Shown: positions 1 through 64,000 of the stretch, piece by piece
Position numbering within the stretch: the first letter of the stretch is position 1
Layout of the letters: the number at the start of each line of letters is the position of its first letter
Assembly (NCBI RefSeq): GCF_025612915.1
Contig: NC_069116.1
Span: forward strand, 6,154,123 to 6,218,122
DNA length: 64,000 nucleotides
Source of the DNA: Crassostrea angulata
Lineage: Eukaryota
Reading direction: 5' to 3'
Position numbers and translations under genes: made by a program
Notes under the pieces: generated by a model
The model's database searches: none
The model's input: the letters and a program-made list of their open reading frames with translations, nothing else
Told to the model about the DNA's origin: nothing

Positions 1-2
1 CT

Positions 3-35
3 CTATGTTTTTCTTTTCCATTCGTTGTATCCACC
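3..35 (-). CDS. TST/MPST-like terminal exon, GGYNEWKRKT plus stop (stop codon at 3-5).
   Basis: Acceptor ttattttatag after a 102-bp GT-AG intron. The joined C-terminus CNSGMSSCSVVTAIIYCGGQARLYSGGYNEW matches the length and pattern of TST C...DGSWFEW. Confidence 0.7.
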   Translation of the reverse strand, partial: GGYNEWKRKT

Positions 36-137
36 CTATAAAATAAGTAAAATATGAAGGTTTTTTTCTCTCAAAAAATGGCTTATCCTGATTATCCAAA
101 AGTTGTCTAAAATCAAAGAAATATAGGTGTTACTTAC

Positions 138-259
138 ACTATAGAGCCTTGCTTGGCCTCCACAGTAAATGATTGCCGTGACAACACTACACGAGGACAT
201 GCCACTGTTGCAGTAACAGACGGTAGGTTGGTTGAGATTTACACCTTTTTCAGTCAGAA
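138..259 (-). CDS. TST/MPST-like exon 6 with catalytic Cys loop, (F)LTEKGVNLNQPTVCYCNSGMSSCSVVTAIIYCGGQARLYS.
   Basis: Frame of track ORF 36..332. Aligns to TST [39 protein letters not shown]. Acceptor ttttag, donor GTAAGT (perfect consensus). Confidence 0.8.
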
Positions 260-341
260 CTAAAATCAAGGATATTGTAATTGTCATAAATAGAGATTTC
301 AGTGGGAAAGCGTAATTGGTTGTTTGAAGCAATTCGCTTAC

Positions 342-434
342 ACTCTCTTAGTTCATCTTTCGGCATAATCAGGTGACCCTTAACTATGACGCTCATCGGA
401 ATATTTATTGCATTTCCAATGTATGTTGATGGAT
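342..434 (-). CDS. TST/MPST-like exon 5, (D)PSTYIGNAINIPMSVIVKGHLIMPKDELRE.
   Basis: GxAINIP...ELR motif of the catalytic rhodanese domain. Acceptor tttgcag, donor GTAAGC, phases 1/1 consistent with neighbours. Placed by hand. Confidence 0.75.
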
Positions 435-1148
435 CTGCAAAGTAAAAAGTTGCTATGAAATAGACACTATGTTAAATAGTTGTATAGAAATAAAATAAGT
501 TGAACCCGATCAGATCTTTTGATAAAAATATCAAAAATGTTCGTATTGCATATTGAACATTAGTATTGACATTTATATGTTTTATTTACGTATGAGAACG
601 ACGAATCCTTCCAATTTATTATCATAACCCCATTATGCGGCATGTGGTGGGAGCATGTACGACCACTTTTCCTGTTTACTGTAAAATTTACATTTTATCT
701 CCTTCGTAGGTTTACAAAAATATTATATATTTACAATTGTTATCTTTAAAAAATAGCACAAAGTCGACAAGAGTAAACAATCTTGTTTTAGCAGCTATAG
801 AAACAAAAATGTACAATTAGCAATCTTGTCCGATAATCATTTCATATATTTGCATCGATGCGACTCTGTTACCTTATTATTTCATATTACGAGATGTAAG
901 AGCGACAGTATCAACGCCCATTCGGCCCTTATGAATAAAGATTACAATCGACGTGTATACTAGTGCACAGTAGCTGAAAGTGATTTGACTGGAGGGAGAT
1001 ATCACGACTAGACGACTACTTATAGTTTTTGTCAATTTTATCGATTACTTAGGTCTATGCCGAAGGGCATTTTCAAACTTCAAAGCAGACATTTTAATGT
1101 GAATTACATGTGCGTAGTTAGCCCTCATGCTAGTCTACAGAAACAAAC

Positions 1149-1287
1149 CTTTCAAATTAAGTTTATCGCTAGCTCTGGAGTCGATTATCTGTCCGTGTGT
1201 CTTCACAATCTGGACCATTTCATCGAATTCAACTCTTAGATTTCCTCGAACGTTGGTGCTAAATTCCCCAATCTCAAAAGAAATCAA
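1149..1287 (-). CDS. TST/MPST-like exon 4, interdomain linker and start of domain 2, LISFEIGEFSTNVRGNLRVEFDEMVQIVKTHGQIIDSRASDKLNLK.
   Basis: Frame of track ORF 1135..1341. Matches TST linker and the IDSRA start of domain 2. Acceptor aataatgcag, donor GTTTGT, phase 1. The 55-bp intron from exon 3 is short but in frame. Confidence 0.6.
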
Positions 1288-1352
1288 CTGCATTATTATT
1301 ACAAAATATTTTATTTGATAATTGAATTTAAAAATAAGCATAAATTACATAC

Positions 1353-1451
1353 TTTGCAATTTGAACATCTTTCCTTGGAAACGTCCCCGTTTTCTTCTAA
1401 CCATTGACTGAAGCCGCCATCAAGAACACTGATTGACTGATGTCCAAAGTA
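1353..1451 (-). CDS. TST/MPST-like exon 3, YFGHQSISVLDGGFSQWLEENGDVSKERCSNCK.
   Basis: Frame of track ORF 1311..1508. FGHxxVSVLxGGFxxW is the C-terminal signature of rhodanese domain 1. Acceptor cag sits directly after a 20-bp minisatellite. Donor GTATGT at 1352 (alternative: read-through to a stop at 1311). Confidence 0.7.
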
Positions 1452-1726
1452 CTGTAGATATGAAACAAGTACCTCAGGTATGAAACAAATCTCACAGGGA
1501 TGAAACAATTACCACATGTATGAAACAAGTTCCACATGTATGAAACAAGTTCCACATGTATGAAACCAGTTTCACAGCTATGAAACAAGTACCACAGGTA
1601 TGAACCAAGTGTCACAGGTATGAAATAAGTATACCACAGGTATGAAACAAGTGTCACGGGTTTGAAACAAATGTCACAGGTATGAAACAAGTACCACATG
1701 TATGAAACAACAACTGTGCATTGCAT
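1440..1726. repeat. Minisatellite of about 14 copies of a 20-bp unit gtatgaaacaagtaccacag, inside TST-like intron 2.
   Basis: Direct tandem repetition visible in the sequence. Track ORF 1397..1726 is just its translation. Confidence 0.9.
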
Positions 1727-2166
1727 GAGTAGATATAATTAATAGGACATTTCAAAGAGACTTAAGGGTAAATTATTGTTTGAATTCATCACATTCAAAA
1801 ATCTAATTAATCAACTAATTTTTTGTCAAGTGGAAAAAAATACTTCTACCAAAGACTTATCATAATAAAAAAACTTTATAAATAGATTTTTAATCATTTT
1901 ACTGCTACATTCATAATTTACCAAAAATTACATATTCATAAATCTGGTCAAGTCTAATGCAACTTTTCTAAGAAAATCTTTCCGGGTGTTTTGAGCGACC
2001 TTATTTTGTTTAACTAAAAGACTATTTATAGCAATCAAAGTAAACAGCTGTTTGTTAAAGGCTGTGGTTTTAAAAAGTGTGTAATTTATATGCAAGATTC
2101 GAAAAATTGGACAGCAAGGTAGAGTTGACATATGATTACATAAAAATTCAAGGCCAAACTACATAC

Positions 2167-2368
2167 GGAGAATGTCCACCAGGCTCTTCCACTGACAAAC
2201 AGACCGCCATGCTGGGATTTGCTGTACAACACAAGGTGCGAGTCGTTGTTTATTCCTATCGCCCGAGCCCGACTTTGGAAGTTCTCCACTGATGGAAGAT
2301 TCCGCGGGTACATGTCTGTGTGGTTGTCGTCCATTATGTTAAAAAACTGGGCTCCCGGAATATGCTCT
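2167..2368 (-). CDS. TST/MPST-like exon 2, (R)EHIPGAQFFNIMDDNHTDMYPRNLPSVENFQSRARAIGINNDSHLVLYSKSQHGGLFVSGRAWWTFS.
   Basis: Same frame as track ORF 2086..2334. HIPGAxFFDI and LGIxNDxHVVxYD...RxWWxF motifs of the inactive N-terminal rhodanese domain. Acceptor tttgtag, donor GTATGT, phases match exons 1 and 3. Confidence 0.8.
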
Positions 2369-2687
2369 CTACAAAGTATGAAAATTACTTAATTGATCTA
2401 AAACACTATGTCCCATGTTCTCAATACATTCTTGAAATATATGTTTATCTCAGTGTGTACTGCCTTCAAAAGATTCGATAAAAAATTGCCCCTCTACAAT
2501 CCAGCTATAGAAATGTTACTTTATTTTATTTGATGTGCAGTTAAGTTAAAACTTTTCAATTTAAAATTTAATTTAGTTGTTTCCTTTTTTTTTGGGGGGG
2601 GGGGGGGGGTAAGGAAAGTGAACTTGAATGGAAAAACTGACTTATATAAAACAGAGGACTAGTCCATATAAATGAACATGAAAAAGA

Positions 2688-2960
2688 ACCATTTTAACAA
2701 GAGCTTGGACTTTGGGAAGTTATGTTCAACAGTTATATGTGACGTAGGCCTTACTATTTCATTGTAGGTCATTCAGCCATGGCTCTTCAAAATCAACAAT
2801 ATTTGTCTGGCTTTTGTGCTAAGACTACTCAGTCTGTGTTTATTTCACGTTAAATTAGCGTCTTTTTTAAATTTGTTATGATGCAAGAAATAGACATTTA
2901 AAGCTTACCAAAAGTCCAAGGTCTTGTTAAAATGGTTCTAATATTGCATATTTTAAATGA
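2688..2960. repeat. Dispersed repeat, copy 1 of 2. Copy 2 is at 22162-22425.
   Basis: About 270 bp alignable by eye (ccattttaacaagagcttggactttggg...aagtccaaggtcttgttaaaatggttctaat). Next to a T9G16 homopolymer. Confidence 0.7.
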
Positions 2961-2971
2961 TAAGTCTTTAC

Positions 2972-3114
2972 CTTAAGAACTCATCCTCCATGTTTTTGTC
3001 GCTTGCCCATGACACGTCCAAAATGACCAGATTTTGGAACAAATGTCTGTTGGCAATCCTGTGCTTAAGCCACTGACAACTGACAAACATATCGTTGGAC
3101 ATGCTTCCAGACAT
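2972..3114 (-). CDS. TST/MPST-like sulfurtransferase exon 1, ATG at 3112-3114. Encodes MSGSMSNDMFVSCQWLKHRIANRHLFQNLVILDVSWASDKNMEDEFL.
   Basis: Translation aligns to the N-terminal rhodanese domain of TST (LVSTKWL...VLDASW...EYLERH). An in-frame stop lies just upstream. Donor GTAAAG follows, phase 2. Placed by hand (no track ORF). Confidence 0.7.
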
Positions 3115-6100
3115 CGCACCTCAATATTTACCATCAATTTTTTTTTCAAAACTACAAGGTCTGAAGACTTGAGATTGTTTCCTGGTGCAAATCAAATCCC
3201 ATGACCTGAACAGTACAAACTGCAATTAAAATATTAATCATTCAATGAATAATATGTTGAATAGTTTAGAGAAAACTTCTCAGTGATTTCTCTTGTAACT
3301 ACTCCATACAATAGAGTTAATGTTATTTTAAGCATCTTCTTACTGGGCAATGAAAGTATTATTAGTATTAGCTATAACATTTCCGAATGCCCATTAGCTG
3401 CTACTTAAACCATTTATTTATCCAAATTGCATGGACCTCGGAACACATATACTATTCTTTAAACAAACGAAATAAAGAAAATAAATTTAATAAAAAGATG
3501 AAATGGGGTTTTGCCAAAAAAAAAAAAAAAAAACCCGCAAAATTTCGAAAATTTTCCACGGAAAGGGCTGCCTTGTGTACATTGAGCACAAAGGCTGTTC
3601 GTGCGTTCTAAACGATTGCACGTTGTACATCGAGTTTGACACTATATTCAATATCATACCAGAGGTAAATCAGCGATAATGAATTGAAATAATGTACCAT
3701 AAGAGTTTTTGCATACCCCTACCCCCCCCCCCCCCCCCCAAAAAAAAAATGTTTTACCTTCCGATTGAAAATAAGTCTATCAACATAGTTATAGATTCCA
3801 ACAATCATGCTTTTGACCATGATTGGATGAAAAGTTGAATGCAACCTCGAGTAAAGCAGAGTCGGAGATTGACAACTAAATATCCAATTAAATTTTTCAT
3901 AACATATTGTGACCATGGCTTAAAATGGTGGTTTGGAAAACGAGGGCATTTCCCCCTTTTTGCAAGCGTCATTAATGCTGACTACTTTGATATACATTGT
4001 AGTATTTTTCCCATGCATCTTTTTACAAAATCGTATTTTCTTGAAGTGAACAAAGGTTTTATCTGTATTAATAGAGATACTAATGAGAGTGGTCAACACT
4101 GGATACAATTATGCATGTAAAGTCCGGAAATGTGCCAAAAGTTCGTCTATCAAAGTAACACAATAATTAGTGCATATGGCATATTTTACGTACTACTTTA
4201 TAGGAATATTTCAAACAAGTAAACAAGCTATAACGCAGCTGCAGAACTGTAGCTCTACTGAAAATTTGGTTTCGCCAACCCGAAGGATCACTTTTTATAA
4301 CAAAAGAACTGGCCTATAGTAGAGATCGATTTCGTGGGGGGGGGGGGGGGGGAATCACTTTTAAAAATCAAAGTTCATTTGATATGTTCTACTGTACACA
4401 TTTCGATTTTTTCAAATTTTCATTTAGAACCTAGCATTTTGCGCTTGTAATTCTAAAATTAACCTTCAAAGTTGGCTAAAACATCATTTTTGCAGTAAAA
4501 CGGTCTAGTTCTGCATGCATTTTGGCCTAGAAATCCATCAGGGCAGGCCTGTTCCTAAAACTCAAAGAAGTTTTGATCTAAAAAACTTTTTAATAAAACC
4601 CAGCTACGTTTGTTTCAAAACTGGGACTTAATACCGCACATCTAATGGTTTTTGTACCCTGGTTTGGTTCCACCTGTTGCTATGATTTTTCTTTCCTTTT
4701 TTAAATTATTGATTTACATAAAAATCTATTTATTTATTATTTACTTATTTTTTGATTGTGCATTTTGCACTTTACTCCGATTTTCTTCCTTTTATGCACG
4801 TTTGCTCTTCAAATTGAAGACATTTATGAAAACGTATGTACTGAAAGCAATCAACTGTAACTATATACCTTGATGTCCCACATGAAGGACCACATCGCGT
4901 AAAATATCCGTACCAACGAGTGACATAAATGCAAGAACTTCCTTGTCAATCGTTGTGAAATAAATAAATTCAAATAAAAATAAATAAACGCATATAAAGT
5001 ACATGTATCGTATTATAGAAAGTAAGTAAACTGAAAATAGAATTTAAAGATAATAAAGTAAAGAATAAAAGGCGTCCATAACTAACTGCTCGGACAACGA
5101 CTGTGAAACTTATTTTCAATCTCTATACATTTAGAGAACTAGAACCTATGAGTTTACTGTGTATGGCCTAAAATCATGAAGTGGAATCAAATAAGCATAT
5201 CCCTATAGATCAATTCTTTTGCTGTCCACAAGGGATCCTTTCCCGTAAAATTACCTATAACATCGCGCAGCGTTGTTGTAGAGATGACGGTTTAATAAAG
5301 CAATCGTTGCGGAAAAATACACAAAAACACTCATCATGCACTGTAGTTTCACACATAAGCGGTTTCCCCAAGTCTTTGTTAATTAATAATCTAAGACTGT
5401 CTCGTTTGTGATAAAAGGTGTTATTTTTTGGCTTCCGTACTTAAGAAGTATTGTGCATCCTATACAGAAGATGTACTAGAAGTGTATTACATGTCCTGTT
5501 GATTAAGCAGGTCATATACATTGATATCTATACATATGAAATGTTTACTAACCTCAGAGAGTTAAACATGCAAATGATTATCGTAATATGCACAAGATTC
5601 CAATTTCCACAAAGAAAAGATTTTTACAATGCGATATATGACCTACCTGGAAATTGTATATGGTCATCTATCAGCCCGTCACTGTATAAATCTATGGTAT
5701 ACGGGTAGTGACATTTTACGACATTCAGCGATGTTATATGTAGTTTCTGTAACTTTCTGAATTCCGATGGTCGCCTTAGTGGAAGTTCGGGGTATGGTCT
5801 CTTTGTTTAAGTAGACTTCGATTTGTACTGTAGAAGTATTCAGCCCCGCTTATATCATCGATCTGTCTGACCCTTTGATTCGCTTGTAATAGATTGTTTA
5901 CAAAAATATGATTTTGGATATTATATACCGCATTGTTTACACCATGCTTAGTTTTGATGTGACCGTGAAATCTCATTCCGGTATGAATTCCAGAAAGAAT
6001 ACATAACCCGCAATGCTATCTTACTTAGCCTGCAATGGGCGCATGAATCACCACAGAAAGTAACTTACTGTTTATATCGATCTTTCTCTTAACATATTGA

Positions 6101-7006
6101 GGAGTTAGTCGTAAAGAGTAATTAAAAGTAACTTAATTATTGTTAATTGTATACATGTACTTTAGTACGTTAATAAAAGAATTTGCCAAGGCGTCTTATA
6201 TGGGAATTTGAGTCTAACATGATTAAGATTTTATTTCGTGAAGTCTGTGATTTTTCTAAGGTTGTTGTAGGTTTCAATTAATTGGTTAGGACTGAATGGC
6301 TCGTGAAGATTTCAGCCCTGTCAGTTTCCACAGAGCTATGAATTACAATCAATTTCCGTAAGAAAAAAAAGGGAATCATACTTGGTGGGTGTAAATATAT
6401 AGCTATGAATCACAATCGGCTTTCATATGAAATAGATGAGAAATTACTTGGTAGATGTAAATATATTTTGTTTGTAATTTCTTTTTAAGGAGATCAAGAC
6501 CTTCGTCGGAATCCACGGATTTCTAATCGTTACAATTGAAGGCAGTTTAAATGCAGTACTAGTATAACGGATAAAGTACCCTACGTGTGTATCGACATGA
6601 AGGCTTGGTTCAGAAATACATAATAGTACATCTACGACGTACATTTACACTTTTCAACTTCTTTAGACTTTTATGGGTAAAAAGCATCCATAATAACAAT
6701 AATGTATTCGTCAGTATGTAATAACATATTAATATTGTGAAATGCTTCCTCAAAAGAAGTAAAATTCGGTAAACAAAACGATATTTTTTGCAGCAGAGGG
6801 AAGTTACGTTGAGCTAGGTTTAGGATTTTAAATCCCGCAATATATGTTCCTTACTTTGCTGACTGTAGAAGTCGGGTGAAATTTCGCCAAAAAAAACGTT
6901 CCTATGTCATGAATACATTATCTTATAAAGTGGTATAATTAAACACTTTACAACAATAAATCTGTAGATTTGTACATACTAGTAATAATCAAAGTACTGA
7001 AGTACG

Positions 7007-7612
7007 GGAGTTGATTTTATCGATTATTATTTATCTTAAAATCAACGATAGGTTATTTTGCTTAGCAAGTAGTATATAATCTGTATTTGAATTACGCACA
7101 TTTTTATAATATGAATTCTCAGACTTTTCCGACAAATATTCAAAATATTTCAAATATTGTATGGATTCAACCAATAATGAACTCTAGTCTCGTTCAATCA
7201 GATGCTTGGCTGTCTCCGTTAATCTCCGACAAGTAAGAGATACCAGGTCACGTGATAGCTTGACGATGCGACCTCTAAATATAGACTGACTCTCTGCTTG
7301 TCGGAGATGTACGGAGACAGCCAATGGTTGAACGAGACTATATTGAACTCTGGCGTAGGAATACATACGACTGCAAAAAACTTCTAAATTGTTCGTTCTA
7401 TTTAAAATCTGACTATTTCCAAGGTATTTATAAATAAGTTTCCTTTGAAAAAAATGCTTCAGCGTATATTACATCGAATTTATCGATTATGTTCAAGAAC
7501 TAAGTCTTATCAGCGGTGATGATCTGTGCTTAGGTCAAAACTCTGTTTCAGTTTCGGTTTGCCAGAGTAACTGCATAGGAGAGTTGATTAAAATCAACTC
7601 CCAAAAATCAAG
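7007..7612 (+). mobile_element. MITE-like element of about 610 bp, copy 1 of 3. Terminal inverted repeats gggagttgatttta...taaaatcaactccc and a central 45-bp palindrome.
   Basis: Near-identical copies at 32644-33316 (+) and 38701-39340 (-). No coding capacity. Terminal and internal hairpins. Confidence 0.8.
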
Positions 7613-8868
7613 ACTTATTTTTTAAACTCTTTTACACAATGGCATCGGGGGAAACAAGTCTGTTTAGAATTAAAACCAGAATAGTTATAAACATTATGCA
7701 TTTAGTATTCAAATTTTCCATTCCTTTTAGAACCAAAAACTACTTTTACAATAGTTTTAATAACCAGTTAATATCTTGCTTACTGTATATATTAAAATAA
7801 AAATAGATAAAAGATAACTCTTTTTTAGAACAAACAATGCACTTTATGAATAATTTTGTTCATTTTATTATCGTTGGTAGAAAAAAGAACATGTACCAAT
7901 AAATGGAAAAAAAGTGAAATGTTACACGAGATGAGAGAACAATAACACTATCTTTGTTGCAATGCAGTAACTTGTTCAAAATTCACTCTTTTATAGTCCC
8001 CAGACTTCCTTGCATTAGGACGATAGTGGTTCAAAGTCAATAAACTTTGCGTACATATTGAGTGCCTTACATTAGCACACGTGTGATTTGAGTACGATCC
8101 TCATCAGATTCGTCTGAAACTCAGTCACGTAAATCAGGTCACAGAAAAGTTTGATTATACAGATTTGTAGAAAATAATCCATAATTCATGGTCTGTCAGT
8201 TTCACAAACATCAAAAAAAAAAAAAATTAAAAGGCTCAACCCTCAATGCATGAATAGCACTATACTAGTATATCTATCATAAAGAAAAAAAAAGCCACGA
8301 TTACAGCACAATACTTGGGAAGCAATACAAAACACGCCATGCAATAAAAAAGGAAAAAAAATCCACCTGTTATTACTTGAAATGATAATAAAAACCATGC
8401 AGTAAACTAAAATCTCTGTAATAAATATAATGCAAAGACCTTTATTGAGACTTTTTTCAAGGTGCATCACAACAACTACTGTAACCATAAAAAAGTATTG
8501 CAAAAATAAACATTTTGCCTATTTAAAAAATTGCCACCACATGTAGATAAAAAAAAAATAGCCCCAAAACCCTATCCTGGTATTTGAGCATGCCTATCTT
8601 AACCTACCAAATTTTACCAATTAACGTCCTTAAGAAGACATTCTTATAACCCAAAATTTGATGAAAGTAACTTTTGATATGAAAACAAAATGACAATTTA
8701 AAATTGTGTTGAACTAATGCAGTATGAAGGGTCTAAGGGTGCCACTACCTCCCTTTATACAGGATAAGAGGGAATAACCTTTCCATAATCAATCCCATCA
8801 AAATTGTACCAAACAAAGCAATAACAGCATGCTTAAATCAACCTTACAATGTGAAAGCTGTTTGGGGT

Positions 8869-8874
<6 letters not shown>

Positions 8875-8936
<62 letters not shown>
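8875..8936. repeat. (GA)31 microsatellite.
   Basis: Seen directly. Confidence 0.95.
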
Positions 8937-8940
<4 letters not shown>

Positions 8941-9557
8941 GCAAAACGTTATATTAGATTTATATAAACAAAAAATGTTATATTACCTAGATTACATATA
9001 ACTGGTCAGTATAACAATACTTCAAAATACAGAGGTGTAGAAAAGTAAACGCCTGTGAAAATTACGTAAACAGCTAACTACAAAAACACCCACAGCATGC
9101 ACAGTATTGCACTGACTTCCTGTCATCCACTACAGCCAATGAACAGTTACCCAGTAGCATCTTTTCACATTTCTAGAAAAAATTGCTGGTAACTTGAGTA
9201 ATCACTAGATGTAAGATCATTAGAATGAAAACCCCATGCAAAGACCCATTGTAAATATGGGGTAGAAATTTGCTCCATACAAAATACACTACAATACAAA
9301 CAAAAAATATATAGCATGCATTATTCTGGTATTTACAACAGAAATTACGGAGAGAAGTAAAGTCACAAAAAAGATGTTTACATAACAAAAATAGACATGT
9401 TCAAAAGTAGCAAGTTGGACACATACTTCAATCATCTTTGTCACTTCCTTAGCACATCTGCATAACTGGTTCCATGTTATGATCATGAACATGAAAAAAT
9501 ATACAAACATGCATTGATGTACCGTACATGAATGACTGATTTTTATGACACATCACA

Positions 9558-10240
9558 TTACACTGGCTGTAGGCAACTTCCGAACCTCTCAATGAAGTCA
9601 GAGAATTGTTGCTGAGTCAGCATATCCATGTTTAGGGTACGAACTCCGAATTTATTGAGAAAAGAGTCCACCTCATCTAAGCTACCATGGAACGTATCCT
9701 CCAGGTTAATCTGGCTGGAATTCAGTTTGTGAACCAGGGTTTTCAGTGGATTATTGAATCTGTTCTTCCTCTTCTGTCCTCTACGGAACCTTTTTCCACC
9801 ACTGTCGATGATTTCTGAAGCGTGGAGTTCATCAGTATCTGTATCTCTGCTTGTTATACTTTCACTTCTTTTCATCTGAAGGTCTATCTTGTCATCCTCC
9901 TTCAAGGAATCTGAATCACAGCAGCTTGTTGTAGATTTCTTCCCTGTTTCACTGGGACTAACTTTTAATACAGCTTCATTCTGAATTTTCTTTGCTTCAC
10001 CATCACTGTTATCTGAACTGTCAGATAAGACATCATCTGTACCATCATCACGATAAAAATTTTCTTCCCCGTTGACCTGGAACTCCATAACACAAGCCGG
10101 GTGGTTTGTGTGCTTGTCGTAACAGTGCAGGCGTACTTGATGCCGCAGGGGTGCAGCATAATTGCAGTACACGCAACTGAAGCCCTGATTTAATTGGTTC
10201 ATGTCCTTGGGACGTACCACAAAAGATGAAGGTGTGTAGC
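9558..10240 (-). CDS. C2H2 zinc-finger protein, terminal coding exon (GYTPSSFVVRPKDMNQ...one more finger FSCVYCNYAAPLRHQVRLHCYDKH...acidic tail...stop at 9558-9560).
   Basis: Frame of track ORF 9558..10280. Acceptor tttgtttcag at 10241-10243. Phase-1 join recreates a Gly codon (g+gc). The intron 10241-11776 contains a perfect hairpin. Confidence 0.8.
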
Positions 10241-11061
10241 CTGAAACAAACAAATAACGATAACCAGGAAGTAGACTCATGTAATGGAGAGCAGGAAATC
10301 AGTCGCTATAATCCTACTCATCATCTTTACATCCGCATTATGAGGAATGTTTTCACTAAACAGTTGTTCCAGAAAATATGGTTTGCTATAACTCTCATTT
10401 TACAGAGAAAAGAGAATCAAAGTTCAAATTCCCAATTTCGTTTTTGACTACAAGGAGGGTGGGGGGAGTATTTGACCTGAAGGTAACTTTTACACAATAA
10501 TCTAAAGGTTTCTTTCTGATTGGCCCTTGTACTTGTACTAAATATCTCTATAACTGGTAGATACACCAGAATATTTTTTCTATAGAATGATGTGTAATAT
10601 GGCCCCAAAGAAATATACCAAAAAAAAAAAAATAATTTCTCAACTTATTTTGCATGTACTTAATCTTTGTTATAATTACTCTTATACATCCCTTTATAAG
10701 CAAGAAAAAACAATCACATGGGGGATATAAACCATTATTTATGGTAGGGGGCATTGTTTACATTCTGACTTCACAATGTACACAAGGTTTCTGCCATCTT
10801 TAGCAAGTGAGATCTGGAGGAGAGATGGACTTTTATCTCCTCACCAAATTTGAAAGCCATTAAAATATACAAGCACATTTAAGTACATTCTATTCCTTCA
10901 GCTAGTCAATGTATTTTGTCAAAATCTATTTAAATGAGAAAGAAGGAAAATATATCTCACTGCGCTCTAAAAGTTTTATAAACAAAACTAGTGAATATTG
11001 TTTATTTTTACACTGCATTAATTTTGACCTACATTTGTCATAATCTATTACATCAGATTTT

Positions 11062-11125
11062 TTTATTGTGAAAATGTAGGTCAAGTACTGTGCAAGTACT
11101 TGACCTACATTTTCACAATAAAATT
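11062..11125. repeat. Perfect inverted repeat (26-bp arms, 5-bp loop): tattgtgaaaatgtaggtcaagtac tgtgc gtacttgacctacattttcacaata.
   Basis: Seen in sequence. Lies in the zinc-finger gene intron. Confidence 0.9.
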
Positions 11126-11776
11126 TTTTATAAAGGTTATTAAGTTTGATTAAAGTTATGGGAATAATTAGATTCAAATATCATGGAGAAACAATTAATT
11201 CTTACACTGCATGTATAGAGGCCCATAACTGGTCGGCCCACCTTTACTCATTTTTAGAGATTGAAATACTGCAGATTACCTGAATGTTCTCTTGATCAAT
11301 GTTACCTAGGGTTGTCTAATTCCAATAGTCAGAGTACTGACATCAAATCAATGCACAGAACAGGTAAATGAAACACCTGTACACATAGGTGTAACAAGTG
11401 ATCAGGACTCACTAATACAGCCTGGGGAAAACCCCTCTTATACAGACAAATGATTGAATCTATAGATAAGATCCTGTCCTCAATTTAGCTTGCTAGACAT
11501 TTGAGTAGATAAAATTTAAGGTTAAGCATTATTCATCCCTGTTCAATGAAAAACAATATGAGTAGAATGGCATGAACATAAACTTTCACATTATGTTTAT
11601 ATTTTATAGCTTGCCATGGGTTAAACATTGTTTTGTTTTTTTTGTTTTTTTTAGACTGATGTTTTTTCACCTTGACTTGGCAAATAAATTTTTCAGTTTT
11701 AATGTAGTTAAATCAAGCACATACATAATATATTGTCTAACAATATGAAAATAAACTTTTAAACGAGAAGACTCAC

Positions 11777-14700
11777 CAAGACTAGGTGATGATCTAGCTA
11801 TCTGGGAGATCTTCTTGCTCCTCTTCTTTTTCACCACAAAGCCATCCTCTGTTGAGTCCGAGTCCACTGAATCTCCTCCAGGTGTTCGGGGAAACTCCCT
11901 CACACTCTTCTTTAGTGGAACCTTCTCAGACGCTGCTGACGCCACACTCCCAATATCTGAGCCTTTTGGACTACAGGATCTCCGTTTGAAAGCCTTCCTC
12001 AAACTGCTGGTCTCAGGGTCAACATTCAAATCATGTGACATTTCCTCTTGGTCCTTCTGATTGTACATGTCTTCAACAGTTTCATCCTCATCAAAATCTG
12101 GTTTATATGGATCTGTTTTGGCATCAAGTTGTTTTGTAGGTGCTGAACTGTAGTCAAGATCCATATTTTTCTCAGCAAGGTATTTATCCAAATTAACTAA
12201 TGTTCTGGAGATCATTGGGTCTTCATCTTTATGTAGGTCTACAGAGTGTTGCAAAGTCACATACTTATCTGTGGACTGGAATCCACATCTTCCACATAAC
12301 CAGTTACAAATTTTGTGCAAATGCATCATGTGCAGCTCTACCCCTCTTAGTGTTCGCTTCTCTGAAAAGCAAATTGGACAGGACACATTTCCAGTTTCTT
12401 TCTCTAGGGGTGTAGCAGCTTTAGGAACTTTTGCATCATTCTTTGCATCCAGATTTTTGTTTGCTTCCTCATCTTCAGTGTCAGAACTCTGGTCTTCTTT
12501 TTGTTTAAACATCACTACACCACATTTTTTCAAATCCTCCTTAGACATAGCTGCCACAGATTCAATGTCTGCAAAAGTGCGCAACACATAAGGAGTTTCT
12601 TCCTTGTGAACATTCCTTGAATGCCTCAAAGCATCGGATTTATTGTAGGTCACATGACCACAACGCCCGCACTGTAACTTTTTCAGTTTGTGTCTCATTG
12701 ATAGATGTCGCTGCACACCAATATAATTGGAAGCAAATCCACACAGTGGACAGTTGGCTTTCATACTCAGAGGCCTCCGTTTTAACTTAAAATTCTTCTT
12801 AAAAGTCAGCATTCTTGAGTATTTGGATTTCTTTGTTTCTTTTAATTTCTTCTTCGGTAGAAATTCTATGAGATCATGTCCTCTCTGAAGGTCATATGCC
12901 ACACGCACAGCTTTACATATTTTAAAGCCATGTTCTGATGTGCAATGATCTGTTACTTCCCCTAGGTTTCTGTGGACATATTTGCAGTATGAACATTTAT
13001 ACATAAAAACTTTGTGCATGCGTAACAGATGCATTTGCATCCCTTTATGCGTAAGCTTCATGTCACACTGGATACACCGGACATTTTGCTGTCCTTTGAT
13101 TGGATTGACTTTCGGCCTACTTTCCTCTGAAGATTCCTTTTCCTCGTCACCAGATTCACTGTCCTCATGCTCATCGCTTTCTTTATCCATCTCTTTCTCC
13201 TCTTCACCATTCTTCTCTACATCATCTCTTTTGTCAGTTACCTCCTCCACTTCCATAGTTTTACAGAAGGATCTTTTGATGCATGGAGAGGTGCCTGGGT
13301 GATCTGCATAGCAATGTCTTAGACACTCCTGCTTTGACATAGACATGTACATACACAGGTTACATGTGTATTCACACATGTTGTGGACCCAGAAGGCATG
13401 ACGCTTGATCCCAACGGCAGAGTCTCCAGACTGGCCACAATACGGACATTTGTAGTACAGCGGAGATTCTTTTGCTTCTGGTTTTGATGGGACAGGTGGT
13501 TTAGGTGGCTTCTGAAATTCTTCCTCCTCTAATACTTCTCTTCTCCTTCGTTTATATAGATCTGGACTAGGATCAAATGTAGTCTTGAACTTGCGAACAC
13601 GGGGAAGATCCAGAATGTTACTTTCATCAACAATTTCATAATTCTGACCTTTGTTAACCTTTTTGCGACGTCTTTTAAGCTTTTTCTTATTCTGCAATAT
13701 TTTCTTTGCTTTCTGGAAGTTCTTTTTCAGATAGTTGGATGTTTTCATTGTTCCATTCTGCTTTTTTCTACCTCTTCTTCCTGGTTTCCTGTACTCTGGA
13801 CTCTTACTGCCACTTGTGTCTGGAATGATCTTCATGGAGGGTAGTGGATCTATAACATCACTCATATCATCGGAATCAGTTTTTTCTTCCTGACTTGTAC
13901 CTTTCGCTGGTACTGCTCCCACTAATGAACCACTATTTTGCATTGAGACATGGTCATTACTTTTGGCCACTAGAACTCCTTCACCACTATTTGAGGCCTT
14001 TTCATTCTTGGATACAACTTTTGTTGAATCTTCTACATTATTCAGCTGAGATAAATGTTCAGTTTGCTTCCGTGAATTGCTCTCCATCTCTCCAAGAATG
14101 TCACGAATCTTTTTCTTTCCTGAATAAGTTTTCTTCACAATACCCAACTGCACGTCTGAAGGTGATTCATCAATGCTTTCACCGGAAGTTCTGGATTCCA
14201 ATGCCGAGTTACCTATGTCCGACTTCTTAGATGTGAATCTGAATCTCCTTTGGTCACCGAAGAGTTCCTTTGAAGATTTATCATTTTCTTCATCAGAGAC
14301 CCATCTATAATGTTTACATGCATTCACATTTCTTTCCAATTGTCTTTCAGCTTCAATATCTTTTTTGTAAACAAACTTTTGACCCACACAAGCTTGATGA
14401 TTTTTTAAATGACTTGAAAATCCATATTTGTTGCAGGAAGAAAAGCCACAACTTGTACAAGCATATGGTTTGTAGCTTAAATGAAGCATGTAATGCCTTC
14501 GGAAATTTTGAGCAGATTTTGTAACAAATGTACACTTGTCACATTGGAAATAAAACATCTTCACTTTGTTCACTAGAGAAATGTCAATACTGTCATTATC
14601 AACGTATGTAGAGGCGTCTGCTTTCTGTTGGACAGGTGCAGCATCTGGTTTTGACTGCTGGAGTGGTGGAATGCTTGTCTTAGATGGTTGGTTTGATGTA

Positions 14701-16715
14701 ACGGTAGGTGAACCAGCTTGTCTGACTTGTGCTTGAGTGGCAAGTATGACGTGTGGTGCTATAGTGGACGTTGATACTAGCCTTGGTGCGGCTATTGGGC
14801 TGTTAACTAGCTGTTGCATAGTGATGGTGCCAGTTTGCATCAATGATGACGTAGATATAACTGGAACTAGAGAGATGCTTGAAGTGTGGTTTGGTGAGAC
14901 TTGGTGAGTGACAGCTGTTGAACAAGGTGATGATGGGAATGTTCTCTGCATAGTTTGTATAGTGGTGGGGGTCGGAGTAGATGAGGGAAGAACTGGTATG
15001 TTTGGTGCCACTACTCTTGGTGGTAGACCTCCTGACACCTGTGGATGGATCATCGTTCTGACGTTGGAACTTGGCACAAAAGGAACAATGCCCACTGGTA
15101 ACCCTGTGATCAGATGATGACCACTCGATGGAACCTGACTTCTATGAATAACATTAATAGGGTGGTTTGGAGTAGGGAATCTGTTCTGAGCTACACCAGG
15201 AGGATACGCAGTGGCCACAGCAGGAGATATCAACACTTGAGTGAGAGGGGCACTGGAGCTTGACACAGTAGGCTGAAGGTTGAATTGCTGAAATTGCTGA
15301 ATAGCCACAGTATTGAGGTCAACAGAACCTCTAGGAAACTGTCCCACTGCTGGAATACTAGCAGGATTAACTGCAACACCCAGCGCAGGAATCATCAGAG
15401 GAGGCGGAGGACTACACACAACAGTAGTGGTCTTGGTCAGGTTGAACTGAGAAAAGTCCTTTTCTTCCAGGGAATTGTCAGCTTCTTCTTCTGGTACAGT
15501 GTCGGTGCTTGCTTTCTCTGTCAGCTCCTTTCCACATTCCTTTGGCATGATCTCTGTAAAACATACATTATCTGAACTCTTTCCTTTTTCTTCATTTGAG
15601 TTTTGAACTTTGTTCGGCTTATCAATTTTTTCAGCACGATCATTTTTTACATTATCTTCCTCTTCAACTGCAGTCTTCTTTGCATTTGTACTTTGATTCA
15701 GGATATTTTTTTCTAAACACTCTTGTTCTGACGTGGTTCCTTTTTCTATTTCACTTTCCACTTCACTTGTTGTCTTCTCCTCTGAATCATGTGTTTTTTC
15801 TTTAGCAGTAATTCCCAACATTTCCTCTACAGCTGGTTTTCTGGAGTCTTTTACCATTAAATCACTCGGCTCTGCTCTCTTTCCTTCACCTGCATCACTA
15901 TCTTTTTCTACAACTGGTTCTCCACATTTAACTGAAAACACTGAATTTTCTTCCTCACTTTTATCTTTTGATGTATGAATATTCTCTCCACCCACAGTCC
16001 TTTGTTTAATCACTGTAGTGGTCTTTAATCCCTCACCCTTTTCAACTGTGTTTATATTTTTGCTCACTTCTGTCGCTGCCATGTTATCTGCCTGTTCTTT
16101 TTCACAGTCCACTGCTTTGTTAACTGTTTCCCCTCCCTCATCTTTGAGCACTGTTTCTGGGGCAGCCTCCACTTTACAGTCCTCCCTGACAAGACCAACA
16201 CTTTCTTCTTCCTTCTTCTCACCATCTGTTACCATAGAAACCTGTAGATTTTCACCCTCTTTGACTGCTGTGACACTTTCTCCTTTGTCCTTTGCAAGTT
16301 CTGTAACCATACCAGTCTGTATTTCTTTACTAGTTTGGACTGCATTGGCATTTTTGCCTACCTTTTTTCCTGGCTCACTGGGTCCTTCCCTTTCTGTATC
16401 ACTGGAATCTGACAACCCTTCTTCACTACCGGACTCTGAGTTTTCAGACATTGTGTCTTGGAGCTTGTCTTTGTGCTCTTTTACAGGGCTGTTGGCTCTC
16501 TGAATGAGTTTGGATTTTAAATTTCTTCGAATTGCCTGCGAGAAGTCAATGCTGGGTTCGTCCATTTGTTCAATGATGTCATTGTTTTCATTTCTCACCA
16601 CCACTGCAGGAATATTGAGTTTTGTTTGCTTATCAGACACAGAGTTTGATGTGGAATGAGGATCTGTTCCACCATTCTTCTGATTTTCAGCTTTATTTTC
16701 CCCTGTGGTTTCCAT
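11777..16715 (-). CDS. Large C2H2 zinc-finger protein, coding exon 1 (1646 codons, ATG at 16713-16715). 5'UTR continues to about 16776, where a ttttacag acceptor indicates a 5'UTR intron.
   Basis: Track ORF 11667..16715. About 10 widely spaced, mostly paired C2H2 fingers (FQCDKC..H..H, YACTSCGF..H, YKCPYCGQ..H, YTCNLC..H, VRCIQC..H, YKCSYCKY..H, NCPLCGF..H, LQCGRCGH..H, VSCPICF..H, WLCGRCGF..H). Long acidic/Ser-rich and Pro-rich low-complexity stretches. Donor cttgGTGAGT at 11776, phase 1. The last 35 codons of the track ORF are intron read-through. Confidence 0.85.
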
Positions 16716-17229
16716 TCTTGTCTTCAGCTAGATGCCCTCTCAGCTGGTGTAGTTCACATGGTATTTATCTCCTCCTCTGTAAAATATATCAGATATTCAA
16801 TTACAACAAATATCTAAAGGCAGTTGACTGTTATAAGTCCAAATTGTGGTTTTTTGGGTGTTTTTTTTGTTCAGAGAAGTGCAAGCAAGTATACTAATAT
16901 TCCAAAATAAATTAAGCACTAAGCTTGAGATCTCTTTCTGAGTGGATGAAATTAAATATACATGTAAATGTTAATCAATTATAAAATGTATATCAATAAA
17001 TTTGAGTTTTTGCTATACTATTAAATATATCAATTTACAGCAAGAAAAAGAGGGGTGTTGAAAAATGTCTTTTCATATGAGACCATTTTGACAATTAGAC
17101 ATGATTTTAGGAATTTTAAAGTTTATCACTTACAATACTTCATAGTTTCTGTGAACAAAATAAGTTTGCTCTGTTTCAATGAGTGAATATTCACCTAGAT
17201 TTTATCTACCTCTAAATAGTTATGATAAA

Positions 17230-17350
17230 AAGTACCAGTACCTAAAAATTATTAGCCCTTTTTTTAGACGGTTATGGCTATAAATAGCCACGGTCTATTG
17301 CTACGGTCCTGACCGCAAGAGTATTTCTCACGGGGACCCTAGCGGATAAG
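17230..17350 (-). promoter_or_regulatory. Candidate core promoter or non-coding first exon of the zinc-finger gene. A GC-richer, CpG-containing block with the palindromic TATA-like ggctataaatagcc.
   Basis: The only CpG-containing block in the AT-rich region upstream of the ATG exon, which itself begins with a 3' splice acceptor. Inference only. Confidence 0.2.
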
Positions 17351-18509
17351 GAACGATAACTCTTGTTAGGTATGCAGTGTTACACGCAATGTTAATTTTA
17401 TCTAGTATGTGTCGATTTCAGTATGAGAACTAATTAAATCTTATCGGATATTTCAAGCATTATAGCTATTTATTTTGTTACTACATATATCTAAATAACT
17501 TATGAAATTGTGTTTTATTTTAAATGAGCCGTTACCCTGTCTACTTACACGGTATCGATAATTTATGCACCAACTGCCACTTGTGACGTTAAACTCTGTA
17601 TCAGGACTGCATAAACTATATCACTGCGATAATTGGCTAAGAGATCTCACAATAATCGTTCTCTTTTTTATGATGTAAACAATTGTCAGAAACACACTAT
17701 TTAAACAGGTTTGCCATTTCATATTTCAGCAATTATGCTTCGATTATCAATAAATTAAGTCATTTTCAATGAATTAATTTTAGTTGAGAAAGAATATTTA
17801 TTTTGATGTAGCTTATTCCAAAGAATTCACAATAGATACTGACAATATCAATGAATATTACATAAATTACATTTTATTGAACTTTAACCGACCAATGGCA
17901 CGCTTTCTTCTACAAGTGTGCATGTTTTTTATAACTTACAAAAAAAAATTGAAATTTACGATACAAATGTGTTTAATTTTGGACTGACCTGTGATTTACC
18001 TAATTTTGTAACCCACTCAGTCTGTAGGAACATTAATTTAATTACAGGCACCTCAATATTCATCAGACAATATTTACTACTGATGTTAACGCTTTACTTG
18101 CTGCTGACTTTCTCTCAAACACGCTAATCGATCGACCTCGGATTGTAAAATTCATGTGCAAATCGAATCGCCATTCTACAATTTTACATGTATACATGTA
18201 TAAACAAACCACATTTTATGATGTTTCAAAGAAATAAGGGATTAAAGACATATGCTGTAAAACGTCTTATGGATTTCACGGCGTGTCAGCTCCTGTATCT
18301 CTAGTTTGCAGCAAACGCTAGCTTTTTTGTGAGAAAAAACAATCGGTTCAACTCGTGCAATATTCCATATACATTTATGGTACATTGTGAACGGTAATGT
18401 AAGATATAATAAATTTGTTCACTAAACAGTTTCTGACGAATTTTTTCACAATAAACTGAATAACGCAATTTGATGAGCGAAGTACAATCTGTGACTTTAA
18501 TCCATATGC

Positions 18510-18855
18510 GCCCATCCTCAGGGGTTGAAATATTCCAGGAAAACGCACTAGCCCAGGGGCTACTAGTCAGTAAAAAATTATTAGCCCAAAGCTCATATCA
18601 GCTAGCCCAACCATTTTAAGATGCAAAATAAAAATACATGCATGTATAACACAATTACAGCTATTTAATTCATTTTGAAATAAATTCTCAAAGATAACAC
18701 ATTTTATGTTTAAACTTTATTCATATCATAATACAGTTCTGAATCCCCTGATTTGCTAGCTCGATGGACTATCAGTTGGTAAAAATGAGCATGCCCGAGT
18801 TTTAAACTGACTAGCCCTGGGCGTCGGGCTACCATATATTTCAACCCCTGATCCT
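18510..18855. mobile_element. MITE-like element with terminal inverted repeats (caggggttgaaatattcc ... ggctaccatatatttcaacccctg) and internal inverted subrepeats (cactagcccaggggctactagtcag / ctgactagccctgggcgtcgggctacc).
   Basis: Inverted termini seen in sequence. Non-coding. Confidence 0.6.
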
Positions 18856-18999
18856 GCTATTAGAGAACCTTTTCTTTGGTTTCAGGGGGGATTTTTTCAC
18901 TATCAGATAACATTATTTACACATGTACGTAAATATCCCCCCTTTTTGTTCTCAAATAATTTTTAACTCGCGAGTACAACTCTATTATGAGCTTTCTTC

Positions 19000-19270
19000 G
19001 ACATTTGTTTCCATTTACAAATAGGCGGGCCTATATAAATGCGTCAGTTTGTTGCGACTCGCAATCGAAATACACACCAGTTAGAAAGTGTCATCACTCA
19101 ACGAAATGCTACATCGGCCGTAGCGTATACATCCATGCTATATTTGCGATAAATAATGAAACATGACGGCAAAAATGTGCTTCATAGATGACTGTAGTAT
19201 TCTATTGAGCTACAGAACTATAGCTTTCCGGAAATATTACCGGGATTTTCGGACTCTAGCTTTAGATCTA
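19000..19270 (+). promoter_or_regulatory. Orphan CpG-enriched block with a canonical TATA box (ggcctatataaatgcg at about 19030-19042). Candidate Pol II promoter of a non-coding or unannotated transcript.
   Basis: About 15 CpG in 270 bp versus almost none in the flanks. No ORF longer than 20 codons downstream. Confidence 0.25.
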
Positions 19271-22161
19271 TCGTATAGTACATGCAAAGAATAAAATGAA
19301 ATTTATATACACAGATGTACGGTCAAAAAAACATCTGCTCAACTTGGATTTTGTTTGTTTGGTGTTTTTAAAAACTAATTTTGAATCACTAGAAAAGTTT
19401 AATGTAGCAAGTAAATTATGCGTGTTAAAGTGTACTGAGAAGCGATAAAATATACATGTGACTTTACCAAATTCATTCAAATGATTTGAATAAATCTATA
19501 GCTAAATACAATAGGACAAATGTACTTTAAAACGTTGATTAATGAAACTGTCGCGACTGAATATTGTATGATTTTTTTTCAAATTTTTATTCACTTTCGT
19601 TGTAAGCAAATGGAAATAATCCACCACTAAAGTCGAAGATAAAATATTGATTGACTCTTCTGTTTCATGATGACGTGCATTCCAAAAGCAATACCAGTTT
19701 TATCAAACAGGTTCTTGTAAACCATTCCGTACCAAACCATACCTAAATGTATTAACTGAGTATGAGGACAAAAGCAAGTGTGATGGTCCACGAGACTGCA
19801 ACTTTTTCCCCATGAAGAAATTGAGGGAAAATGCTGTCGAGGTGGAAAATAAACATACTACTGTCCATGATAATATTTTATCATACCAAAGCTTTATTTG
19901 TTCTCGTTACTTTGAGAAATCTACAATATCTTTAAAGCACAATAGTCCAATCCACACTTTTCAAAAGTTGTTCCCCTTTGCGGTGTCAACACAAAGGTCA
20001 AAAGGGAAAAAAACAAAATTCCCCTTCTTTATACAATTTGGCGGTACTGTGATGAAATTGCTTTGGATTTGATTTATTCATTCAATATGTAGTGTCAACC
20101 CACATATTTAATGAGATTCTGGGGTAATAAAAATACATAATATGTAGTACATGTATTACCGAAAACAGAGTTCTAATGTCAACTGATATAGATACAAACA
20201 TAATTATAGAAACAAACATATAGATACAAACATATAGATACAAACTTCTATACTACAAAGGCTACTGTGATGAATCTATAGGTTTTCCCCAAAAGATGGC
20301 GATAAAGAGACACAACATTTGTAAAGTGTGAATTGTGATCACAACTACGATTTCCACAGAATTATCTATGTAGGAAACTCACGACCAGTTGTGCGAGTAT
20401 GCGTTAAGTATTAGTACATGTATGAGATACTGGCTGTGGATATTTTCACAACAGTAATTACCGTACATGTAATATGCCACTTTCAAACGGCGCCACCATC
20501 TAACAGTACTTTCAATACTTTGATTAAAAATTAAAATCAACCTTGTATTTAACCTCATCATATAAACTATACATTTATATTAGATAAATTCAGATCAGCA
20601 TATACGCCTATACCATTACCAGGTTAAAACTACATAACTATTACCAGAAAAATCTTGCTATTTTGCCAATTTTTAACCCCCCCCCCCCCCCCACCCCCAA
20701 AAAAAAAAATTAAAAAGACCCCCATGTTATAAATTCTGCTTCCATTTACTTTACTGCATCCGAGTGCATCAGTTTCACAAACCCAAGAAGTGGTAGATTC
20801 AAAACAATGCCATTGCCTGTAAAGGCCATGCTAATGTTTAGTGTTGTCTTATCTTTTAGTCTTTAAAATATATACATGTAACAATTACAGGAATAGCAGG
20901 TTAATTTGTGATAATTTTACATAGAAACAATTTGTAGAGGTATAATAAATATAATTATTATATAATTGATTAATTCCTGTTTCTCTAATTGGCTCAATTC
21001 CAACTATCTAGAAAAACCCCCCCAGAACATTATATTCACCTGCACGTGACCTTGGAGGTCAATATAACATTTGATTTTCTCTACATTGGACTAAAAATAG
21101 ATCGTCCAATGAAATATCGCATTTCTCAGTTTGTTCGGCTATGGTTTTAAACTAAAATCTTCGCTTGATAACACTTAATTTGTTATATCTGTATCATTTC
21201 GTCGCAGAATCATATAATAAAATAATTATTGCTGTTTTTTCGCTCAATACGATGATGTAGCTACCCTCGAAGTACAATATTCACCTCGCCTCCGGCTCGG
21301 TGAGTATTGTACTTCTTGGATAGCTAAATCATCGTATTGACCTCAAAAACTGCAATAACCTTGTATAATATTGCATTCTGGCTCACACATCCCAGTAATT
21401 TTTCCTGATTTTTTAAAAAAGGGGCCTTTGGTTTTTTGAAAAGAGAAAATCTGGAAAATCTAGAAATTGCTGTATACAAATAAACTCCACAGTAACTTAC
21501 ACCAAAATTGATTTGTTGTATTTCCATATTTTGCATATTGTATTTTTTTGATTTTTTAGTTCTCTTCTATTTTACTTTATAAAATCATAAAAAAAATTCC
21601 ATTTTGTTTTAGAAGGGGGTTGAACAAAAAATTTGCAAGCAAAATTTCCATCTAGATATTGGCTGTAGAAAAAACTCTCTATGTTATACAATGTACAATT
21701 ATGGCTGATTTTGGGGTCAACAACCTGATATATACAATATTCACAGATCCCAGAGGACAATGTGAATATTGTACACAGAGGGTAACAGCAATAAGTGTTT
21801 CATAATAATTACGATTCAAGACAAATTGAGTTTTATCAAGCAATGATACCTCTTAACTTAGTCTGAAGTCATAGTCAAACACATTGAAAAATGCAAGATT
21901 TCAGAGGCATCAGGTTATCAAGCAAGGATATCCTCTTTATTTAGTCTGAAGTCATAGTCAAACAAATTGAAATGCAATACATGTATTTCATAGGCAACAA
22001 GAATGATAATAGCAAATCAAAGCATCTAAAAACTTCCAATCTATTTTAAGATCAATGTAGAAAATTCCAATGATAAATATTCACCATATAGGTCACATCG
22101 GTAAAAATCATGTTTCATTTTTTCTATAACATGTTGGACATGTTGGATATTAGTTACAACC

Positions 22162-22425
22162 ATTTTAACAAGAGCTTGGACTTTGGGTAGTTGTGTAAAC
22201 ATCATTTTGACGATGCCTGTCTATTTCATTGCTGGCCACTCAGCCATGGCTGTTTGAAATCAACAAAAAATTTCTGGGTTTTAAGCTAAAACTACGCAAT
22301 AGGTGCATGTTTCGCTTGAAACCGCATCATTTTTAACTTGTTTTGACACAAGGAATAGATAGCTATGCCCTACTGAAAGTCCAAGGTTTTGTTAAAATTG
22401 TTCTAATTAGGAAATTTTTGTTGAC
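22162..22425. repeat. Dispersed repeat, copy 2 (see 2688-2960). A C15 tract follows at about 22507.
   Basis: Alignable to copy 1. Confidence 0.7.
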
Positions 22426-23789
22426 TGACAGTGGTGAAATGGTGGACATACATGGTTTCTAAAAGGGTGAAAATATACATTTATAGCACAAATCCTTTGG
22501 AAATATAAAGGTTTACCCCCCCCCCCCCCCCAAAAATTAAACTATTCTATAATTAGGTTCTCTAACTTTCTGAAGGTTCTGAATTTAGCTAGCATGTAAT
22601 ATTCATTATACATGTATTATAATACTGAAAGTTATGAATTGCATGTATCATTAAGGTAAGAGTAAGCCTATTTATTCTAGGTTATTTACATTTGCACTTT
22701 TTGTGGGCATATATTAAAGTCCAATTAATAATAATAAGCTAGATTAATTAGTAAGTATGTAAATACTTTATTACATAATAGTGATTTGAGTATAGACAGT
22801 CAAACTTTGTTATCTCGAACTATATGAGACTGTTTAAAAACTTTCAAAATATTTGAGAGAATGAGGGTAAAATACTTTAGTAAAAAATTAGTAGTTAGGA
22901 CTATAAAAATCACTTCCACATATCCACTGTATTCGAGATATCAGTGTTCGAGATATAAAAGTTCAACAGTAATTAATTACAAAATTCATTTTACAGAATG
23001 AGATATAATGCGAATACAGCCGGCCCAACGGACATTAAAACTGTTAGAAAGTGAATAAAATTTGTATGTTTTAGGAGTAAGATGGTTTCATAGGCGTCGG
23101 AACCGGGGGAAGGCTTAGTCTCCCACTTTTTTTTGCAAAGTTATACATAACTATAGACCTTCTTTTATTTTGATTGTCAAGATTTTTGGATAAGTCTAGC
23201 CCCCCCCTTTCAATTTGCTTACGACGCCACTGAGTTCTGTCAAATGTTTAATACAATTGAAAGATTTTTGTACATAATTTAATTACTATGGCAGTAGGTA
23301 TTTACTGGAGTCCACACTTGAGCAGTGAAAAGTTTAATGTATATATACCTGACATACATTTGCACAGAGCTCAAATTCATATAGAAAAATTGCTATACTT
23401 ACTTCCTCACTAACTGAAAATGGGACTTCCCCAGGCCTCTCACACTCATTTTTGGTACTGGGGCCGGGGCCAATTGATTGGGAAAAATGCGACGTTTTGA
23501 TAGAAATTTGGAATTTTTTTCCTTGCTTAATGTACAGTCCCCAGAACAAAAACTAGGGTATATTGATAGGATTTTTTAAAGGTTTATTTTTTAAAATTAT
23601 TTTTAACACTGGGAACATGTGTGTATAATAATGAGAAAGAAAAAAAAAGTTAATTCACAGTGTGTGATACAAATTTGTGACGAAAATGTAAAATTTCCCA
23701 AAAGGTTTTTGTGTAATTACTAGCTATATGTTAAATGGCAAAGAAAATAATGAAACAGTTTTTTTTTTAGAATTTTTAAAAAAGTTATC

Positions 23790-24130
23790 TTATTTGTATT
23801 AATGTAAAATTTAATCTATATTTATATTTATACCTTTTATAGATAAATTTTTCTTGATTGTGTTAGCCTAATGACAATATTTATAAAATCAGTCTCTGTA
23901 CTTCTGTGTGTTTTGGATATTAGTCCAACCCCTCGACCCACTTGCTACTGTTTTGTAGAGGATCTGTTCAGACAAACATTTTTATAATAATTTTAACATT
24001 TATTGCAGAATTATAAACTACTAACAGCTTATCAACAAACTGTAATATCAGGATTAAAAGTAATAAACATCGTTTTTAAAATTACACCGTCTCTGAGGAA
24101 ATTCTGGCTAAGTTACTGATCACAAGAAAC
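23790..24130. repeat. Dispersed repeat of about 350-500 bp, copy 1. Copy 2 is at 51700-52215.
   Basis: Shared blocks ...gtccaacccctcgacccacttgc...ctctgaggaaattctggctaagttactgatcacaa... in both places. Confidence 0.7.
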
Positions 24131-27059
24131 AGTTTACAATGCGGTAGTGTTGCACATCTTCACAGTGCTTTTATGACTTCTGAATATACAAGATATATAT
24201 TTGGAATAAGTATGGTTTTCTTTTAAGTTACATTATTAATATTAGGCAATCTCAAATTGGGAAAAACACACTCAATTTTGGGAAAAAAGATGCCTTTTTC
24301 ACGTTGGGAATGGGGCCAAATATCGGCCCCAATGATAGAGGATCGAGAGGCCTGTTCCCCCATCATAAATAATAAAATTTAGCAGCATGAACACAGGTGC
24401 TTGTTTCTGTCATAAAAGTTACCCTTTAGTATGATAATAACACAAGGTATCAACTCCAATTTAAGTGTAGCATTCCCTATGTGACTTGCAATCAATTTCG
24501 ATTTTGGATGAAACGTAATAGAAGAGTGCTCATAATCATGCTCTTCTACGATAATTTATCTGGTGTAAAACATCCTTTCCTGGCATCAAGCAATGTTTTG
24601 AAGCTGTTCATGCAAACAGGTAAATAGAGGCATGTCTGCCATAAATGATTTTGCAGATAAATAATCCTAGAAAACAATCATTATAAACACTTGTCCACTG
24701 CTTTTTCGTTGAATATAGTTGCAATTCAAAAAGATTACACCAGGTAATGAGTCAGATACCTTGTTTATAATATAATATACAATAGGGAAAACTTTATCTA
24801 AAAAAAACAAGTGTCTGACAGTGTGTTTAAACCACACATTTGAATATTTTTCATCAGTTTAAAATTATTGTTATACTTTCACAGCATTAAATAATGATAC
24901 AGTTTTTGTTGAAAAAAATGACCATAGTGACAATGATTAAAATTACCCAAAACGGACTGTTTAACAATTCCAAATTGCCTGTATGAGAAAATTCGGGTTA
25001 ATTCCAGTAGCTGAATTTTTTGTTCCATTTCTAGGGCGTAGTAATAAATAAATCTCAAAATATCGTCGTTGATTATACAAAGCTTTTTGTTTGGTTAAAT
25101 TATTGTTCATCTTTGATGACGTGAACTTCCTCAGGTAAACAAACCGATTTTGATAGTCTGTGCAGCCAAATGCTATGTTTTCTTATCTTTGTCATATTAT
25201 AAACCCGTAATAATCTTGAAGTAAAACAAACTGTACCTTTCCTACATGTTGGATGGAATCTGTTTATTTTGGGCTGTTGCAGTAATTCGAGTTTTTTGTT
25301 CAGCCCGTCAAAGCATGTAAAAAAATCAATGCAAGCGTCTTATCAACGCAGACAGTTCAGCTTCCCGGATAGTAGTTTAAACGCTTAAATGGTTTATGTA
25401 TAGTCTATTTCAATATGTTGGTGATTTATATCTTATCATTAAAGTAAAGAATTCCATATACGACAGCCAACTGTCAGCTGCCAACTGCTTGCTGCCTACT
25501 GCCAACTTTCTTACTCTTAACTAATTACTGCTCACTGCCAACTGCTAGCCTAAGTCCCATTTGCTTGCAGATGGTCTTGTCTCGCATAAGTGAAAGACGG
25601 TTTATTTAAAATATGTTTAGAAATAATGTAACTTTAAGTTAATCTTTAAAATAGTTATAAGGTTTCCAAAAGGTTCCATGGCATCGTGTAACGTGCTTGG
25701 GAGCAATAGATTTAGATGCAACATCGTTTCTAAGGCAATTTTAGAAAACTTGCTAGATGAGCCTATTACAAAATCATTTTTAGTTGCCTGGATATTTTCA
25801 AACATATCAAGAATGTTTATGTCTACATCCTTTTTTATATAGTAATAGCCAAATACTTCTGGGTTGCTATATAAAAAGGATTGACGACTCGATGAACAAA
25901 GTGTGTTTTCTAATTGTATGATTATTCAATGTGACCATCACTCTTTCAAGATCATTATGAAAGACAGGAATGAAACAAAGTCTCAGACATTCTACATGTA
26001 TATGGATAGCTTTAGACAAATCAAGAACTCCACTATTTCTCATGTCTCTCAAAAGTAGTAAACACGAGTTAATGTACGTTTCTTTGATATATCCACCACC
26101 TTTCTATTCTGTTATTTTTGGGAGGACTCCCTGTAAAAACAGTTTTCCGCAAATTCATTGTTATTTTCTTAATTTTTAGTGTTTTTTGTATATGGTTCAA
26201 ATACAATTACTACCTTGAAAATAATTATTTGTTGTTTTAAGATTATCAATTCCTTTTTTTACAGGTCAGTCTCTCCCCCCCCCCCCCCCAGTTAACTGAA
26301 GAAATTAAATAAAAAAAAACGAATAAAACGCGAAATATACTTGAAGTAGGCCATCTAGCTATTTGATATGCATGGCACACCAAATTCTCAAAAATGCACG
26401 AGTGAGCTAAACATTGTTTCACAGTGATTAGCTAGGTTTATTGGCTGTAAAGTATAGCTTCCGCACCTTGTCATCGGACATATTTCACATCTGTAAACCA
26501 TAGTTCAAGGGACTTGGACACGATTTTAGATCAAAATTTTCCTTTTCTTTTTTTTAAGAAAAAATGGTTTATTTGCTCATTTTGAATGATTGACCCAAAT
26601 TTAAATGTTGAAAGTCAAGTTTTAAGAAAGATACAGAGGTAAGCAATCATTGTTATGTAAACAAAGCTCGAGTAAAGTATGGAATTGCCATTTTTTTTGT
26701 TACCAAATGACTCATGAAAAACAAGGCAAACTGATTCAATGTGTTCATAGATAATATGATAAACAGAAAAGGGCAACATTCAGTTGAGACTTAATAAAAC
26801 ACAATAAAACACATATGTAAACCATAACAAAGTTCGAGCTTTGTTTACAAAACAAAGATTTTCAAACTTCGTATATATCTTGCTTATAACTCAATATTGG
26901 ACTTTCAAATTTTGATTAAAGAATTAAAAGTACCCATATTAACCATTCTAAACATTAGAATTGAAAAAATAAAATTTTAAATTTTGAGCTCAAATCGTGT
27001 CAAGTCCTTTTAAGGCGATAATCAATGTCTCAGAAGTTTTACGGTGCTACCGTGTGAGA

Positions 27060-27099
<40 letters not shown>

Positions 27100-27583
27100 A
27101 ACTTAATTTGGAGAGAATCGATCAGTTTGTAAAATGTAAGTTCTTTTCAATTTAATCAAATTTTTTCTTGTGTACCTTAAATTGTTATAATCTGATTTTT
27201 CCCCTGGTTCATAAATTATGGGGTTTTGTTATTTGTTCATGTTTGCATCAGTGCGAAATACATTGTCACACGTGGTGTCCATGTCCCCGGACCCACTTTG
27301 TAGGTCTGTAATTTACCATTTTCTAATCTAATGATTTGACAATATGCAATATCTACATAGATTATAACTGTTTTCCCCCTCTTTATTCTTTTTTTCTTAT
27401 TTTGTTCACTAGAACGGGGCTGTATATTTGATAGCAATTTTGCCAATATATTCTTTAAAATCTTCGTTATTTATACTTACTGTGTGCACATTTAGCTTAA
27501 AACTGGATCGATATGCTAGTAAATTATTGATCTTGCTCGGCTTGTACATGTGTATATATATAATCTCAATCTGAGTATAAAAA

Positions 27584-27587
<4 letters not shown>

Positions 27588-27680
<93 letters not shown>
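27588..27680. repeat. (TA)about45 microsatellite. Also (GA)n at 27040-27090 and (TTG)8 plus poly-T at 28170-28215.
   Basis: Seen directly. Track ORFs 27409..27696 and 28098..28400 are translations of these repeats. Confidence 0.95.
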
Positions 27681-27681
<1 letters not shown>

Positions 27682-28229
27682 TGTTATAAATCTCAATCGG
27701 AGTCAAAAAATTCAAAAAAATAATTATCTGAGGCAGGTATCACAGATGTTTATTTCTCAAATAGATTCCTACTAAACCCTCCGCCCCACTGCGCTACGCT
27801 GTTACATATGACAATTTCGTAAAAGAAACTTCTTCTGTAATCAGACTTCATTTTATTGTTTTTAAAATTGTTTAAACAATACGTCACAACATCGAGGTGG
27901 CCTATACCACCTTAAAATGTGTAGTTAATATGGTTTCAAGATCAAAGTTGGATATTCCATGATACCTTTTGAAAAAAGACAACAAATGTAATAATAATTG
28001 TTGGAGTAGGGGTTGTTGTTGACTATGTATACAAAGTACATGTATATTATAATATGCCCGTTCTGTATCAAATTGCACGGGAAAAGCGCGTAATCGTTCA
28101 GAAAAATATTTTCCAGCAAACCTTTTTAAAAGATTTATAATTAGGAAGAATAAGATAGTATTCTTCTGTTGTTGTTGTTGTTGTTGTTGTTGTTTTTTTT
28201 TTTTTTTTTTTTTCTGGTTTGTAAACTAG

Positions 28230-28371
28230 ATTCTGGTTTCGAGTTCTAATAAGAAGGTTATTGGTGCCGAGTTTGCCAGGGGCTGAGTTAACCAGATACC
28301 GTGTTGACTTTGCCTGGACACGCCCCTTCGAGTTTCCTGGTTGTTGTGAAATACCCGTTTTTTCTGTACAG
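28230..28371 (+). promoter_or_regulatory. MVP: Candidate non-coding first exon or promoter of MVP. A GC-rich block ends in the donor tacag|GTAAGC at 28372.
   Basis: The MVP start-codon exon begins with an acceptor at 30364, so an upstream 5'UTR exon must exist. This is the nearest upstream CpG-containing block with a consensus donor. An alternative candidate lies at about 28780-28846. Confidence 0.3.
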
Positions 28372-30223
28372 GTAAGCACGCTTTTGTTTTTTTCTGGCAT
28401 TACAATTTACAACTAATTGTTTCTGACAATGAATATACTCTGCTTTTTAACTGAAATTGTCGAAAGAGTACATGTCATATTATAATATTATAATTGTTAG
28501 TTGTTTTTACATTGCTATGGGGATTTTCAAAATAATGTTCAGGTATAGATTTATAAATTTTGCAATCACTAAGATATTTCTCCTCAATGGTGAAATCGCG
28601 ACAATTTGTTAATGTTTAAATATAGCTGTCTTTATTCATGGAGATTAACCATAAGTAAAATAAATTGGCCGAAGTCAGCAGTTTCATATGCTCTTATATA
28701 TATCCCCTGCCTTTAGTTTGGTCTTTATAGCGGGCACTGCGCAGCTAGTGTAGGAATTTCCTGATTCTAATAACAGCTATGACAGCGTTAAGCTGATATT
28801 TCACAACATTTCAATTTTGAGACTGCAAGTGTTTGAAGTCATCACTGTAAGTATATATATGAATTGAAAATGTACATTGATAACTTTCTGGAAATGAAAT
28901 GATCAAATAAAAATATTTAGCACTTATAGCTGTAAATGTGTAAATGTATATATATGGATTCTTCATGTGTTTGCAAAACCATGATGTAAAATTAAAAAGC
29001 TATTATTTGATCGTGTTGAATGTTTGATTACAGGGAGAAAGGATAAAATTTTTGTTGTGCGAACTTATAAACTTGTATATCAAAGAGGAAATCACAGACT
29101 AATTAATGTATAAGGATGAAACAATAGAAATTGTTTTTAGCCATTTGCTTGATGTGGGAATTTAATTTATATTAATTAGGCTCACATCCAAATTAAGCTT
29201 TCTTTACCTGTACATAGATATATTTACCGAGCATGGTCAGCTAACACAGTTTTCATTACAATTGATAAAAATAATTATGCACACACACAGTAATTACATG
29301 TATATAACTTTTAAGGACATTACACTAGCATGTATATAGTTGCATGAGGGTCAGACTGATTTACCTTTAGATCTTGGATACAGGCCAAGTTGTTGTTATT
29401 AATGTGAAGGAAATGTTATGCAACTTTAGACTTAATTGATTTGTGTTGACTGTTAACATACATGACGTAGATCATTTCCTTTCAATAATCTATATTTTTG
29501 TTGTTTCCTATGAACTTTTAATGAAAGTCTGACATAAAACATGCACGCACATGTACAAGTTGTCAAAAGATTATACCCAGTATTTAAGTGTAGTGTCAAC
29601 ATGTCTCGAGGTTTGGCTCTACACAAGACAGCTCTAGAATTAAATCAACCATTTTTAAATGTCTGCATGAAGGAAACTATGGAAAATATGGGTTTTTTTT
29701 TTCAAATTTAATGTATATAGTTATTAAAATAACTGAAAATTTTCTATATCTCCACAATTAGTGGTCTGCAAGATTGCATCTACAAAAAGAAGTTTTGTGT
29801 TTCAAATATATTTAAAGAATATACAAAATTGATATGTTAAGCCATTGCTAAATATCCTTATATATAGTAAATCTCCTATTGCTACAGATCGAGTGCTTAA
29901 TAAAAAGGTCTCAATATGAATGGTGCTTAGACTAAAAAATTTCCATTCTTTGTAACCTTAGAAAAGCTGTTGTAGTGATCAATTAATTTACATATGCTCG
30001 AATTACATACATTTTTACATTTTAAATGATTTAAAGCTCTCAATGTGAAAATGACATTTACACCGGGCCCACTATAGTGGATATTTCATTCATCTTACAT
30101 TGGTTTGAATGTCATATTTAAAAAACAAATCCATCAAACTATAAATTACACAGAAATGTTAATCTCTTGGATGAGAGCAATTTATTTTTAGAATTTTTAC
30201 ATGTAATTTGGTATTTCAGATGG

Positions 30224-30227
<4 letters not shown>

Positions 30228-30273
<46 letters not shown>

Positions 30274-30290
30274 CTCTCTCTCTCTCTCGT
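30228..30290. repeat. Compound microsatellite (AC)24(TC)9, 70 bp upstream of the MVP start-codon exon.
   Basis: Seen directly. Lies in the 5'UTR intron. Confidence 0.95.
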
Positions 30291-30380
30291 TGATAGTGTA
30301 GTGTGCATCCTATTTATTCTAAGTGTTGATAATCATGCAATTGCCTGTTTCCTTACATTTCAGAGTGAAGAAGAATCAAA

Positions 30381-30511
30381 ATGTCTAAGAATTCCAATGA
30401 CAGTATTTATCGCATCCCCCCTTATTATTATCTCCATGTCCTTGACCAGAATCTCAATGTCACCCGACTGGAGATTGGGCCCCAGACCTTCATCAGACAG
30501 GACAATGAAAG
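30381..30511 (+). CDS. MVP: Major vault protein exon 1, [43 protein letters not shown](R). Exon starts at 30364 after acceptor tttcag.
   Basis: Track ORF 30381. Near-identical to vertebrate MVP N-terminus [35 protein letters not shown]. Donor AAAG|GTATGC, phase 2. Confidence 0.9.
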
Positions 30512-30656
30512 GTATGCACATCAACCAATGTTTAAAAATTGCTTTCCTTACTTCTATAGAACTATTGCAAGAAGTTTTGGTACTAGAGTACAAAATTTAT
30601 TCTCTTGTTTAATACTATCATCATCTGGACTGGACTGTTGTGAAATTATGTTTCAG

Positions 30657-31203
30657 GGTGGTATATGGCCCAGAAAAGATGATCACAGTGCCCCCAAGGC
30701 ACTACTGCATCATTGAAAATCCAGTCGTGAAAGACAAAGAAGGAAAAGTGTTATTTGATGAAAGTGGTCAGTCCAAGCTTAGTCATGCTGACCTGGAGAT
30801 CCGTCTTTCCCAGGAGCCATTCCCTCTATACCCTGGAGAAGTCCTAAAACAGGTTGTGACCCCACTGAAGGTCATTCCAGCCAACTCTGCTCTGAGGTTG
30901 AGGGCGGTGCTGGATTTTGAGGATGACTCTGGGGAGAAGCGGGTGGCTGGAGATGAATGGCTGTTTGAGGGACCAGGGACCTACATCCCACAAAAGGAAG
31001 TGGTTATTGAGGAGACGATTCGAGCTACAGTAATTCGCCCAAATCAGGCCATCCGTCTCCGTGCAAGGAAGGAGACCATTGACAGAGAGGGAAAGGCTCG
31101 AGTTACTGGGGAGGAGTGGATTCATAAGAAAACAGGAGCGTACCTTCCCGGTGCATATGAAGAAGTGGTGGACATTGTCAATGCCTACGTTCTTACAGAG
31201 AAG
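30657..31203 (+). CDS. MVP: MVP exon 2 (182 codons; vault repeats; ...[15 protein letters not shown]...[34 protein letters not shown]).
   Basis: Track ORF 30640..31248 frame. Acceptor tttcag, donor GTGACG. Strong identity to MVP. Confidence 0.9.
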
Positions 31204-31333
31204 GTGACGTCTTTGTTTCTCAATCTATCACAAATCAGTGAACATTAAATTGTGAACATCTAATACATCTTGATATCATGCCGTTATTTGATTTCTAATA
31301 TGGTTTTGAAATTTTACTTTTCAAAATTTTTAG

Positions 31334-31459
31334 AAAGCTTTACACATGAAATCCTTGAGGACATTCAAAGATGGGTTTGGAATTGTAAGGAAGAATGGAG
31401 AGGAATGGTTGATCACAATGAAGGACAATGAGACCCATATCCCTGGAGTTTACGAGGAG
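31334..31459 (+). CDS. MVP: MVP exon 3, KALHMKSLRTFKDGFGIVRKNGEEWLITMKDNETHIPGVYEE.
   Basis: Acceptor tttttag, donor GTAAGA, phase 0/0. Aligns to human [42 protein letters not shown]. Placed by hand. Confidence 0.85.
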
Positions 31460-31790
31460 GTAAGATAAGTTACGAGTTACATATGTACATACATGTAATG
31501 GTACTGGTAAATAGACAATGTTACAGGGAAATTTAAAATATATACAGGAAATTGAAAGATGATTTTCCCACATGGTAATCGTTAGATATATAGCATCATG
31601 TAATCTCTCAAAATTCTATTTTGAAATTAAATTGCCAGTATCAAGTAATTAAATATCCGCTCTGTGAAATGGTCCAGGGCAAAAGCATGTACAAGTTGAA
31701 AATAAACTAAGGAAAACTGCATGGTGCTTTACAATGACTGTTATGAGTGGTAATTGAAACAAGTTGTATTAAAACACAACTTTATTTTAG

Positions 31791-31901
31791 GTTGTTGGAG
31801 TGGTAAACATCACAACCTTGACCTCCAGACAATACTGTGTCATCCTTGACCCCTGTGATGAGTCAGGTCATCCCCAGCTGGGTCGCAAAAAGCTTGTCAA
31901 G
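31791..31901 (+). CDS. MVP: MVP exon 4, [37 protein letters not shown].
   Basis: Acceptor ttattttag, donor GTAGGA. Aligns to [20 protein letters not shown]...GQKRVVK. Confidence 0.85.
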
Positions 31902-32081
31902 GTAGGAATCCAGAAATCATTTTTAAAAATACTTTAAAAATGTGTGTACCTCCAAAGGGTATGTTTAGAGAGTTATGAAATTGAGCAAAAACCCTCTAGC
32001 TTACAGTATTAATCTTTTTCTGTATGTTGTAGCTGTGAAACACAATAAAGAGAATGTCTATCTGGGTTTTTTTGTTGACAG

Positions 32082-32207
32082 GGAGAGCGATCTTTCTTTT
32101 TGCTGCCTGGAGAACGGCTGATGAAGGGAATACAGAATGTCTACGTTCTTGGAGAAGACGAGGGCCTTATCCTCAGAGCCACAGAGTCGTTCAAAGATGA
32201 AGACACG
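32082..32207 (+). CDS. MVP: MVP exon 5, GERSFFLLPGERLMKGIQNVYVLGEDEGLILRATESFKDEDT.
   Basis: Acceptor ttgttgacag, donor GTATGT. Aligns to [33 protein letters not shown]. Confidence 0.85.
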
Positions 32208-32376
32208 GTATGTGTATGCTAAATAAGGTTTAGATCTTGGATACATTGAAATTAACTTAATCCATTTCATGCACATATTTCAAAATTCATAAAGTTTACA
32301 ACAGGAAGAGCAATGTTAGTATCACAGTTGACTGTTTATGACATTAGTAATTAATATATTTGTCTTTGATGATCAG

Positions 32377-32526
32377 AGCGAAGAACTTCGTCCAGGAGAT
32401 AGGTGGATGATTCGTGGCCCCAAGGAGTATGTCCCTCCAGTAGAAGTGGAAGTTCTGATTAAGAGGGTAGCCATTCCTCTGGATGAAAATGAGGGTATCT
32501 ATGTGCGAGACGTCAAGACAGGAAAG
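32377..32526 (+). CDS. MVP: MVP exon 6, [50 protein letters not shown].
   Basis: Track ORF 32338..32538 frame. Acceptor tgatcag, donor GTGTGT. Near-identical to human [18 protein letters not shown]. Confidence 0.9.
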
Positions 32527-32643
32527 GTGTGTATTTAAATTTCCAGATGTTTGAGTGGTAGTTGGATACAGTGACACAAATAGGCTCTCTATTGTCAGGA
32601 AAAATCTGGTACAGTGTAATTGTAATGTATATCAAAGTACTGA

Positions 32644-33316
32644 TGGGAGTTGATTTCATCGATTATTATTTATCTTAAAATCAACAATATGTTATTTTGC
32701 TTGGCAAGTAGTTCATAATCTCTATTTGAATTACGCACATTTTTAAAAAATGGATTACCGGACATTTCCGACAAGAATTTCGAGAAAACCTGTTATGAAT
32801 CATGTTGTGTTATATTAAAAACTAGAATTGATTTCATCAAACTATGTATCTGTATTCGAAATATTTTAAAAAGTGTATGGATCCAACCAATAATGAACTC
32901 TAGTCTCATACAACCAGATGCTCGGCTGTCTCCGTTAATCTCCGACAAGTAAGAGATACCAGGTCACGTGATACGCTTGATGATGCGACCTCTTAATATA
33001 GACTGACTCCCTGCTTGTTGGAGATGTATGGAGACAGCCGATGGTTAAACAAGACTATATTGAACTCTGGCGTAGGAATACATACGACTGCAAAAAACTT
33101 CTAAAATGTTCGTAATATTTAAAATCTGACTATTTCTTAGGTATTTATAAATAAGTTTCCTTTTAAAAAATGCTTCAGCGTACATTACATCAAATTAATT
33201 GATTATTTTCAAGAACTAACTCTTGTCAGCAGTGATGATTTGTGCTTAGGTCCAAACACTGTTTCAGTTTCGGTTTGCTAGAGTAACTGCATAGGAGAGT
33301 TGATTAAAATCAACCC
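32644..33316 (+). mobile_element. MITE-like element, copy 2 of 3, inserted in MVP intron 6.
   Basis: About 90% identical to 7007-7612, including the central palindrome. Confidence 0.8.
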
Positions 33317-33390
33317 CCAATAATGACTGCAACAATCTCATTGTGATTGAAACGTCACTGATTTAATGTTTGTTGATTTGTTGATGTCAG

Positions 33391-33629
33391 GTGCGTGCTG
33401 TCAGAGGAGAAACCTACATGCTGAGTCATGATGAGGAACTCTGGGAAAAAGAGCTCCCTCCTGCGGTGGAGACTTTGCTTCTGGCTGGCAAAGACCCATT
33501 GGCTGACCGTTCGGACCGTTCCAAAGGTGCAGAGAAGTCCGAGAAACGGGACAAGACCAGGGTTGTCACTTTCAGAGTCCCACACAATGCAGCTGTCCAA
33601 ATCTATGATTACAAAGAGAAAAAAGCCAG
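33391..33629 (+). CDS. MVP: MVP exon 7, [24 protein letters not shown]...[23 protein letters not shown](R).
   Basis: Track ORF 33391..33696 frame. Acceptor gatgtcag, donor CAG|GTGCAG, phase 2. Confidence 0.9.
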
Positions 33630-33757
33630 GTGCAGAAACTATCTGAGATTATGTAAATTTGACACAAAATTGGCATGTATATGTTTGGAAGTGTAAAAAT
33701 AGCTCTAATGCTCTTTGACTGACTCACTGAATAAACCATGTTTGTTTACATTTGCAG

Positions 33758-34100
33758 AGTGATCTTTGGACCTGAGCTGGTTATGCTTGGTCCAGATGAA
33801 CAGTTCACACAGCTCTCCCTGTCTGGTGGTAAACCAAAGAAACAAAATGTCATCAAATCTCTGTGTCTCCTTCTGGGCCCCGACTTCTGCACAGACATCA
33901 TCACCGTGGAAACTGCTGATCACGCCAGGCTCTCACTCCAACTGTCCTACAACTGGCACTTCGATATCAAGGACAAAAAGGATGTGGTAGAGGCTGCCAA
34001 GATCTTCAGTGTCCCAGACTTTGTGGGAGATGCTTGCAAAGCCATTGCCTCCAGGGTCAGAGGGGCTGTTGCTCAAGTACAGTTTGACGATTTCCACAAG
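33758..34100 (+). CDS. MVP: MVP exon 8, (R)[28 protein letters not shown]...[32 protein letters not shown].
   Basis: Track ORF 33738..34115 frame. Acceptor tttgcag, donor [29 protein letters not shown] is identical to human. Confidence 0.9.
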
Positions 34101-34204
34101 GTGAGATTTTGTTAAAAAGTGAAGTTGACGACTCTTTGAATTTCCTGTGACCATTTTATGTTGTTGGAAAGTAAATTGTCCCATGTGTCTACATTTTATT
34201 TTAG

Positions 34205-34660
34205 AACTCAGCAAGAATTATCAGATCCTCTGTTTTTGGATTTGATGACAAGGATAGGGTTCGGGAACAATTTAAATTCCCCCAGAATAATCTGTGTATC
34301 ACCAGCATTGACATTCAGTCCGTGGAACCTGTGGACCAGAGGACCAGGGATTCATTGATGAAATCTGTCCAGTTGGCCATTGAAATCACAACCAACTCTC
34401 AGGAGGCTGCTGCCCGCCATGAGGCCGAACGTCTGGAACAAGAGGCCAAAGGTCGTCTGGAGCGTCAAAAGATCTCAGATGAAGCAGAGGCTGAGAAGGC
34501 AAGAAAAGAATTGTTGGAGCTGCAGGCTAACAGTGCTGCAGTGGAGAGCACTGGTCAGGCTAAAGCTGAGGCCCAGAGTCGAGCTGAAGCTGCCAAGATT
34601 GAGGGTGAAGCTGCTGTTGAACAAGCCAAACTCAAAGCCCAGGCCTCGAAAATTGAAGCC
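34205..34660 (+). CDS. MVP: MVP exon 9 (152 codons; shoulder and start of the cap-helix coiled coil; ...[51 protein letters not shown]...).
   Basis: Track ORF 34322..34684 frame. Acceptor ttattttag, donor GTAAGT. Confidence 0.9.
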
Positions 34661-34844
34661 GTAAGTACCCAAACTATAGTCTGAATGATAGTTCAATATC
34701 CTTTAGGATGAATGATACGATGCATTTTAATATACATGTAACATACATATTGTGAATTGTTAAACAATTGTAATTTGCTTATAGTAGGACAAGTTGTGTA
34801 TGTGAATATATGTCCAGGTCTTTACACAAATATAATGCTTTCAG

Positions 34845-35189
34845 GAATCTGAACTTGAGAGACTTACAAGTGCCAGGGAGGCTGAGCTCAAATTTCTCCG
34901 CGAACAGAACGAAATGGAGCTCAGCAAAAGCCGAGAAATTGCTGAAATTGAGACCTCCAAATTCAAGAGTCAAGTGGATGCCATTGGAGCTTCCACACTC
35001 CAAGCCATTGCTACTGCTGGGCCAGAGATGCAGGTACGTCTCCTGTCTGCTCTGGGCCTCAAGTCCACACTTATTACCGATGGGAACAGTCCAATCAATC
35101 TCTTCAATACCGCCAATGGTATCATAGGGGGAATGGTTCCTGCCAAAAGATCCCGAAGATCCGCTCCAGAGTCTGATGACGACGATTAG
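34845..35189 (+). CDS. MVP: MVP terminal exon (...[39 protein letters not shown]...SDDDD, stop at 35187-35189).
   Basis: Track ORF ending at 35189. Acceptor gctttcag. [32 protein letters not shown] is conserved with human MVP. Assembled protein is about 857 aa. Confidence 0.9.
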
Positions 35190-35492
35190 AAGTTGACATT
35201 GTGTTGACAGCTTAAGAGTGCAATTTTTTATTTGTGTGTATGACATGTGCTTATTGTGTTTAGACATGAAAATTTAACATATATAATTATCCCTGATGAG
35301 AATGAAAAGGTAACATATCAAGGCAGCAGGGTTGGAGATATGCCTGTGTTTGACAAAGTATATGCATGGTATCCATGAAAGCAATTTGTTTATGTTTCTA
35401 TATCTATTTAAACCAGTACATGTATATCCCTTTGAACTGTGATATCAATTGTTCATGTAGATACCAGGACTTGGACAACAAATATTTTGTAA

Positions 35493-35498
35493 AATAAA
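35493..35498 (+). terminator. MVP: Candidate poly(A) signal AATAAA for MVP, about 300 nt after the stop.
   Basis: First canonical hexamer downstream of the stop. Weakly supported. Confidence 0.3.
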
Positions 35499-36339
35499 CA
35501 CTGACCTTGTACATTTAGAAAGTGCAACGTGTTTGGTACTCTCTGCACATCTTGGAGTCATGGTTTAAACATAGTTTAATTAATGCACTTTTTGGACATG
35601 TTGTTACTAGTTTTGTATCCACTTTTTTCTGTTGAATATAGTTTACACTTGTTCTATTTTCCGTTGTAGTTTCTAATATTTAATTTTGTATTTGATTTAA
35701 GTTCATTTCTAATATAATAAAAGATAATGCAAAAATAATGTTCTTGTTTGTTCTTAGCTTTGGGTGCAGAGAATTAATCAAAACCTCTTTTTTACAATAG
35801 GTCAACATTTTTGTGCTGGTCAGGGCTACTGTTAGGACTTTGGCTTAGTTTGTTAATTTTGTGACTCTGTGGGTGAATGGAATCAAGATTTACATGTATT
35901 AACATTATTTTAAAAATATATTCGCTGTACCTTGCCTGAAGCATTTAACTTAATCGTAATTTCACATAACATGTAGATTCAAACCGCAATATGTCTCGTA
36001 TAAAGTAACATTTTTTCATGAGTGATGTGGCTTATCCGTTTTTAACTGATGCCCATTTCTTACATATAACATGTATATTTCTTGTTATGACTTTCAAACC
36101 TGACTGAATCATATCATAATTTGCGGATATGGGACACATTTCTTTTGGCCCTTCTATTTTATTTGATTTGTCAGATGCCCCATTTACTGTAGTGTATGTA
36201 AGAACAATGTAAGAAAATCAACTATAATCAAAAAAAAAAATAGCGTTTGTGTATCATTTACAATAAGCTTATTCATATTTTGATATGTAAATAATTGGTA
36301 TTAATCACTGAAATCCATTTGTGAAAATTACTGTAAACC

Positions 36340-36960
36340 AACTTTATTCGCGTGGTAGATATTTTCGCGAGGTTTTACGAGATACTCGCAATCACGGTAT
36401 TTCTCGCCAGGAACCAGTTATATATGTCTCCGATATTTTATTGTTATTATCCATATTCGATTTAAACTTCATTGATGTTGCTTGTAGTTCCAGTAGGTAA
36501 TGTTTTTATTGACCTAACGGTCATGGCGTTATTCCTTATTTACACTTGGTGATCTTGGCTCTTTTCTTCGGAGCTCAGTGGCTGTAATGGCCAAACTTAC
36601 GTAAAATGTCTCCATGACATGTTCATTAGCAACCTTGTTAAGTTGTAAATTTCGTATTTACAGCCACCCAGTAAAAATTTACAACTTGACAACTTGTACG
36701 AGCTGTTGCAAAATCGCGAAATAAAGTCGTCGCGAACAAAAGTGTGTTTACGGTATTTACAAAATTTACAGTTGGTCTTGGATAATTACGAAAAGGAGTT
36801 TAAAATGTTGTATTGAGTTAAAACGTTTGTTTTACCTTCACTTTCCTAAAACTATGATGTAGAGCACATGGTGGTCGATCTCTGCATGTAAAGTGCGCGC
36901 TGTCTCCGAAATCGTCCAGTCTCCATCCTCAGTATTGTCTCACACTGTAACTGAGCCATT
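36340..36960. promoter_or_regulatory. CpG-enriched island-like block (about 30 CpG in 620 bp) between MVP and the glycosyltransferase gene. Candidate promoter or non-coding first exon.
   Basis: CpG density far above the surrounding AT-rich DNA. The glycosyltransferase coding exon begins with an acceptor, so it needs an upstream exon. Confidence 0.25.
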
Positions 36961-37329
36961 GCTGAAGAACATTATAAGGCATGGTTAGAACCCCTAGTGT
37001 AGATCCTTTCCATAGATACGTCATTCTGGGGTTTTTCCTTAATTCTATTTTTTTTTTGCAGATAATGAGATATCATAATTCAGTTCCGATGACTTATATC
37101 AATTTAGAGAAGATGGGTGAATAAGGCGTGTAATATGCCCATATGAGGAATGAATAGATACTGCAAAATTAAAATATCATTAAATCTGATACCAAAAAAA
37201 AAAATAATAATAATTAAAAACAATGTATATTAAACGTAACATCGGTTTGTAACCCTTAAGCTTATTTTAAATACTTGCAATAGGTTTATTTAAACTGGGC
37301 TATGCGTGTCAAAACCTCCAAATAGTGTC

Positions 37330-37850
37330 ATTTTTATAACTTCAATCCCTTTTCTTTTATAGAGTGGGTCTGAGCTCCATATTTTTGTCATAGTCTAAAT
37401 GCGGTTTGATGGAATTAAAACCGATTTCAATCAACAAAAATGTGGAGAGATGACCCACTATACTTTAAAAATATCATTTTTATCCCAACAATTGAACGTT
37501 TTAGAAAAATAACACAAGTCCGTAAATTCGTGGCAAACGTCTCATATAGCATTTAACCAACGCAATTTGTTGTGAATGAAATGGCTCAGTGATTAGAGCA
37601 CCAGACACTATGTAACTTTATAGAACTTGGGTTTTTAGGTTGTGGGTTCGATACCACCAAACCTTCAGGATTTATTTTTTTCTTATCGTTTTTTTTAAAT
37701 TTTCAAACTGAATAAAGTTATAAATAACCCTTTTGTAAACTTATATTATAACATATCAAATATATTTAATTGAAAAATGTTAAATTTGAAATTGTATTTT
37801 ACGACTAAACTAAATGGGCAGTTGCGCCATCTTACTCCCCCATCTTCTTT
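37330..37850 (+). mobile_element. tRNA-derived SINE-like repeat, copy 1, with A-box (tggctcagtgattagagc) and B-box (gggttcgatacc).
   Basis: Internal Pol III promoter boxes. About 80% similar to the second copy at 39370-39740. Confidence 0.55.
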
Positions 37851-38700
37851 TATACGTACTGATTGATTAAAATATTTTCTCATGAATCTAGATTTTTTAT
37901 TTTTTTAATTATGTACGTGCTAACATTTTTTGTTCAAACCTTGAATTTGTATTATGTCTTAGAAAATCTTTTCTCTCCCTTTTATATTCGAGAAAAACTA
38001 AGTGGATGATTAGAATTCTCATGAAGCACTCTACCAAAATCATAAAATTCATGGCTTCTGGATCAATTGTGGTGTCAATATGACTATAATACAGTGACCG
38101 TTGACTAATGTGTTTTATAAATAACATGGTGGGTTAAGATGACTGGCTGCTGACAGGCAGTGTCCATGCGCGAACAGATTAAGGGGGCGGGGGTCTGGGC
38201 TCCTGGAAAATTCAAATTTAAATTTATATCGTAAAACTACCCCAAAAATGCCTCGGACACTCGGCAAACTTAATTAGATATCCCTCGTTCCCCCTCCCTT
38301 AAAATTTTTTTATGGATCTGCGCATGGTACCTATAATTTTTACGACTAAAAAAATTGTTGCGGGCAGCTCCTTGAAAATACAATTTCCTATGATCGAGCA
38401 AACTAATTGAGTAAATCCGTCTTTTAAAAAAATCGCCCCCCCCCCCCGCTCCTCATAGAATTTAGTCTGCAAATAACGATAGATTTTGCTGATAGATTCA
38501 CATATGCAAACTATAATTTGCATTCGTTATCTATGGTTAAGAGTTGTTAATCATAGTTTCACGCTTTTCAGATAAACTATAATGTTTTGCAATCGCAAAT
38601 GGTTCTTAATTTCAGTGTTGATTTTTATCCTATAGATATGTTCAATATTTGGAATATGTTGACTTAAACAGGCGTATACGTATCAAAACCTGTTATTTTT

Positions 38701-39340
38701 GGGAGTTGATTTTAATCAACTATCCTATGCAGTTACTCAGACAAACCGAAAGTGAAACAGTGTTTGGACCTCAGCACAAATCATCGCTGCTGACAAGACT
38801 TAGTTCTTGAAAATAATTGATAAATTCGAAGTATTGTATGCTAAAGCATTGTTTTTCAAGGAAACTTATTTATAAATACCTTGAAAATGGTCAGATTTCA
38901 AATGGTACGAACAATTTAGATATTTTTTGTAGTCGTATGTATTCCTACTCCAGAGTTCAATATAGTCTCGTTCAACTCGACGCTCGGCTGTCTCCTTTAA
39001 TCTCCGACAAGCAGAGAGTCTCTCTTGCTTGTTGGAGATTTACAGTGTCAGCCGAGCGTTTGGTTGAACGAGACTAGAGTTCAATATTGCTTGGATCCAT
39101 ACAATTTTCGAGAAATATTTCTATTACTGATATATAGTTTGATTGAAATAATTTTATCTTTAAATATTATTTAACATGATTCATATGGGGGTTTCTCGAC
39201 ATTCTTGTCGAAAAAGTCCAAAAATTCATATTATAAAAATGTGCGTAATTCAAATACAAATTAGAAACTACATGTACTTGTCATGCAAAATAACATATAA
39301 TTGATTTTAAAATTAATAAACATCGACAAAATCAACTCCC
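38701..39340 (-). mobile_element. MITE-like element, copy 3 of 3 (reverse orientation), directly abutting SINE-like copy 2.
   Basis: Reverse complement of the 7007-7612 family, including the inverted termini gggagttgatttta... Confidence 0.8.
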
Positions 39341-39369
39341 GTCAGTTCTTCAGTACTTTGATTTATAAC

Positions 39370-39740
39370 TTGAAGGCATTTTCTTTGATAGAGTGGGTCT
39401 GTGCTCCATATTTTTCTCATAGTCTGAATAAGGTCTATTGGAAAACAACCGATTTCAATCAACAAAAACGTGGAGAGATGACCCACTATACATTAAAATA
39501 TAATTTTGTATCCAAACAATTGAACGTTTTGAAAATAATACAAGTCCATATATTTGTGGTCAAAGTCACATGTAATATTTAACAGCCTACTTTGATGTGT
39601 CTGAAATGGCTCAGTGGTTAGAGTACCTGACAAATGCTAACATTATATATCTAGGGTTTTTTGGTGAAAAAATAAATTCAAAATTGTATTTCACTACTAA
39701 ACCGAATGGGCATTTGCGCCATCTTATTCCCCCATCTTCT
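39370..39740 (+). mobile_element. tRNA-derived SINE-like repeat, copy 2 (A-box retained, B-box degraded).
   Basis: Alignable to 37330-37850. Confidence 0.5.
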
Positions 39741-40221
39741 TTGAAAGCTATTCAGTAGGCCTATATGAGTGGGAGCAAGTTGACTGAGGGGTTGAATTGG
39801 CTGGGGACGAGTTGCCTTATACCCATCTGAATCAACATTTTGGTGGTCATAGTTTCGCAATATTTCAGTTAAATGTGCTAAAAGTTCCATTAATAATGTG
39901 CTTTAGATGAAAATTAATTTCGATTTAATGTAAGTATTTAAACACGAGGTTCTTCACAACAATATTTGAGAGGCTGTTCGAAACTATTTTCAACAATTAA
40001 TATTACGTGAAGCGGAGAAATTCCTGATTTCTGTATGTGTTTTTATTTTTATATTTTTGATCGATTTCTAGATGTACAACTCCTCCATAACAAGTATTGC
40101 TTATATATGCTCTCTTTTTTATTACATTACCCCGAGTACATTTGCATGTTAATGCGTTTAGGCCTACAGTATACAACAGTCTTTTGCGCAAGTTACCAAC
40201 TGGGCTTTAATCCGAGGTTCC

Positions 40222-40292
40222 TCTGACTCTAACCCCCGCTTTTATATTGTGACGTCCGGAGTCTTAGTCACAATATAAAAGCGGAGGTTAGA
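40222..40292. repeat. Long inverted repeat (27-bp arms): ctctaacccccgcttttatattgtgac ... gtcacaatataaaagcggaggttagag.
   Basis: Seen in sequence. Confidence 0.9.
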
Positions 40293-41651
40293 GTAAAAGG
40301 AATCTAGGATAACCTGGGCCTGAAAGTACCAAATCACGGCACCTGTCTGCTTATTTTGTTGCAAGTTGACATGTATCTGTCAAGTCGACTTAGGCCTAAA
40401 TAGTCTGACAAGTCAAAACTTAATGTCGCGTGTTAACTCAAAAAAAAATTTATCATGCGTATATGAAAAGCAACTTAATCTTTTCTCTTTAAAATGGGTT
40501 CAACTACTTGTCATCGTAATATTTGACAAGTTGACATAAAAATATATCCATTATATACGACATTATACATTTATTGCATGATGGTGAGGGAACTATGAAG
40601 ATTAATTCCCCCAAGAAAAATCATATTTTCGAGGGCTCTATGATTTTTCTGAGGGGAATAAATCTTCATATTTCCCAAATACTCATACAATAAAAGATTT
40701 ATTATACCAAACAACAAATGATGATACAACATACGTCGATTTTTAATAATTTGTCGACTTGTTTTTGTTTTTGTTTTTGTTTTAAATTGTCTATCTTTGT
40801 TTTCATACATTCGAATCAAATATGACAATGACAATGAGTAAAATTGATTTTTGTAGCGTAAAGAGAATTTAGATGATTAAATATTTTTGATTTCATCATA
40901 TTTGTCAACATCGTATGCTCATTTTGGCTTTTTCATACCTTTTGGATGAAAAAACCCAAGATTTCCGAAGAGGTGAGACATGATATTTATTCCCCGGGAC
41001 ACACAATGTTTTGTCACCCGGTCATGTGATTGTCTAGAACCAATCAGATGTCGCGTTATGTAGAATTATTATATTGAGTTATAATAATAATTTTTGTTAT
41101 TTTTCGTTCTTTTACAATATCGACACGTAAACGCGGAAAATGATATCGTATATGACTAGGCGTATCAACAAAATAAATATAATTGTAATGACAATTTACC
41201 TTTGGGAATCATTTTAAAATACAGAATATTTAAAAGTAATAATGTGCGAAAATAATCCGTTTATCTATGCTGCAGTAATCTCTGATTTTCTTTGTCTAAA
41301 ATCTGTCATTGAAAGCGTATTTAATACCCACATGTATTGTTTGACTCCAAAAAACACTTCACCTCCAGCGTAAATAACCACTTTTATGGTATTTGAATAG
41401 AAGGCGATATAGATTTGCAAAATCCTTTTGATGCTTGATGATAAGCCACAAGTTGACAAAGTTCCATGCGGTGATTTCTAAAGGTGTGGGTGGTTTCAGG
41501 AACCCCCTTACACCCCTTTATTTCAAAATTACTAAATCCATGATACAATTAGGTCTCTACTTAACTATATATGTCTATATTTTAAAATTTTGAAAAGAAA
41601 TTAAATTGAAATGTAAGTTTCTTCATTTGTAGGAAGTGGAGTTTGTCAGAG

Positions 41652-42665
41652 ATGAAGAAATTGAACAGGTATCTCATCACACTGGGTGTTCTGACCATTA
41701 TCCTAATGGTGTCTCTCTTTACTTACAATACTAAGATCTTAAAACATTCTCAGAGAGAGGACTTTGTATTCCAGCCTGCAAAGTTTTCAGACCTGCTTAG
41801 AGATGGACGAAATGATACCAATCATGTACTTACTGCTGCTATGAGAATCTCCAAAGGGGGCCAGAAAGCACTGCTGGTAACCTTAGTCAATGATGCCTTT
41901 CTGCCATTCACCTTCAGCTGGCTATGTAACACCCAGGGTATGGGTATTCACAATCAGGTCTTGTTTATAACAGGTGACAGTGAAAGTGCCATGAAAATCA
42001 ACCAGAAATGGCCAGAGGTAACAGCCATACAGATAGATGGAGTCCACTCAGGGAACCAGGAATATAGTCATGTTGGATATGTGGAATTGATGGTGAGGAG
42101 GTCAGAGATCCTTCTGGAGATATTAGAGAAGAACATACCAATTTTCCTGTTTGAAGTGGACTGTATTTGGATCACAAACCCACTTAATAACATTCAAAGC
42201 TACTCAAATGTTGATGTTGTAGTAAATGCCGTGTCAAGCCGAAGCAATGTAATTGCTGGAGGATTTCTTTACCTACACCCCACTGATGCCTCAAAGAAAA
42301 TGTGGAGAGCTTTAACAAAGCAGCTGGTACAACTTGGTATGAAGATTAAAAATTCAGCTGACGAAAAGTTAGTCAGTGAGGGTGACAATGATCAGCAATA
42401 CCTATCAAAACTTGTGTTTTCTAAGTATGGAGGACTGAGGTACAAAATCTTATCAACTGAAGACTATGCAGATGGAAAATGGTATTCATTCTCTAAAGAA
42501 GAAAGAAATAGATGGAAAATACCCTTAATTTTAAACAACAATTGGATAAGCGGAAATCTGGCAAAGATCAAGCGAGCAAAGGCATGGGGCCATTGGTTCC
42601 TGACAGAGAGTGGACACTGTGACCCCAAGAACATTGAAAGGATTGTAGATCAGCACCTTTTGTGA
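41652..42665 (+). CDS. Type II membrane glycosyltransferase, nucleotide-diphospho-sugar transferase (Nucleotid_trans, GT77-like) family. 337 aa, single coding exon. The exon begins at about 41633 after acceptor tttgtag.
   Basis: Track ORF 41643..42665 (ATG at 41652). N-terminal signal anchor MKKLNRY-LITLGVLTIILMVSLF. LVTLVNDAFLPFTFSWLCN and FEVDCIWITNP (DxD-like) resemble the PF03407 signature. AATAAA at 42689-42694, 24 nt after the stop. Confidence 0.75.
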   Translation: MKKLNRYLITLGVLTIILMVSLFTYNTKILKHSQREDFVFQPAKFSDLLRDGRNDTNHVLTAAMRISKGGQKALLVTLVNDAFLPFTFSWLCNTQGMGIHNQVLFITGDSESAMKINQKWPEVTAIQIDGVHSGNQEYSHVGYVELMVRRSEILLEILEKNIPIFLFEVDCIWITNPLNNIQSYSNVDVVVNAVSSRSNVIAGGFLYLHPTDASKKMWRALTKQLVQLGMKIKNSADEKLVSEGDNDQQYLSKLVFSKYGGLRYKILSTEDYADGKWYSFSKEERNRWKIPLILNNNWISGNLAKIKRAKAWGHWFLTESGHCDPKNIERIVDQHLL

Positions 42666-42744
42666 GGTTCTCTTAGAGTCAACATGACAATAAAGTGTTG
42701 TTTTTAGTTTTCAACATCAATTATACAGCTAAATACATGTATAA

Positions 42745-42913
42745 CAAGAGGCACATGGGCCACATCACTCACCTGAACAGTTCCTTGTACCATTCTATTT
42801 TGTAGCATATGCTATTTTACGCTCACCTGAGCTGAAAGCTCAAGTGAGCTATTCTGATCACATTTTGTCTGTCGTCCGTCTGTCTGTAAACTTTTCACAT
42901 TTTCAACATCTTC

Positions 42914-42962
<49 letters not shown>

Positions 42963-44420
42963 AGCCTAAGGGGATTTAAAGTTGTGAAAATTAAGGACCA
43001 CGCCCTTTTGCAAAGGGAGATAATTAGGAATTTATGAAAATTTTTGAGAAATTTTCAAAAATCTTCTTCTCATGAACCATAAGACCAGGAAAGCTGAAAC
43101 TTGTGTGGAAGCATCCTCATGTAGTGTAAATACAAAATTGTGAAAATCATGACCCCGGGGGTAGGTTGGGGCCACAATAGGGGGTCGAAGTTTAACATAT
43201 GAATATATAGAGTAAATCTTTAAATATCTTCTCAGAAACTAATCGGCCAAGAAAGCTGACACTTGTGTAGAAGCATCCTCAGGTAGTGTAGATTCAAAGT
43301 TGTGCAAATCATGACCCCCGGGGGTAGGTTGGGGCCACAATAGGGGGTCGAAGTTTAAAATATGATTATATAGAGTAAATATTTAAAAATCTTCTTCTCA
43401 GAAACTAATCAGCCAGGAAAGCTGAAACTTGTGTGAATGCATCCTCAGATAGTGTAGATTCAAAGTTGTGAAAATCATGATCCCTGGGGGTAGGGTAGGG
43501 CCACAATGGGGGGTCGAAATTTTACATAGGAATATATAGAGTAAATCTTTAAAAATCTTCTTCTCAGTAGCTAATCAGCCTGGGAAGCTGAAATTTGTGT
43601 TGAAGCATCCTCATGTAGTGTAAATACAAAATTGTGAAAATAATGACCCCCGGGGTAGGGTAGGGCCACAATGGGGGGTCAAGTTTTACATAGGAATATA
43701 CAGAGTAAATCTTTAAAAATCTTCTTCTCAGAAACTAATCAGGCAGGGAAGCTGAAACTTGTGTGGAAGCATCCTCAGTTAGTGTAGATTCAAAGTTGTG
43801 AAAATCATGACCCCCGGGTGTAGGGTGGGGCCACAATGGGGGATCGAAGTTTTACATAGGAATATTTAGAGTAAATCTTTAAAAATCTTCTCATGAACCA
43901 TAAGACCAGGAAAACTGAAACTTGTGTGGAAGCATCCTCAGTTAGTGTAGATTCAAAGTTGTGAAAATCATGACACCTGGGGGTAGGGTGGGGCCACAAT
44001 GGGGGGTCGAAGTTTAACATATGAATATAAAGAGTAAATCTTTAAAAATCTTCTTCTCAGAAACTAATCGGCCAGAAAAGCTGACATTTGTGTGGAAGCA
44101 TCCTCAGGTAGTGTAGATTCATAGTTGTGAAAATCATGACCCCCGGGGGTAGAGTAGGGCCACAATGGGGGGTCAAAGTTTAACATATGAATATAAAGAG
44201 TAAATCTTTAAAAATCTTCTTCTCAGTAACTAATCAGCCAGGAAAGCTGAAACTTGAGTGAAATCATCCTCAGGTAGTGTAGATACAAAGTATGTATTAT
44301 GTATTATTATACCCCCGCAAACGAAGTTTAGGGGGGTATATTGGTTTCACCCTGTCCGTCTGTCCGTCTGTCTGTCTGTCCGTCTGTCTGTAGACGCAAC
44401 TTTGTCCCCCCTATAGAATT
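42745..44420 (-). mobile_element. Composite non-autonomous element A. It has a terminus caagaggcacatgggccacatcactcacctga, an arm gctcacctgagc...tgatcacattttgtctgtcgtccgtctg of about 200 bp, then about 7 tandem 180-bp units (43020-44290) and a (gtcc/gtct)n tail.
   Basis: Arms homologous to elements at 45700-47700 and 54795-56400. The internal satellite unit is shared with 54795-56400 (inverted orientation). Confidence 0.7.
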
Positions 44421-45699
44421 TTTTATTACTGCATGGAACAGTTTGAAAATTTGTACATATGTTGAACACCATCTGAAGATGTGCACCTGCAATTTTTTTT
44501 AAGATCAGACAAGATTTAATGATTTTATGACAGTTTTCATTTTCCTTATTCTATATATTGTACACTAATGTTGAAAAGTAAGGGAGGTAATCCTTACAGA
44601 TTTTATTAATTAATTAATAGAAAACACTCTAAAATATAATTATATAAATACATCCAGATGGAGTTTTTTGTCTTTATGTCTTAATTAATAAAAAAAAAAT
44701 TATTTTTTATAAGTATTCTATCAACTGACAATGCAAAGTTTTTGTTTGTCAATGATAAATTCTTAGGAGCTAATGAGAACATCAAAGACAAGTGTGGCTG
44801 AATTCATTTGTCCCAAGGGAGCCATTATCTGAGCCATGGTTCAGATGGAGCATGTGTTTAGGGGAAATTGATAATCTGTAAAATGGGTGATGGTTTTGGG
44901 GCTATTTTAAAACTGTTTCATAAATAATATAATTATTAATAAAGAAGTTAAACTATTTTTAGAGGTTGTTTAAATTTATTTGTCAAGTAATTTGATGAAG
45001 TGACCCTATTGGGCATTAATTTAAATGAAATTCAAAATTACTGATATGATTGAAGTGTTTTGGCAATTTTAAAATTGTTTGTAATATTAAATTTTTTTTT
45101 ACATATTTTTACATAGTATGGTAATTATGGTAATGTTTTGGGAGTTTATTAAATTTAACAAGCCCATCAAAGAAAATCATAGTCCTATGGGATCAATTTT
45201 CTGATTTGGAGTTCAATTGTGCCATAGGAGAAAGTGAGGAAAATTTGAAACAACTAATTGCATCTCTCAAGACTCTTATTAGAAAGATATTGAAAGTTTT
45301 ATCAACAGAAGAGCATTGCTTGGCTACCGGTATTTCTATTCACTGCAAAGGGAGGGGTTATTGTCATTTTGTTGGTTTTTCTTTAAATCAATTAAATTAA
45401 AAAAATATATCATCAAATACATACATTTGTAAATGTATTACTGTTATAGATATGTATTTACAGTGAAATTCTGACAATTTTGATTTTAATTTTTCTTTGT
45501 TAATTTTTTTTTTTTTTTTTTACATTTCTATAATTTTTTTTTTGTATGTGTTCCAAACCTTAATTATTATTCAATTCAATTATTTGTCCCATTTGAAATT
45601 AGCCTAGCGGGGGTATTAGTCCCATTAGGACAGTTCTAGTTGTCCATTGTCCAGATAGTTTGCATTATGACTCCATTAAGCTGATTTTATCATACCTAT

Positions 45700-45701
45700 T
45701 G

Positions 45702-45740
<39 letters not shown>

Positions 45741-47700
45741 TTTTAAACTTTGAACCCTTTCTGGGGCCCCAGTATTGGTCCTAGGTTTATGGTTGACTTT
45801 AACAATTTAGAATTTACACTATTTGAGGATCCTTGCACAGTAATCTCACAAACTGTAGCATTATAGTTCTTGGGAAAAACTGGTTAAAAACATTTTCCAT
45901 ATATATTTCTATGTTAAAATTTGAACTCCTTTTGGGGCCCCAGTATTAGTCCAGTGGTCACAGCTTTATTAATTTAGAATCTACATTATCCAAGGTTGTA
46001 TGCATAATAATCTCACGAATTGTAGCGTTGTATTGTCGAGAAAAGATTTTTAAAAATGTTACCTATATATTTCTAAATTAAACTTTGACCCCTCTTGGGA
46101 CCCCAGTATTAGTCTGGGGATCACGATTAAACCAATTAAGGGGCCCCAGTTTGGGTCCGAGAGTCACAATTTTTACAATTTAGAGTCTTCACTATATATA
46201 CAAGCTTTTGTTTAAATATTGGCATTTCTGGTGCAGTGGTTCTTAAGAAGAAGATTTTAAAACATTTTTCCTATGAACTTCAGTGTTAAACTTTGAACCA
46301 CACCTGGGGCCCCCGTTTTGGTCTGAGGGTGACGATTTTTTTACAATTTAGAATCTTCCCTATACATATCAATGGCTGGAACGGCCACAAAGGTGTCGAG
46401 CTTACATTTTCTTTGATATAAATTTTTACAATTTAACATCACCATGTGATTGTATACTCAGTATATTTCCTACATAGTGATGCATTTGTAATACAATGAA
46501 TCATAACACATCATGGTTACAAAAATTGAAGTCAAAGTTCAAAAATAAATTATCTTCTTTCTGCTTTAAACAGTCTTTGAAAAAAATTTCACGGTTCATC
46601 ATTTGTATACAAGGGTAACACATTAATAGTGTTTCCCTAATTATAATAAAATATACATGTAAATTTTCAATTAAGAATCTACATAAGCCAGGTATGCATG
46701 CATAGTAATTCAGCAAACTGTAACACTGTAGTTCTCAAGAAGAACATTTTAAAAAATTTATATTTTTTTAAAATCTGAAATTTTGAACCCCTCTTGGTGC
46801 CCCAGTATTAATATAGTCCGGGAGTCACGATTTTTACCAATTAGAATCTACATTATTTAGGGATGTAATATCCCAAACTGTTGCATTAAAGTTATTGAGA
46901 AGACTTTCCTATATATGCTAAATTTCAATTCCCGTGTGAAACATGATTACACTTTGGTATGGCTGTTTACAAATAAAACGTGCGTTGATCTGCCGTATCT
47001 ATAATGCTCAACCTACCAACTAGCTGCAATATTGCAACAAAATCACAAGATACATTTATCGCTTACATTCATTTTGGAGACCGTGCCTGACAACAAATAA
47101 ATTTACATATTTATTTTTATCGGGCTACTGTCTCGATAAACTTTAATAATATTTAGTGAATTTTTAAAACCTTATCGTATTCATCCGTCATTTCATGATT
47201 AAACAAACTTATATACTTTAGCAATGAGTTGTCAATAATCAGGGAGACACAGTTGGGTTTCTTGGTGCACAATTTAGTTGAATAAATGGAACAAAAATCT
47301 TGTAAACAATTTTCTATGTATTTCTATGTTAAACTTTGAACCTCGTCTGGGGCCCCAGTTTTGGTCCGAGGGTGGCAATTTTTACATTTTAGAATCTTCA
47401 CTTTATACACAAGCTTTTTTGTAAATATTGGCATTTCTGGTGCAGTGGTTCTTGAGAAGAAGATTTTTAAAGTCACAAACCCTATACTCACTGTTTTGCA
47501 ATTATCTCCCTTTTAAAAAGGGCTGTGCCCTTTATTTTAACAATTTATAATCCCCTTTTCATAAGGATGCTTTGTACCAATTTTGGTTAGATTTGGCCCT
47601 GTGGTTTTAGAGAAGTCGAAAATGTGAAAAGTTTATAGACGGACGACGGATGATCAGAAAAGCCCACTTGAACCTTTGGTTCAGGTGACTTAAAAAGTCT
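45700..47700 (+). mobile_element. Composite non-autonomous element C. Left terminus ctcaggtgagcgatgtggcccatgggcctcttgtt. About 10 tandem units of 150-190 bp (core ttgaacccctcttggggccccagtattagtc...agaatctacactat). Right arm ...gacggacgacggatgatcagaaaagcccacttgaacctttggttcaggtga.
   Basis: Same terminal sequences and right arm as elements A and B, but a different internal satellite family. Confidence 0.7.
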
Positions 47701-49198
47701 GTAAAATATTTTTTTTCTTCTGTATGCTGTACAATGTAAAAAATTATCATCTGATATTAAAACTTATTTACATTATGAGACTGTTCACGAGTGTTTAATC
47801 AAGTACGAGTGTTTTAGTAAACAGTTTGATCTACTCAGAAGATGGAAACAAGCAAAGTTCAATATTTTCTGTTACCACGTCTTTAAAAGGGATAGTGTTT
47901 AGAGTATACTTGTAAACATTTACCCCAAATTTTAATATTTGTTTACATTGTCCCTATAGTAAATAACAGATTTTTCCAAAGATTCCACTTCAGGTATACC
48001 TCACTACATCAGTACTTATACTTTTCAAGCCACTACATCACAAGATGACGGTTTAAATGTTTTGTTAAATTGTATCAATTCATTTGGTTGAATATTTTCC
48101 TATCTCAGTGGTTATAGTATCAGGCTTGTGAACTGTCTTGGCTATTGATCATATTTACTAAATAAAATTTGATGCAGCATCCCTACAGATGGGAACCAAA
48201 AAACCAAGAAGGGAGTGATGAGTTTGCAGTGATTTATTTTGTACAAATAACAATAACAATGACATGTTACGTACAATTTGTGTCAAGCGAGGGGAGAGAT
48301 GTTAGTTGAATGCTAATGAACACTAACATCTTGCAAACATCGTTTTAACAAGTTGAACAATAGGGAGGGTAACCCTTCTCTCACCCAGGAGTAATCTCCT
48401 ATTCTGATGTTTCACAACAAAAGTTTTAACAGAAAAGTAAGGTCAACATGATAAAGCTATTAATAAGCAAACAAGTTTTGGTGGGAGGTAATACTAGTAA
48501 GGTAGAGAGGGATGATAACAAATATCTTGTGTGCCACAAATTCATTTACAGCTAGCATACCAAGAAAAGTTGAGGCATTGTTTCACAAAGGAGTTCCAGT
48601 AAAACTTAACAACTTTACAGATGAAACACTTGGTGTCTCTTTTCAAAATTCATTGCAAAATTTCTTGACTACTTTTTTACGTACACAATTCACAGACATT
48701 GTACACATTACAACATTTTATAAAAGAGAAGTTTTTACAAATTGTTTTTCTTATATTTGAATAAAAAGTGTTAATTCATAAAACAGATGAGGAAAATAAA
48801 ATTTAAAAAATACAGGAATAAAACTTCCGAACAAGTTTTCTCTGTTACAAATACCATTAACCCTCTTGATATGGCACTATCATGATGTGATTATCTTGGA
48901 CCTTCCTTTAAAATATTGACTGCCCGGAGGCAAACATGATGTACAGGCCTGTCAGATCTGAATATCAGATTTGTTTGAAACCATTACATAAATTTCTATT
49001 TCTACCATTGATTGATCTTTGATCAGGTGCTGATAAGAAATAAATAAAATAAGTTATTAGTATACATTTTGTCACACATGCACTTCTTGCATTCTATGTA
49101 TTCTTATGGTATTCCTGTGTTTCATAAGGCTCGCTGGTCGGTGATTCAGGCCTGGCTAGGAACTACAGTACAAGGTTCTTCAACTGCTTCTGTTTCCG

Positions 49199-49300
49199 TT
49201 ATTTTTTCTTTCTTTCCTCTGTACACCGTGGGCAAAACCATTTTCCTTTGGGTTTCATTGTCAAGCCCACACAAGCAAAATGGAACCATTCAATGGGGCA
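49199..49300 (-). CDS. ING5: ING4/5-like terminal exon, second half of the PHD finger, [33 protein letters not shown] plus stop (49199-49201).
   Basis: Found by searching the minus strand for EWFHF. Acceptor tttttttttag, phase 0, matches the previous exon. Near-identical to ING5 [26 protein letters not shown]. Placed by hand. Confidence 0.85.
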
Positions 49301-49559
49301 CTAAAAAAAAATTAATTCAATGCAATCAACAGGAACCTTGCCCTAAGTATTCAACATTCTACACAAAAGTTGCATTTAAAAAGTACAGTCAAGCACGATT
49401 AGTAGGTATAATATAGCAGTAACATAACCAATAAAATGTATTTCGAAACATAGGTAATCACAGATTACAAAGCTCACCGAGATGAGGCATCACCTTCACG
49501 AGGCATCACCTGTACGAGACCACTTTAATCATTTCATATGAAAATCACACTTAATGATC

Positions 49560-50300
49560 TTAGATATTCATGGATACTTTTTTGACACAATATCGTATAT
49601 CATCTGTTAAAAAATTGTATGATAATCATATGTTCATTTCATATGGTATTACAAGATACAATGTTTATCATTACAATTATATAAAATACAATATTGCATC
49701 CTATCGTACTTACAATATACATCATATAATACAATAAAATACTGTAATAAACAATAATATGATCTATATGATACTGTACCAAATTATGACATTGTATTGT
49801 GTTATAAATGATAGTATTTTATCACATAAAACAATATATCACATAATACATCATAATATTGTAACTTGATACATAACATTATATTGTATCATATGATTCA
49901 ATATAAATTGATTCAATATTGAATGATACAATATTATGTGGTGTAGTAAAATACTATATAATACAATATTATATTATACATTGTATCATATGACATAATA
50001 ATATATATTACAATATCATATAATACAATTTCATGTGATGTAATCATATATAATATCATATGTAACAGTATCGTGTGATCATATAATAAATAGATAATAT
50101 GATATAACACAATATTGTATAATATACAATACTTTACATAACAATATCATGATACAATATCATATCATAAAATATCAAAAAAATTGATACAATATCACAT
50201 CGTATAATATAACTTTTTACAGTATAACGTGATATTATATTGTATCATTTAAAACAATAGTGTATCATATTATACAATACTTTATCATAGGAATCATGTT
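49560..50300. repeat. About 700 bp AT-rich cryptic low-complexity region built from permutations of atacaatat / atattgtat / atcatat words.
   Basis: Seen in sequence. No exact tandem period. Confidence 0.8.
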
Positions 50301-50339
50301 ACATCATTTAACAACAAACACATCAATCTACCAAGCAGG

Positions 50340-50890
50340 TTTGAGTGAGGTAGGAGATTTATTTAGCATCCTTGATAATGGAGATCAGGCTCTGCATCTG
50401 AAGATACCTCTGTGTTTCATTTATAATATAGTTAAATCAACTATGCAAGCTATTATCTATAAAACATGTGACCTGTTCCAAAAAACTAAACCTCATCCAG
50501 CATCTGAAATCTATGGCTCAGATTCAGCATTCAAGCCTGTCAGGTGCATCAGTATCATATAAAAGATGCATCATCCATGCAAGTTTGGTGAAGTTAGGAC
50601 CAGTTATAACTAAGATATCATCAGAGGGTACCTTATCAAAAACTTTAACCAGCTATTAAAACCTTAACCTCCTCCAGCATCCAAAACCTATAGCTCAGAT
50701 TCAGCATCCATCCCTGCCAGGTGCATCAGTACAATAAGACACACCATCCATTCAAGTTTGGTGAAGTTAGGACCAGTAATAACTAAGATATATTTTTTAA
50801 CATCCCTGATAATGGAGATCAAGCTCTGCATCTGAAGTTACCTCTGCGATTCATTCATATTATAGTTTAATCAACTATGCAATTTTGAAA
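50340..50890. repeat. Satellite cluster 1: about 2.3 units of a roughly 187-bp satellite (50440-50790), flanked by 95-bp direct repeats (50340-50440 and 50795-50890).
   Basis: Units alignable to cluster 2 at 52490-53170. Lies in ING intron 6. Confidence 0.75.
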
Positions 50891-51699
50891 TAGTACTTTT
50901 ATCTATTAGGCCAAAAAAAAATTAATCATTAGTTTCTCGGGCCAAAATTTTGAAATTTAGATGAGCAGGCAGGCAGGTTTTTTTTTTTTTTTTTTTTTGC
51001 AAAATTTACAATGACGTTAAGCCATATTTTATGAATTATTTGGCAAAGTTTAAATATTTGTTTTAATTTGTTCTTTTTAGCTGTTTCTGTTTCCTTTTCA
51101 AAGGTTGAGATTTTGCAATTGAACAAACATGACAAATGGTTTGTGCCCCTGTTTCATTTTGCGGCCCATCTTTCCCCTCCACAGTAACACAATAAGTCTG
51201 AACTGAAATTGGGGAATTTCTATGACATTTCACTAGTTGAATTTGCCATATAAAAATTTATCAAATAAAGCATTCATTTGGGGGTGTTTTCTTATCAATC
51301 TCCAGTGCCTTGAGGACAGAAATCAAGAAAAAGTAAATTAGTCATCATAAAATTCTCAAACAATACAATTGTCCTTTATTCCTGCTACTAGGCAATAAAG
51401 AGGCTTCGATTTCTTAAGATAACAGAGAAATTTCAGTGGTAGTGTTAACAGGGACCAACCTAGAGCAAACTTAGTTTAGGAAGACTTCATTTCTGAAATT
51501 CTCCCTCACAGAAAAATAGGGAGAAATTTGAGAAATCAGGTAGACTTCCATTCTTTGAAAATGGCATAATGCTAATGATAATACATGTATAGAATATACA
51601 GATACAACCTTAATTTGAATTGGATTAAAAGCAAGTCAATTGAAAATAAAACAACTCCTAAAAATTCAAAATCTTATCCATTTTTTAAAATTTAATTTA

Positions 51700-52215
51700 T
51701 TTGGTGTATTCATACATTTTGTAGATGAAATGTTTCATAATTGTGTTGGCTAAATGACAAATGAAACCAGTCTATGTGTATCAGTGTATTTTGGAGGTAT
51801 TGGTCCAACCCTTTGACCCAATTACAACCGTCATATAGTTGGATCTGTTTTATTTTAAAGATAACTGTAGACAAACGGTTTTAAGATTATTTTGGCATGA
51901 ACTTGGCAGAGTTATTAACTAATTACAAGTTACCAACTAATTGTAATATCAGCACCTAAAGTTATAAACATCGGTTGTAATTTACAGTACACAGTATGAG
52001 AATGCATCAACCGCATTTATAACCTCTAAAAATAAGACAGTCGCTAGTTATTAATCACAACAGGATTTAACTTAGGCTATGAAAATGTCTTTTGAATTAA
52101 ATGATTATCATTTTATTGCGTTTGGGGTTAACTCACGATCGTAAACTCAGAATACAAGGCAACTTCAACCTCTCTTTCTGAGGAAATTCTGGCGCAGTTA
52201 CCGACCACAAAGTGA
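51700..52215. repeat. Dispersed repeat, copy 2 (see 23790-24130), with an internal insertion.
   Basis: Alignable blocks. Confidence 0.7.
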
Positions 52216-52489
52216 GTACTTATATTTACATAAACTTGTAATTAGCCCAAGTAACCCCCTAGGTTGGTCACTGGGTAGATGTGTCAGATAAAATAGCATT
52301 TTTACTGACAGAGACAAGACTTTATTCTGTATATATTCTGAGCGTTTGTTTACATTGATTTTATAATAGAGAAAAACGATATTGACGAGATATGAAAAAA
52401 TCCAGAAAAATAACGATAAAAAAGTTTGATGCGGCGATGATTTTACTGATGTGACGGTGCCTGAGAAACAAATCATTAATTTTTTTTGG

Positions 52490-53170
52490 CCTTAAACATG
52501 TAACCTGTTTCAAAAAACTTAACCTTATTCAACATCCAAAACCTATGGATCAGATTCAGATTCAAGCCTGTATGGTGCATCAGTATCATAAGACATACCA
52601 TCCATGCAAGTTTGATGAAGTTAGGGCCTGGCCCTGGGGCCATAAAACTTATACAAGCTTACTTTTGATCTAAGTCTTACTTTTACAAAAGGAACATATA
52701 GTGAAAAAGTGAGACTTAGATCAAAAGTGAGCTGGTTTAAGTTTTATGGCCCCGGGGCCAGTAGTAACTAAGATATAATCATCAGAGGGCACCTCCTCCA
52801 AATCTTTAACCAGCTCTAAAAACCTTAACCTCCTCCAGCATCTGAAACCTATGGCTCAAATTCAGCATTCAAGCCTGTCTGGAGCATCAGTATCATAAGA
52901 CGCACCATCCATGCAAGTTTGGTGAAGTTAAGACCAGTAGTAACTAAGATATAATCATCAGAGGGCACCTGCAACAAAAACTTTAACCAGCTCTAAAAAC
53001 CTTAACCTCCTCCAGCATCTGAAATTTAGGACCCATATTCAGCATCCAAGTCTTTCAAGTCCATAAGTAGGTCCAGGTGCATCATCCATGCAAGTTTAGT
53101 GAAGATAGGACAAGTAATAACTTAGATACAGGACCTTCAACAAAAACTTTAACCAGGTCCGGAAGCCGAC
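52490..53170. repeat. Satellite cluster 2: about 3.5 units of a roughly 187-bp satellite (...aaccttaacctcctccagcatctgaaacctatggctcaaattcagcattcaagcctgtctgg...ccatccatgcaagtttggtgaagttaagacc...).
   Basis: Tandem units seen. One unit is interrupted by a MITE with 45-bp inverted termini at 52622-52760 (ggccctggggccataaaacttatacaagcttac...gtaagctggtttaagttttatggccccggggcc). Confidence 0.8.
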
Positions 53171-53411
53171 GCCGGGGGTATAGCATAAGCTCTCCTTGAC
53201 TTTGTCTCGGTGAGCTAAAAATTCATAATAACCTACATACAGTTGAATATTGATGAGCTATATTGTAAATAGGATTAAGGAAAGCCTGTATAAAGCGGTC
53301 ACCTAAAGAAACCAATACATATGTATTTTTTAACCTACACACTGTAAAAACAGTTAGACCTTCATGAGCTAGATTGTAATAAAAAAAATTAAGGTAAAGG
53401 TGTTCACTTAC

Positions 53412-53568
53412 ATCAGGGTTATCACAGCCAATCATTTCTCCATAGGATACTTGGTGACAGAGACAGTAAGTTGGTTCATTGGGATCCACCGGCATGTCCA
53501 GGACATCAGAAGCATGAGTGATGGACAGAGAGGACAGAATTGGTATAGAGGCCACTTCTTCTGGGGCA
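53412..53568 (-). CDS. ING5: ING4/5-like exon 6, (S)[52 protein letters not shown], first half of the PHD finger.
   Basis: Track ORF 53223..53555 frame. [26 protein letters not shown] is identical to vertebrate ING4/5. Acceptor ctattccag, donor GAT|GTAAGT. Confidence 0.9.
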
Positions 53569-54215
53569 CTGGAATAGTAAAGCCAAATTCAATTACTTAA
53601 GCAGTGTCATAGTTCCCTAAAATAACTAAAAACCACAGTCCAAGTTGTTAGATTCAACAATACGTTTTTATTTTCCTTGATTTTGAATCAAGTCCAGTTG
53701 CTCAAAAGTATTGATGTTAAAAAAAATTCAGAGGTAAGGATGTAAATAAAATGGTATCCATGTGTAAACTATGTCGGTCATTACTAAAATATTCAACTAC
53801 TTTATCCATGATAAAAACAAATATTGCAAGCACAGAGGTTTATTGTTGAGATGACAAGAGCAGCAATAATGTGCCTTTTGTATCTACAATGATGTCATTT
53901 TTTGATCGAGGTCTAATCATAGTCATATGTAATGTGTTCAAGTTATTAATACATGTAGAAGATTACAATTAAACAAGTAAAGTTCAAGTTAATGAAGTTT
54001 AAACCTAAAATTAATGTAAAGCTCCTAGCTGAAAATTACGGAACCGAGTCAACCCTTAAATTTTTGGACCAGTATCAAAGCCATACAATTGAAGTTCAGC
54101 ACTGATAACTGACTATAACTTTTAAAAAAGTGCATTTTCAATCCAATGTATTTAGTTATTTACAAGTGCTTTCAAAAATTTGACCATTTCTGAAAATCTA
54201 TTTGTTGTTACAAAC

Positions 54216-54300
54216 CTCTGTTGTCCTTTTTTCTTTTTTTTCTTTGGAACTTCATCATCAAATTCATCCTTTTTCCTTTTCTTTTTATCTTTATCTCTGT
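54216..54300 (-). CDS. ING5: ING4/5-like exon 5, Lys-rich NLS region (N)RDKDKKKRKKDEFDDEVPKKKKKKGQQ.
   Basis: Acceptor atcttcag, donor AG|GTTTGT. Phases (1 in, 2 out) link exons 4 and 6 in frame. Confidence 0.75.
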
Positions 54301-54434
54301 CTGAAGATCGAAAGAAATGCTCAAATAAATATTAACAGTTTCATATTTCTTCTTTTTTAAAATCATAATTTTTAATCCACAAGATGTAAACCAATTCTCT
54401 TCATGCAGAAATCTGTCTTGAGAGTTCCACTCAC

Positions 54435-54546
54435 TCTTTTTGCCCGAGTCTGAATCTGATTTTAGCTTTGCCGCTGAACTCTTGTCTTTAAGATCTGCCT
54501 CAAATCTCGCCAGATCTGCATCTAACTTTCGTATATGCTTGTCAAC
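54435..54546 (-). CDS. ING5: ING4/5-like exon 4, [37 protein letters not shown].
   Basis: Track ORF 54208..54564 frame. Matches ING [22 protein letters not shown]. Acceptor ttttacatacag, donor A|GTGAGT. Confidence 0.9.
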
Positions 54547-54794
54547 CTGTATGTAAAACAACAATATTCTTACAAAGTAGAACAGAAATCAGCACAAGTA
54601 ATTTTGTATCATGCTGATACACATTCAAATAAATTTAAACTTTATACAAGTGTAAAATCACTATTCACTTGTGCATAGAAAGCATACAACCATGAACATT
54701 TCATTGATTTTAAAAATATCACAGCAATCCAAAACAAATTTTTTTCAAAAATTTTAAAAAGATTTTTTATTTGAAAATGTGAGGTATAGATAGC

Positions 54795-56346
54795 AAACAA
54801 GAGGCCAAGGGGCCACATCGCTCACCTGAGCAACAATTGCCTTAATTCTGATCAAATTAGCATTACAGTACATGTATCAAAATATCTTGACAACTAAGTA
54901 CAGTAGATCTTGCAAAAAAAAAAATTGAAAATCTGCCAATTTTTATCCACCTCTTTCTTTTGGTAAATACCAAGCCCCTTTTGTTGTTGTACCTGTAAGA
55001 TGACTTTTCTCTTTTCCTATATACCCCCCCCCCCATTTTGTTGCCCCACTTTTCTCTAGGGTATCATGGTTTCATCAAACTTATATCTGCATAACCTGTG
55101 CTTTCACACTAAGTACTGAGTTTTGGACCGAAAAACTTTCCCAGAATATTTTTAAAGATTTTCTCTATATATGTAAAAATTCAAACCGCCATCACAGCCC
55201 CGCCCTACCACTAGGGACTGTGATTTTGAAATTACACTACCCGAGGATGCCTCTACACAAGTTAAAGCTTTTCTGGCCAAATGGTCTTTAAAAAGAAGAT
55301 TTTTAAAGATTTTCTCTATATATTCCTATGTAAAAATTCATCCCCCTATTGTGGCCCCACCCTACCCCCGGGGACCATGATTTTAACGAACTTGAATCTA
55401 CACTATCTGAGGATGCTTCCACTCAAATTTGAGCTTTCCTGGCCTAATAGTTTTTGAGAAGAAGATTTTTAAATATTTTCTCTATATATTCCTATGTAAA
55501 ACTTGACCCCCCAATTGTGGCCCCACCCTACCCCTGGGGACCATGATTTGAACGAACTTGAATCTACACTACCTGTGGATGCTCCCATTTTAATTTGAGC
55601 TTTTGTGGCCCAATAGTTTTTGAGAAGAAGATTTTTTAAGATTTTCTCTATATATTCCTATGTAAAACTTGACCCCCAAATTGTGGCCCCACCCTACCCC
55701 TGGGGACCATGATTTGAACGAACTTGAATCTCCACTTCCTGAGGATGCTTCCACTCAAAGTTGAGCTTTTCTGGCCTAATAATTTTTGAGAAGAAGATTT
55801 GTTAAAAATTTTCTCTATATATTCCTATGTAAAACTTGATCCCCCAATTGTGGCCCCACCCTACCCCCCGGACCCATGATTTGAAAAAACTTGAATCTAC
55901 ACTACCTGTGGATGCTTCCATTTTAATTTGAGCTTTTGTGGCCCAATACTTTTTGAGAAGAAGATTTTTAAAGATTTTCTCTATATATTCCTATGTAAAA
56001 CTTGATCCCCTTCTTGTGGCCCCTCCCTACCCCCGGGGACCATGATTTGAACAAACTTGAATCTACACTACCTGAGGATGCCTCCACACAAGTTTTAGCT
56101 TTTCAGGCCAAATAGTTTTTGAGAAGAAGATTTTTGAAAAATACCAACAAATTTTCAATAATTCTCAATTATCTCCCCTTTAAAGAGGGCGTGGCCCTTC
56201 ATTTGAACAAACTTAAATCCCCTTCACCTAGTGGTGCTTTGTGCCAAATTTGGTTGAAATCTGCCCAGTGGTTTTTGAGAAGAAGATGAAAATGTGAAAG
56301 TTAACGACGACAACGACGACGACAACGACTACGACAGACAACGGAC

Positions 56347-56378
<32 letters not shown>

Positions 56379-56400
56379 TGGCTCAGGTGAGCTAAAAATG
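54795..56400 (+). mobile_element. Composite non-autonomous element B, inside ING intron 3. Terminus caagaggccaaggggccacatcgctcacctgagc. About 6 tandem 180-bp units (55130-56130, reverse complement of the element-A units). Right arm of about 250 bp ending ...gatcagaaaagctcacttgagcctttggctcaggtgagc.
   Basis: Homologous to elements A and C in termini and arm. A C11 tract lies at the left border. Confidence 0.7.
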
Positions 56401-56859
56401 TCACAAAGTTTGAAACATTTAATGGTAAAATCAATTTTGTACAAGAATTTACCTTAGAGATTTTAATAATTTCTTATTTAGCTTTATAATGAGATGGAAC
56501 AAATAATTATTGGCAAGACACAAATCTTTTCCCCCCCTGAATCTCTGATCAGATTCTCGTACATCTGAGTACCTGGCACAATAAGTGATAAAACTACTTT
56601 AAATGTTACATTCCTTCCATAAAGATGAACAGTTCTTTCCCCTAGCAGGAGTTAACCTGTCAGTTTCAAGGGTTGGTAATAGCACTAAATGTAGCAGAAA
56701 GGTATATTAATGATGCACACGATCTGGGTAAGATTCTAACCCATGCCCTCCTGAATCTCTAGATAGGTGCTTTACTAACTTAGCTTTCATATGCCAGTGA
56801 TTCAAGTTCATTCAACCTGTTTATCCGTCAAAGATGTATAAAAAATAAAGATGTTTTAC

Positions 56860-57026
56860 CATTTCATATGTCTGCATGGCTAACTGTACTTTGTCATCTC
56901 CATATTCTCTGCTTTTTGAGAATTTGTTTTCTATTGAAGAGAGTTTCTGCGTTCGTTTTTCTGGCGACATCCCTCTAACGTTTTTCAAATACTCCTCTGC
57001 TAGTCCATCAATGTCTTTTAATAGGT
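56860..57026 (-). CDS. ING5: ING4/5-like exon 3, (D)[55 protein letters not shown].
   Basis: Track ORF 56821..57045 frame. [14 protein letters not shown] is identical to human ING4/5. Acceptor ttgttttag, donor ATG|GTAAAA. Confidence 0.9.
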
Positions 57027-57290
57027 CTAAAACAAAGACAACCATTTCTTTTATCGTGCATCACCATTCTTTTTCAATATCTGTATCCCAAATCCTCACT
57101 AATCTAAACTTTGATTACAGCTAAACACTAATAAAACTGTTTATATCCAATATTTAGAGAGTTAAATCATCTTACCATTAAGATCATAATAATTATTGAA
57201 TAATTTGAAATTATAACACAGTAAATATTATGATTGAAATGTACATAATGATTAAAGTAGTGATAACATATTTAATTGGCAGCATCCTAC

Positions 57291-57362
57291 CTTGAGTTCG
57301 CTGATCTAAATCTCTCATAAGGTTAAAATTCCTTTGTAACTCTGTTGGCAGAGTCTCAAGAC
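57291..57362 (-). CDS. ING5: ING4/5-like exon 2, (S)LETLPTELQRNFNLMRDLDQRTQ.
   Basis: Track ORF 57211..57408 frame. LPxELQRNFQLMRDLDQRTE is conserved. Acceptor tatatcatag, donor G|GTAGGA. Confidence 0.9.
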
Positions 57363-57773
57363 CTATGATATAAAAACAGATAAATAAAAATATTAACTTA
57401 CGAATCATTTAAACATTTTCATACATTTCCTATAGAAGATGGACATTGATTTTGACAGCTGCTAAAAATTTAAAACCCCAAATTAGTAGTGTGATCTGTC
57501 AAAGAATTTCAGTATTAATAAAAATTTGTTAATGATAAAATACTCACATCTCTAAGCATTTGAAAATAAATTACAAATGGGTTAGCGTAAAAACTAGTTT
57601 TTAATAGGGAACGTTATTTCTGGCGCAATTTCATCTGGTCGGTGAATGAAGAAATTGAGTGATATGGTATGTGAACAACTATACATATTCAAATCTTACA
57701 AGTTTCTTAAAGCAAATGGATCATTAAAATTTGATGTTAAAGAACTTTTCATTGCAGAAACACAAAATCTTAC

Positions 57774-57810
57774 TGTCCAGATAATGTTCTAAATACATTG
57801 CAGTCGCCAT
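57774..57810 (-). CDS. ING5: ING4/5-like exon 1, MATAMYLEHYLD (ATG at 57808-57810).
   Basis: Identical to the ING5 N-terminus MATAMYLEHYLDS. Kozak-like aaaacATGG. Donor A|GTAAGA, phase 1, completes the Ser codon with exon 2. Placed by hand. Confidence 0.8.
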
Positions 57811-59514
57811 GTTTTCTCTTCTCTTCATTTGAAAGGTCATGTGACTTTTTTATTTGGGTTTCAAATGGCCTAAAAAACTATGACCGGATATTTACTGAAC
57901 ATAACATCTTTTATAATAATATTTATTATATTCATATTGATATACGTATCAAATCATAAAGGACACAATAAATTATGTACACAAAGTAATCATATTTTAT
58001 ATAATTATCTCATTATACCAACAAATCTCCGCGCTTTCAAATAACAATTTCAGATAAGTTCATGAAAAGATACAGGCAGCTGATATTGATACTTATTAAC
58101 TTATTCCAATTAAAGTTTTATATAACATACCAACACAAAATTTTCCCCACAAAAACATTGAATTAGTATAGGTCTGATAAATTTCTTTCCACGACATAAA
58201 TATAAAAAGGTTACAATATTAACTAATTAATATATCAAAATTGACGTGCACACGATTGATAATGTGCAAAAACAATATTGTGGGAACCTCAGTGTATTTT
58301 GATTATTGGAAACGGGCAATATAATAAAAAAATGTTTGGTACCGATGATTTAAAAAAAATAGGATTTGTAATTATTTTATTTTTCTTATACGATCAATAA
58401 AATTAAGTGGATTGTTTCAAATTCATAAAACATGATTTATGTACGGAAAATAAACTTTTCCATTGTATTTCCAGGTTTGAAATATCTATTCAATATTTAA
58501 TTGTAAAATGATTGTAGTAAATAATTTTCGCGCCATATCATGCAATGAAAGATGATACATTAATTTATACTTGTAAATTTGTCTAATTATCCCGGCATAT
58601 ATAACCCCCCCCCCCCCCCACAAAAAAAAAAAACTGGCCAGTAAGATATATTTTATTTATTTATCATACTTCTACTCTACGGATTGCCACAGACTTTAAA
58701 TAAAGTCGCAATCAGTCAATGGAAACAATTTGCAAATCATTTTCGTATTAAAAATATTTGATTAAAAAATCGGTCAAGGAAATCGTCATGTTAATGTGAG
58801 TTATATACAGTGGTTTATTTAGAAAAGGTTCAATTGCGTGGTGCCCGAATTGCCCGAATTGTCACTGGGTTGCCAATTTTTGTATCAAGGGCCAGGCGAC
58901 ACGTTTCTCGAGAATCTTTTTTGTATCTCCTCGTAATAAAGAGTTCCAATAAAAATATTAATTTTATAATTACTTTAAAAATGACCAAAATTTACTATGG
59001 TTATATGTGTACATGGTCGAGTGGTTAGAACCGTGGCCGCTCACTGCCAGAAGCGTACGTATAGGTTCTAGAGGTCGTGAGTTCAAAGCTAAAGATATAG
59101 TTCTAATTTAGTAATTTTGGCTATGCTGTAGATGTATTTATTTTTATATCAGCAATTCAAGTGTATTTTCAAGAAGATTATATTGGAAATTGCATACTCT
59201 AGTATTTTGCAGGAATGCCTGGTAAGGTACCCTAATTTTTTGCAAGTAAACTTGTCAAAGTAGTAGTAAACCATTAACAACTTCCTGAAAAAAAGTTATC
59301 TAAAATTGAGGAACGTGTCGTCTGACCTTAATTAACACATATATCGAGTAAATAACATTACATAACATTTTCTGTATTCCATTCCGTTCCGTTTTCCGTT
59401 CCGCGTTTTAGCTTTTTTTTTTTGCTTGTCAAAATTTCTGAAGAATAGTCCCCCCCCCCCCCCCCCCACACACACTTTGAATTTGCTTCCGACGCCACTT
59501 ATTAATAATACTAC

Positions 59515-59685
59515 CACCAGGTAAGATGTATATTTTACATGTTGCAAATATTTTCTATAGTTTAGCTTGTTGGTAAATCAACGTTATTTACTCTCTTTAA
59601 TTATCGCGAAATTCCTCCTTACTGTGATGCCAACAAGCTAAACTATAGATGTAAAATGTACATTTTACCTGGTGATAATACTGTT
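59515..59685. repeat. Foldback or MITE-like inverted repeat with about 55-bp arms (caccaggtaagatgtatattttacatgttgc...ctatagtttagcttgttgg / ccaacaagctaaactatagatgtaaaatgtacattttacctggtg).
   Basis: Seen in sequence. A C22 tract and a ttgaatttgcttccgacgccact motif shared with 23214-23240 lie just upstream. Confidence 0.8.
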
Positions 59686-59929
59686 ATTTATGTCTCTGCT
59701 TTAAATTTAATACTGATTGACTGCCTCATTTCCTTTATTGAAAAGGGAGCCATGACATTCATCCATGAAAGAGGACTTAAAAAGTTCTGATTTCTTTCAT
59801 AGCTATAAAAAATTCTTATTCGTGGACAATGTCCAAAATTCCAAGACCACGAAATAAATTTTCCCGTTTTTATCCGGACACCAATTTTGTTAGAATCGAA
59901 GGAAAACATCACCCCCATGGCCGATTGCG

Positions 59930-60094
59930 ATGGCTCTGAAGTTCCACAACCGTGTTGGAACGCTTGTCACTCTTAGTAACAACAATTGCACGGCCCAGAG
60001 AAACCATCCCACGCAGGAATTCAACAATGGGGTAGTAATGAGTGCGGAACCACTCCAGGACAATGTTCCTTTCGAAGTTCGAATAGACCGAAAG
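59930..60094 (+). CDS. NEURL4: NEURL4-like exon a (start of NHR1), [55 protein letters not shown]. The ATG at 59930 is a possible start; an in-frame stop lies at about 59892.
   Basis: Track ORF 59930..60154. Neuralized homology repeat start (FHxxxGxxVxLS...EFNNGVV...FEV). The only phase-consistent join to exon b requires a GC donor (AAG|GCAGGC) at 60095. Confidence 0.6.
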
Positions 60095-60340
60095 GCAGGC
60101 ATTATCATTTTAATTTTTAGCATAATTTGGCCCATAACGTCTTCAGTGTTTTAAATTTTACTCATTGTGTCATAAAGAAAATAAAAAGAACTCTAGTTAA
60201 TGACATACAGGCTGGTAGATTAACATATTATCGAAGTTATCGAATATGTAATTAGGTAGTTCGAATTTCCTCTTTAGAAATACACTAAAATTTACTTGAA
60301 ATCTAAAACTTGTATTGTAAGTCTGTGTTCTGATCTGCAG

Positions 60341-60524
60341 GTAAACTCCTGGAGTGGTTCTATTGAGATAGGTGTCACAACATGTGACCCTAGCACTATG
60401 AAATTCCCTATCAGTGCCACAGGATTCAGAGAGGGAACATGGGTGATGTCTGGTAGCTCCATATTGAGGGATGGACACTCTGTCATTGAGGAATATGGGG
60501 CAGATCTTGATCAACTTAATGAAG
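60341..60524 (+). CDS. NEURL4: NEURL4-like exon b (NHR1 middle), [61 protein letters not shown](G).
   Basis: Track ORF 60296..60559 frame. [10 protein letters not shown]...GTWVMSGS is the NHR core. Acceptor ctgcag, donor G|GTATTG. Confidence 0.85.
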
Positions 60525-60770
60525 GTATTGTTTCATGCACAGTTGCCTGCATAATTTGATAGTAGATTGAGCTGTATGGACCTTGGATATCACAGCTGGG
60601 TTACTCAGCGGTATAGAATTGCAGGGATCCTGGGTTTGATTCTTTGTCCAGTTTGTATTTTCATTGCATACATTATTGTTCCAAAGCAAATGAGAAAGGG
60701 GTAATCATAAATGTAAGAGATTTAATGACAGGGGCATTTTATGTTGTAAATAGTCAGTTTTTTTTATAAG

Positions 60771-60950
60771 GTGAAAAGGTTGGTGTGATGCGTACAACAG
60801 ATGGGACTCTCCATTTTCTGGTGAATGGGGTAGACCAAGGCCCAGCAGCTAATGGCATTGCAGCAAAAGTATACGCAGTCATAGATATGTACGGAAAATG
60901 TGCCCAAGTTACCATTGTTGACAATGCACCTGGAACCAACCAGGAAAATG
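60771..60950 (+). CDS. NEURL4: NEURL4-like exon c (NHR1 end), (G)[59 protein letters not shown].
   Basis: Track ORF 60785..61012 frame. Acceptor ttttttataag, donor G|GTATGT. Confidence 0.85.
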
Positions 60951-61232
60951 GTATGTATATTGTTCACTCATTTTCAAATAACTTATTTTTTTTAATCTTA
61001 GTGAATCAGTAAATTTTTGTGTTTAAGACCATCCTAAAGCTTAGCAGAATTACATATTTTGATATGAAATATATTTCAGGATATATTTATTCTAAACTAA
61101 TTTCTGACCTTGTCCATGGGTTCTCTCAGCAAAAATTTAATACACTTCGTTTTGTTCTTAAAGAATTGAGTTTTCTTTTCATAAAAACTACATTTGTAAT
61201 TTTTGAATCTGTCTTCTGTGTTTTTATTGCAG

Positions 61233-61510
61233 ATGGAATTTCCAATGATGTTGCTAGTCAGCTTGCAAATGAGTTCCTTACTCAACTGTCCAATCAAATA
61301 GTAAATGATTTGACAAGAAATGTAGAGGCCCTGGGAATAGACACTGTAGCTCCCAGTTCCAATGAGCGTCTGACATTCCATGAGCGCTGTGGAAGTCTCG
61401 TCAAACTCAGTAACAGCCGTCGAACGGCTGAGAGACGCCATCCACTGGATGAATTCAATAATGGAGTAGTAATGACCAATCGACCTTTGAAAAATGATGA
61501 GTTATTTGAG
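61233..61510 (+). CDS. NEURL4: NEURL4-like exon d (linker and start of NHR2), (D)[21 protein letters not shown]...[48 protein letters not shown].
   Basis: Track ORF 61019..61591 frame. Acceptor tttattgcag, donor GAG|GTATCC. Confidence 0.85.
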
Positions 61511-61706
61511 GTATCCATTGAGTTGGATATTAGTACTGAATCATATACCTGTAAAACCTTAAATCTAATAAAAATTAAATGCTGCAAATAATTGGGTGTA
61601 TAATGTATCTGTGTTAATAACTATAGTCATGAAGTAAAATTATACATGTCCTTCATAATTTGCAACAAGGGAATAAAGGGACACTTTTTTGTTGATTTTT
61701 TTTCAG

Positions 61707-61818
61707 ATTCGCTTGGATGTATTGGTTGACAAATGGTCAGGATCCATAGAGGTAGGAATTACTACCCACAATCCCTCTGTGTTAGACTTTCCTGCCACCA
61801 TGACTAACATGAGATCAG
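61707..61818 (+). CDS. NEURL4: NEURL4-like exon e (NHR2), [37 protein letters not shown](G).
   Basis: Acceptor tttttttcag, donor G|GTAAAT. Keeps the exact FEx(9)W spacing of the other NHR copies. Placed by hand. Confidence 0.8.
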
Positions 61819-62111
61819 GTAAATCTTTAAGAGGTTAATATGTTTAAAAATTATGAACATGGAAAAAAAAATCTCATATACTCATAATTAGAAAAAGAAG
61901 GAAAAACTAGTGATTAGATGCTATTCATGTTGTTCTTTTAAACCATTCTAGAGGTTTTTGTATGTAAATGTACAAACTATATGTATGCATTTGCTACAGA
62001 CCTTATAAAGTGGACTCTTCACAAGATATTAGACATTTGATCTACTGTTGAATGCATCATTGTGATGAGCTGAGCTCATCATTACTTAGTCTGTAGACCT
62101 GGATGTTGTAG

Positions 62112-62200
62112 GTACCATAATGATGAGTGGGTGCGGAATTCTGACCAATGGCAAGGGAACCAGGCGGGAGTATGGTGTCTACAACCTGGACGAGCTAACA
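62112..62200 (+). CDS. NEURL4: NEURL4-like exon f (NHR2), (G)[29 protein letters not shown].
   Basis: Track ORF 62120..62383 frame. Acceptor gttgtag, donor ACA|GTGCGA. It is immediately followed by a 38-bp minisatellite that the track ORF reads into. Confidence 0.75.
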
Positions 62201-62204
62201 GTGC

Positions 62205-62630
62205 GACAAAATATCAGCAACCACCATAAGATTTCATACATCAGACAACATATCATCAACCTTCATAAGATTACATACATTGACAATATATCAGCATCCA
62301 CCATAAGATTATATACATCAGACAATATATCAGCAACCACCATAAGATTACATACATTGACAATATATCAGCAACCACCATAAGATTACATACATCAGAC
62401 AATATATCAGCAACCACCATAAGATTACATACATTGACAATATATCAGCATCCACCATAAGATTATATACATCAGACAATATATCAGCAACCACCATAAG
62501 ATTACATACATTGACAATATATCAGCAACCACCATAAGATTACATACATCAGACAATATATCAGCAACCACCATAAGATTACATACATTGACAATATATC
62601 AGCAACCACCATAAGATTACATACATCAGT
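62205..62630. repeat. Minisatellite of about 11 copies of a 38-bp unit (atcagcaaccaccataagattacatacattgacaatat), with alternating variants giving a 76-bp higher-order repeat. It starts 4 bp after the exon f donor.
   Basis: Seen directly. Confidence 0.9.
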
Positions 62631-62845
62631 ACTATGTTAATGTCTTAAAAGGCCAAAGATGAGAGTCTGTGTTCCTGTATTCCCATAAGATAAATTAAGT
62701 TGAAAAGTAATTCTCTTTATTGTCAAAGAACAAATGCCCAATGTTTTTAGGTGATTGACATTTTGCACAATGTGAGGTGATTGTTTTAATCCTCAATAAG
62801 AATTCAAAAAGTTTAGAGCTACAGGACCTTTTTTTTTTGCAACAG

Positions 62846-63104
62846 GAAGGTGATCGTATAGGACTGATCAGGAAATCCAATGGACATCTCCACTACTATA
62901 TCAATGGGGAGGACCAGGGTGTGGCCTCCAATGAGACCCCTCCCACTATCTGGGGGGTGGTGGACCTGTACGGTATGGCAGTCAAAGTGAGCATACTGGA
63001 CCGCAATGACCCCAACTACCCTAACAACATATCATCCCCAGCCCAGAGGGCGCGCAACATATTCAGACAGTACCCAGACATGTACGATGAGATCTCTTCT
63101 GAAG
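62846..63104 (+). CDS. NEURL4: NEURL4-like exon g (NHR2 end), [55 protein letters not shown]...DMYDEISSE(G).
   Basis: Track ORF 62777..63127 frame. Acceptor tttgcaacag, donor G|GTACAT. Confidence 0.85.
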
Positions 63105-63217
63105 GTACATATCACTTACTTACATAAGATGTTTAAAACAACTGCTTTATGTAGTCTGAGTAATTACTTTGTTACTATTTGTAAGAGAACACTAAGTGCA
63201 TGTGTTGATTCTGATAG

Positions 63218-63308
63218 AAGCTGAGCCAGTGGAGAGGCTGCTGTTTCATACTAGATGTGGGTCACACGCAGCGGTCATCAACAACCAAAGGACAGCGCAC
63301 AGACCAAA
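63218..63308 (+). CDS. NEURL4: NEURL4-like exon h (NHR3 start), (E)AEPVERLLFHTRCGSHAAVINNQRTAHRP(K). The 3' end is uncertain (63308 with weak donor AA|GTCTGT, or 63312).
   Basis: Track ORF 63196..63444 frame. Acceptor tgatag. Only the weak donor at 63309 gives the phase needed by exon i. Confidence 0.5.
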
Positions 63309-63709
63309 GTCTGTAACTCCCTCCTCTCTGTTCACACCTTGCAATTATTACTGCCCACTGATCTCAATTAACATTAGGCAAAAAAAGATAATGAATAGAT
63401 TCATTGACACTGCTGCATTAGGTCAAATTTTTCCACGTCGATAATGTTTATTGCCATATTGGAAAGAGAAATAATTTATGAAAATTTAGTAATTCCCCTT
63501 GGCATATCTTGAAATGAAAATAAAATACCTGCCTGCCATGTTATTTTTCTAAAGCTTTGGCCAGAGAAGAAAACATTGCTTATTTTGGCCTAAATCATCA
63601 TGGTTTTACACCACATACATGTACACAATAATAATTCATGTAATGATTTTCTTACTGCAGATCTGATGTTCTGTCATATTTTCTTTCAATATGTAGTTTG
63701 ATTTTGCAG

Positions 63710-63977
63710 TGCCCTTGATGATTTCAACTATGGGGTAGTCCTTACTAATCGCACACTCAGGCCGGAGGAATTGTTTGAAGTTCATATTGATAAGATGGTG
63801 GACAAGTGGGCAGGGTCCATTGAGATCGGGGTGACTCTCCATTCACCAAATGACCTTGACTTCCCTTCCACAATGACTAACATGAGGTCGGGGACGTGGA
63901 TGATGACTGGGACGGGGGTTATGCATAACGGGACGACTGTGATTGACATGTATGGCCAAAATCTGGACAGGTTAAAG
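63710..63977 (+). CDS. NEURL4: NEURL4-like exon i (NHR3), [89 protein letters not shown]. The gene continues past the window end.
   Basis: Acceptor attttgcag, donor AAG|GTATGG. Full NHR core contained in one exon. Placed by hand. Confidence 0.8.
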
Positions 63978-64000
63978 GTATGGGGGTATCCCATTGTTTG

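Follow-up and report, generated by a model that had tools for sequence, protein, structure and literature searches.

Non-autonomous elements of the Helitron2/Helentron group (HLE2) were first mis-filed as MITEs (PMC2374699) and later corrected (PMC4067079). Helitron2 is defined by asymmetric terminal inverted repeats (TIRs) of 8-15 bp, of which the 5' TIR takes part in a 5' hairpin and the 3' TIR is located upstream of a 3' hairpin (PMC3627910), and HLE2 elements have been described with TIRs of 12-16 nt, a stem-loop past the right repeat and insertion between T and T (PMC11417382). Helitron-type elements are the most abundant transposable element superfamily in the C. gigas assembly, where many carry subterminal inverted repeats (subTIRs) together with an inverted repeat (IR) (PMC7992393). 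The Pacific oyster has non-autonomous Helentron-type elements named Cg_HINE or 'Helitron-N*_CGi' (PMC7492417, PMC7992393). At the 5' end these have an oligo-T boundary and a subTIR of 11-13 nt next to its complementary IR, and at the 3' end a subTIR, then a short palindrome and T-rich sequence; they insert at T-rich sites without a target-site duplication (TSD). Helitron-1N1_CRe, a non-autonomous Helitron2 element of about 650 bp, has asymmetric terminal inverted repeats, the 5' one at or beside the 5' end, forms a hairpin at each end and inserts after TTTT without a TSD (PMC3627910). DINE-1/HINE elements of Drosophila and mites, also historically mis-annotated as MITEs, have 13-bp subTIRs, a 5' IR, a 3' stem-loop, a T-rich target and a variable number of terminal T residues (PMC2374699, PMC4067079).

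Much of this layout recurs in three homologous copies (c1, c2 and c3) of an element in the 64,000-nt stretch of Crassostrea angulata DNA analysed here (the window), and we consider that c1-c3 are probably non-autonomous Helitron-like elements of the Helitron2/Helentron group (HLE2, 'HINE'-like) which carry a nested MITE. That the outer element constitutes a dispersed family of non-coding, non-autonomous DNA elements is supported, and it looks like an ordinary, already known kind of element; its asymmetric ends also match the definition of HINE/DINE-1 (PMC4067079). Two Cg_HINE-type elements within the same window show the same layout (PMC7492417), with a 5' end of TTTTTA-GCTCACCTGAGC-CAAAG-GCTCAAGTGAGC and a 3' end of GCTCAGGTGAGC-GATGT-GGCCCCTTGGCC-TCTTGTT, and the host of Cg_HINE is probably the same as that of the outer element. 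The subTIRs differ, however (GGGAGTTGATTTT in the outer element, GCTCACCTGAGC in Cg_HINE), and the outer element lacks the GTCY microsatellite and the central 166-bp tandem array of Cg_HINE, has one more hairpin, at the 3' subTIR, and a shorter 3' tail, and carries the nested palindromic MITE where Cg_HINE has satellite repeats. Helitron-1N1_CRe, which comes from a different phylum, is alike in layout; the distance of 13-23 nt between the 3' repeat and the end in the outer element is below the reported 20-60 nt. In contrast to DINE-1/HINE, the outer element has no DINE-1 core homologue, its oyster relatives having their own conserved 5' ~270 nt, and it has neither the 5' microsatellite nor the central tandem repeats which are a frequent but non-obligatory HINE trait.

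Sequence alignment placed the three copies at about the positions given in the preliminary description, and when each copy was searched by blastn against the entire window only c1-c3 matched, with no fragments elsewhere. Homology extends beyond the coordinates first given on both sides, by 13-23 nt on the left (ATCAAAGTACTG...) and by ~8 nt on the right (AAAAAT.A) of the strand then used, and the spans were therefore reset to 6987-7610, 32631-33326 and 38693-39364. The functional strand would be the opposite of the one first read. On this basis c1 (minus strand; alignment, blastn and end alignments) consists of 6987-7602, from the 3' tail through the first base of the 5' inverted repeat, and a T-rich 8-mer at 7603-7610 (TGATTTTT on the minus strand) that possibly stems from the target. 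The corresponding 8-mer is found at 33319-33326 (TCATTATT) in c2, also on the minus strand, and at 38693-38700 (TTATTTTT) in c3, which is on the plus strand with the first base of its 5' inverted repeat at 38701. The borders of the copies are sharp and their contexts unrelated (intergenic, an intron of the MVP gene, and the inside of a repeat that we call X), which identifies c1-c3 as a mobile element. Pairwise identity over aligned columns was 91.3% for c1-c2, 87.0% for c1-c3 and 84.3% for c2-c3, with K2P distances of 0.09-0.18; a 77-nt block present in c2 and c3 is missing from c1, and the loop of the central palindrome in c3 is shorter by ~48 nt. Identity had previously been called high and read as a sign of recent activity; at 84-91% it is moderate only, corresponding to 9-18% divergence, and is therefore not evidence of such activity.

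Both ends of the element fold into hairpins with stems of 8-10 bp (z about -3 for c1), as had been described, and the terminal strings quoted at that time were found. At 0-1 mismatch, GGGAGTTGATTTT occurs in the window only at the six element ends (7006, 7590, 32645, 33306, 38701 and 39328), and the 13-nt inverted repeats GGGAGTTGATTTT and AAAATCAACTCCC match at 13/13 positions in c1 and c3 and at 11/13 in c2, their length falling within the 11-18 nt expected of HINE elements. The element does not terminate in these GGGAG...CTCCC repeats, which are subterminal and asymmetric. The 5' hairpin of c1 (7578-7602, minus strand) is formed by the repeat at 7590-7602 and an adjacent complementary IR, and its equivalents at 33294-33318 in c2 and 38701-38725 in c3 were recovered by repeat finding, motif search and DNA folds. 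The complementary IR begins 0-4 nt downstream of the 5' repeat, and folding gave -4.5 to -6.9 kcal/mol (z -2.8 to -3.4). The 5' repeat is preceded by an 8-mer, approximately TCATTTTT, which is present in six elements and also in the uninterrupted paralogous site X1, and for this reason the stretch (AAAAAT.A on the strand first read) is probably target sequence; the 5' repeat is 0 nt from the 5' end if the motif belongs to the host and 8 nt if it belongs to the element.

At the other end, the 3' subterminal inverted repeat of c1 (7006-7018; AAAATCAACTCCC on the minus strand) pairs with an upstream complementary arm at 7037-7046, and the repeat and arm together span 7006-7046 on the minus strand in c1, with equivalents at 32645-32685 in c2 and 39301-39340 in c3; it is here that the extra hairpin of the outer element forms. 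The tail beyond this repeat, 13-23 nt in length, is conserved in c1, c2, c3 and the relative L019 in an alignment of the ends. In c1 it is GTACTTCAGTACTTTGATT (6987-7005, minus strand), in which two AGTACT units give a short stem-loop that is followed by a T-rich end. One AGTACT unit is deleted in c2 (32631-32644) and one is mutated in c3 (39341-39364), and the stem-loop GTAC-TTCA-GTAC, whose stem is only 4-6 bp, is present in c1 and L019 and altered in c2, with no hairpin predicted on folding of the c3 tail. TRF found no tandem array and no microsatellite inside c1-c3, the sole repeat within the copies being an 8-mer in 1-2 copies in the 3' tail. The short and unevenly conserved stem-loop, the extra hairpin, the small distance of the 3' repeat from the end and the missing arrays count against an HLE2 assignment.

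No TSD flanks c1, c2 or c3 in flank alignments or in reconstruction of the empty site. For c3 an uninterrupted paralogue of the site is available in the window as repeat X1 (37262-37850, plus strand), in which the string GTCATTTTT|ATAAC (37327-37340) represents the empty site. The interrupted repeat, X2, is found as a left part upstream of c3 (38636-38700, plus strand) and a right part downstream of it (39362-39742), and reads GTTATTTTT[c3]TTTATAAC. Local alignment of the left part to X1 scored 50, compared with 18.6 +/- 2.4 (maximum 29) for shuffles, and the best chimeric reconstruction retains the T5 run and has no TSD; the comparison is of one paralogue pair (n=1), ~76-84% identical, with a 9-nt indel next to the junction and a second candidate junction of equal score. 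L019 has CTTTTT on either side, and a short T-only TSD is possible there. Copy 3 had been said to abut a tRNA-derived, SINE-like repeat. The nesting is borne out, and goes beyond abutting in that c3 interrupts repeat X, but as to the origin of the repeat, A-box-like and B-box-like strings were seen at ~37600-37690 in X1, ~340 nt inside the repeat, and neither ARAGORN nor Rfam called a tRNA or other RNA in repeat X.

These observations bear on several other explanations. The copies were originally proposed to be MITEs; on that reading they would be cut-and-paste TIR elements, moved by a DDE transposase with the 13-nt GGGAGTTGATTTT repeats as its recognition sites. Non-coding, non-autonomous mobile DNA is indeed what they are, their size is typical of MITEs, and perfect 13-nt inverted repeats lie close to both ends, but delimitation by TIRs is quite improbable given that in four elements conserved sequence continues for 13-23 nt past one of the repeats, that no TSD of any fixed length accompanies c1-c3, and that the flanks at the other repeat share a T-rich motif rather than vary. 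If the strand of the preliminary description were the functional one, the copies could be non-autonomous canonical Helitrons (HLE1), with a 5' TC after a host A, a hairpin near the 3' end and insertion between A and T. All three copies (3/3) start with A|TCAAAG on that strand and finish in a hairpin followed by CCCAAAAA|T, with a palindrome of 20-25 nt located 5 nt from that end, which is the better conserved of the two; 3' ends of Helitrons are usually better conserved (PMC11417382), which counts against our own 3' assignment, as the 3' end that we propose is the more variable across copies. In addition, canonical Helitrons that carry subTIRs, and may be intermediates, are reported from C. 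gigas (PMC7992393). We nevertheless regard HLE1 as unlikely: c1-c3 have no CTRR/CTAG 3' terminus, and AAAAAT.A also occurs in the uninterrupted site X1 and is probably target sequence. Moreover, a single palindrome of 16-20 nt ~11 nt from the 3' end would be expected, without TIRs, whereas palindromes are present at both ends, and a hairpin at each end together with perfect 13-nt inverted repeats marks Helitron2 rather than HLE1 (PMC3627910).

The absence of a TSD, the asymmetric ends and, on the strand first read, a short run of A at one end would also suit a DNA element that has no TIRs and falls in no named class (for example tyrosine-recombinase/Crypton-like, or of another HUH type), or else a retroposon/SINE. 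This too has a low probability in our judgement, as the copies show neither a variable-length tail of poly-A or simple repeats nor variable-length flanking TSDs nor Crypton-type terminal direct repeats, pol III boxes and a tRNA, 7SL or 5S head were not found in the element, and the combination of features specifically fits HLE2. That the copies are not mobile at all, and represent segmental duplicates or chance similarity, could be argued from there being only three copies in the window, one of them (c3) in a locally duplicated region. It is extremely improbable, however, in view of 84-91% identity over more than 570 aligned nt with an abrupt stop at the same bases, of more copies found in public reads, where their loci are unrelated, and in two UniProt models, and of the insertion of one copy into a repeat whose paralogue is intact.

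Under the Helitron2/Helentron reading, the 5' to 3' layout would start with the host oligo-T motif (~TCATTTTT), followed by the 13-nt GGGAGTTGATTTT, which folds back on its neighbour AATCAACTCTCC, then by ~600 nt of non-coding body and the 3' inverted repeat AAAATCAACTCCC, and would end with the short stem-loop from the two AGTACT units and the T-rich end TTGAT + 0-2 T. A Rep/helicase (HUH) transposase supplied by an autonomous partner elsewhere in the genome would nick beside the 5' hairpin and peel one strand off as far as the 3' signals, and the peeled strand would then be reinserted after an oligo-T tract without target duplication. The anatomy, the lack of TSDs, the oligo-T site and the nested insertion were directly observed; this rolling-circle chemistry and the autonomous partner are inferred. 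No autonomous partner or Rep/helicase ORF is present within the window, and therefore the outer element has no transposase link there.

The central palindrome that had been noted in the copies is real, with arms of ~47-51 nt that are 82-93% complementary and a DNA folding energy of -44 to -50 kcal/mol (z about -10). It is a separate, nested TIR element, and the label MITE fits only this inner insert. In c1 the insert (7186-7339) is bounded by direct repeats at 7174-7185 and 7340-7351 (AGAGTTCAATAT on the minus strand; 11/12 match) and in c2 (32902-33056) by repeats at 32890-32901 and 33057-33068 (11/12 match), and the short-loop version in c3 (38964-39075) has perfect 12-nt direct repeats at 38952-38963 and 39076-39087. 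The insert is 112-154 nt long with a directly adjoining duplication of 10-12 bp. Three relatives from public reads (L018, L029 and L030) are without the insert and read ...AGTTCAATAT|TGCTTGG..., with the site in single copy. An ancestor probably gained this unrelated small TIR element mid-body before the amplification that yielded c1-c3. The inner palindrome resembles Mutator-like (MULE) and foldback-type MITEs in its long TIRs of ~50 nt, its non-coding nature, its direct duplication and the uninterrupted site in relatives; a 12-bp TSD is at or past the 9-11 bp usual for Mutator. No stand-alone copy of the palindrome was detected in the window by blastn.

The family is not confined to the three copies to which it had been limited, and at least nine members are documented. 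Further copies occur outside the window at unrelated loci in public reads, where the relatives L018, L019, L029 and L030 have the 5' ~170-280 nt in common, with an identity of 77-86%, and the 5' repeat is kept in L018, L019 and L029. In addition, two Magallana gigas UniProt protein models hold translated pieces of the outer element.

As for the surroundings of the copies, c3 lies in a locally duplicated region. The earlier placement of c2 within an MVP intron is correct: the intron spans 32527-33390 on the plus strand (GT at 32527, AG at 33389-33390), c2 lies in it antisense to the gene and makes up ~80% of its length, and the exon ORFs that flank it carry Pfam Vault domains, which identifies a major-vault-protein gene. 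Eight contigs with an exon ORF adjoining the c2 junction were read, and for four of them (Logan L001 and L015-L017), each of which ends 43-48 nt inside c2, the comparison was made by junction alignment; the left junction of c2 is identical in these four aligned contigs, which come from four sequencing runs.

Alignment of the three stretches grouped in the preliminary description showed that all three (3/3) are homologous, and that the homology continues past the intervals originally assigned. After extension, the copies of the outer element span 6987-7610 (c1), 32631-33326 (c2) and 38693-39364 (c3). On the strand shown, ATCAAAGTACTG and 1-11 further bases to the left of GGGAG were homologous among the copies, as was AAAAAT.A to the right of CTCCC. 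Pairwise identity was 91.3% for c1-c2, 87.0% for c1-c3 and 84.3% for c2-c3; a 77-nt block is absent from c1, and the palindrome loop of c3 is shorter by ~48 nt. The inverted-repeat pair of the outer element is GGGAGTTGATTTT...AAAATCAACTCCC, and a motif search of the window at 0-1 mismatch recovered GGGAGTTGATTTT at the six copy ends only. Local blastn of each copy against the whole window returned no copies or fragments besides these three. Folding predicted, as had been described, a hairpin at both ends of the element and a central palindrome, the latter being highly stable (-44 to -50 kcal/mol, z ~ -10).

The 13-nt inverted repeats are not the outermost parts of the element, with a tail lying beyond one of them and a T-rich 8-mer beyond the other. 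The tail, with the consensus CCC-N-(TCAGTACT)x2-TTGAT, is kept in c1, c2, c3 and L019, a relative from public reads (Logan contigs) that has both element ends. The 8-mer, about TCATTTTT, adjoins the 5' inverted repeat of c1 (7603-7610), c2 (33319-33326), c3 (38693-38700) and the relatives L018 (425-431), L019 (581-588) and L029 (1080-1087), six elements in all, where it takes the forms TGATTTTT, TCATTATT, TTATTTTT, GCATTTT, CACTTTTT and TCATAATT; it is similar to TTGATTT, the 3' end of the element itself. No direct duplication of fixed length was found around c1-c3, and none of the candidate duplications considered (a TSD of 2-8 bp directly outside GGGAG...CTCCC, or TTA, TTT or TA) was valid in all three copies.

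An uninterrupted counterpart of one insertion site is available within the window. Repeat X occurs there as two copies that share their orientation and lie ~2 kb from each other, X1 (37262-37850), which is uninterrupted, and X2 (38636-38700 and 39362-39742), which is broken by c3. On one side of c3, 380 nt match X1 at 82-86%, and on the other side 55 nt align to X1 with a score of 50 (shuffles 18.6 +/- 2.4, maximum 29). Excision of c3 with five Ts kept yields GTTATTTTT|ATAAC, and the alignment of this reconstruction with GTCATTTTTATAAC of X1 suggests a junction in or after the T5 run, without a TSD, at this single site with its adjoining 9-nt indel. Since the T-rich 8-mer is also present in the uninterrupted X1 site (37328-37335), it is probably target sequence. 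An alternative c3 junction scores equally and would make CAGTACTTTGAT host-derived, which is contradicted by c1, c2 and L019. Repeat X itself may be a TE or may have arisen by local duplication; X1 has tRNA-like A/B boxes at ~37600-37690, where neither ARAGORN nor Rfam called anything.

The central palindrome is bordered on both sides, with no spacer, by AGAGTTCAATAT (12/12 in c3, 11/12 in c1 and c2). In L018, L029 and L030, relatives from runs SRR327417, SRR13616528 and ERR13868545, respectively, the palindrome is absent and the site is single-copy (...AGTTCAATAT|TGCTTGG...). Taken together, the flanking direct repeats and the relatives with one site and no palindrome indicate that a small TIR element entered an ancestor before c1-c3 arose. 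This inner element is 112-154 nt long with arms of ~50 nt, a TSD of 10-12 bp and the ends AGTCTCGTTCAAC...GTTGAACGAGACT; its TIR arms, its TSD and the uninterrupted site in relatives make MITE a suitable label for it. Among the three copies only one position of the arms is compensated whereas several pairs are broken, and thus nothing points to selection acting on the fold; we therefore rejected the reading of the arms as a selected structure and take them as the TIRs of the nested element. Rfam identified no family in the window, and the presence in the palindrome of an already described miRNA or other RNA is thus unsupported; ARAGORN called no tRNA genes. L019, whose locus is present in at least 10 sequencing runs, has a different insert of ~145 nt (840-985) within a few nt of the palindrome position of c1-c3, flanked by GCTAAAG and GCCAAAG. 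The element core may be an insertion hot spot.

Read on the strand opposite to that shown, which we take as the functional one, the outer element consists of an oligo-T flank, a 5' inverted repeat that folds on its neighbor, the body, the 3' inverted repeat, a short stem-loop and a T-rich end. This order matches the published definitions of Helitron2 (asymmetric TIRs of 8-15 bp, a hairpin at each end, insertion after TTTT and no TSD; PMC3627910), of HINE/DINE-1 (subTIRs of 12-15 bp, a 5' IR, a 3' stem-loop, a TT target and variable terminal Ts; PMC4067079) and of HLE2 (PMC11417382). It is also the order of parts in the two Cg_HINE-type elements of the window, which differ from the outer element in sequence, the comparison being based on these Cg_HINE-type copies inside the window (PMC7492417). 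We favor, with reasonable but not high confidence, the reading of the outer element as a non-autonomous HLE2 (Helitron2/Helentron-type) element on that strand. Mobilization would then be by rolling circle, through the HUH Rep/helicase of an autonomous partner; no Rep/helicase ORF was found in the window. The 3' stem-loop has just 4-6 bp and is decayed in c2 and c3, and the proposed 3' end is the more variable of the two ends.

Other readings of the same ends were weighed. On the strand shown, the copies display A|TC...hairpin...|T, as expected if they belonged to the canonical Helitrons (HLE1), but CTRR is absent and this assignment appears unlikely. The combination of that arrangement on one strand with asymmetric repeats of the Helitron2 type on the other could instead point to a family intermediate between Helitron1 and Helitron2 with a sequence-specific target, which we consider distinctly improbable. 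The mirroring of the 3' TTGATTT by TCATTTTT, also in the uninterrupted site, would suggest one Rep nicking motif that would define both donor boundaries, the 5' junction and the 3' end, as well as the target; if true genome-wide, this would amount to a simple rule, open to testing, for how HLE2 ends are recognized in an animal. A cut-and-paste MITE, as which the outer element had been described, is very improbable given that its repeats are non-terminal, its tail is conserved and no fixed-length duplication is present. Of the earlier account, the recognition of mobile repeat copies stands, and the MITE label passes from the outer element to the nested insert. The outer element represents an ordinary case of a known type of transposon, one very abundant in oysters, and no new biology is implied. 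The value of the result lies mainly in annotation, in that a hairpin-ended "MITE" is better read as HLE2-type on the other strand; such elements dominate oyster genomes, and the MITE label distorts TE classification and models of their spread.

The c2 copy lies inside an MVP intron (32527-33390), of which it makes up ~80%, and the exon ORFs flanking it encode Pfam Vault domains. ORFs identical to the one before c2 were found on Logan contigs from several sequencing runs, and the c2 junction was identical in 4 contigs from 4 runs, all ending 43-48 nt into c2. This shared junction and the common stopping point are consistent with an insertion that is fixed or common and has an interior occurring repeatedly in the genome. 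The look-up recovered no empty allele at c2, every contig with the preceding exon having the c2 junction; public look-ups for alleles without the copies gave no record for the exon following c2 (gene index) or for the ORFs beside c1 and c3.

Contrary to a limit of three copies, at least nine distinct copies of the family are documented. An exhaustive HMMER search with a profile of the element's spurious open frame produced 17 clusters at E <= 0.001, and the loci fetched from them have the 5' part in common (~170-280 nt aligned, 77-86% identity). In a word-indexed protein search the spurious-ORF profile matched K1PK97_MAGGI only, and all open frames, joined into a 1352-aa query, had no match. 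This M. gigas UniProt model and a second, K1QQ71_MAGGI, hold translated pieces of other copies, including the palindromic insert, and these stretches are probably annotation artefacts or exonisations (TE-derived exons); K1PK97 had no record in the public sequence look-up. Together with the Vault-domain exon ORFs shared with Logan contigs and the 166-bp arrays bounded by Cg_HINE-type ends, the two M. gigas models suggest an oyster, probably Magallana (Crassostrea) gigas, as the source of the window. Exact-pattern scans of viral, metagenome and prokaryote genome contigs recovered no further copies, the 19-mer matches in them being due to chance, with similarity ending there.

Several other features were observed in the window. 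The two Cg_HINE-type Helentron non-autonomous elements (42815-45750, + strand; 54790-56400, - strand) contain mutually inverted, satellite-like arrays of 166 bp at 43049-44291 and 55134-56299 (PMC7492417), with a GCTCACCTGAGC subTIR, an IR and a GTCY microsatellite on the 5' side and a subTIR, a GGCC..GGCC palindrome and TCTTGTT on the 3' side. A single-exon 340-aa ORF lies at 41643-42665 (+), and its 337-aa product from the ATG at 41652 had no exact record in the public gene index. Other repeats include 13 copies of a 20-bp unit (1447-1710), 5.5 copies of a 77-bp unit (62205-62629), dispersed and tandem 177-bp units (50462-53130), (AT)48 at 27584-27680 and (AG)31 at 8873-8934. Additionally, an uninterrupted 1682-aa ORF with many C2H2-like zinc-finger motifs occupies 11667-16715 (-).

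Follow-up and report, generated by a model that had tools for sequence, protein, structure and literature searches.

Nested non-autonomous Helentrons and their Cg170-type repeat arrays at an oyster locus

The window analyzed here is the whole 64,000-nucleotide stretch. It contains an ING gene whose exons lie on the minus strand at ~57.8k, 57.3k, 56.83-57.0k, 54.48-54.55k, and 53.4-53.5k; the same locus is annotated as PF12998:ING in the second M. gigas assembly, GCA_963853765.1. The orthologous locus in that assembly, referred to as L121, is 96-98% identical to the window. A sequence-only reading had described three elements here, at 42745-44420, 45700-47700, and 54795-56400, and their common parts were recovered. 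A 33-nt terminus was found at 42745-42777 (minus), 45705-45737 (plus), and 54798-54830 (minus) with at most three mismatches (chance expectation, none), and an arm of ~230-280 bp at 42814-43049 (minus), 47448-47696 (plus), and 56138-56399 (plus) with 69-79% identity. Alignments showed that the left and right flank modules are kept among the three copies. The arrays were not each enclosed by two arms, as had been described: the ~250-bp arm is a reversed left flank (5' subTIR, inverted repeat, and GTCY microsatellite) and the terminus is the right flank (3' subTIR plus palindrome) of asymmetric elements. When the six flanks were read as left/right pairs, three complete elements were obtained, C, A', and B', with A' inside B' and a fourth element, D, inside A'. 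The generic element begins, at its 5' side, with a T-run plus A. Next come the 12-nt subterminal repeat GCTCACCTGAGC, which pairs with an inverted repeat close by, the GTCY microsatellite, and the former arm, which is a degenerate monomer. The tandem array follows, and the 3' side is made up of CTCAGGTGAGC (the subterminal repeat in reverse complement), the 12-bp palindrome GGCCCATGGGCC, CTCTTG, and a final T-run.

Intron 3 of the ING4/5-like gene contains element C (54795-56398, minus strand), a complete HINE that lies between ING exons and has the same sense as the gene, in agreement with the intronic position proposed earlier; the left and right flanks of C share one orientation. In the alignment, its 5' end (56364-56398, minus) comprises a T-run plus A (56393-56398), the 5' subTIR GCTCACCTGAGC (56381-56392), a 5-nt spacer, and the inverted repeat GCTCAAGTGAGC (56364-56375); the DNA hairpin of subTIR and inverted repeat has an energy of -12.3 kcal/mol (z -4.6). 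This is followed on the same strand by a canonical GTCY/GTCG-type microsatellite at 56304-56348, detected by TRF (56304-56336) and alignment, whose plus strand reads ACGACGACAACG..., and by the left-flank arm at 56139-56303, which is a satellite monomer in degenerate form (67% identity over 98 bp, z 10.5). The array (55143-56138, minus) contains about 6 Cg170-type monomers of 166 bp (TRF: 55226-56135, 5.5 copies, 88% matches). It does not belong to cluster CL1, being 80-84% identical to CL1 arrays, and its specific k-mers had 0 matches in the CL1 arrays and CL1 sheet compared. The right-flank module (54795-54900, minus) carries the 3' subTIR CTCAGGTGAGC (54820-54830), a decayed palindrome ggccccttggcc (54804-54815), CTCTTG, and a T-run. 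C is absent from the second assembly, where an exact empty site within a T6 run reads gatagcAAAAAAtgtcac; the window reads gatagcAAA[54798-56393]AAAAAtgtcac.

Element A' (42815-45739, plus) is a HINE with a CL1 (Cg170-type) array, situated in B' just upstream of the right-flank module of B' and interrupted by D. Its two flanks, the left at 42815 and the right at 45705, share a strand. The 5' end (42815-42887, plus) contains TTTTAC, the subTIR (42821-42832), a spacer, the inverted repeat (42838-42849), TATTCTGATCA, and a GTCY microsatellite (42867-42887), with a subTIR/inverted-repeat hairpin of -10.8 kcal/mol (z -4.3). The left-flank arm (42888-43048, plus) is again a degenerate monomer (67% identity over 85 bp, z 9.2), and the array (43049-44291, plus) consists of 7.5 monomers of 166 bp by TRF. 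The array belongs to cluster CL1 of Cg_HINE_1: it was about 90% identical to the published C. gigas CL1 array C24654 (86-90% for two published CL1 arrays), and A-type k-mers occurred 347+377 times in the CL1 sheet. Only A' fits the definition of CL1 (167 bp, Cg170 subfamily; Cg_HINE_1 = Helitron-N2_CGi). The right-flank module (45640-45739, plus) includes the 3' subTIR (45705-45715), a perfect palindrome GGCCCATGGGCC (45721-45732), and TCTTG plus TT. In L121, A' is compact and consists of the left flank, 1.55 monomers, 16 bp, and the right flank; the flank at 45705 is thereby shown to go with the A array and not with B. This flank also resembles the right flank of C (92.9% over 42 bp, plus similarity upstream), which parallels the likeness of the A and C arrays.

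Element D (44308-45639, plus) is a 1.33-kb HINE-like element of another family; it has no tandem array and lies between the array and the right flank of A'. Its 5' terminus reads (T)ATACCCCCGC, followed by the inverted repeat GGGGGGTATA and (GTCY)n, and its 3' subTIR GCGGGGGTAT is at 45607-45616; the inverted repeat I22 was also detected in D. Relatives of its left flank are present in three public loci (L042, L085, and L090). L121 lacks D and has the exact empty site gtattaT^Tgtacattgtcc, where the window reads gtattat[...]tgtccattgtcc; comparison of the two indicates a TT target without target-site duplication.

Element B' spans 47696 to 42743 on the minus strand, with A' inserted within it. 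Its 5' part (45740-47696) contains a T-run (47692-47696), a decayed subTIR (47678-47689), an inverted repeat (47662-47673), and the arm (47473-47639), and its hairpin is degraded (z -1.3). Decayed monomers at ~45794-46340, 46738-46865, and 47300-47472 are separated by two ~400-bp non-repeat blocks. The tandem arrays that had been ascribed to all three copies were confirmed by TRF in A and C, and no array was found by TRF in B (45740-47472), which has only interrupted monomers. The latter are 66-70% identical to those of A and C, are oriented as in C, and show only local similarity (66-83%) to CL1 arrays. The 3' part of B' (42743-42814, minus) is a right-flank module split off by A', with the 3' subTIR ttcaggtgagt, the palindrome ggcccatgtgcc (perfect in L121), and CTCTTG plus TT. 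Homology of the B-type monomers ends at 45742/45743, adjoining the 3' boundary of A' at 45739/45740, and the alignments stop at this junction. That A' lies within B' follows, in all likelihood, from the orientation of the flanks, the similarity of the modules, and the compact form of A' in L121; both elements are present in the second assembly.

The anatomy originally proposed was one of three side-by-side composites with a common terminus and arm, between which satellite arrays had been swapped. Motif and arm are each present three times, and the monomers differ among the three copies, which speaks for such composites. However, the orientation of the terminus relative to arm and array would then differ in each composite, whereas in public loci with enough downstream sequence the right flank lay downstream in the same orientation in 13-14 cases and was inverted in 1; in Cg_HINEs, flank orientation has been reported as fixed "without exception" (PMC7492417). 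With the nesting resolved, all three Cg170-type elements read left flank, array, right flank in a single orientation. The limits 42745-44420 and 45700-47700 cut across a nested insertion, the true element limits lying elsewhere, and the direct continuity of the A array with the terminus at 45705 in L121 already contradicts composites. The satellite content also differed from that described. It is A and C, not A and B, that share a satellite in opposite orientation (80-81% identity); no array is unrelated, the C array being ~80% identical to that of A; and the measured monomer is 166 bp rather than 180 or 150-190 bp. Arm identity was ~78-85% between A and C and ~69-80% between B and A/C, and array identity was ~80% and ~66-70%, respectively. 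Arms and arrays therefore diverge in parallel, and the proposed exchange of arrays between constant arms is not supported. Whole-element co-divergence has been described for Cg_HINE group 1 (PMC7492417). Three of the four insertions are nested in one another, and side-by-side composites with swapped arrays are very improbable as an account of the locus.

An exact-pattern scan of public contigs, in line with the suggestion to search for further copies of the arm, yielded at least 120 additional left flanks. Conservation of the C arm extends to A', B', and as many as ~114 public loci. That the locus simply holds non-mobile material, either dispersed Cg170 satellite blocks of the ordinary kind or local segmental duplications, with flanks copied along, could be proposed from the membership of the monomers in the Cg170/HindIII satellite family and from the fact that two copies lie <5 kb apart. 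Against this, the same sharp ends recur in >120 unlinked copies with unrelated flanks, whole units from left to right flank are exactly present or absent at two sites between assemblies, and identity between copies (66-80%) is far under that expected of a recent local duplication. Immobile blocks of this kind are hardly credible here. The ends of the public copies instead share a fixed TTTTTA lead-in at the 5' side and a T-run after CTCTTG: in a profile of 66 further copies, T accounted for 83-92% at positions -6 to -2 and A for 95% at -1. The elements thus run from TTTTTA-GCTCACC... to ...GGCCTCTTG-T(n). The 5' subTIR GCTCACCTGAGC follows TTTTTA by 1-2 nt, and in A' and C a distance of 22-24 nt separates CTCAGGTGAGC from the 3' end; B' has decayed versions of the two repeats. 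After a 5-nt spacer, the inverted repeat GCTCAAGTGAGC is complementary to the 5' subTIR. At least three tandem microsatellite units were present in 30 of 67 public copies, and B' retains a short microsatellite remnant. The palindrome GGCCCATGGGCC is perfect in A' and in the B' of L121 and has 1-2 changes in C and in the B' of the window; as a hairpin it is thermodynamically weak, with a 4-bp stem.

Pearl-like elements were first described as MITE-like derivatives of cut-and-paste DNA transposons. TIR-type MITEs with tandem repeats, bearing terminal inverted repeats and a target-site duplication, would agree with the small, non-coding nature of the elements and with the 11-12-nt inverted repeat between their ends (GCTCACCTGAGC and CTCAGGTGAGC). 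However, the two ends differ in structure, with a subterminal repeat on the 3' side, and no target-site duplication was found in 9 complete public copies or at the two exact empty sites, so that neither terminal repeats nor a fixed-length duplication of the TIR type is seen. Sequence shared between the two flanks was likewise not above chance (mean shared word 3.33, null 3.42). The target is an oligo-T run or TT dinucleotide, which is a Helentron signature; one empty site is within T6 (C) and one is at T^T (D). We therefore consider a MITE origin most improbable. Canonical Helitron ends were also sought, as had been recommended: 5'-TC, 3'-CTRR, a hairpin ~11 nt from the 3' end, and an A^T target are absent, and the ends are of the Helentron type. 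The right-flank motif had 0 matches in viral contigs, and the subTIR, inverted-repeat, and palindrome strings retrieved only unrelated primer sequences from the full-text literature.

All HINE structural hallmarks tested were present, and the earlier attribution to Helentron/HINE-like satellite carriers of bivalves holds. The elements are of a known, already-described kind, non-autonomous Helentrons (Cg_HINE) bearing short Cg170-type arrays. By sequence comparison, three of the four probably represent the Cg_HINE group-1 lineage of the Pacific oyster, with 166-bp Cg170-type repeats; the assignment to a named Cg_HINE, made through array similarity only, is putative. Group 1 comprises Cg_HINE_1/_2/_10_13, equivalent to Repbase Helitron-N2_CGi, N2d, and N2C, in Crassostrea (Magallana) gigas (Vojvoda Zeljko et al. 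2020, PMC7492417). It has the same module order (5' subTIR, inverted repeat, GTCY microsatellite, variable segment, 166-167-bp Cg170-type repeats, 3' subTIR, and palindrome), fixed repeat orientation, insertion into oligo-T/TT without duplication, short arrays of about 5 monomers, and intronic copies, in addition to the array likeness of A' given above; the host here, too, is M. gigas or a species very near it. No difference in kind was found. The segment between microsatellite and array, highly variable in PMC7492417, is a conserved degenerate monomer in the three copies here and in many public copies; moreover, the C array is not CL1, and the B' monomers are only distantly similar to the others. 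DINE-1/HINE elements, the non-autonomous Helentrons of Drosophila, mite, and mosquito (Thomas, Vadnagara and Pritham 2014, PMC4067079), are built alike: their subTIRs measure 11-13 bp, the 5' one is followed within a few nucleotides by an inverted repeat, a GTCY-type microsatellite and central tandem repeats are present, the palindrome on the 3' side is short, both boundaries carry T strings, and the target is TT. Their sequences are unrelated to ours, the central repeats here come from a bivalve satellite family, and the 3' subTIR lies ~22-24 nt from the end compared with 38-60 nt in mite families. By description, the same overall architecture is found in Pearl (CvA/CvE) of C. virginica, MgE of Mytilus, and DTC84 of Donax, which belong to other species and have ~160-bp core repeats related to Cg170 (PMC7492417). 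Canonical Helitrons share the broad superfamily, the rolling-circle mode without target-site duplication, and a 3' hairpin; they differ in the ends and target described above, since in the present elements the inverted repeats are subterminal, the ends are T-runs, and the target is T^T.

No autonomous Helentron partner was detected in the window: ten ORFs searched against Pfam contained no Helitron or PIF1 domains. A partner was likewise not linked to the Cg_HINEs in PMC7492417. The 1682-aa ORF at 11667-16715 was considered as an autonomous Helentron and rejected; without a match in Pfam, it resembles a host gene rich in zinc fingers. The arm/monomer was also considered as a captured gene fragment with a protein-like translation; its only matches were 7 short, anonymous ORFs in ENA that lack any domain, and the idea was dropped. 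A higher-order repeat in the arrays was not convincing, TRF periods of 329-493 bp scoring barely above the 166-bp period.

Taken together, the region very probably consists of four insertions of non-autonomous Helentrons (HINEs, DINE-1-like), three of them nested. From nesting and decay, B' would have inserted first and then decayed, A' would have come to lie in B' at a site directly upstream of the B' right flank, and D would have entered A' between array and right flank; C would have inserted independently into the ING-gene intron. D and C are polymorphic between the two M. gigas assemblies. Mobilization may have occurred in trans, by the Rep/helicase/endonuclease of an autonomous Helentron that recognizes the terminal hairpins; integration would then be of the rolling-circle type, into oligo-T/TT, and would leave the target unduplicated. 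The A' array has 1.55 monomers in L121 and 7.5 in the window, and the ends of its first and last monomers are identical. The difference is exactly six internal monomers, with both array ends unchanged; after insertion, the array probably changed by six monomers in situ, and unequal exchange or replication slippage could account for such changes in length.

Nesting, insertion polymorphism, and array-length differences have all been reported before for oysters (PMC7492417, PMC7992393, bioRxiv 10.64898/2026.02.10.705023), and the significance of the locus outside annotation is small. Its nesting is three levels deep, and nested copies are easily misread as composites with swapped cargo because their termini are asymmetric. 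The origin of Cg170-type arrays in HINEs was raised as an open question in PMC7492417. An arm that is an old monomer, together with a six-monomer difference between constant ends, would favor arrays generated and resized from element-intrinsic sequence over capture from a satellite that already existed or exchange among elements. We put this forward tentatively, as a possibility we do not quite favor; if true, it would favor one side of that question. The locus is a clean worked example of Helentron-derived elements scattering Cg170-type repeats through oyster euchromatin.

The 33-nt motif that the sequence-only reading had described as a shared terminus was present three times in the window at no more than 3 mismatches (42745-42777, minus strand; 45705-45737, plus strand; 54798-54830, minus strand), against a chance expectation of none. 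The shared arm was likewise recovered. Its 40-nt end had a single exact match, and BLAST placed the whole arm at 42814-43049 (-), 47448-47696 (+), and 56138-56399 (+) with 69-79% identity; no fourth copy was found elsewhere in the window. According to the same reading, elements A and B carried one 180 bp satellite and element C an unrelated one of 150-190 bp. TRF reported a period of 166 bp in both A (43049-44291, 7.5 copies) and C (55226-56135, 5.5 copies), and no tandem array within 45700-47700. By BLAST, the A and C arrays were one satellite in opposite orientation (80-81% identity), and B contained only interrupted monomers, oriented as in C and 66-70% identical to those of A or C. Because these analyses yielded a 166 bp satellite common to A and C and decayed monomers in B, the pairing of A with B and the proposed unit lengths were both wrong.

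Helentron-associated interspersed elements (HINEs) are non-autonomous elements defined by the fixed order of their modules, and 11 of them, the Cg_HINE elements, are described in Crassostrea gigas. The left flank combines a 5' subterminal inverted repeat (subTIR), an inverted repeat (IR) complementary to it and close by, and a GTCY-type microsatellite; tandem repeats in one fixed orientation occupy the centre; and in the right flank a 3' subTIR precedes a palindrome, the whole being inserted at TT or oligo-T without target-site duplication (PMC4067079; PMC7492417). The arm, when read on the opposite strand, corresponds exactly to a left flank of this type. Alignment of the three copies gave the order TTTTTA, GCTCACCTGAGC, a 5-nt spacer, GCTCAAGTGAGC, TTTTCTGATCA, a GTCY-type microsatellite, and approximately 165 bp conserved across all three. 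The subTIR/IR hairpin was strong in A (-10.8 kcal/mol, z about -4.3) and C (-12.3 kcal/mol, z about -4.6) and decayed in B. The 165 bp part was 67% identical to the adjacent array over 85-98 bp (z 9-10) and is itself a degenerate monomer. The terminus is the right flank: the 5' subTIR recurs there in reverse complement as CTCAGGTGAGC and is followed by GATGT, the 12-bp palindrome GGCCCATGGGCC, TCTTG, and a T-run. The flank modules, array orientation, and TT/oligo-T targets matched HINEs, as the earlier guess of a Helentron/HINE-like family had anticipated.

Element C was complete on the minus strand, from its left flank at 56398 to its right flank at 54795. This left four flanks, in plus-strand order a right flank at 42745 (-), a left flank at 42821 (+), a right flank at 45705 (+), and a left flank at 47689 (-), from which we infer that a plus-strand element, A' (42815-45739), lies within a minus-strand element, B' (47696 to 45740, resuming from 42814 to 42743). 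The side-by-side anatomy originally proposed does not fit the flank orientations or the second-assembly locus described below. The nesting is supported by the likeness of A' and C in both arrays and arms, and by the right flank at 45705, which was 92.9% identical to that of C over 42 bp with about 65 bp of further similarity upstream, a resemblance absent from the right flank at 42777. In addition, B-type monomer homology ended at 45742/45743, a few bases from the A' 3' boundary at 45739/45740. Since both A' and B' were present in both assemblies, the nesting has no empty site and is still inferred. Two blocks of about 400 bp in B' (46340-46737 and 46866-47299) were not monomer-like and had no match among the 120 public loci listed; filler DNA and older insertions are candidates, as is "anonymous DNA" of the kind lying between two arrays in some Cg_HINE_10_13 copies (PMC7492417).

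The ORF at 41652-42665 encoded a nucleotide-diphospho-sugar transferase that fell in a protein cluster with XP_011432757.3 of Magallana gigas. The locus of this protein in a second M. gigas assembly, GCA_963853765.1 (L121), was colinear with 31776-56762 of the window at about 96-98% identity. C was missing from L121 (gatagcAAAAAAtgtcac versus gatagcAAA[54798-56393]AAAAAtgtcac in the window). Its empty site was exact and lay in a six-T run on the element strand, and the occupied site had two additional T. A 44308-45639 segment on the plus strand, designated D, was also missing (gtattaT^Tgtacattgtcc), its insertion point lying between two T without duplication. D began with (T)ATACCCCCGC and had GGGGGGTATA as its inverted repeat, together with (GTCY)n microsatellite repeats; roughly 25-30 nt before its 3' terminus lay the complementary GCGGGGGTAT; its left flank had relatives in three public loci among the matches listed. 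D is HINE-like, belongs to another family, and lacks a tandem array. With D removed, as in L121, the A' array led through 16 bp into the right-flank module 45640-45739, which therefore belongs to A'. The A' array contained 1.55 monomers in L121 versus 7.5 in the window, with the first monomer and the truncated last monomer alike in both; its copy number was altered in place after insertion.

Other differences were observed between the two loci. At 8349-9962, L121 carried a 1.6-kb insertion, lacking in the window (39868-39878), with perfect terminal inverted repeats of about 50 bp (aatcgcaacttctcgggcctttccggcaagctcggaaaaacacctcgaatg and its reverse complement) and gttaaatgtgc seemingly duplicated at both ends; it looks like a TIR DNA transposon polymorphic between the two. 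A stretch of 745 bp (37104-37848) occurred only in the window, and about 945 bp (7188-8134) only in L121.

In the portion of the PMC7492417 supplementary table used here, C. gigas CL1 arrays are given as repeats of Cg_HINE_1, and the flanks of this element match Repbase Helitron-N2_CGi in that paper. The A' array was 86-90% identical to two published CL1 arrays, and A'-diagnostic k-mers occurred at least 347 and at least 377 times in that portion of the CL1 sheet; C-diagnostic k-mers occurred 0 times among the same CL1 arrays listed. The C array was only 80-84% identical to CL1 and was therefore assigned to another subfamily, and B' was still farther from CL1. Only A' can be tied to a named element, Cg_HINE_1, and then solely by its array. 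Under the criteria of PMC4067079, the identical subTIRs of A' and C place them in one family; their last 60 bp were 75.8% identical, under the 80% subfamily threshold of that study. Between A and C, arms were about 78-85% and arrays about 80% identical; for B versus A or C, the values were about 69-80% and 66-70%. Arm identity thus dropped in step with array identity, leaving no sign of the suggested exchange of arrays between constant arms. Such co-divergence of whole elements is what has been described for Cg_HINE group 1 (PMC7492417).

An exact subTIR-N5-IR pattern scan of public metagenome contigs returned at least 120 loci, almost all, among the matches listed, from two ENA assemblies; contigs with the left flank were taken to be host-derived bivalve DNA. 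In the 66 listed copies with enough upstream sequence, T made up 83-92% of bases at -6 to -2 and A 95% at position -1. At the 3' boundary of 13 copies, T was present in 100, 84, 69, and 53% at successive bases after the right-flank core. Among listed loci with at least 1 kb beyond the left flank, 13-14 had a downstream right flank oriented like the left one, and one (L110) had it inverted. Nine complete public copies gave no target-site duplication, the mean longest shared flank word being 3.33 versus 3.42 for mismatched pairs. Arrays in the listed copies had periods of 144-166 bp, began inside the arm, were arm-type, and ranged from roughly one monomer to 4.3; no A or C monomers were found in them. 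In L110, the inverted right-flank motif lay about 690 bp downstream, followed by a 159-bp array; as with A'/B', two elements are probably nested or back to back at this locus.

Further repeats were present nearby. An element carrying 177-bp monomers occupied 52494-53217 (-); TRF counted 2.1 copies at 52758-53128, and further ones lay on both sides. Its 5' end (53217-53200), where TTTTTAGCTCACCGAGAC precedes a partial inverted repeat, is HINE-like and close to the GCTCACCTGAGC-type subTIR of A' and C. A related array fragment (82-85% identity) lay at 50461-50792, both being within or downstream of the ING gene region. The 177-bp array was interrupted at 52629-52761 by a 134-bp, nearly perfect palindromic, MITE-like insert (TGGCCCTGGGGCCATAAAAC...GTTTTATGGCCCCGGGGCC), missing from L121 (20410/20414), with GGCC on each side that may be a target-site duplication. 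Two unrelated tandem arrays occupied 62205-62629 (77 bp, 5.5 copies, 95% identity) and 1447-1710 (20/40/60 bp, 13 copies).

For these elements, sharp ends, oligo-T/TT insertion without duplication, two copies that are still polymorphic, insertion into one another, and in-place change of array length were demonstrated. Judging from the Helentron literature, mobilization would occur in trans, through the Rep/helicase/endonuclease of an autonomous Helentron acting on the terminal hairpins. The window contained no gene of this kind, ten of its ORFs giving no Helitron or PIF1 domain in Pfam, and none has been linked to Cg_HINEs (PMC7492417). An uninterrupted 1682-codon ORF at 11667-16715 (-) was considered as a Helentron Rep/helicase and rejected, with no match in Pfam at E 0.01; the ORF was rich in acidic/Ser/Pro low-complexity stretches, had several C2H2-like zinc-finger motifs, and is presumably a single-exon host gene. 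The nesting, the decayed state of the hairpins and monomers in B', and the fact that D and C are still polymorphic would make B' the oldest, followed by A' and then D, with C independent.

The A'/B'/D cluster started 78 bp past the transferase stop codon. An ING4/5-like gene carries C in its intron 3, in sense orientation, in agreement with the earlier placement of one copy in an ING intron. Published work has already covered the intronic location of HINEs in oysters, how abundant they are, and their share in structural variants (PMC7492417; PMC7992393; bioRxiv 10.64898/2026.02.10.705023). The present observation is real, but it is nothing new in kind.
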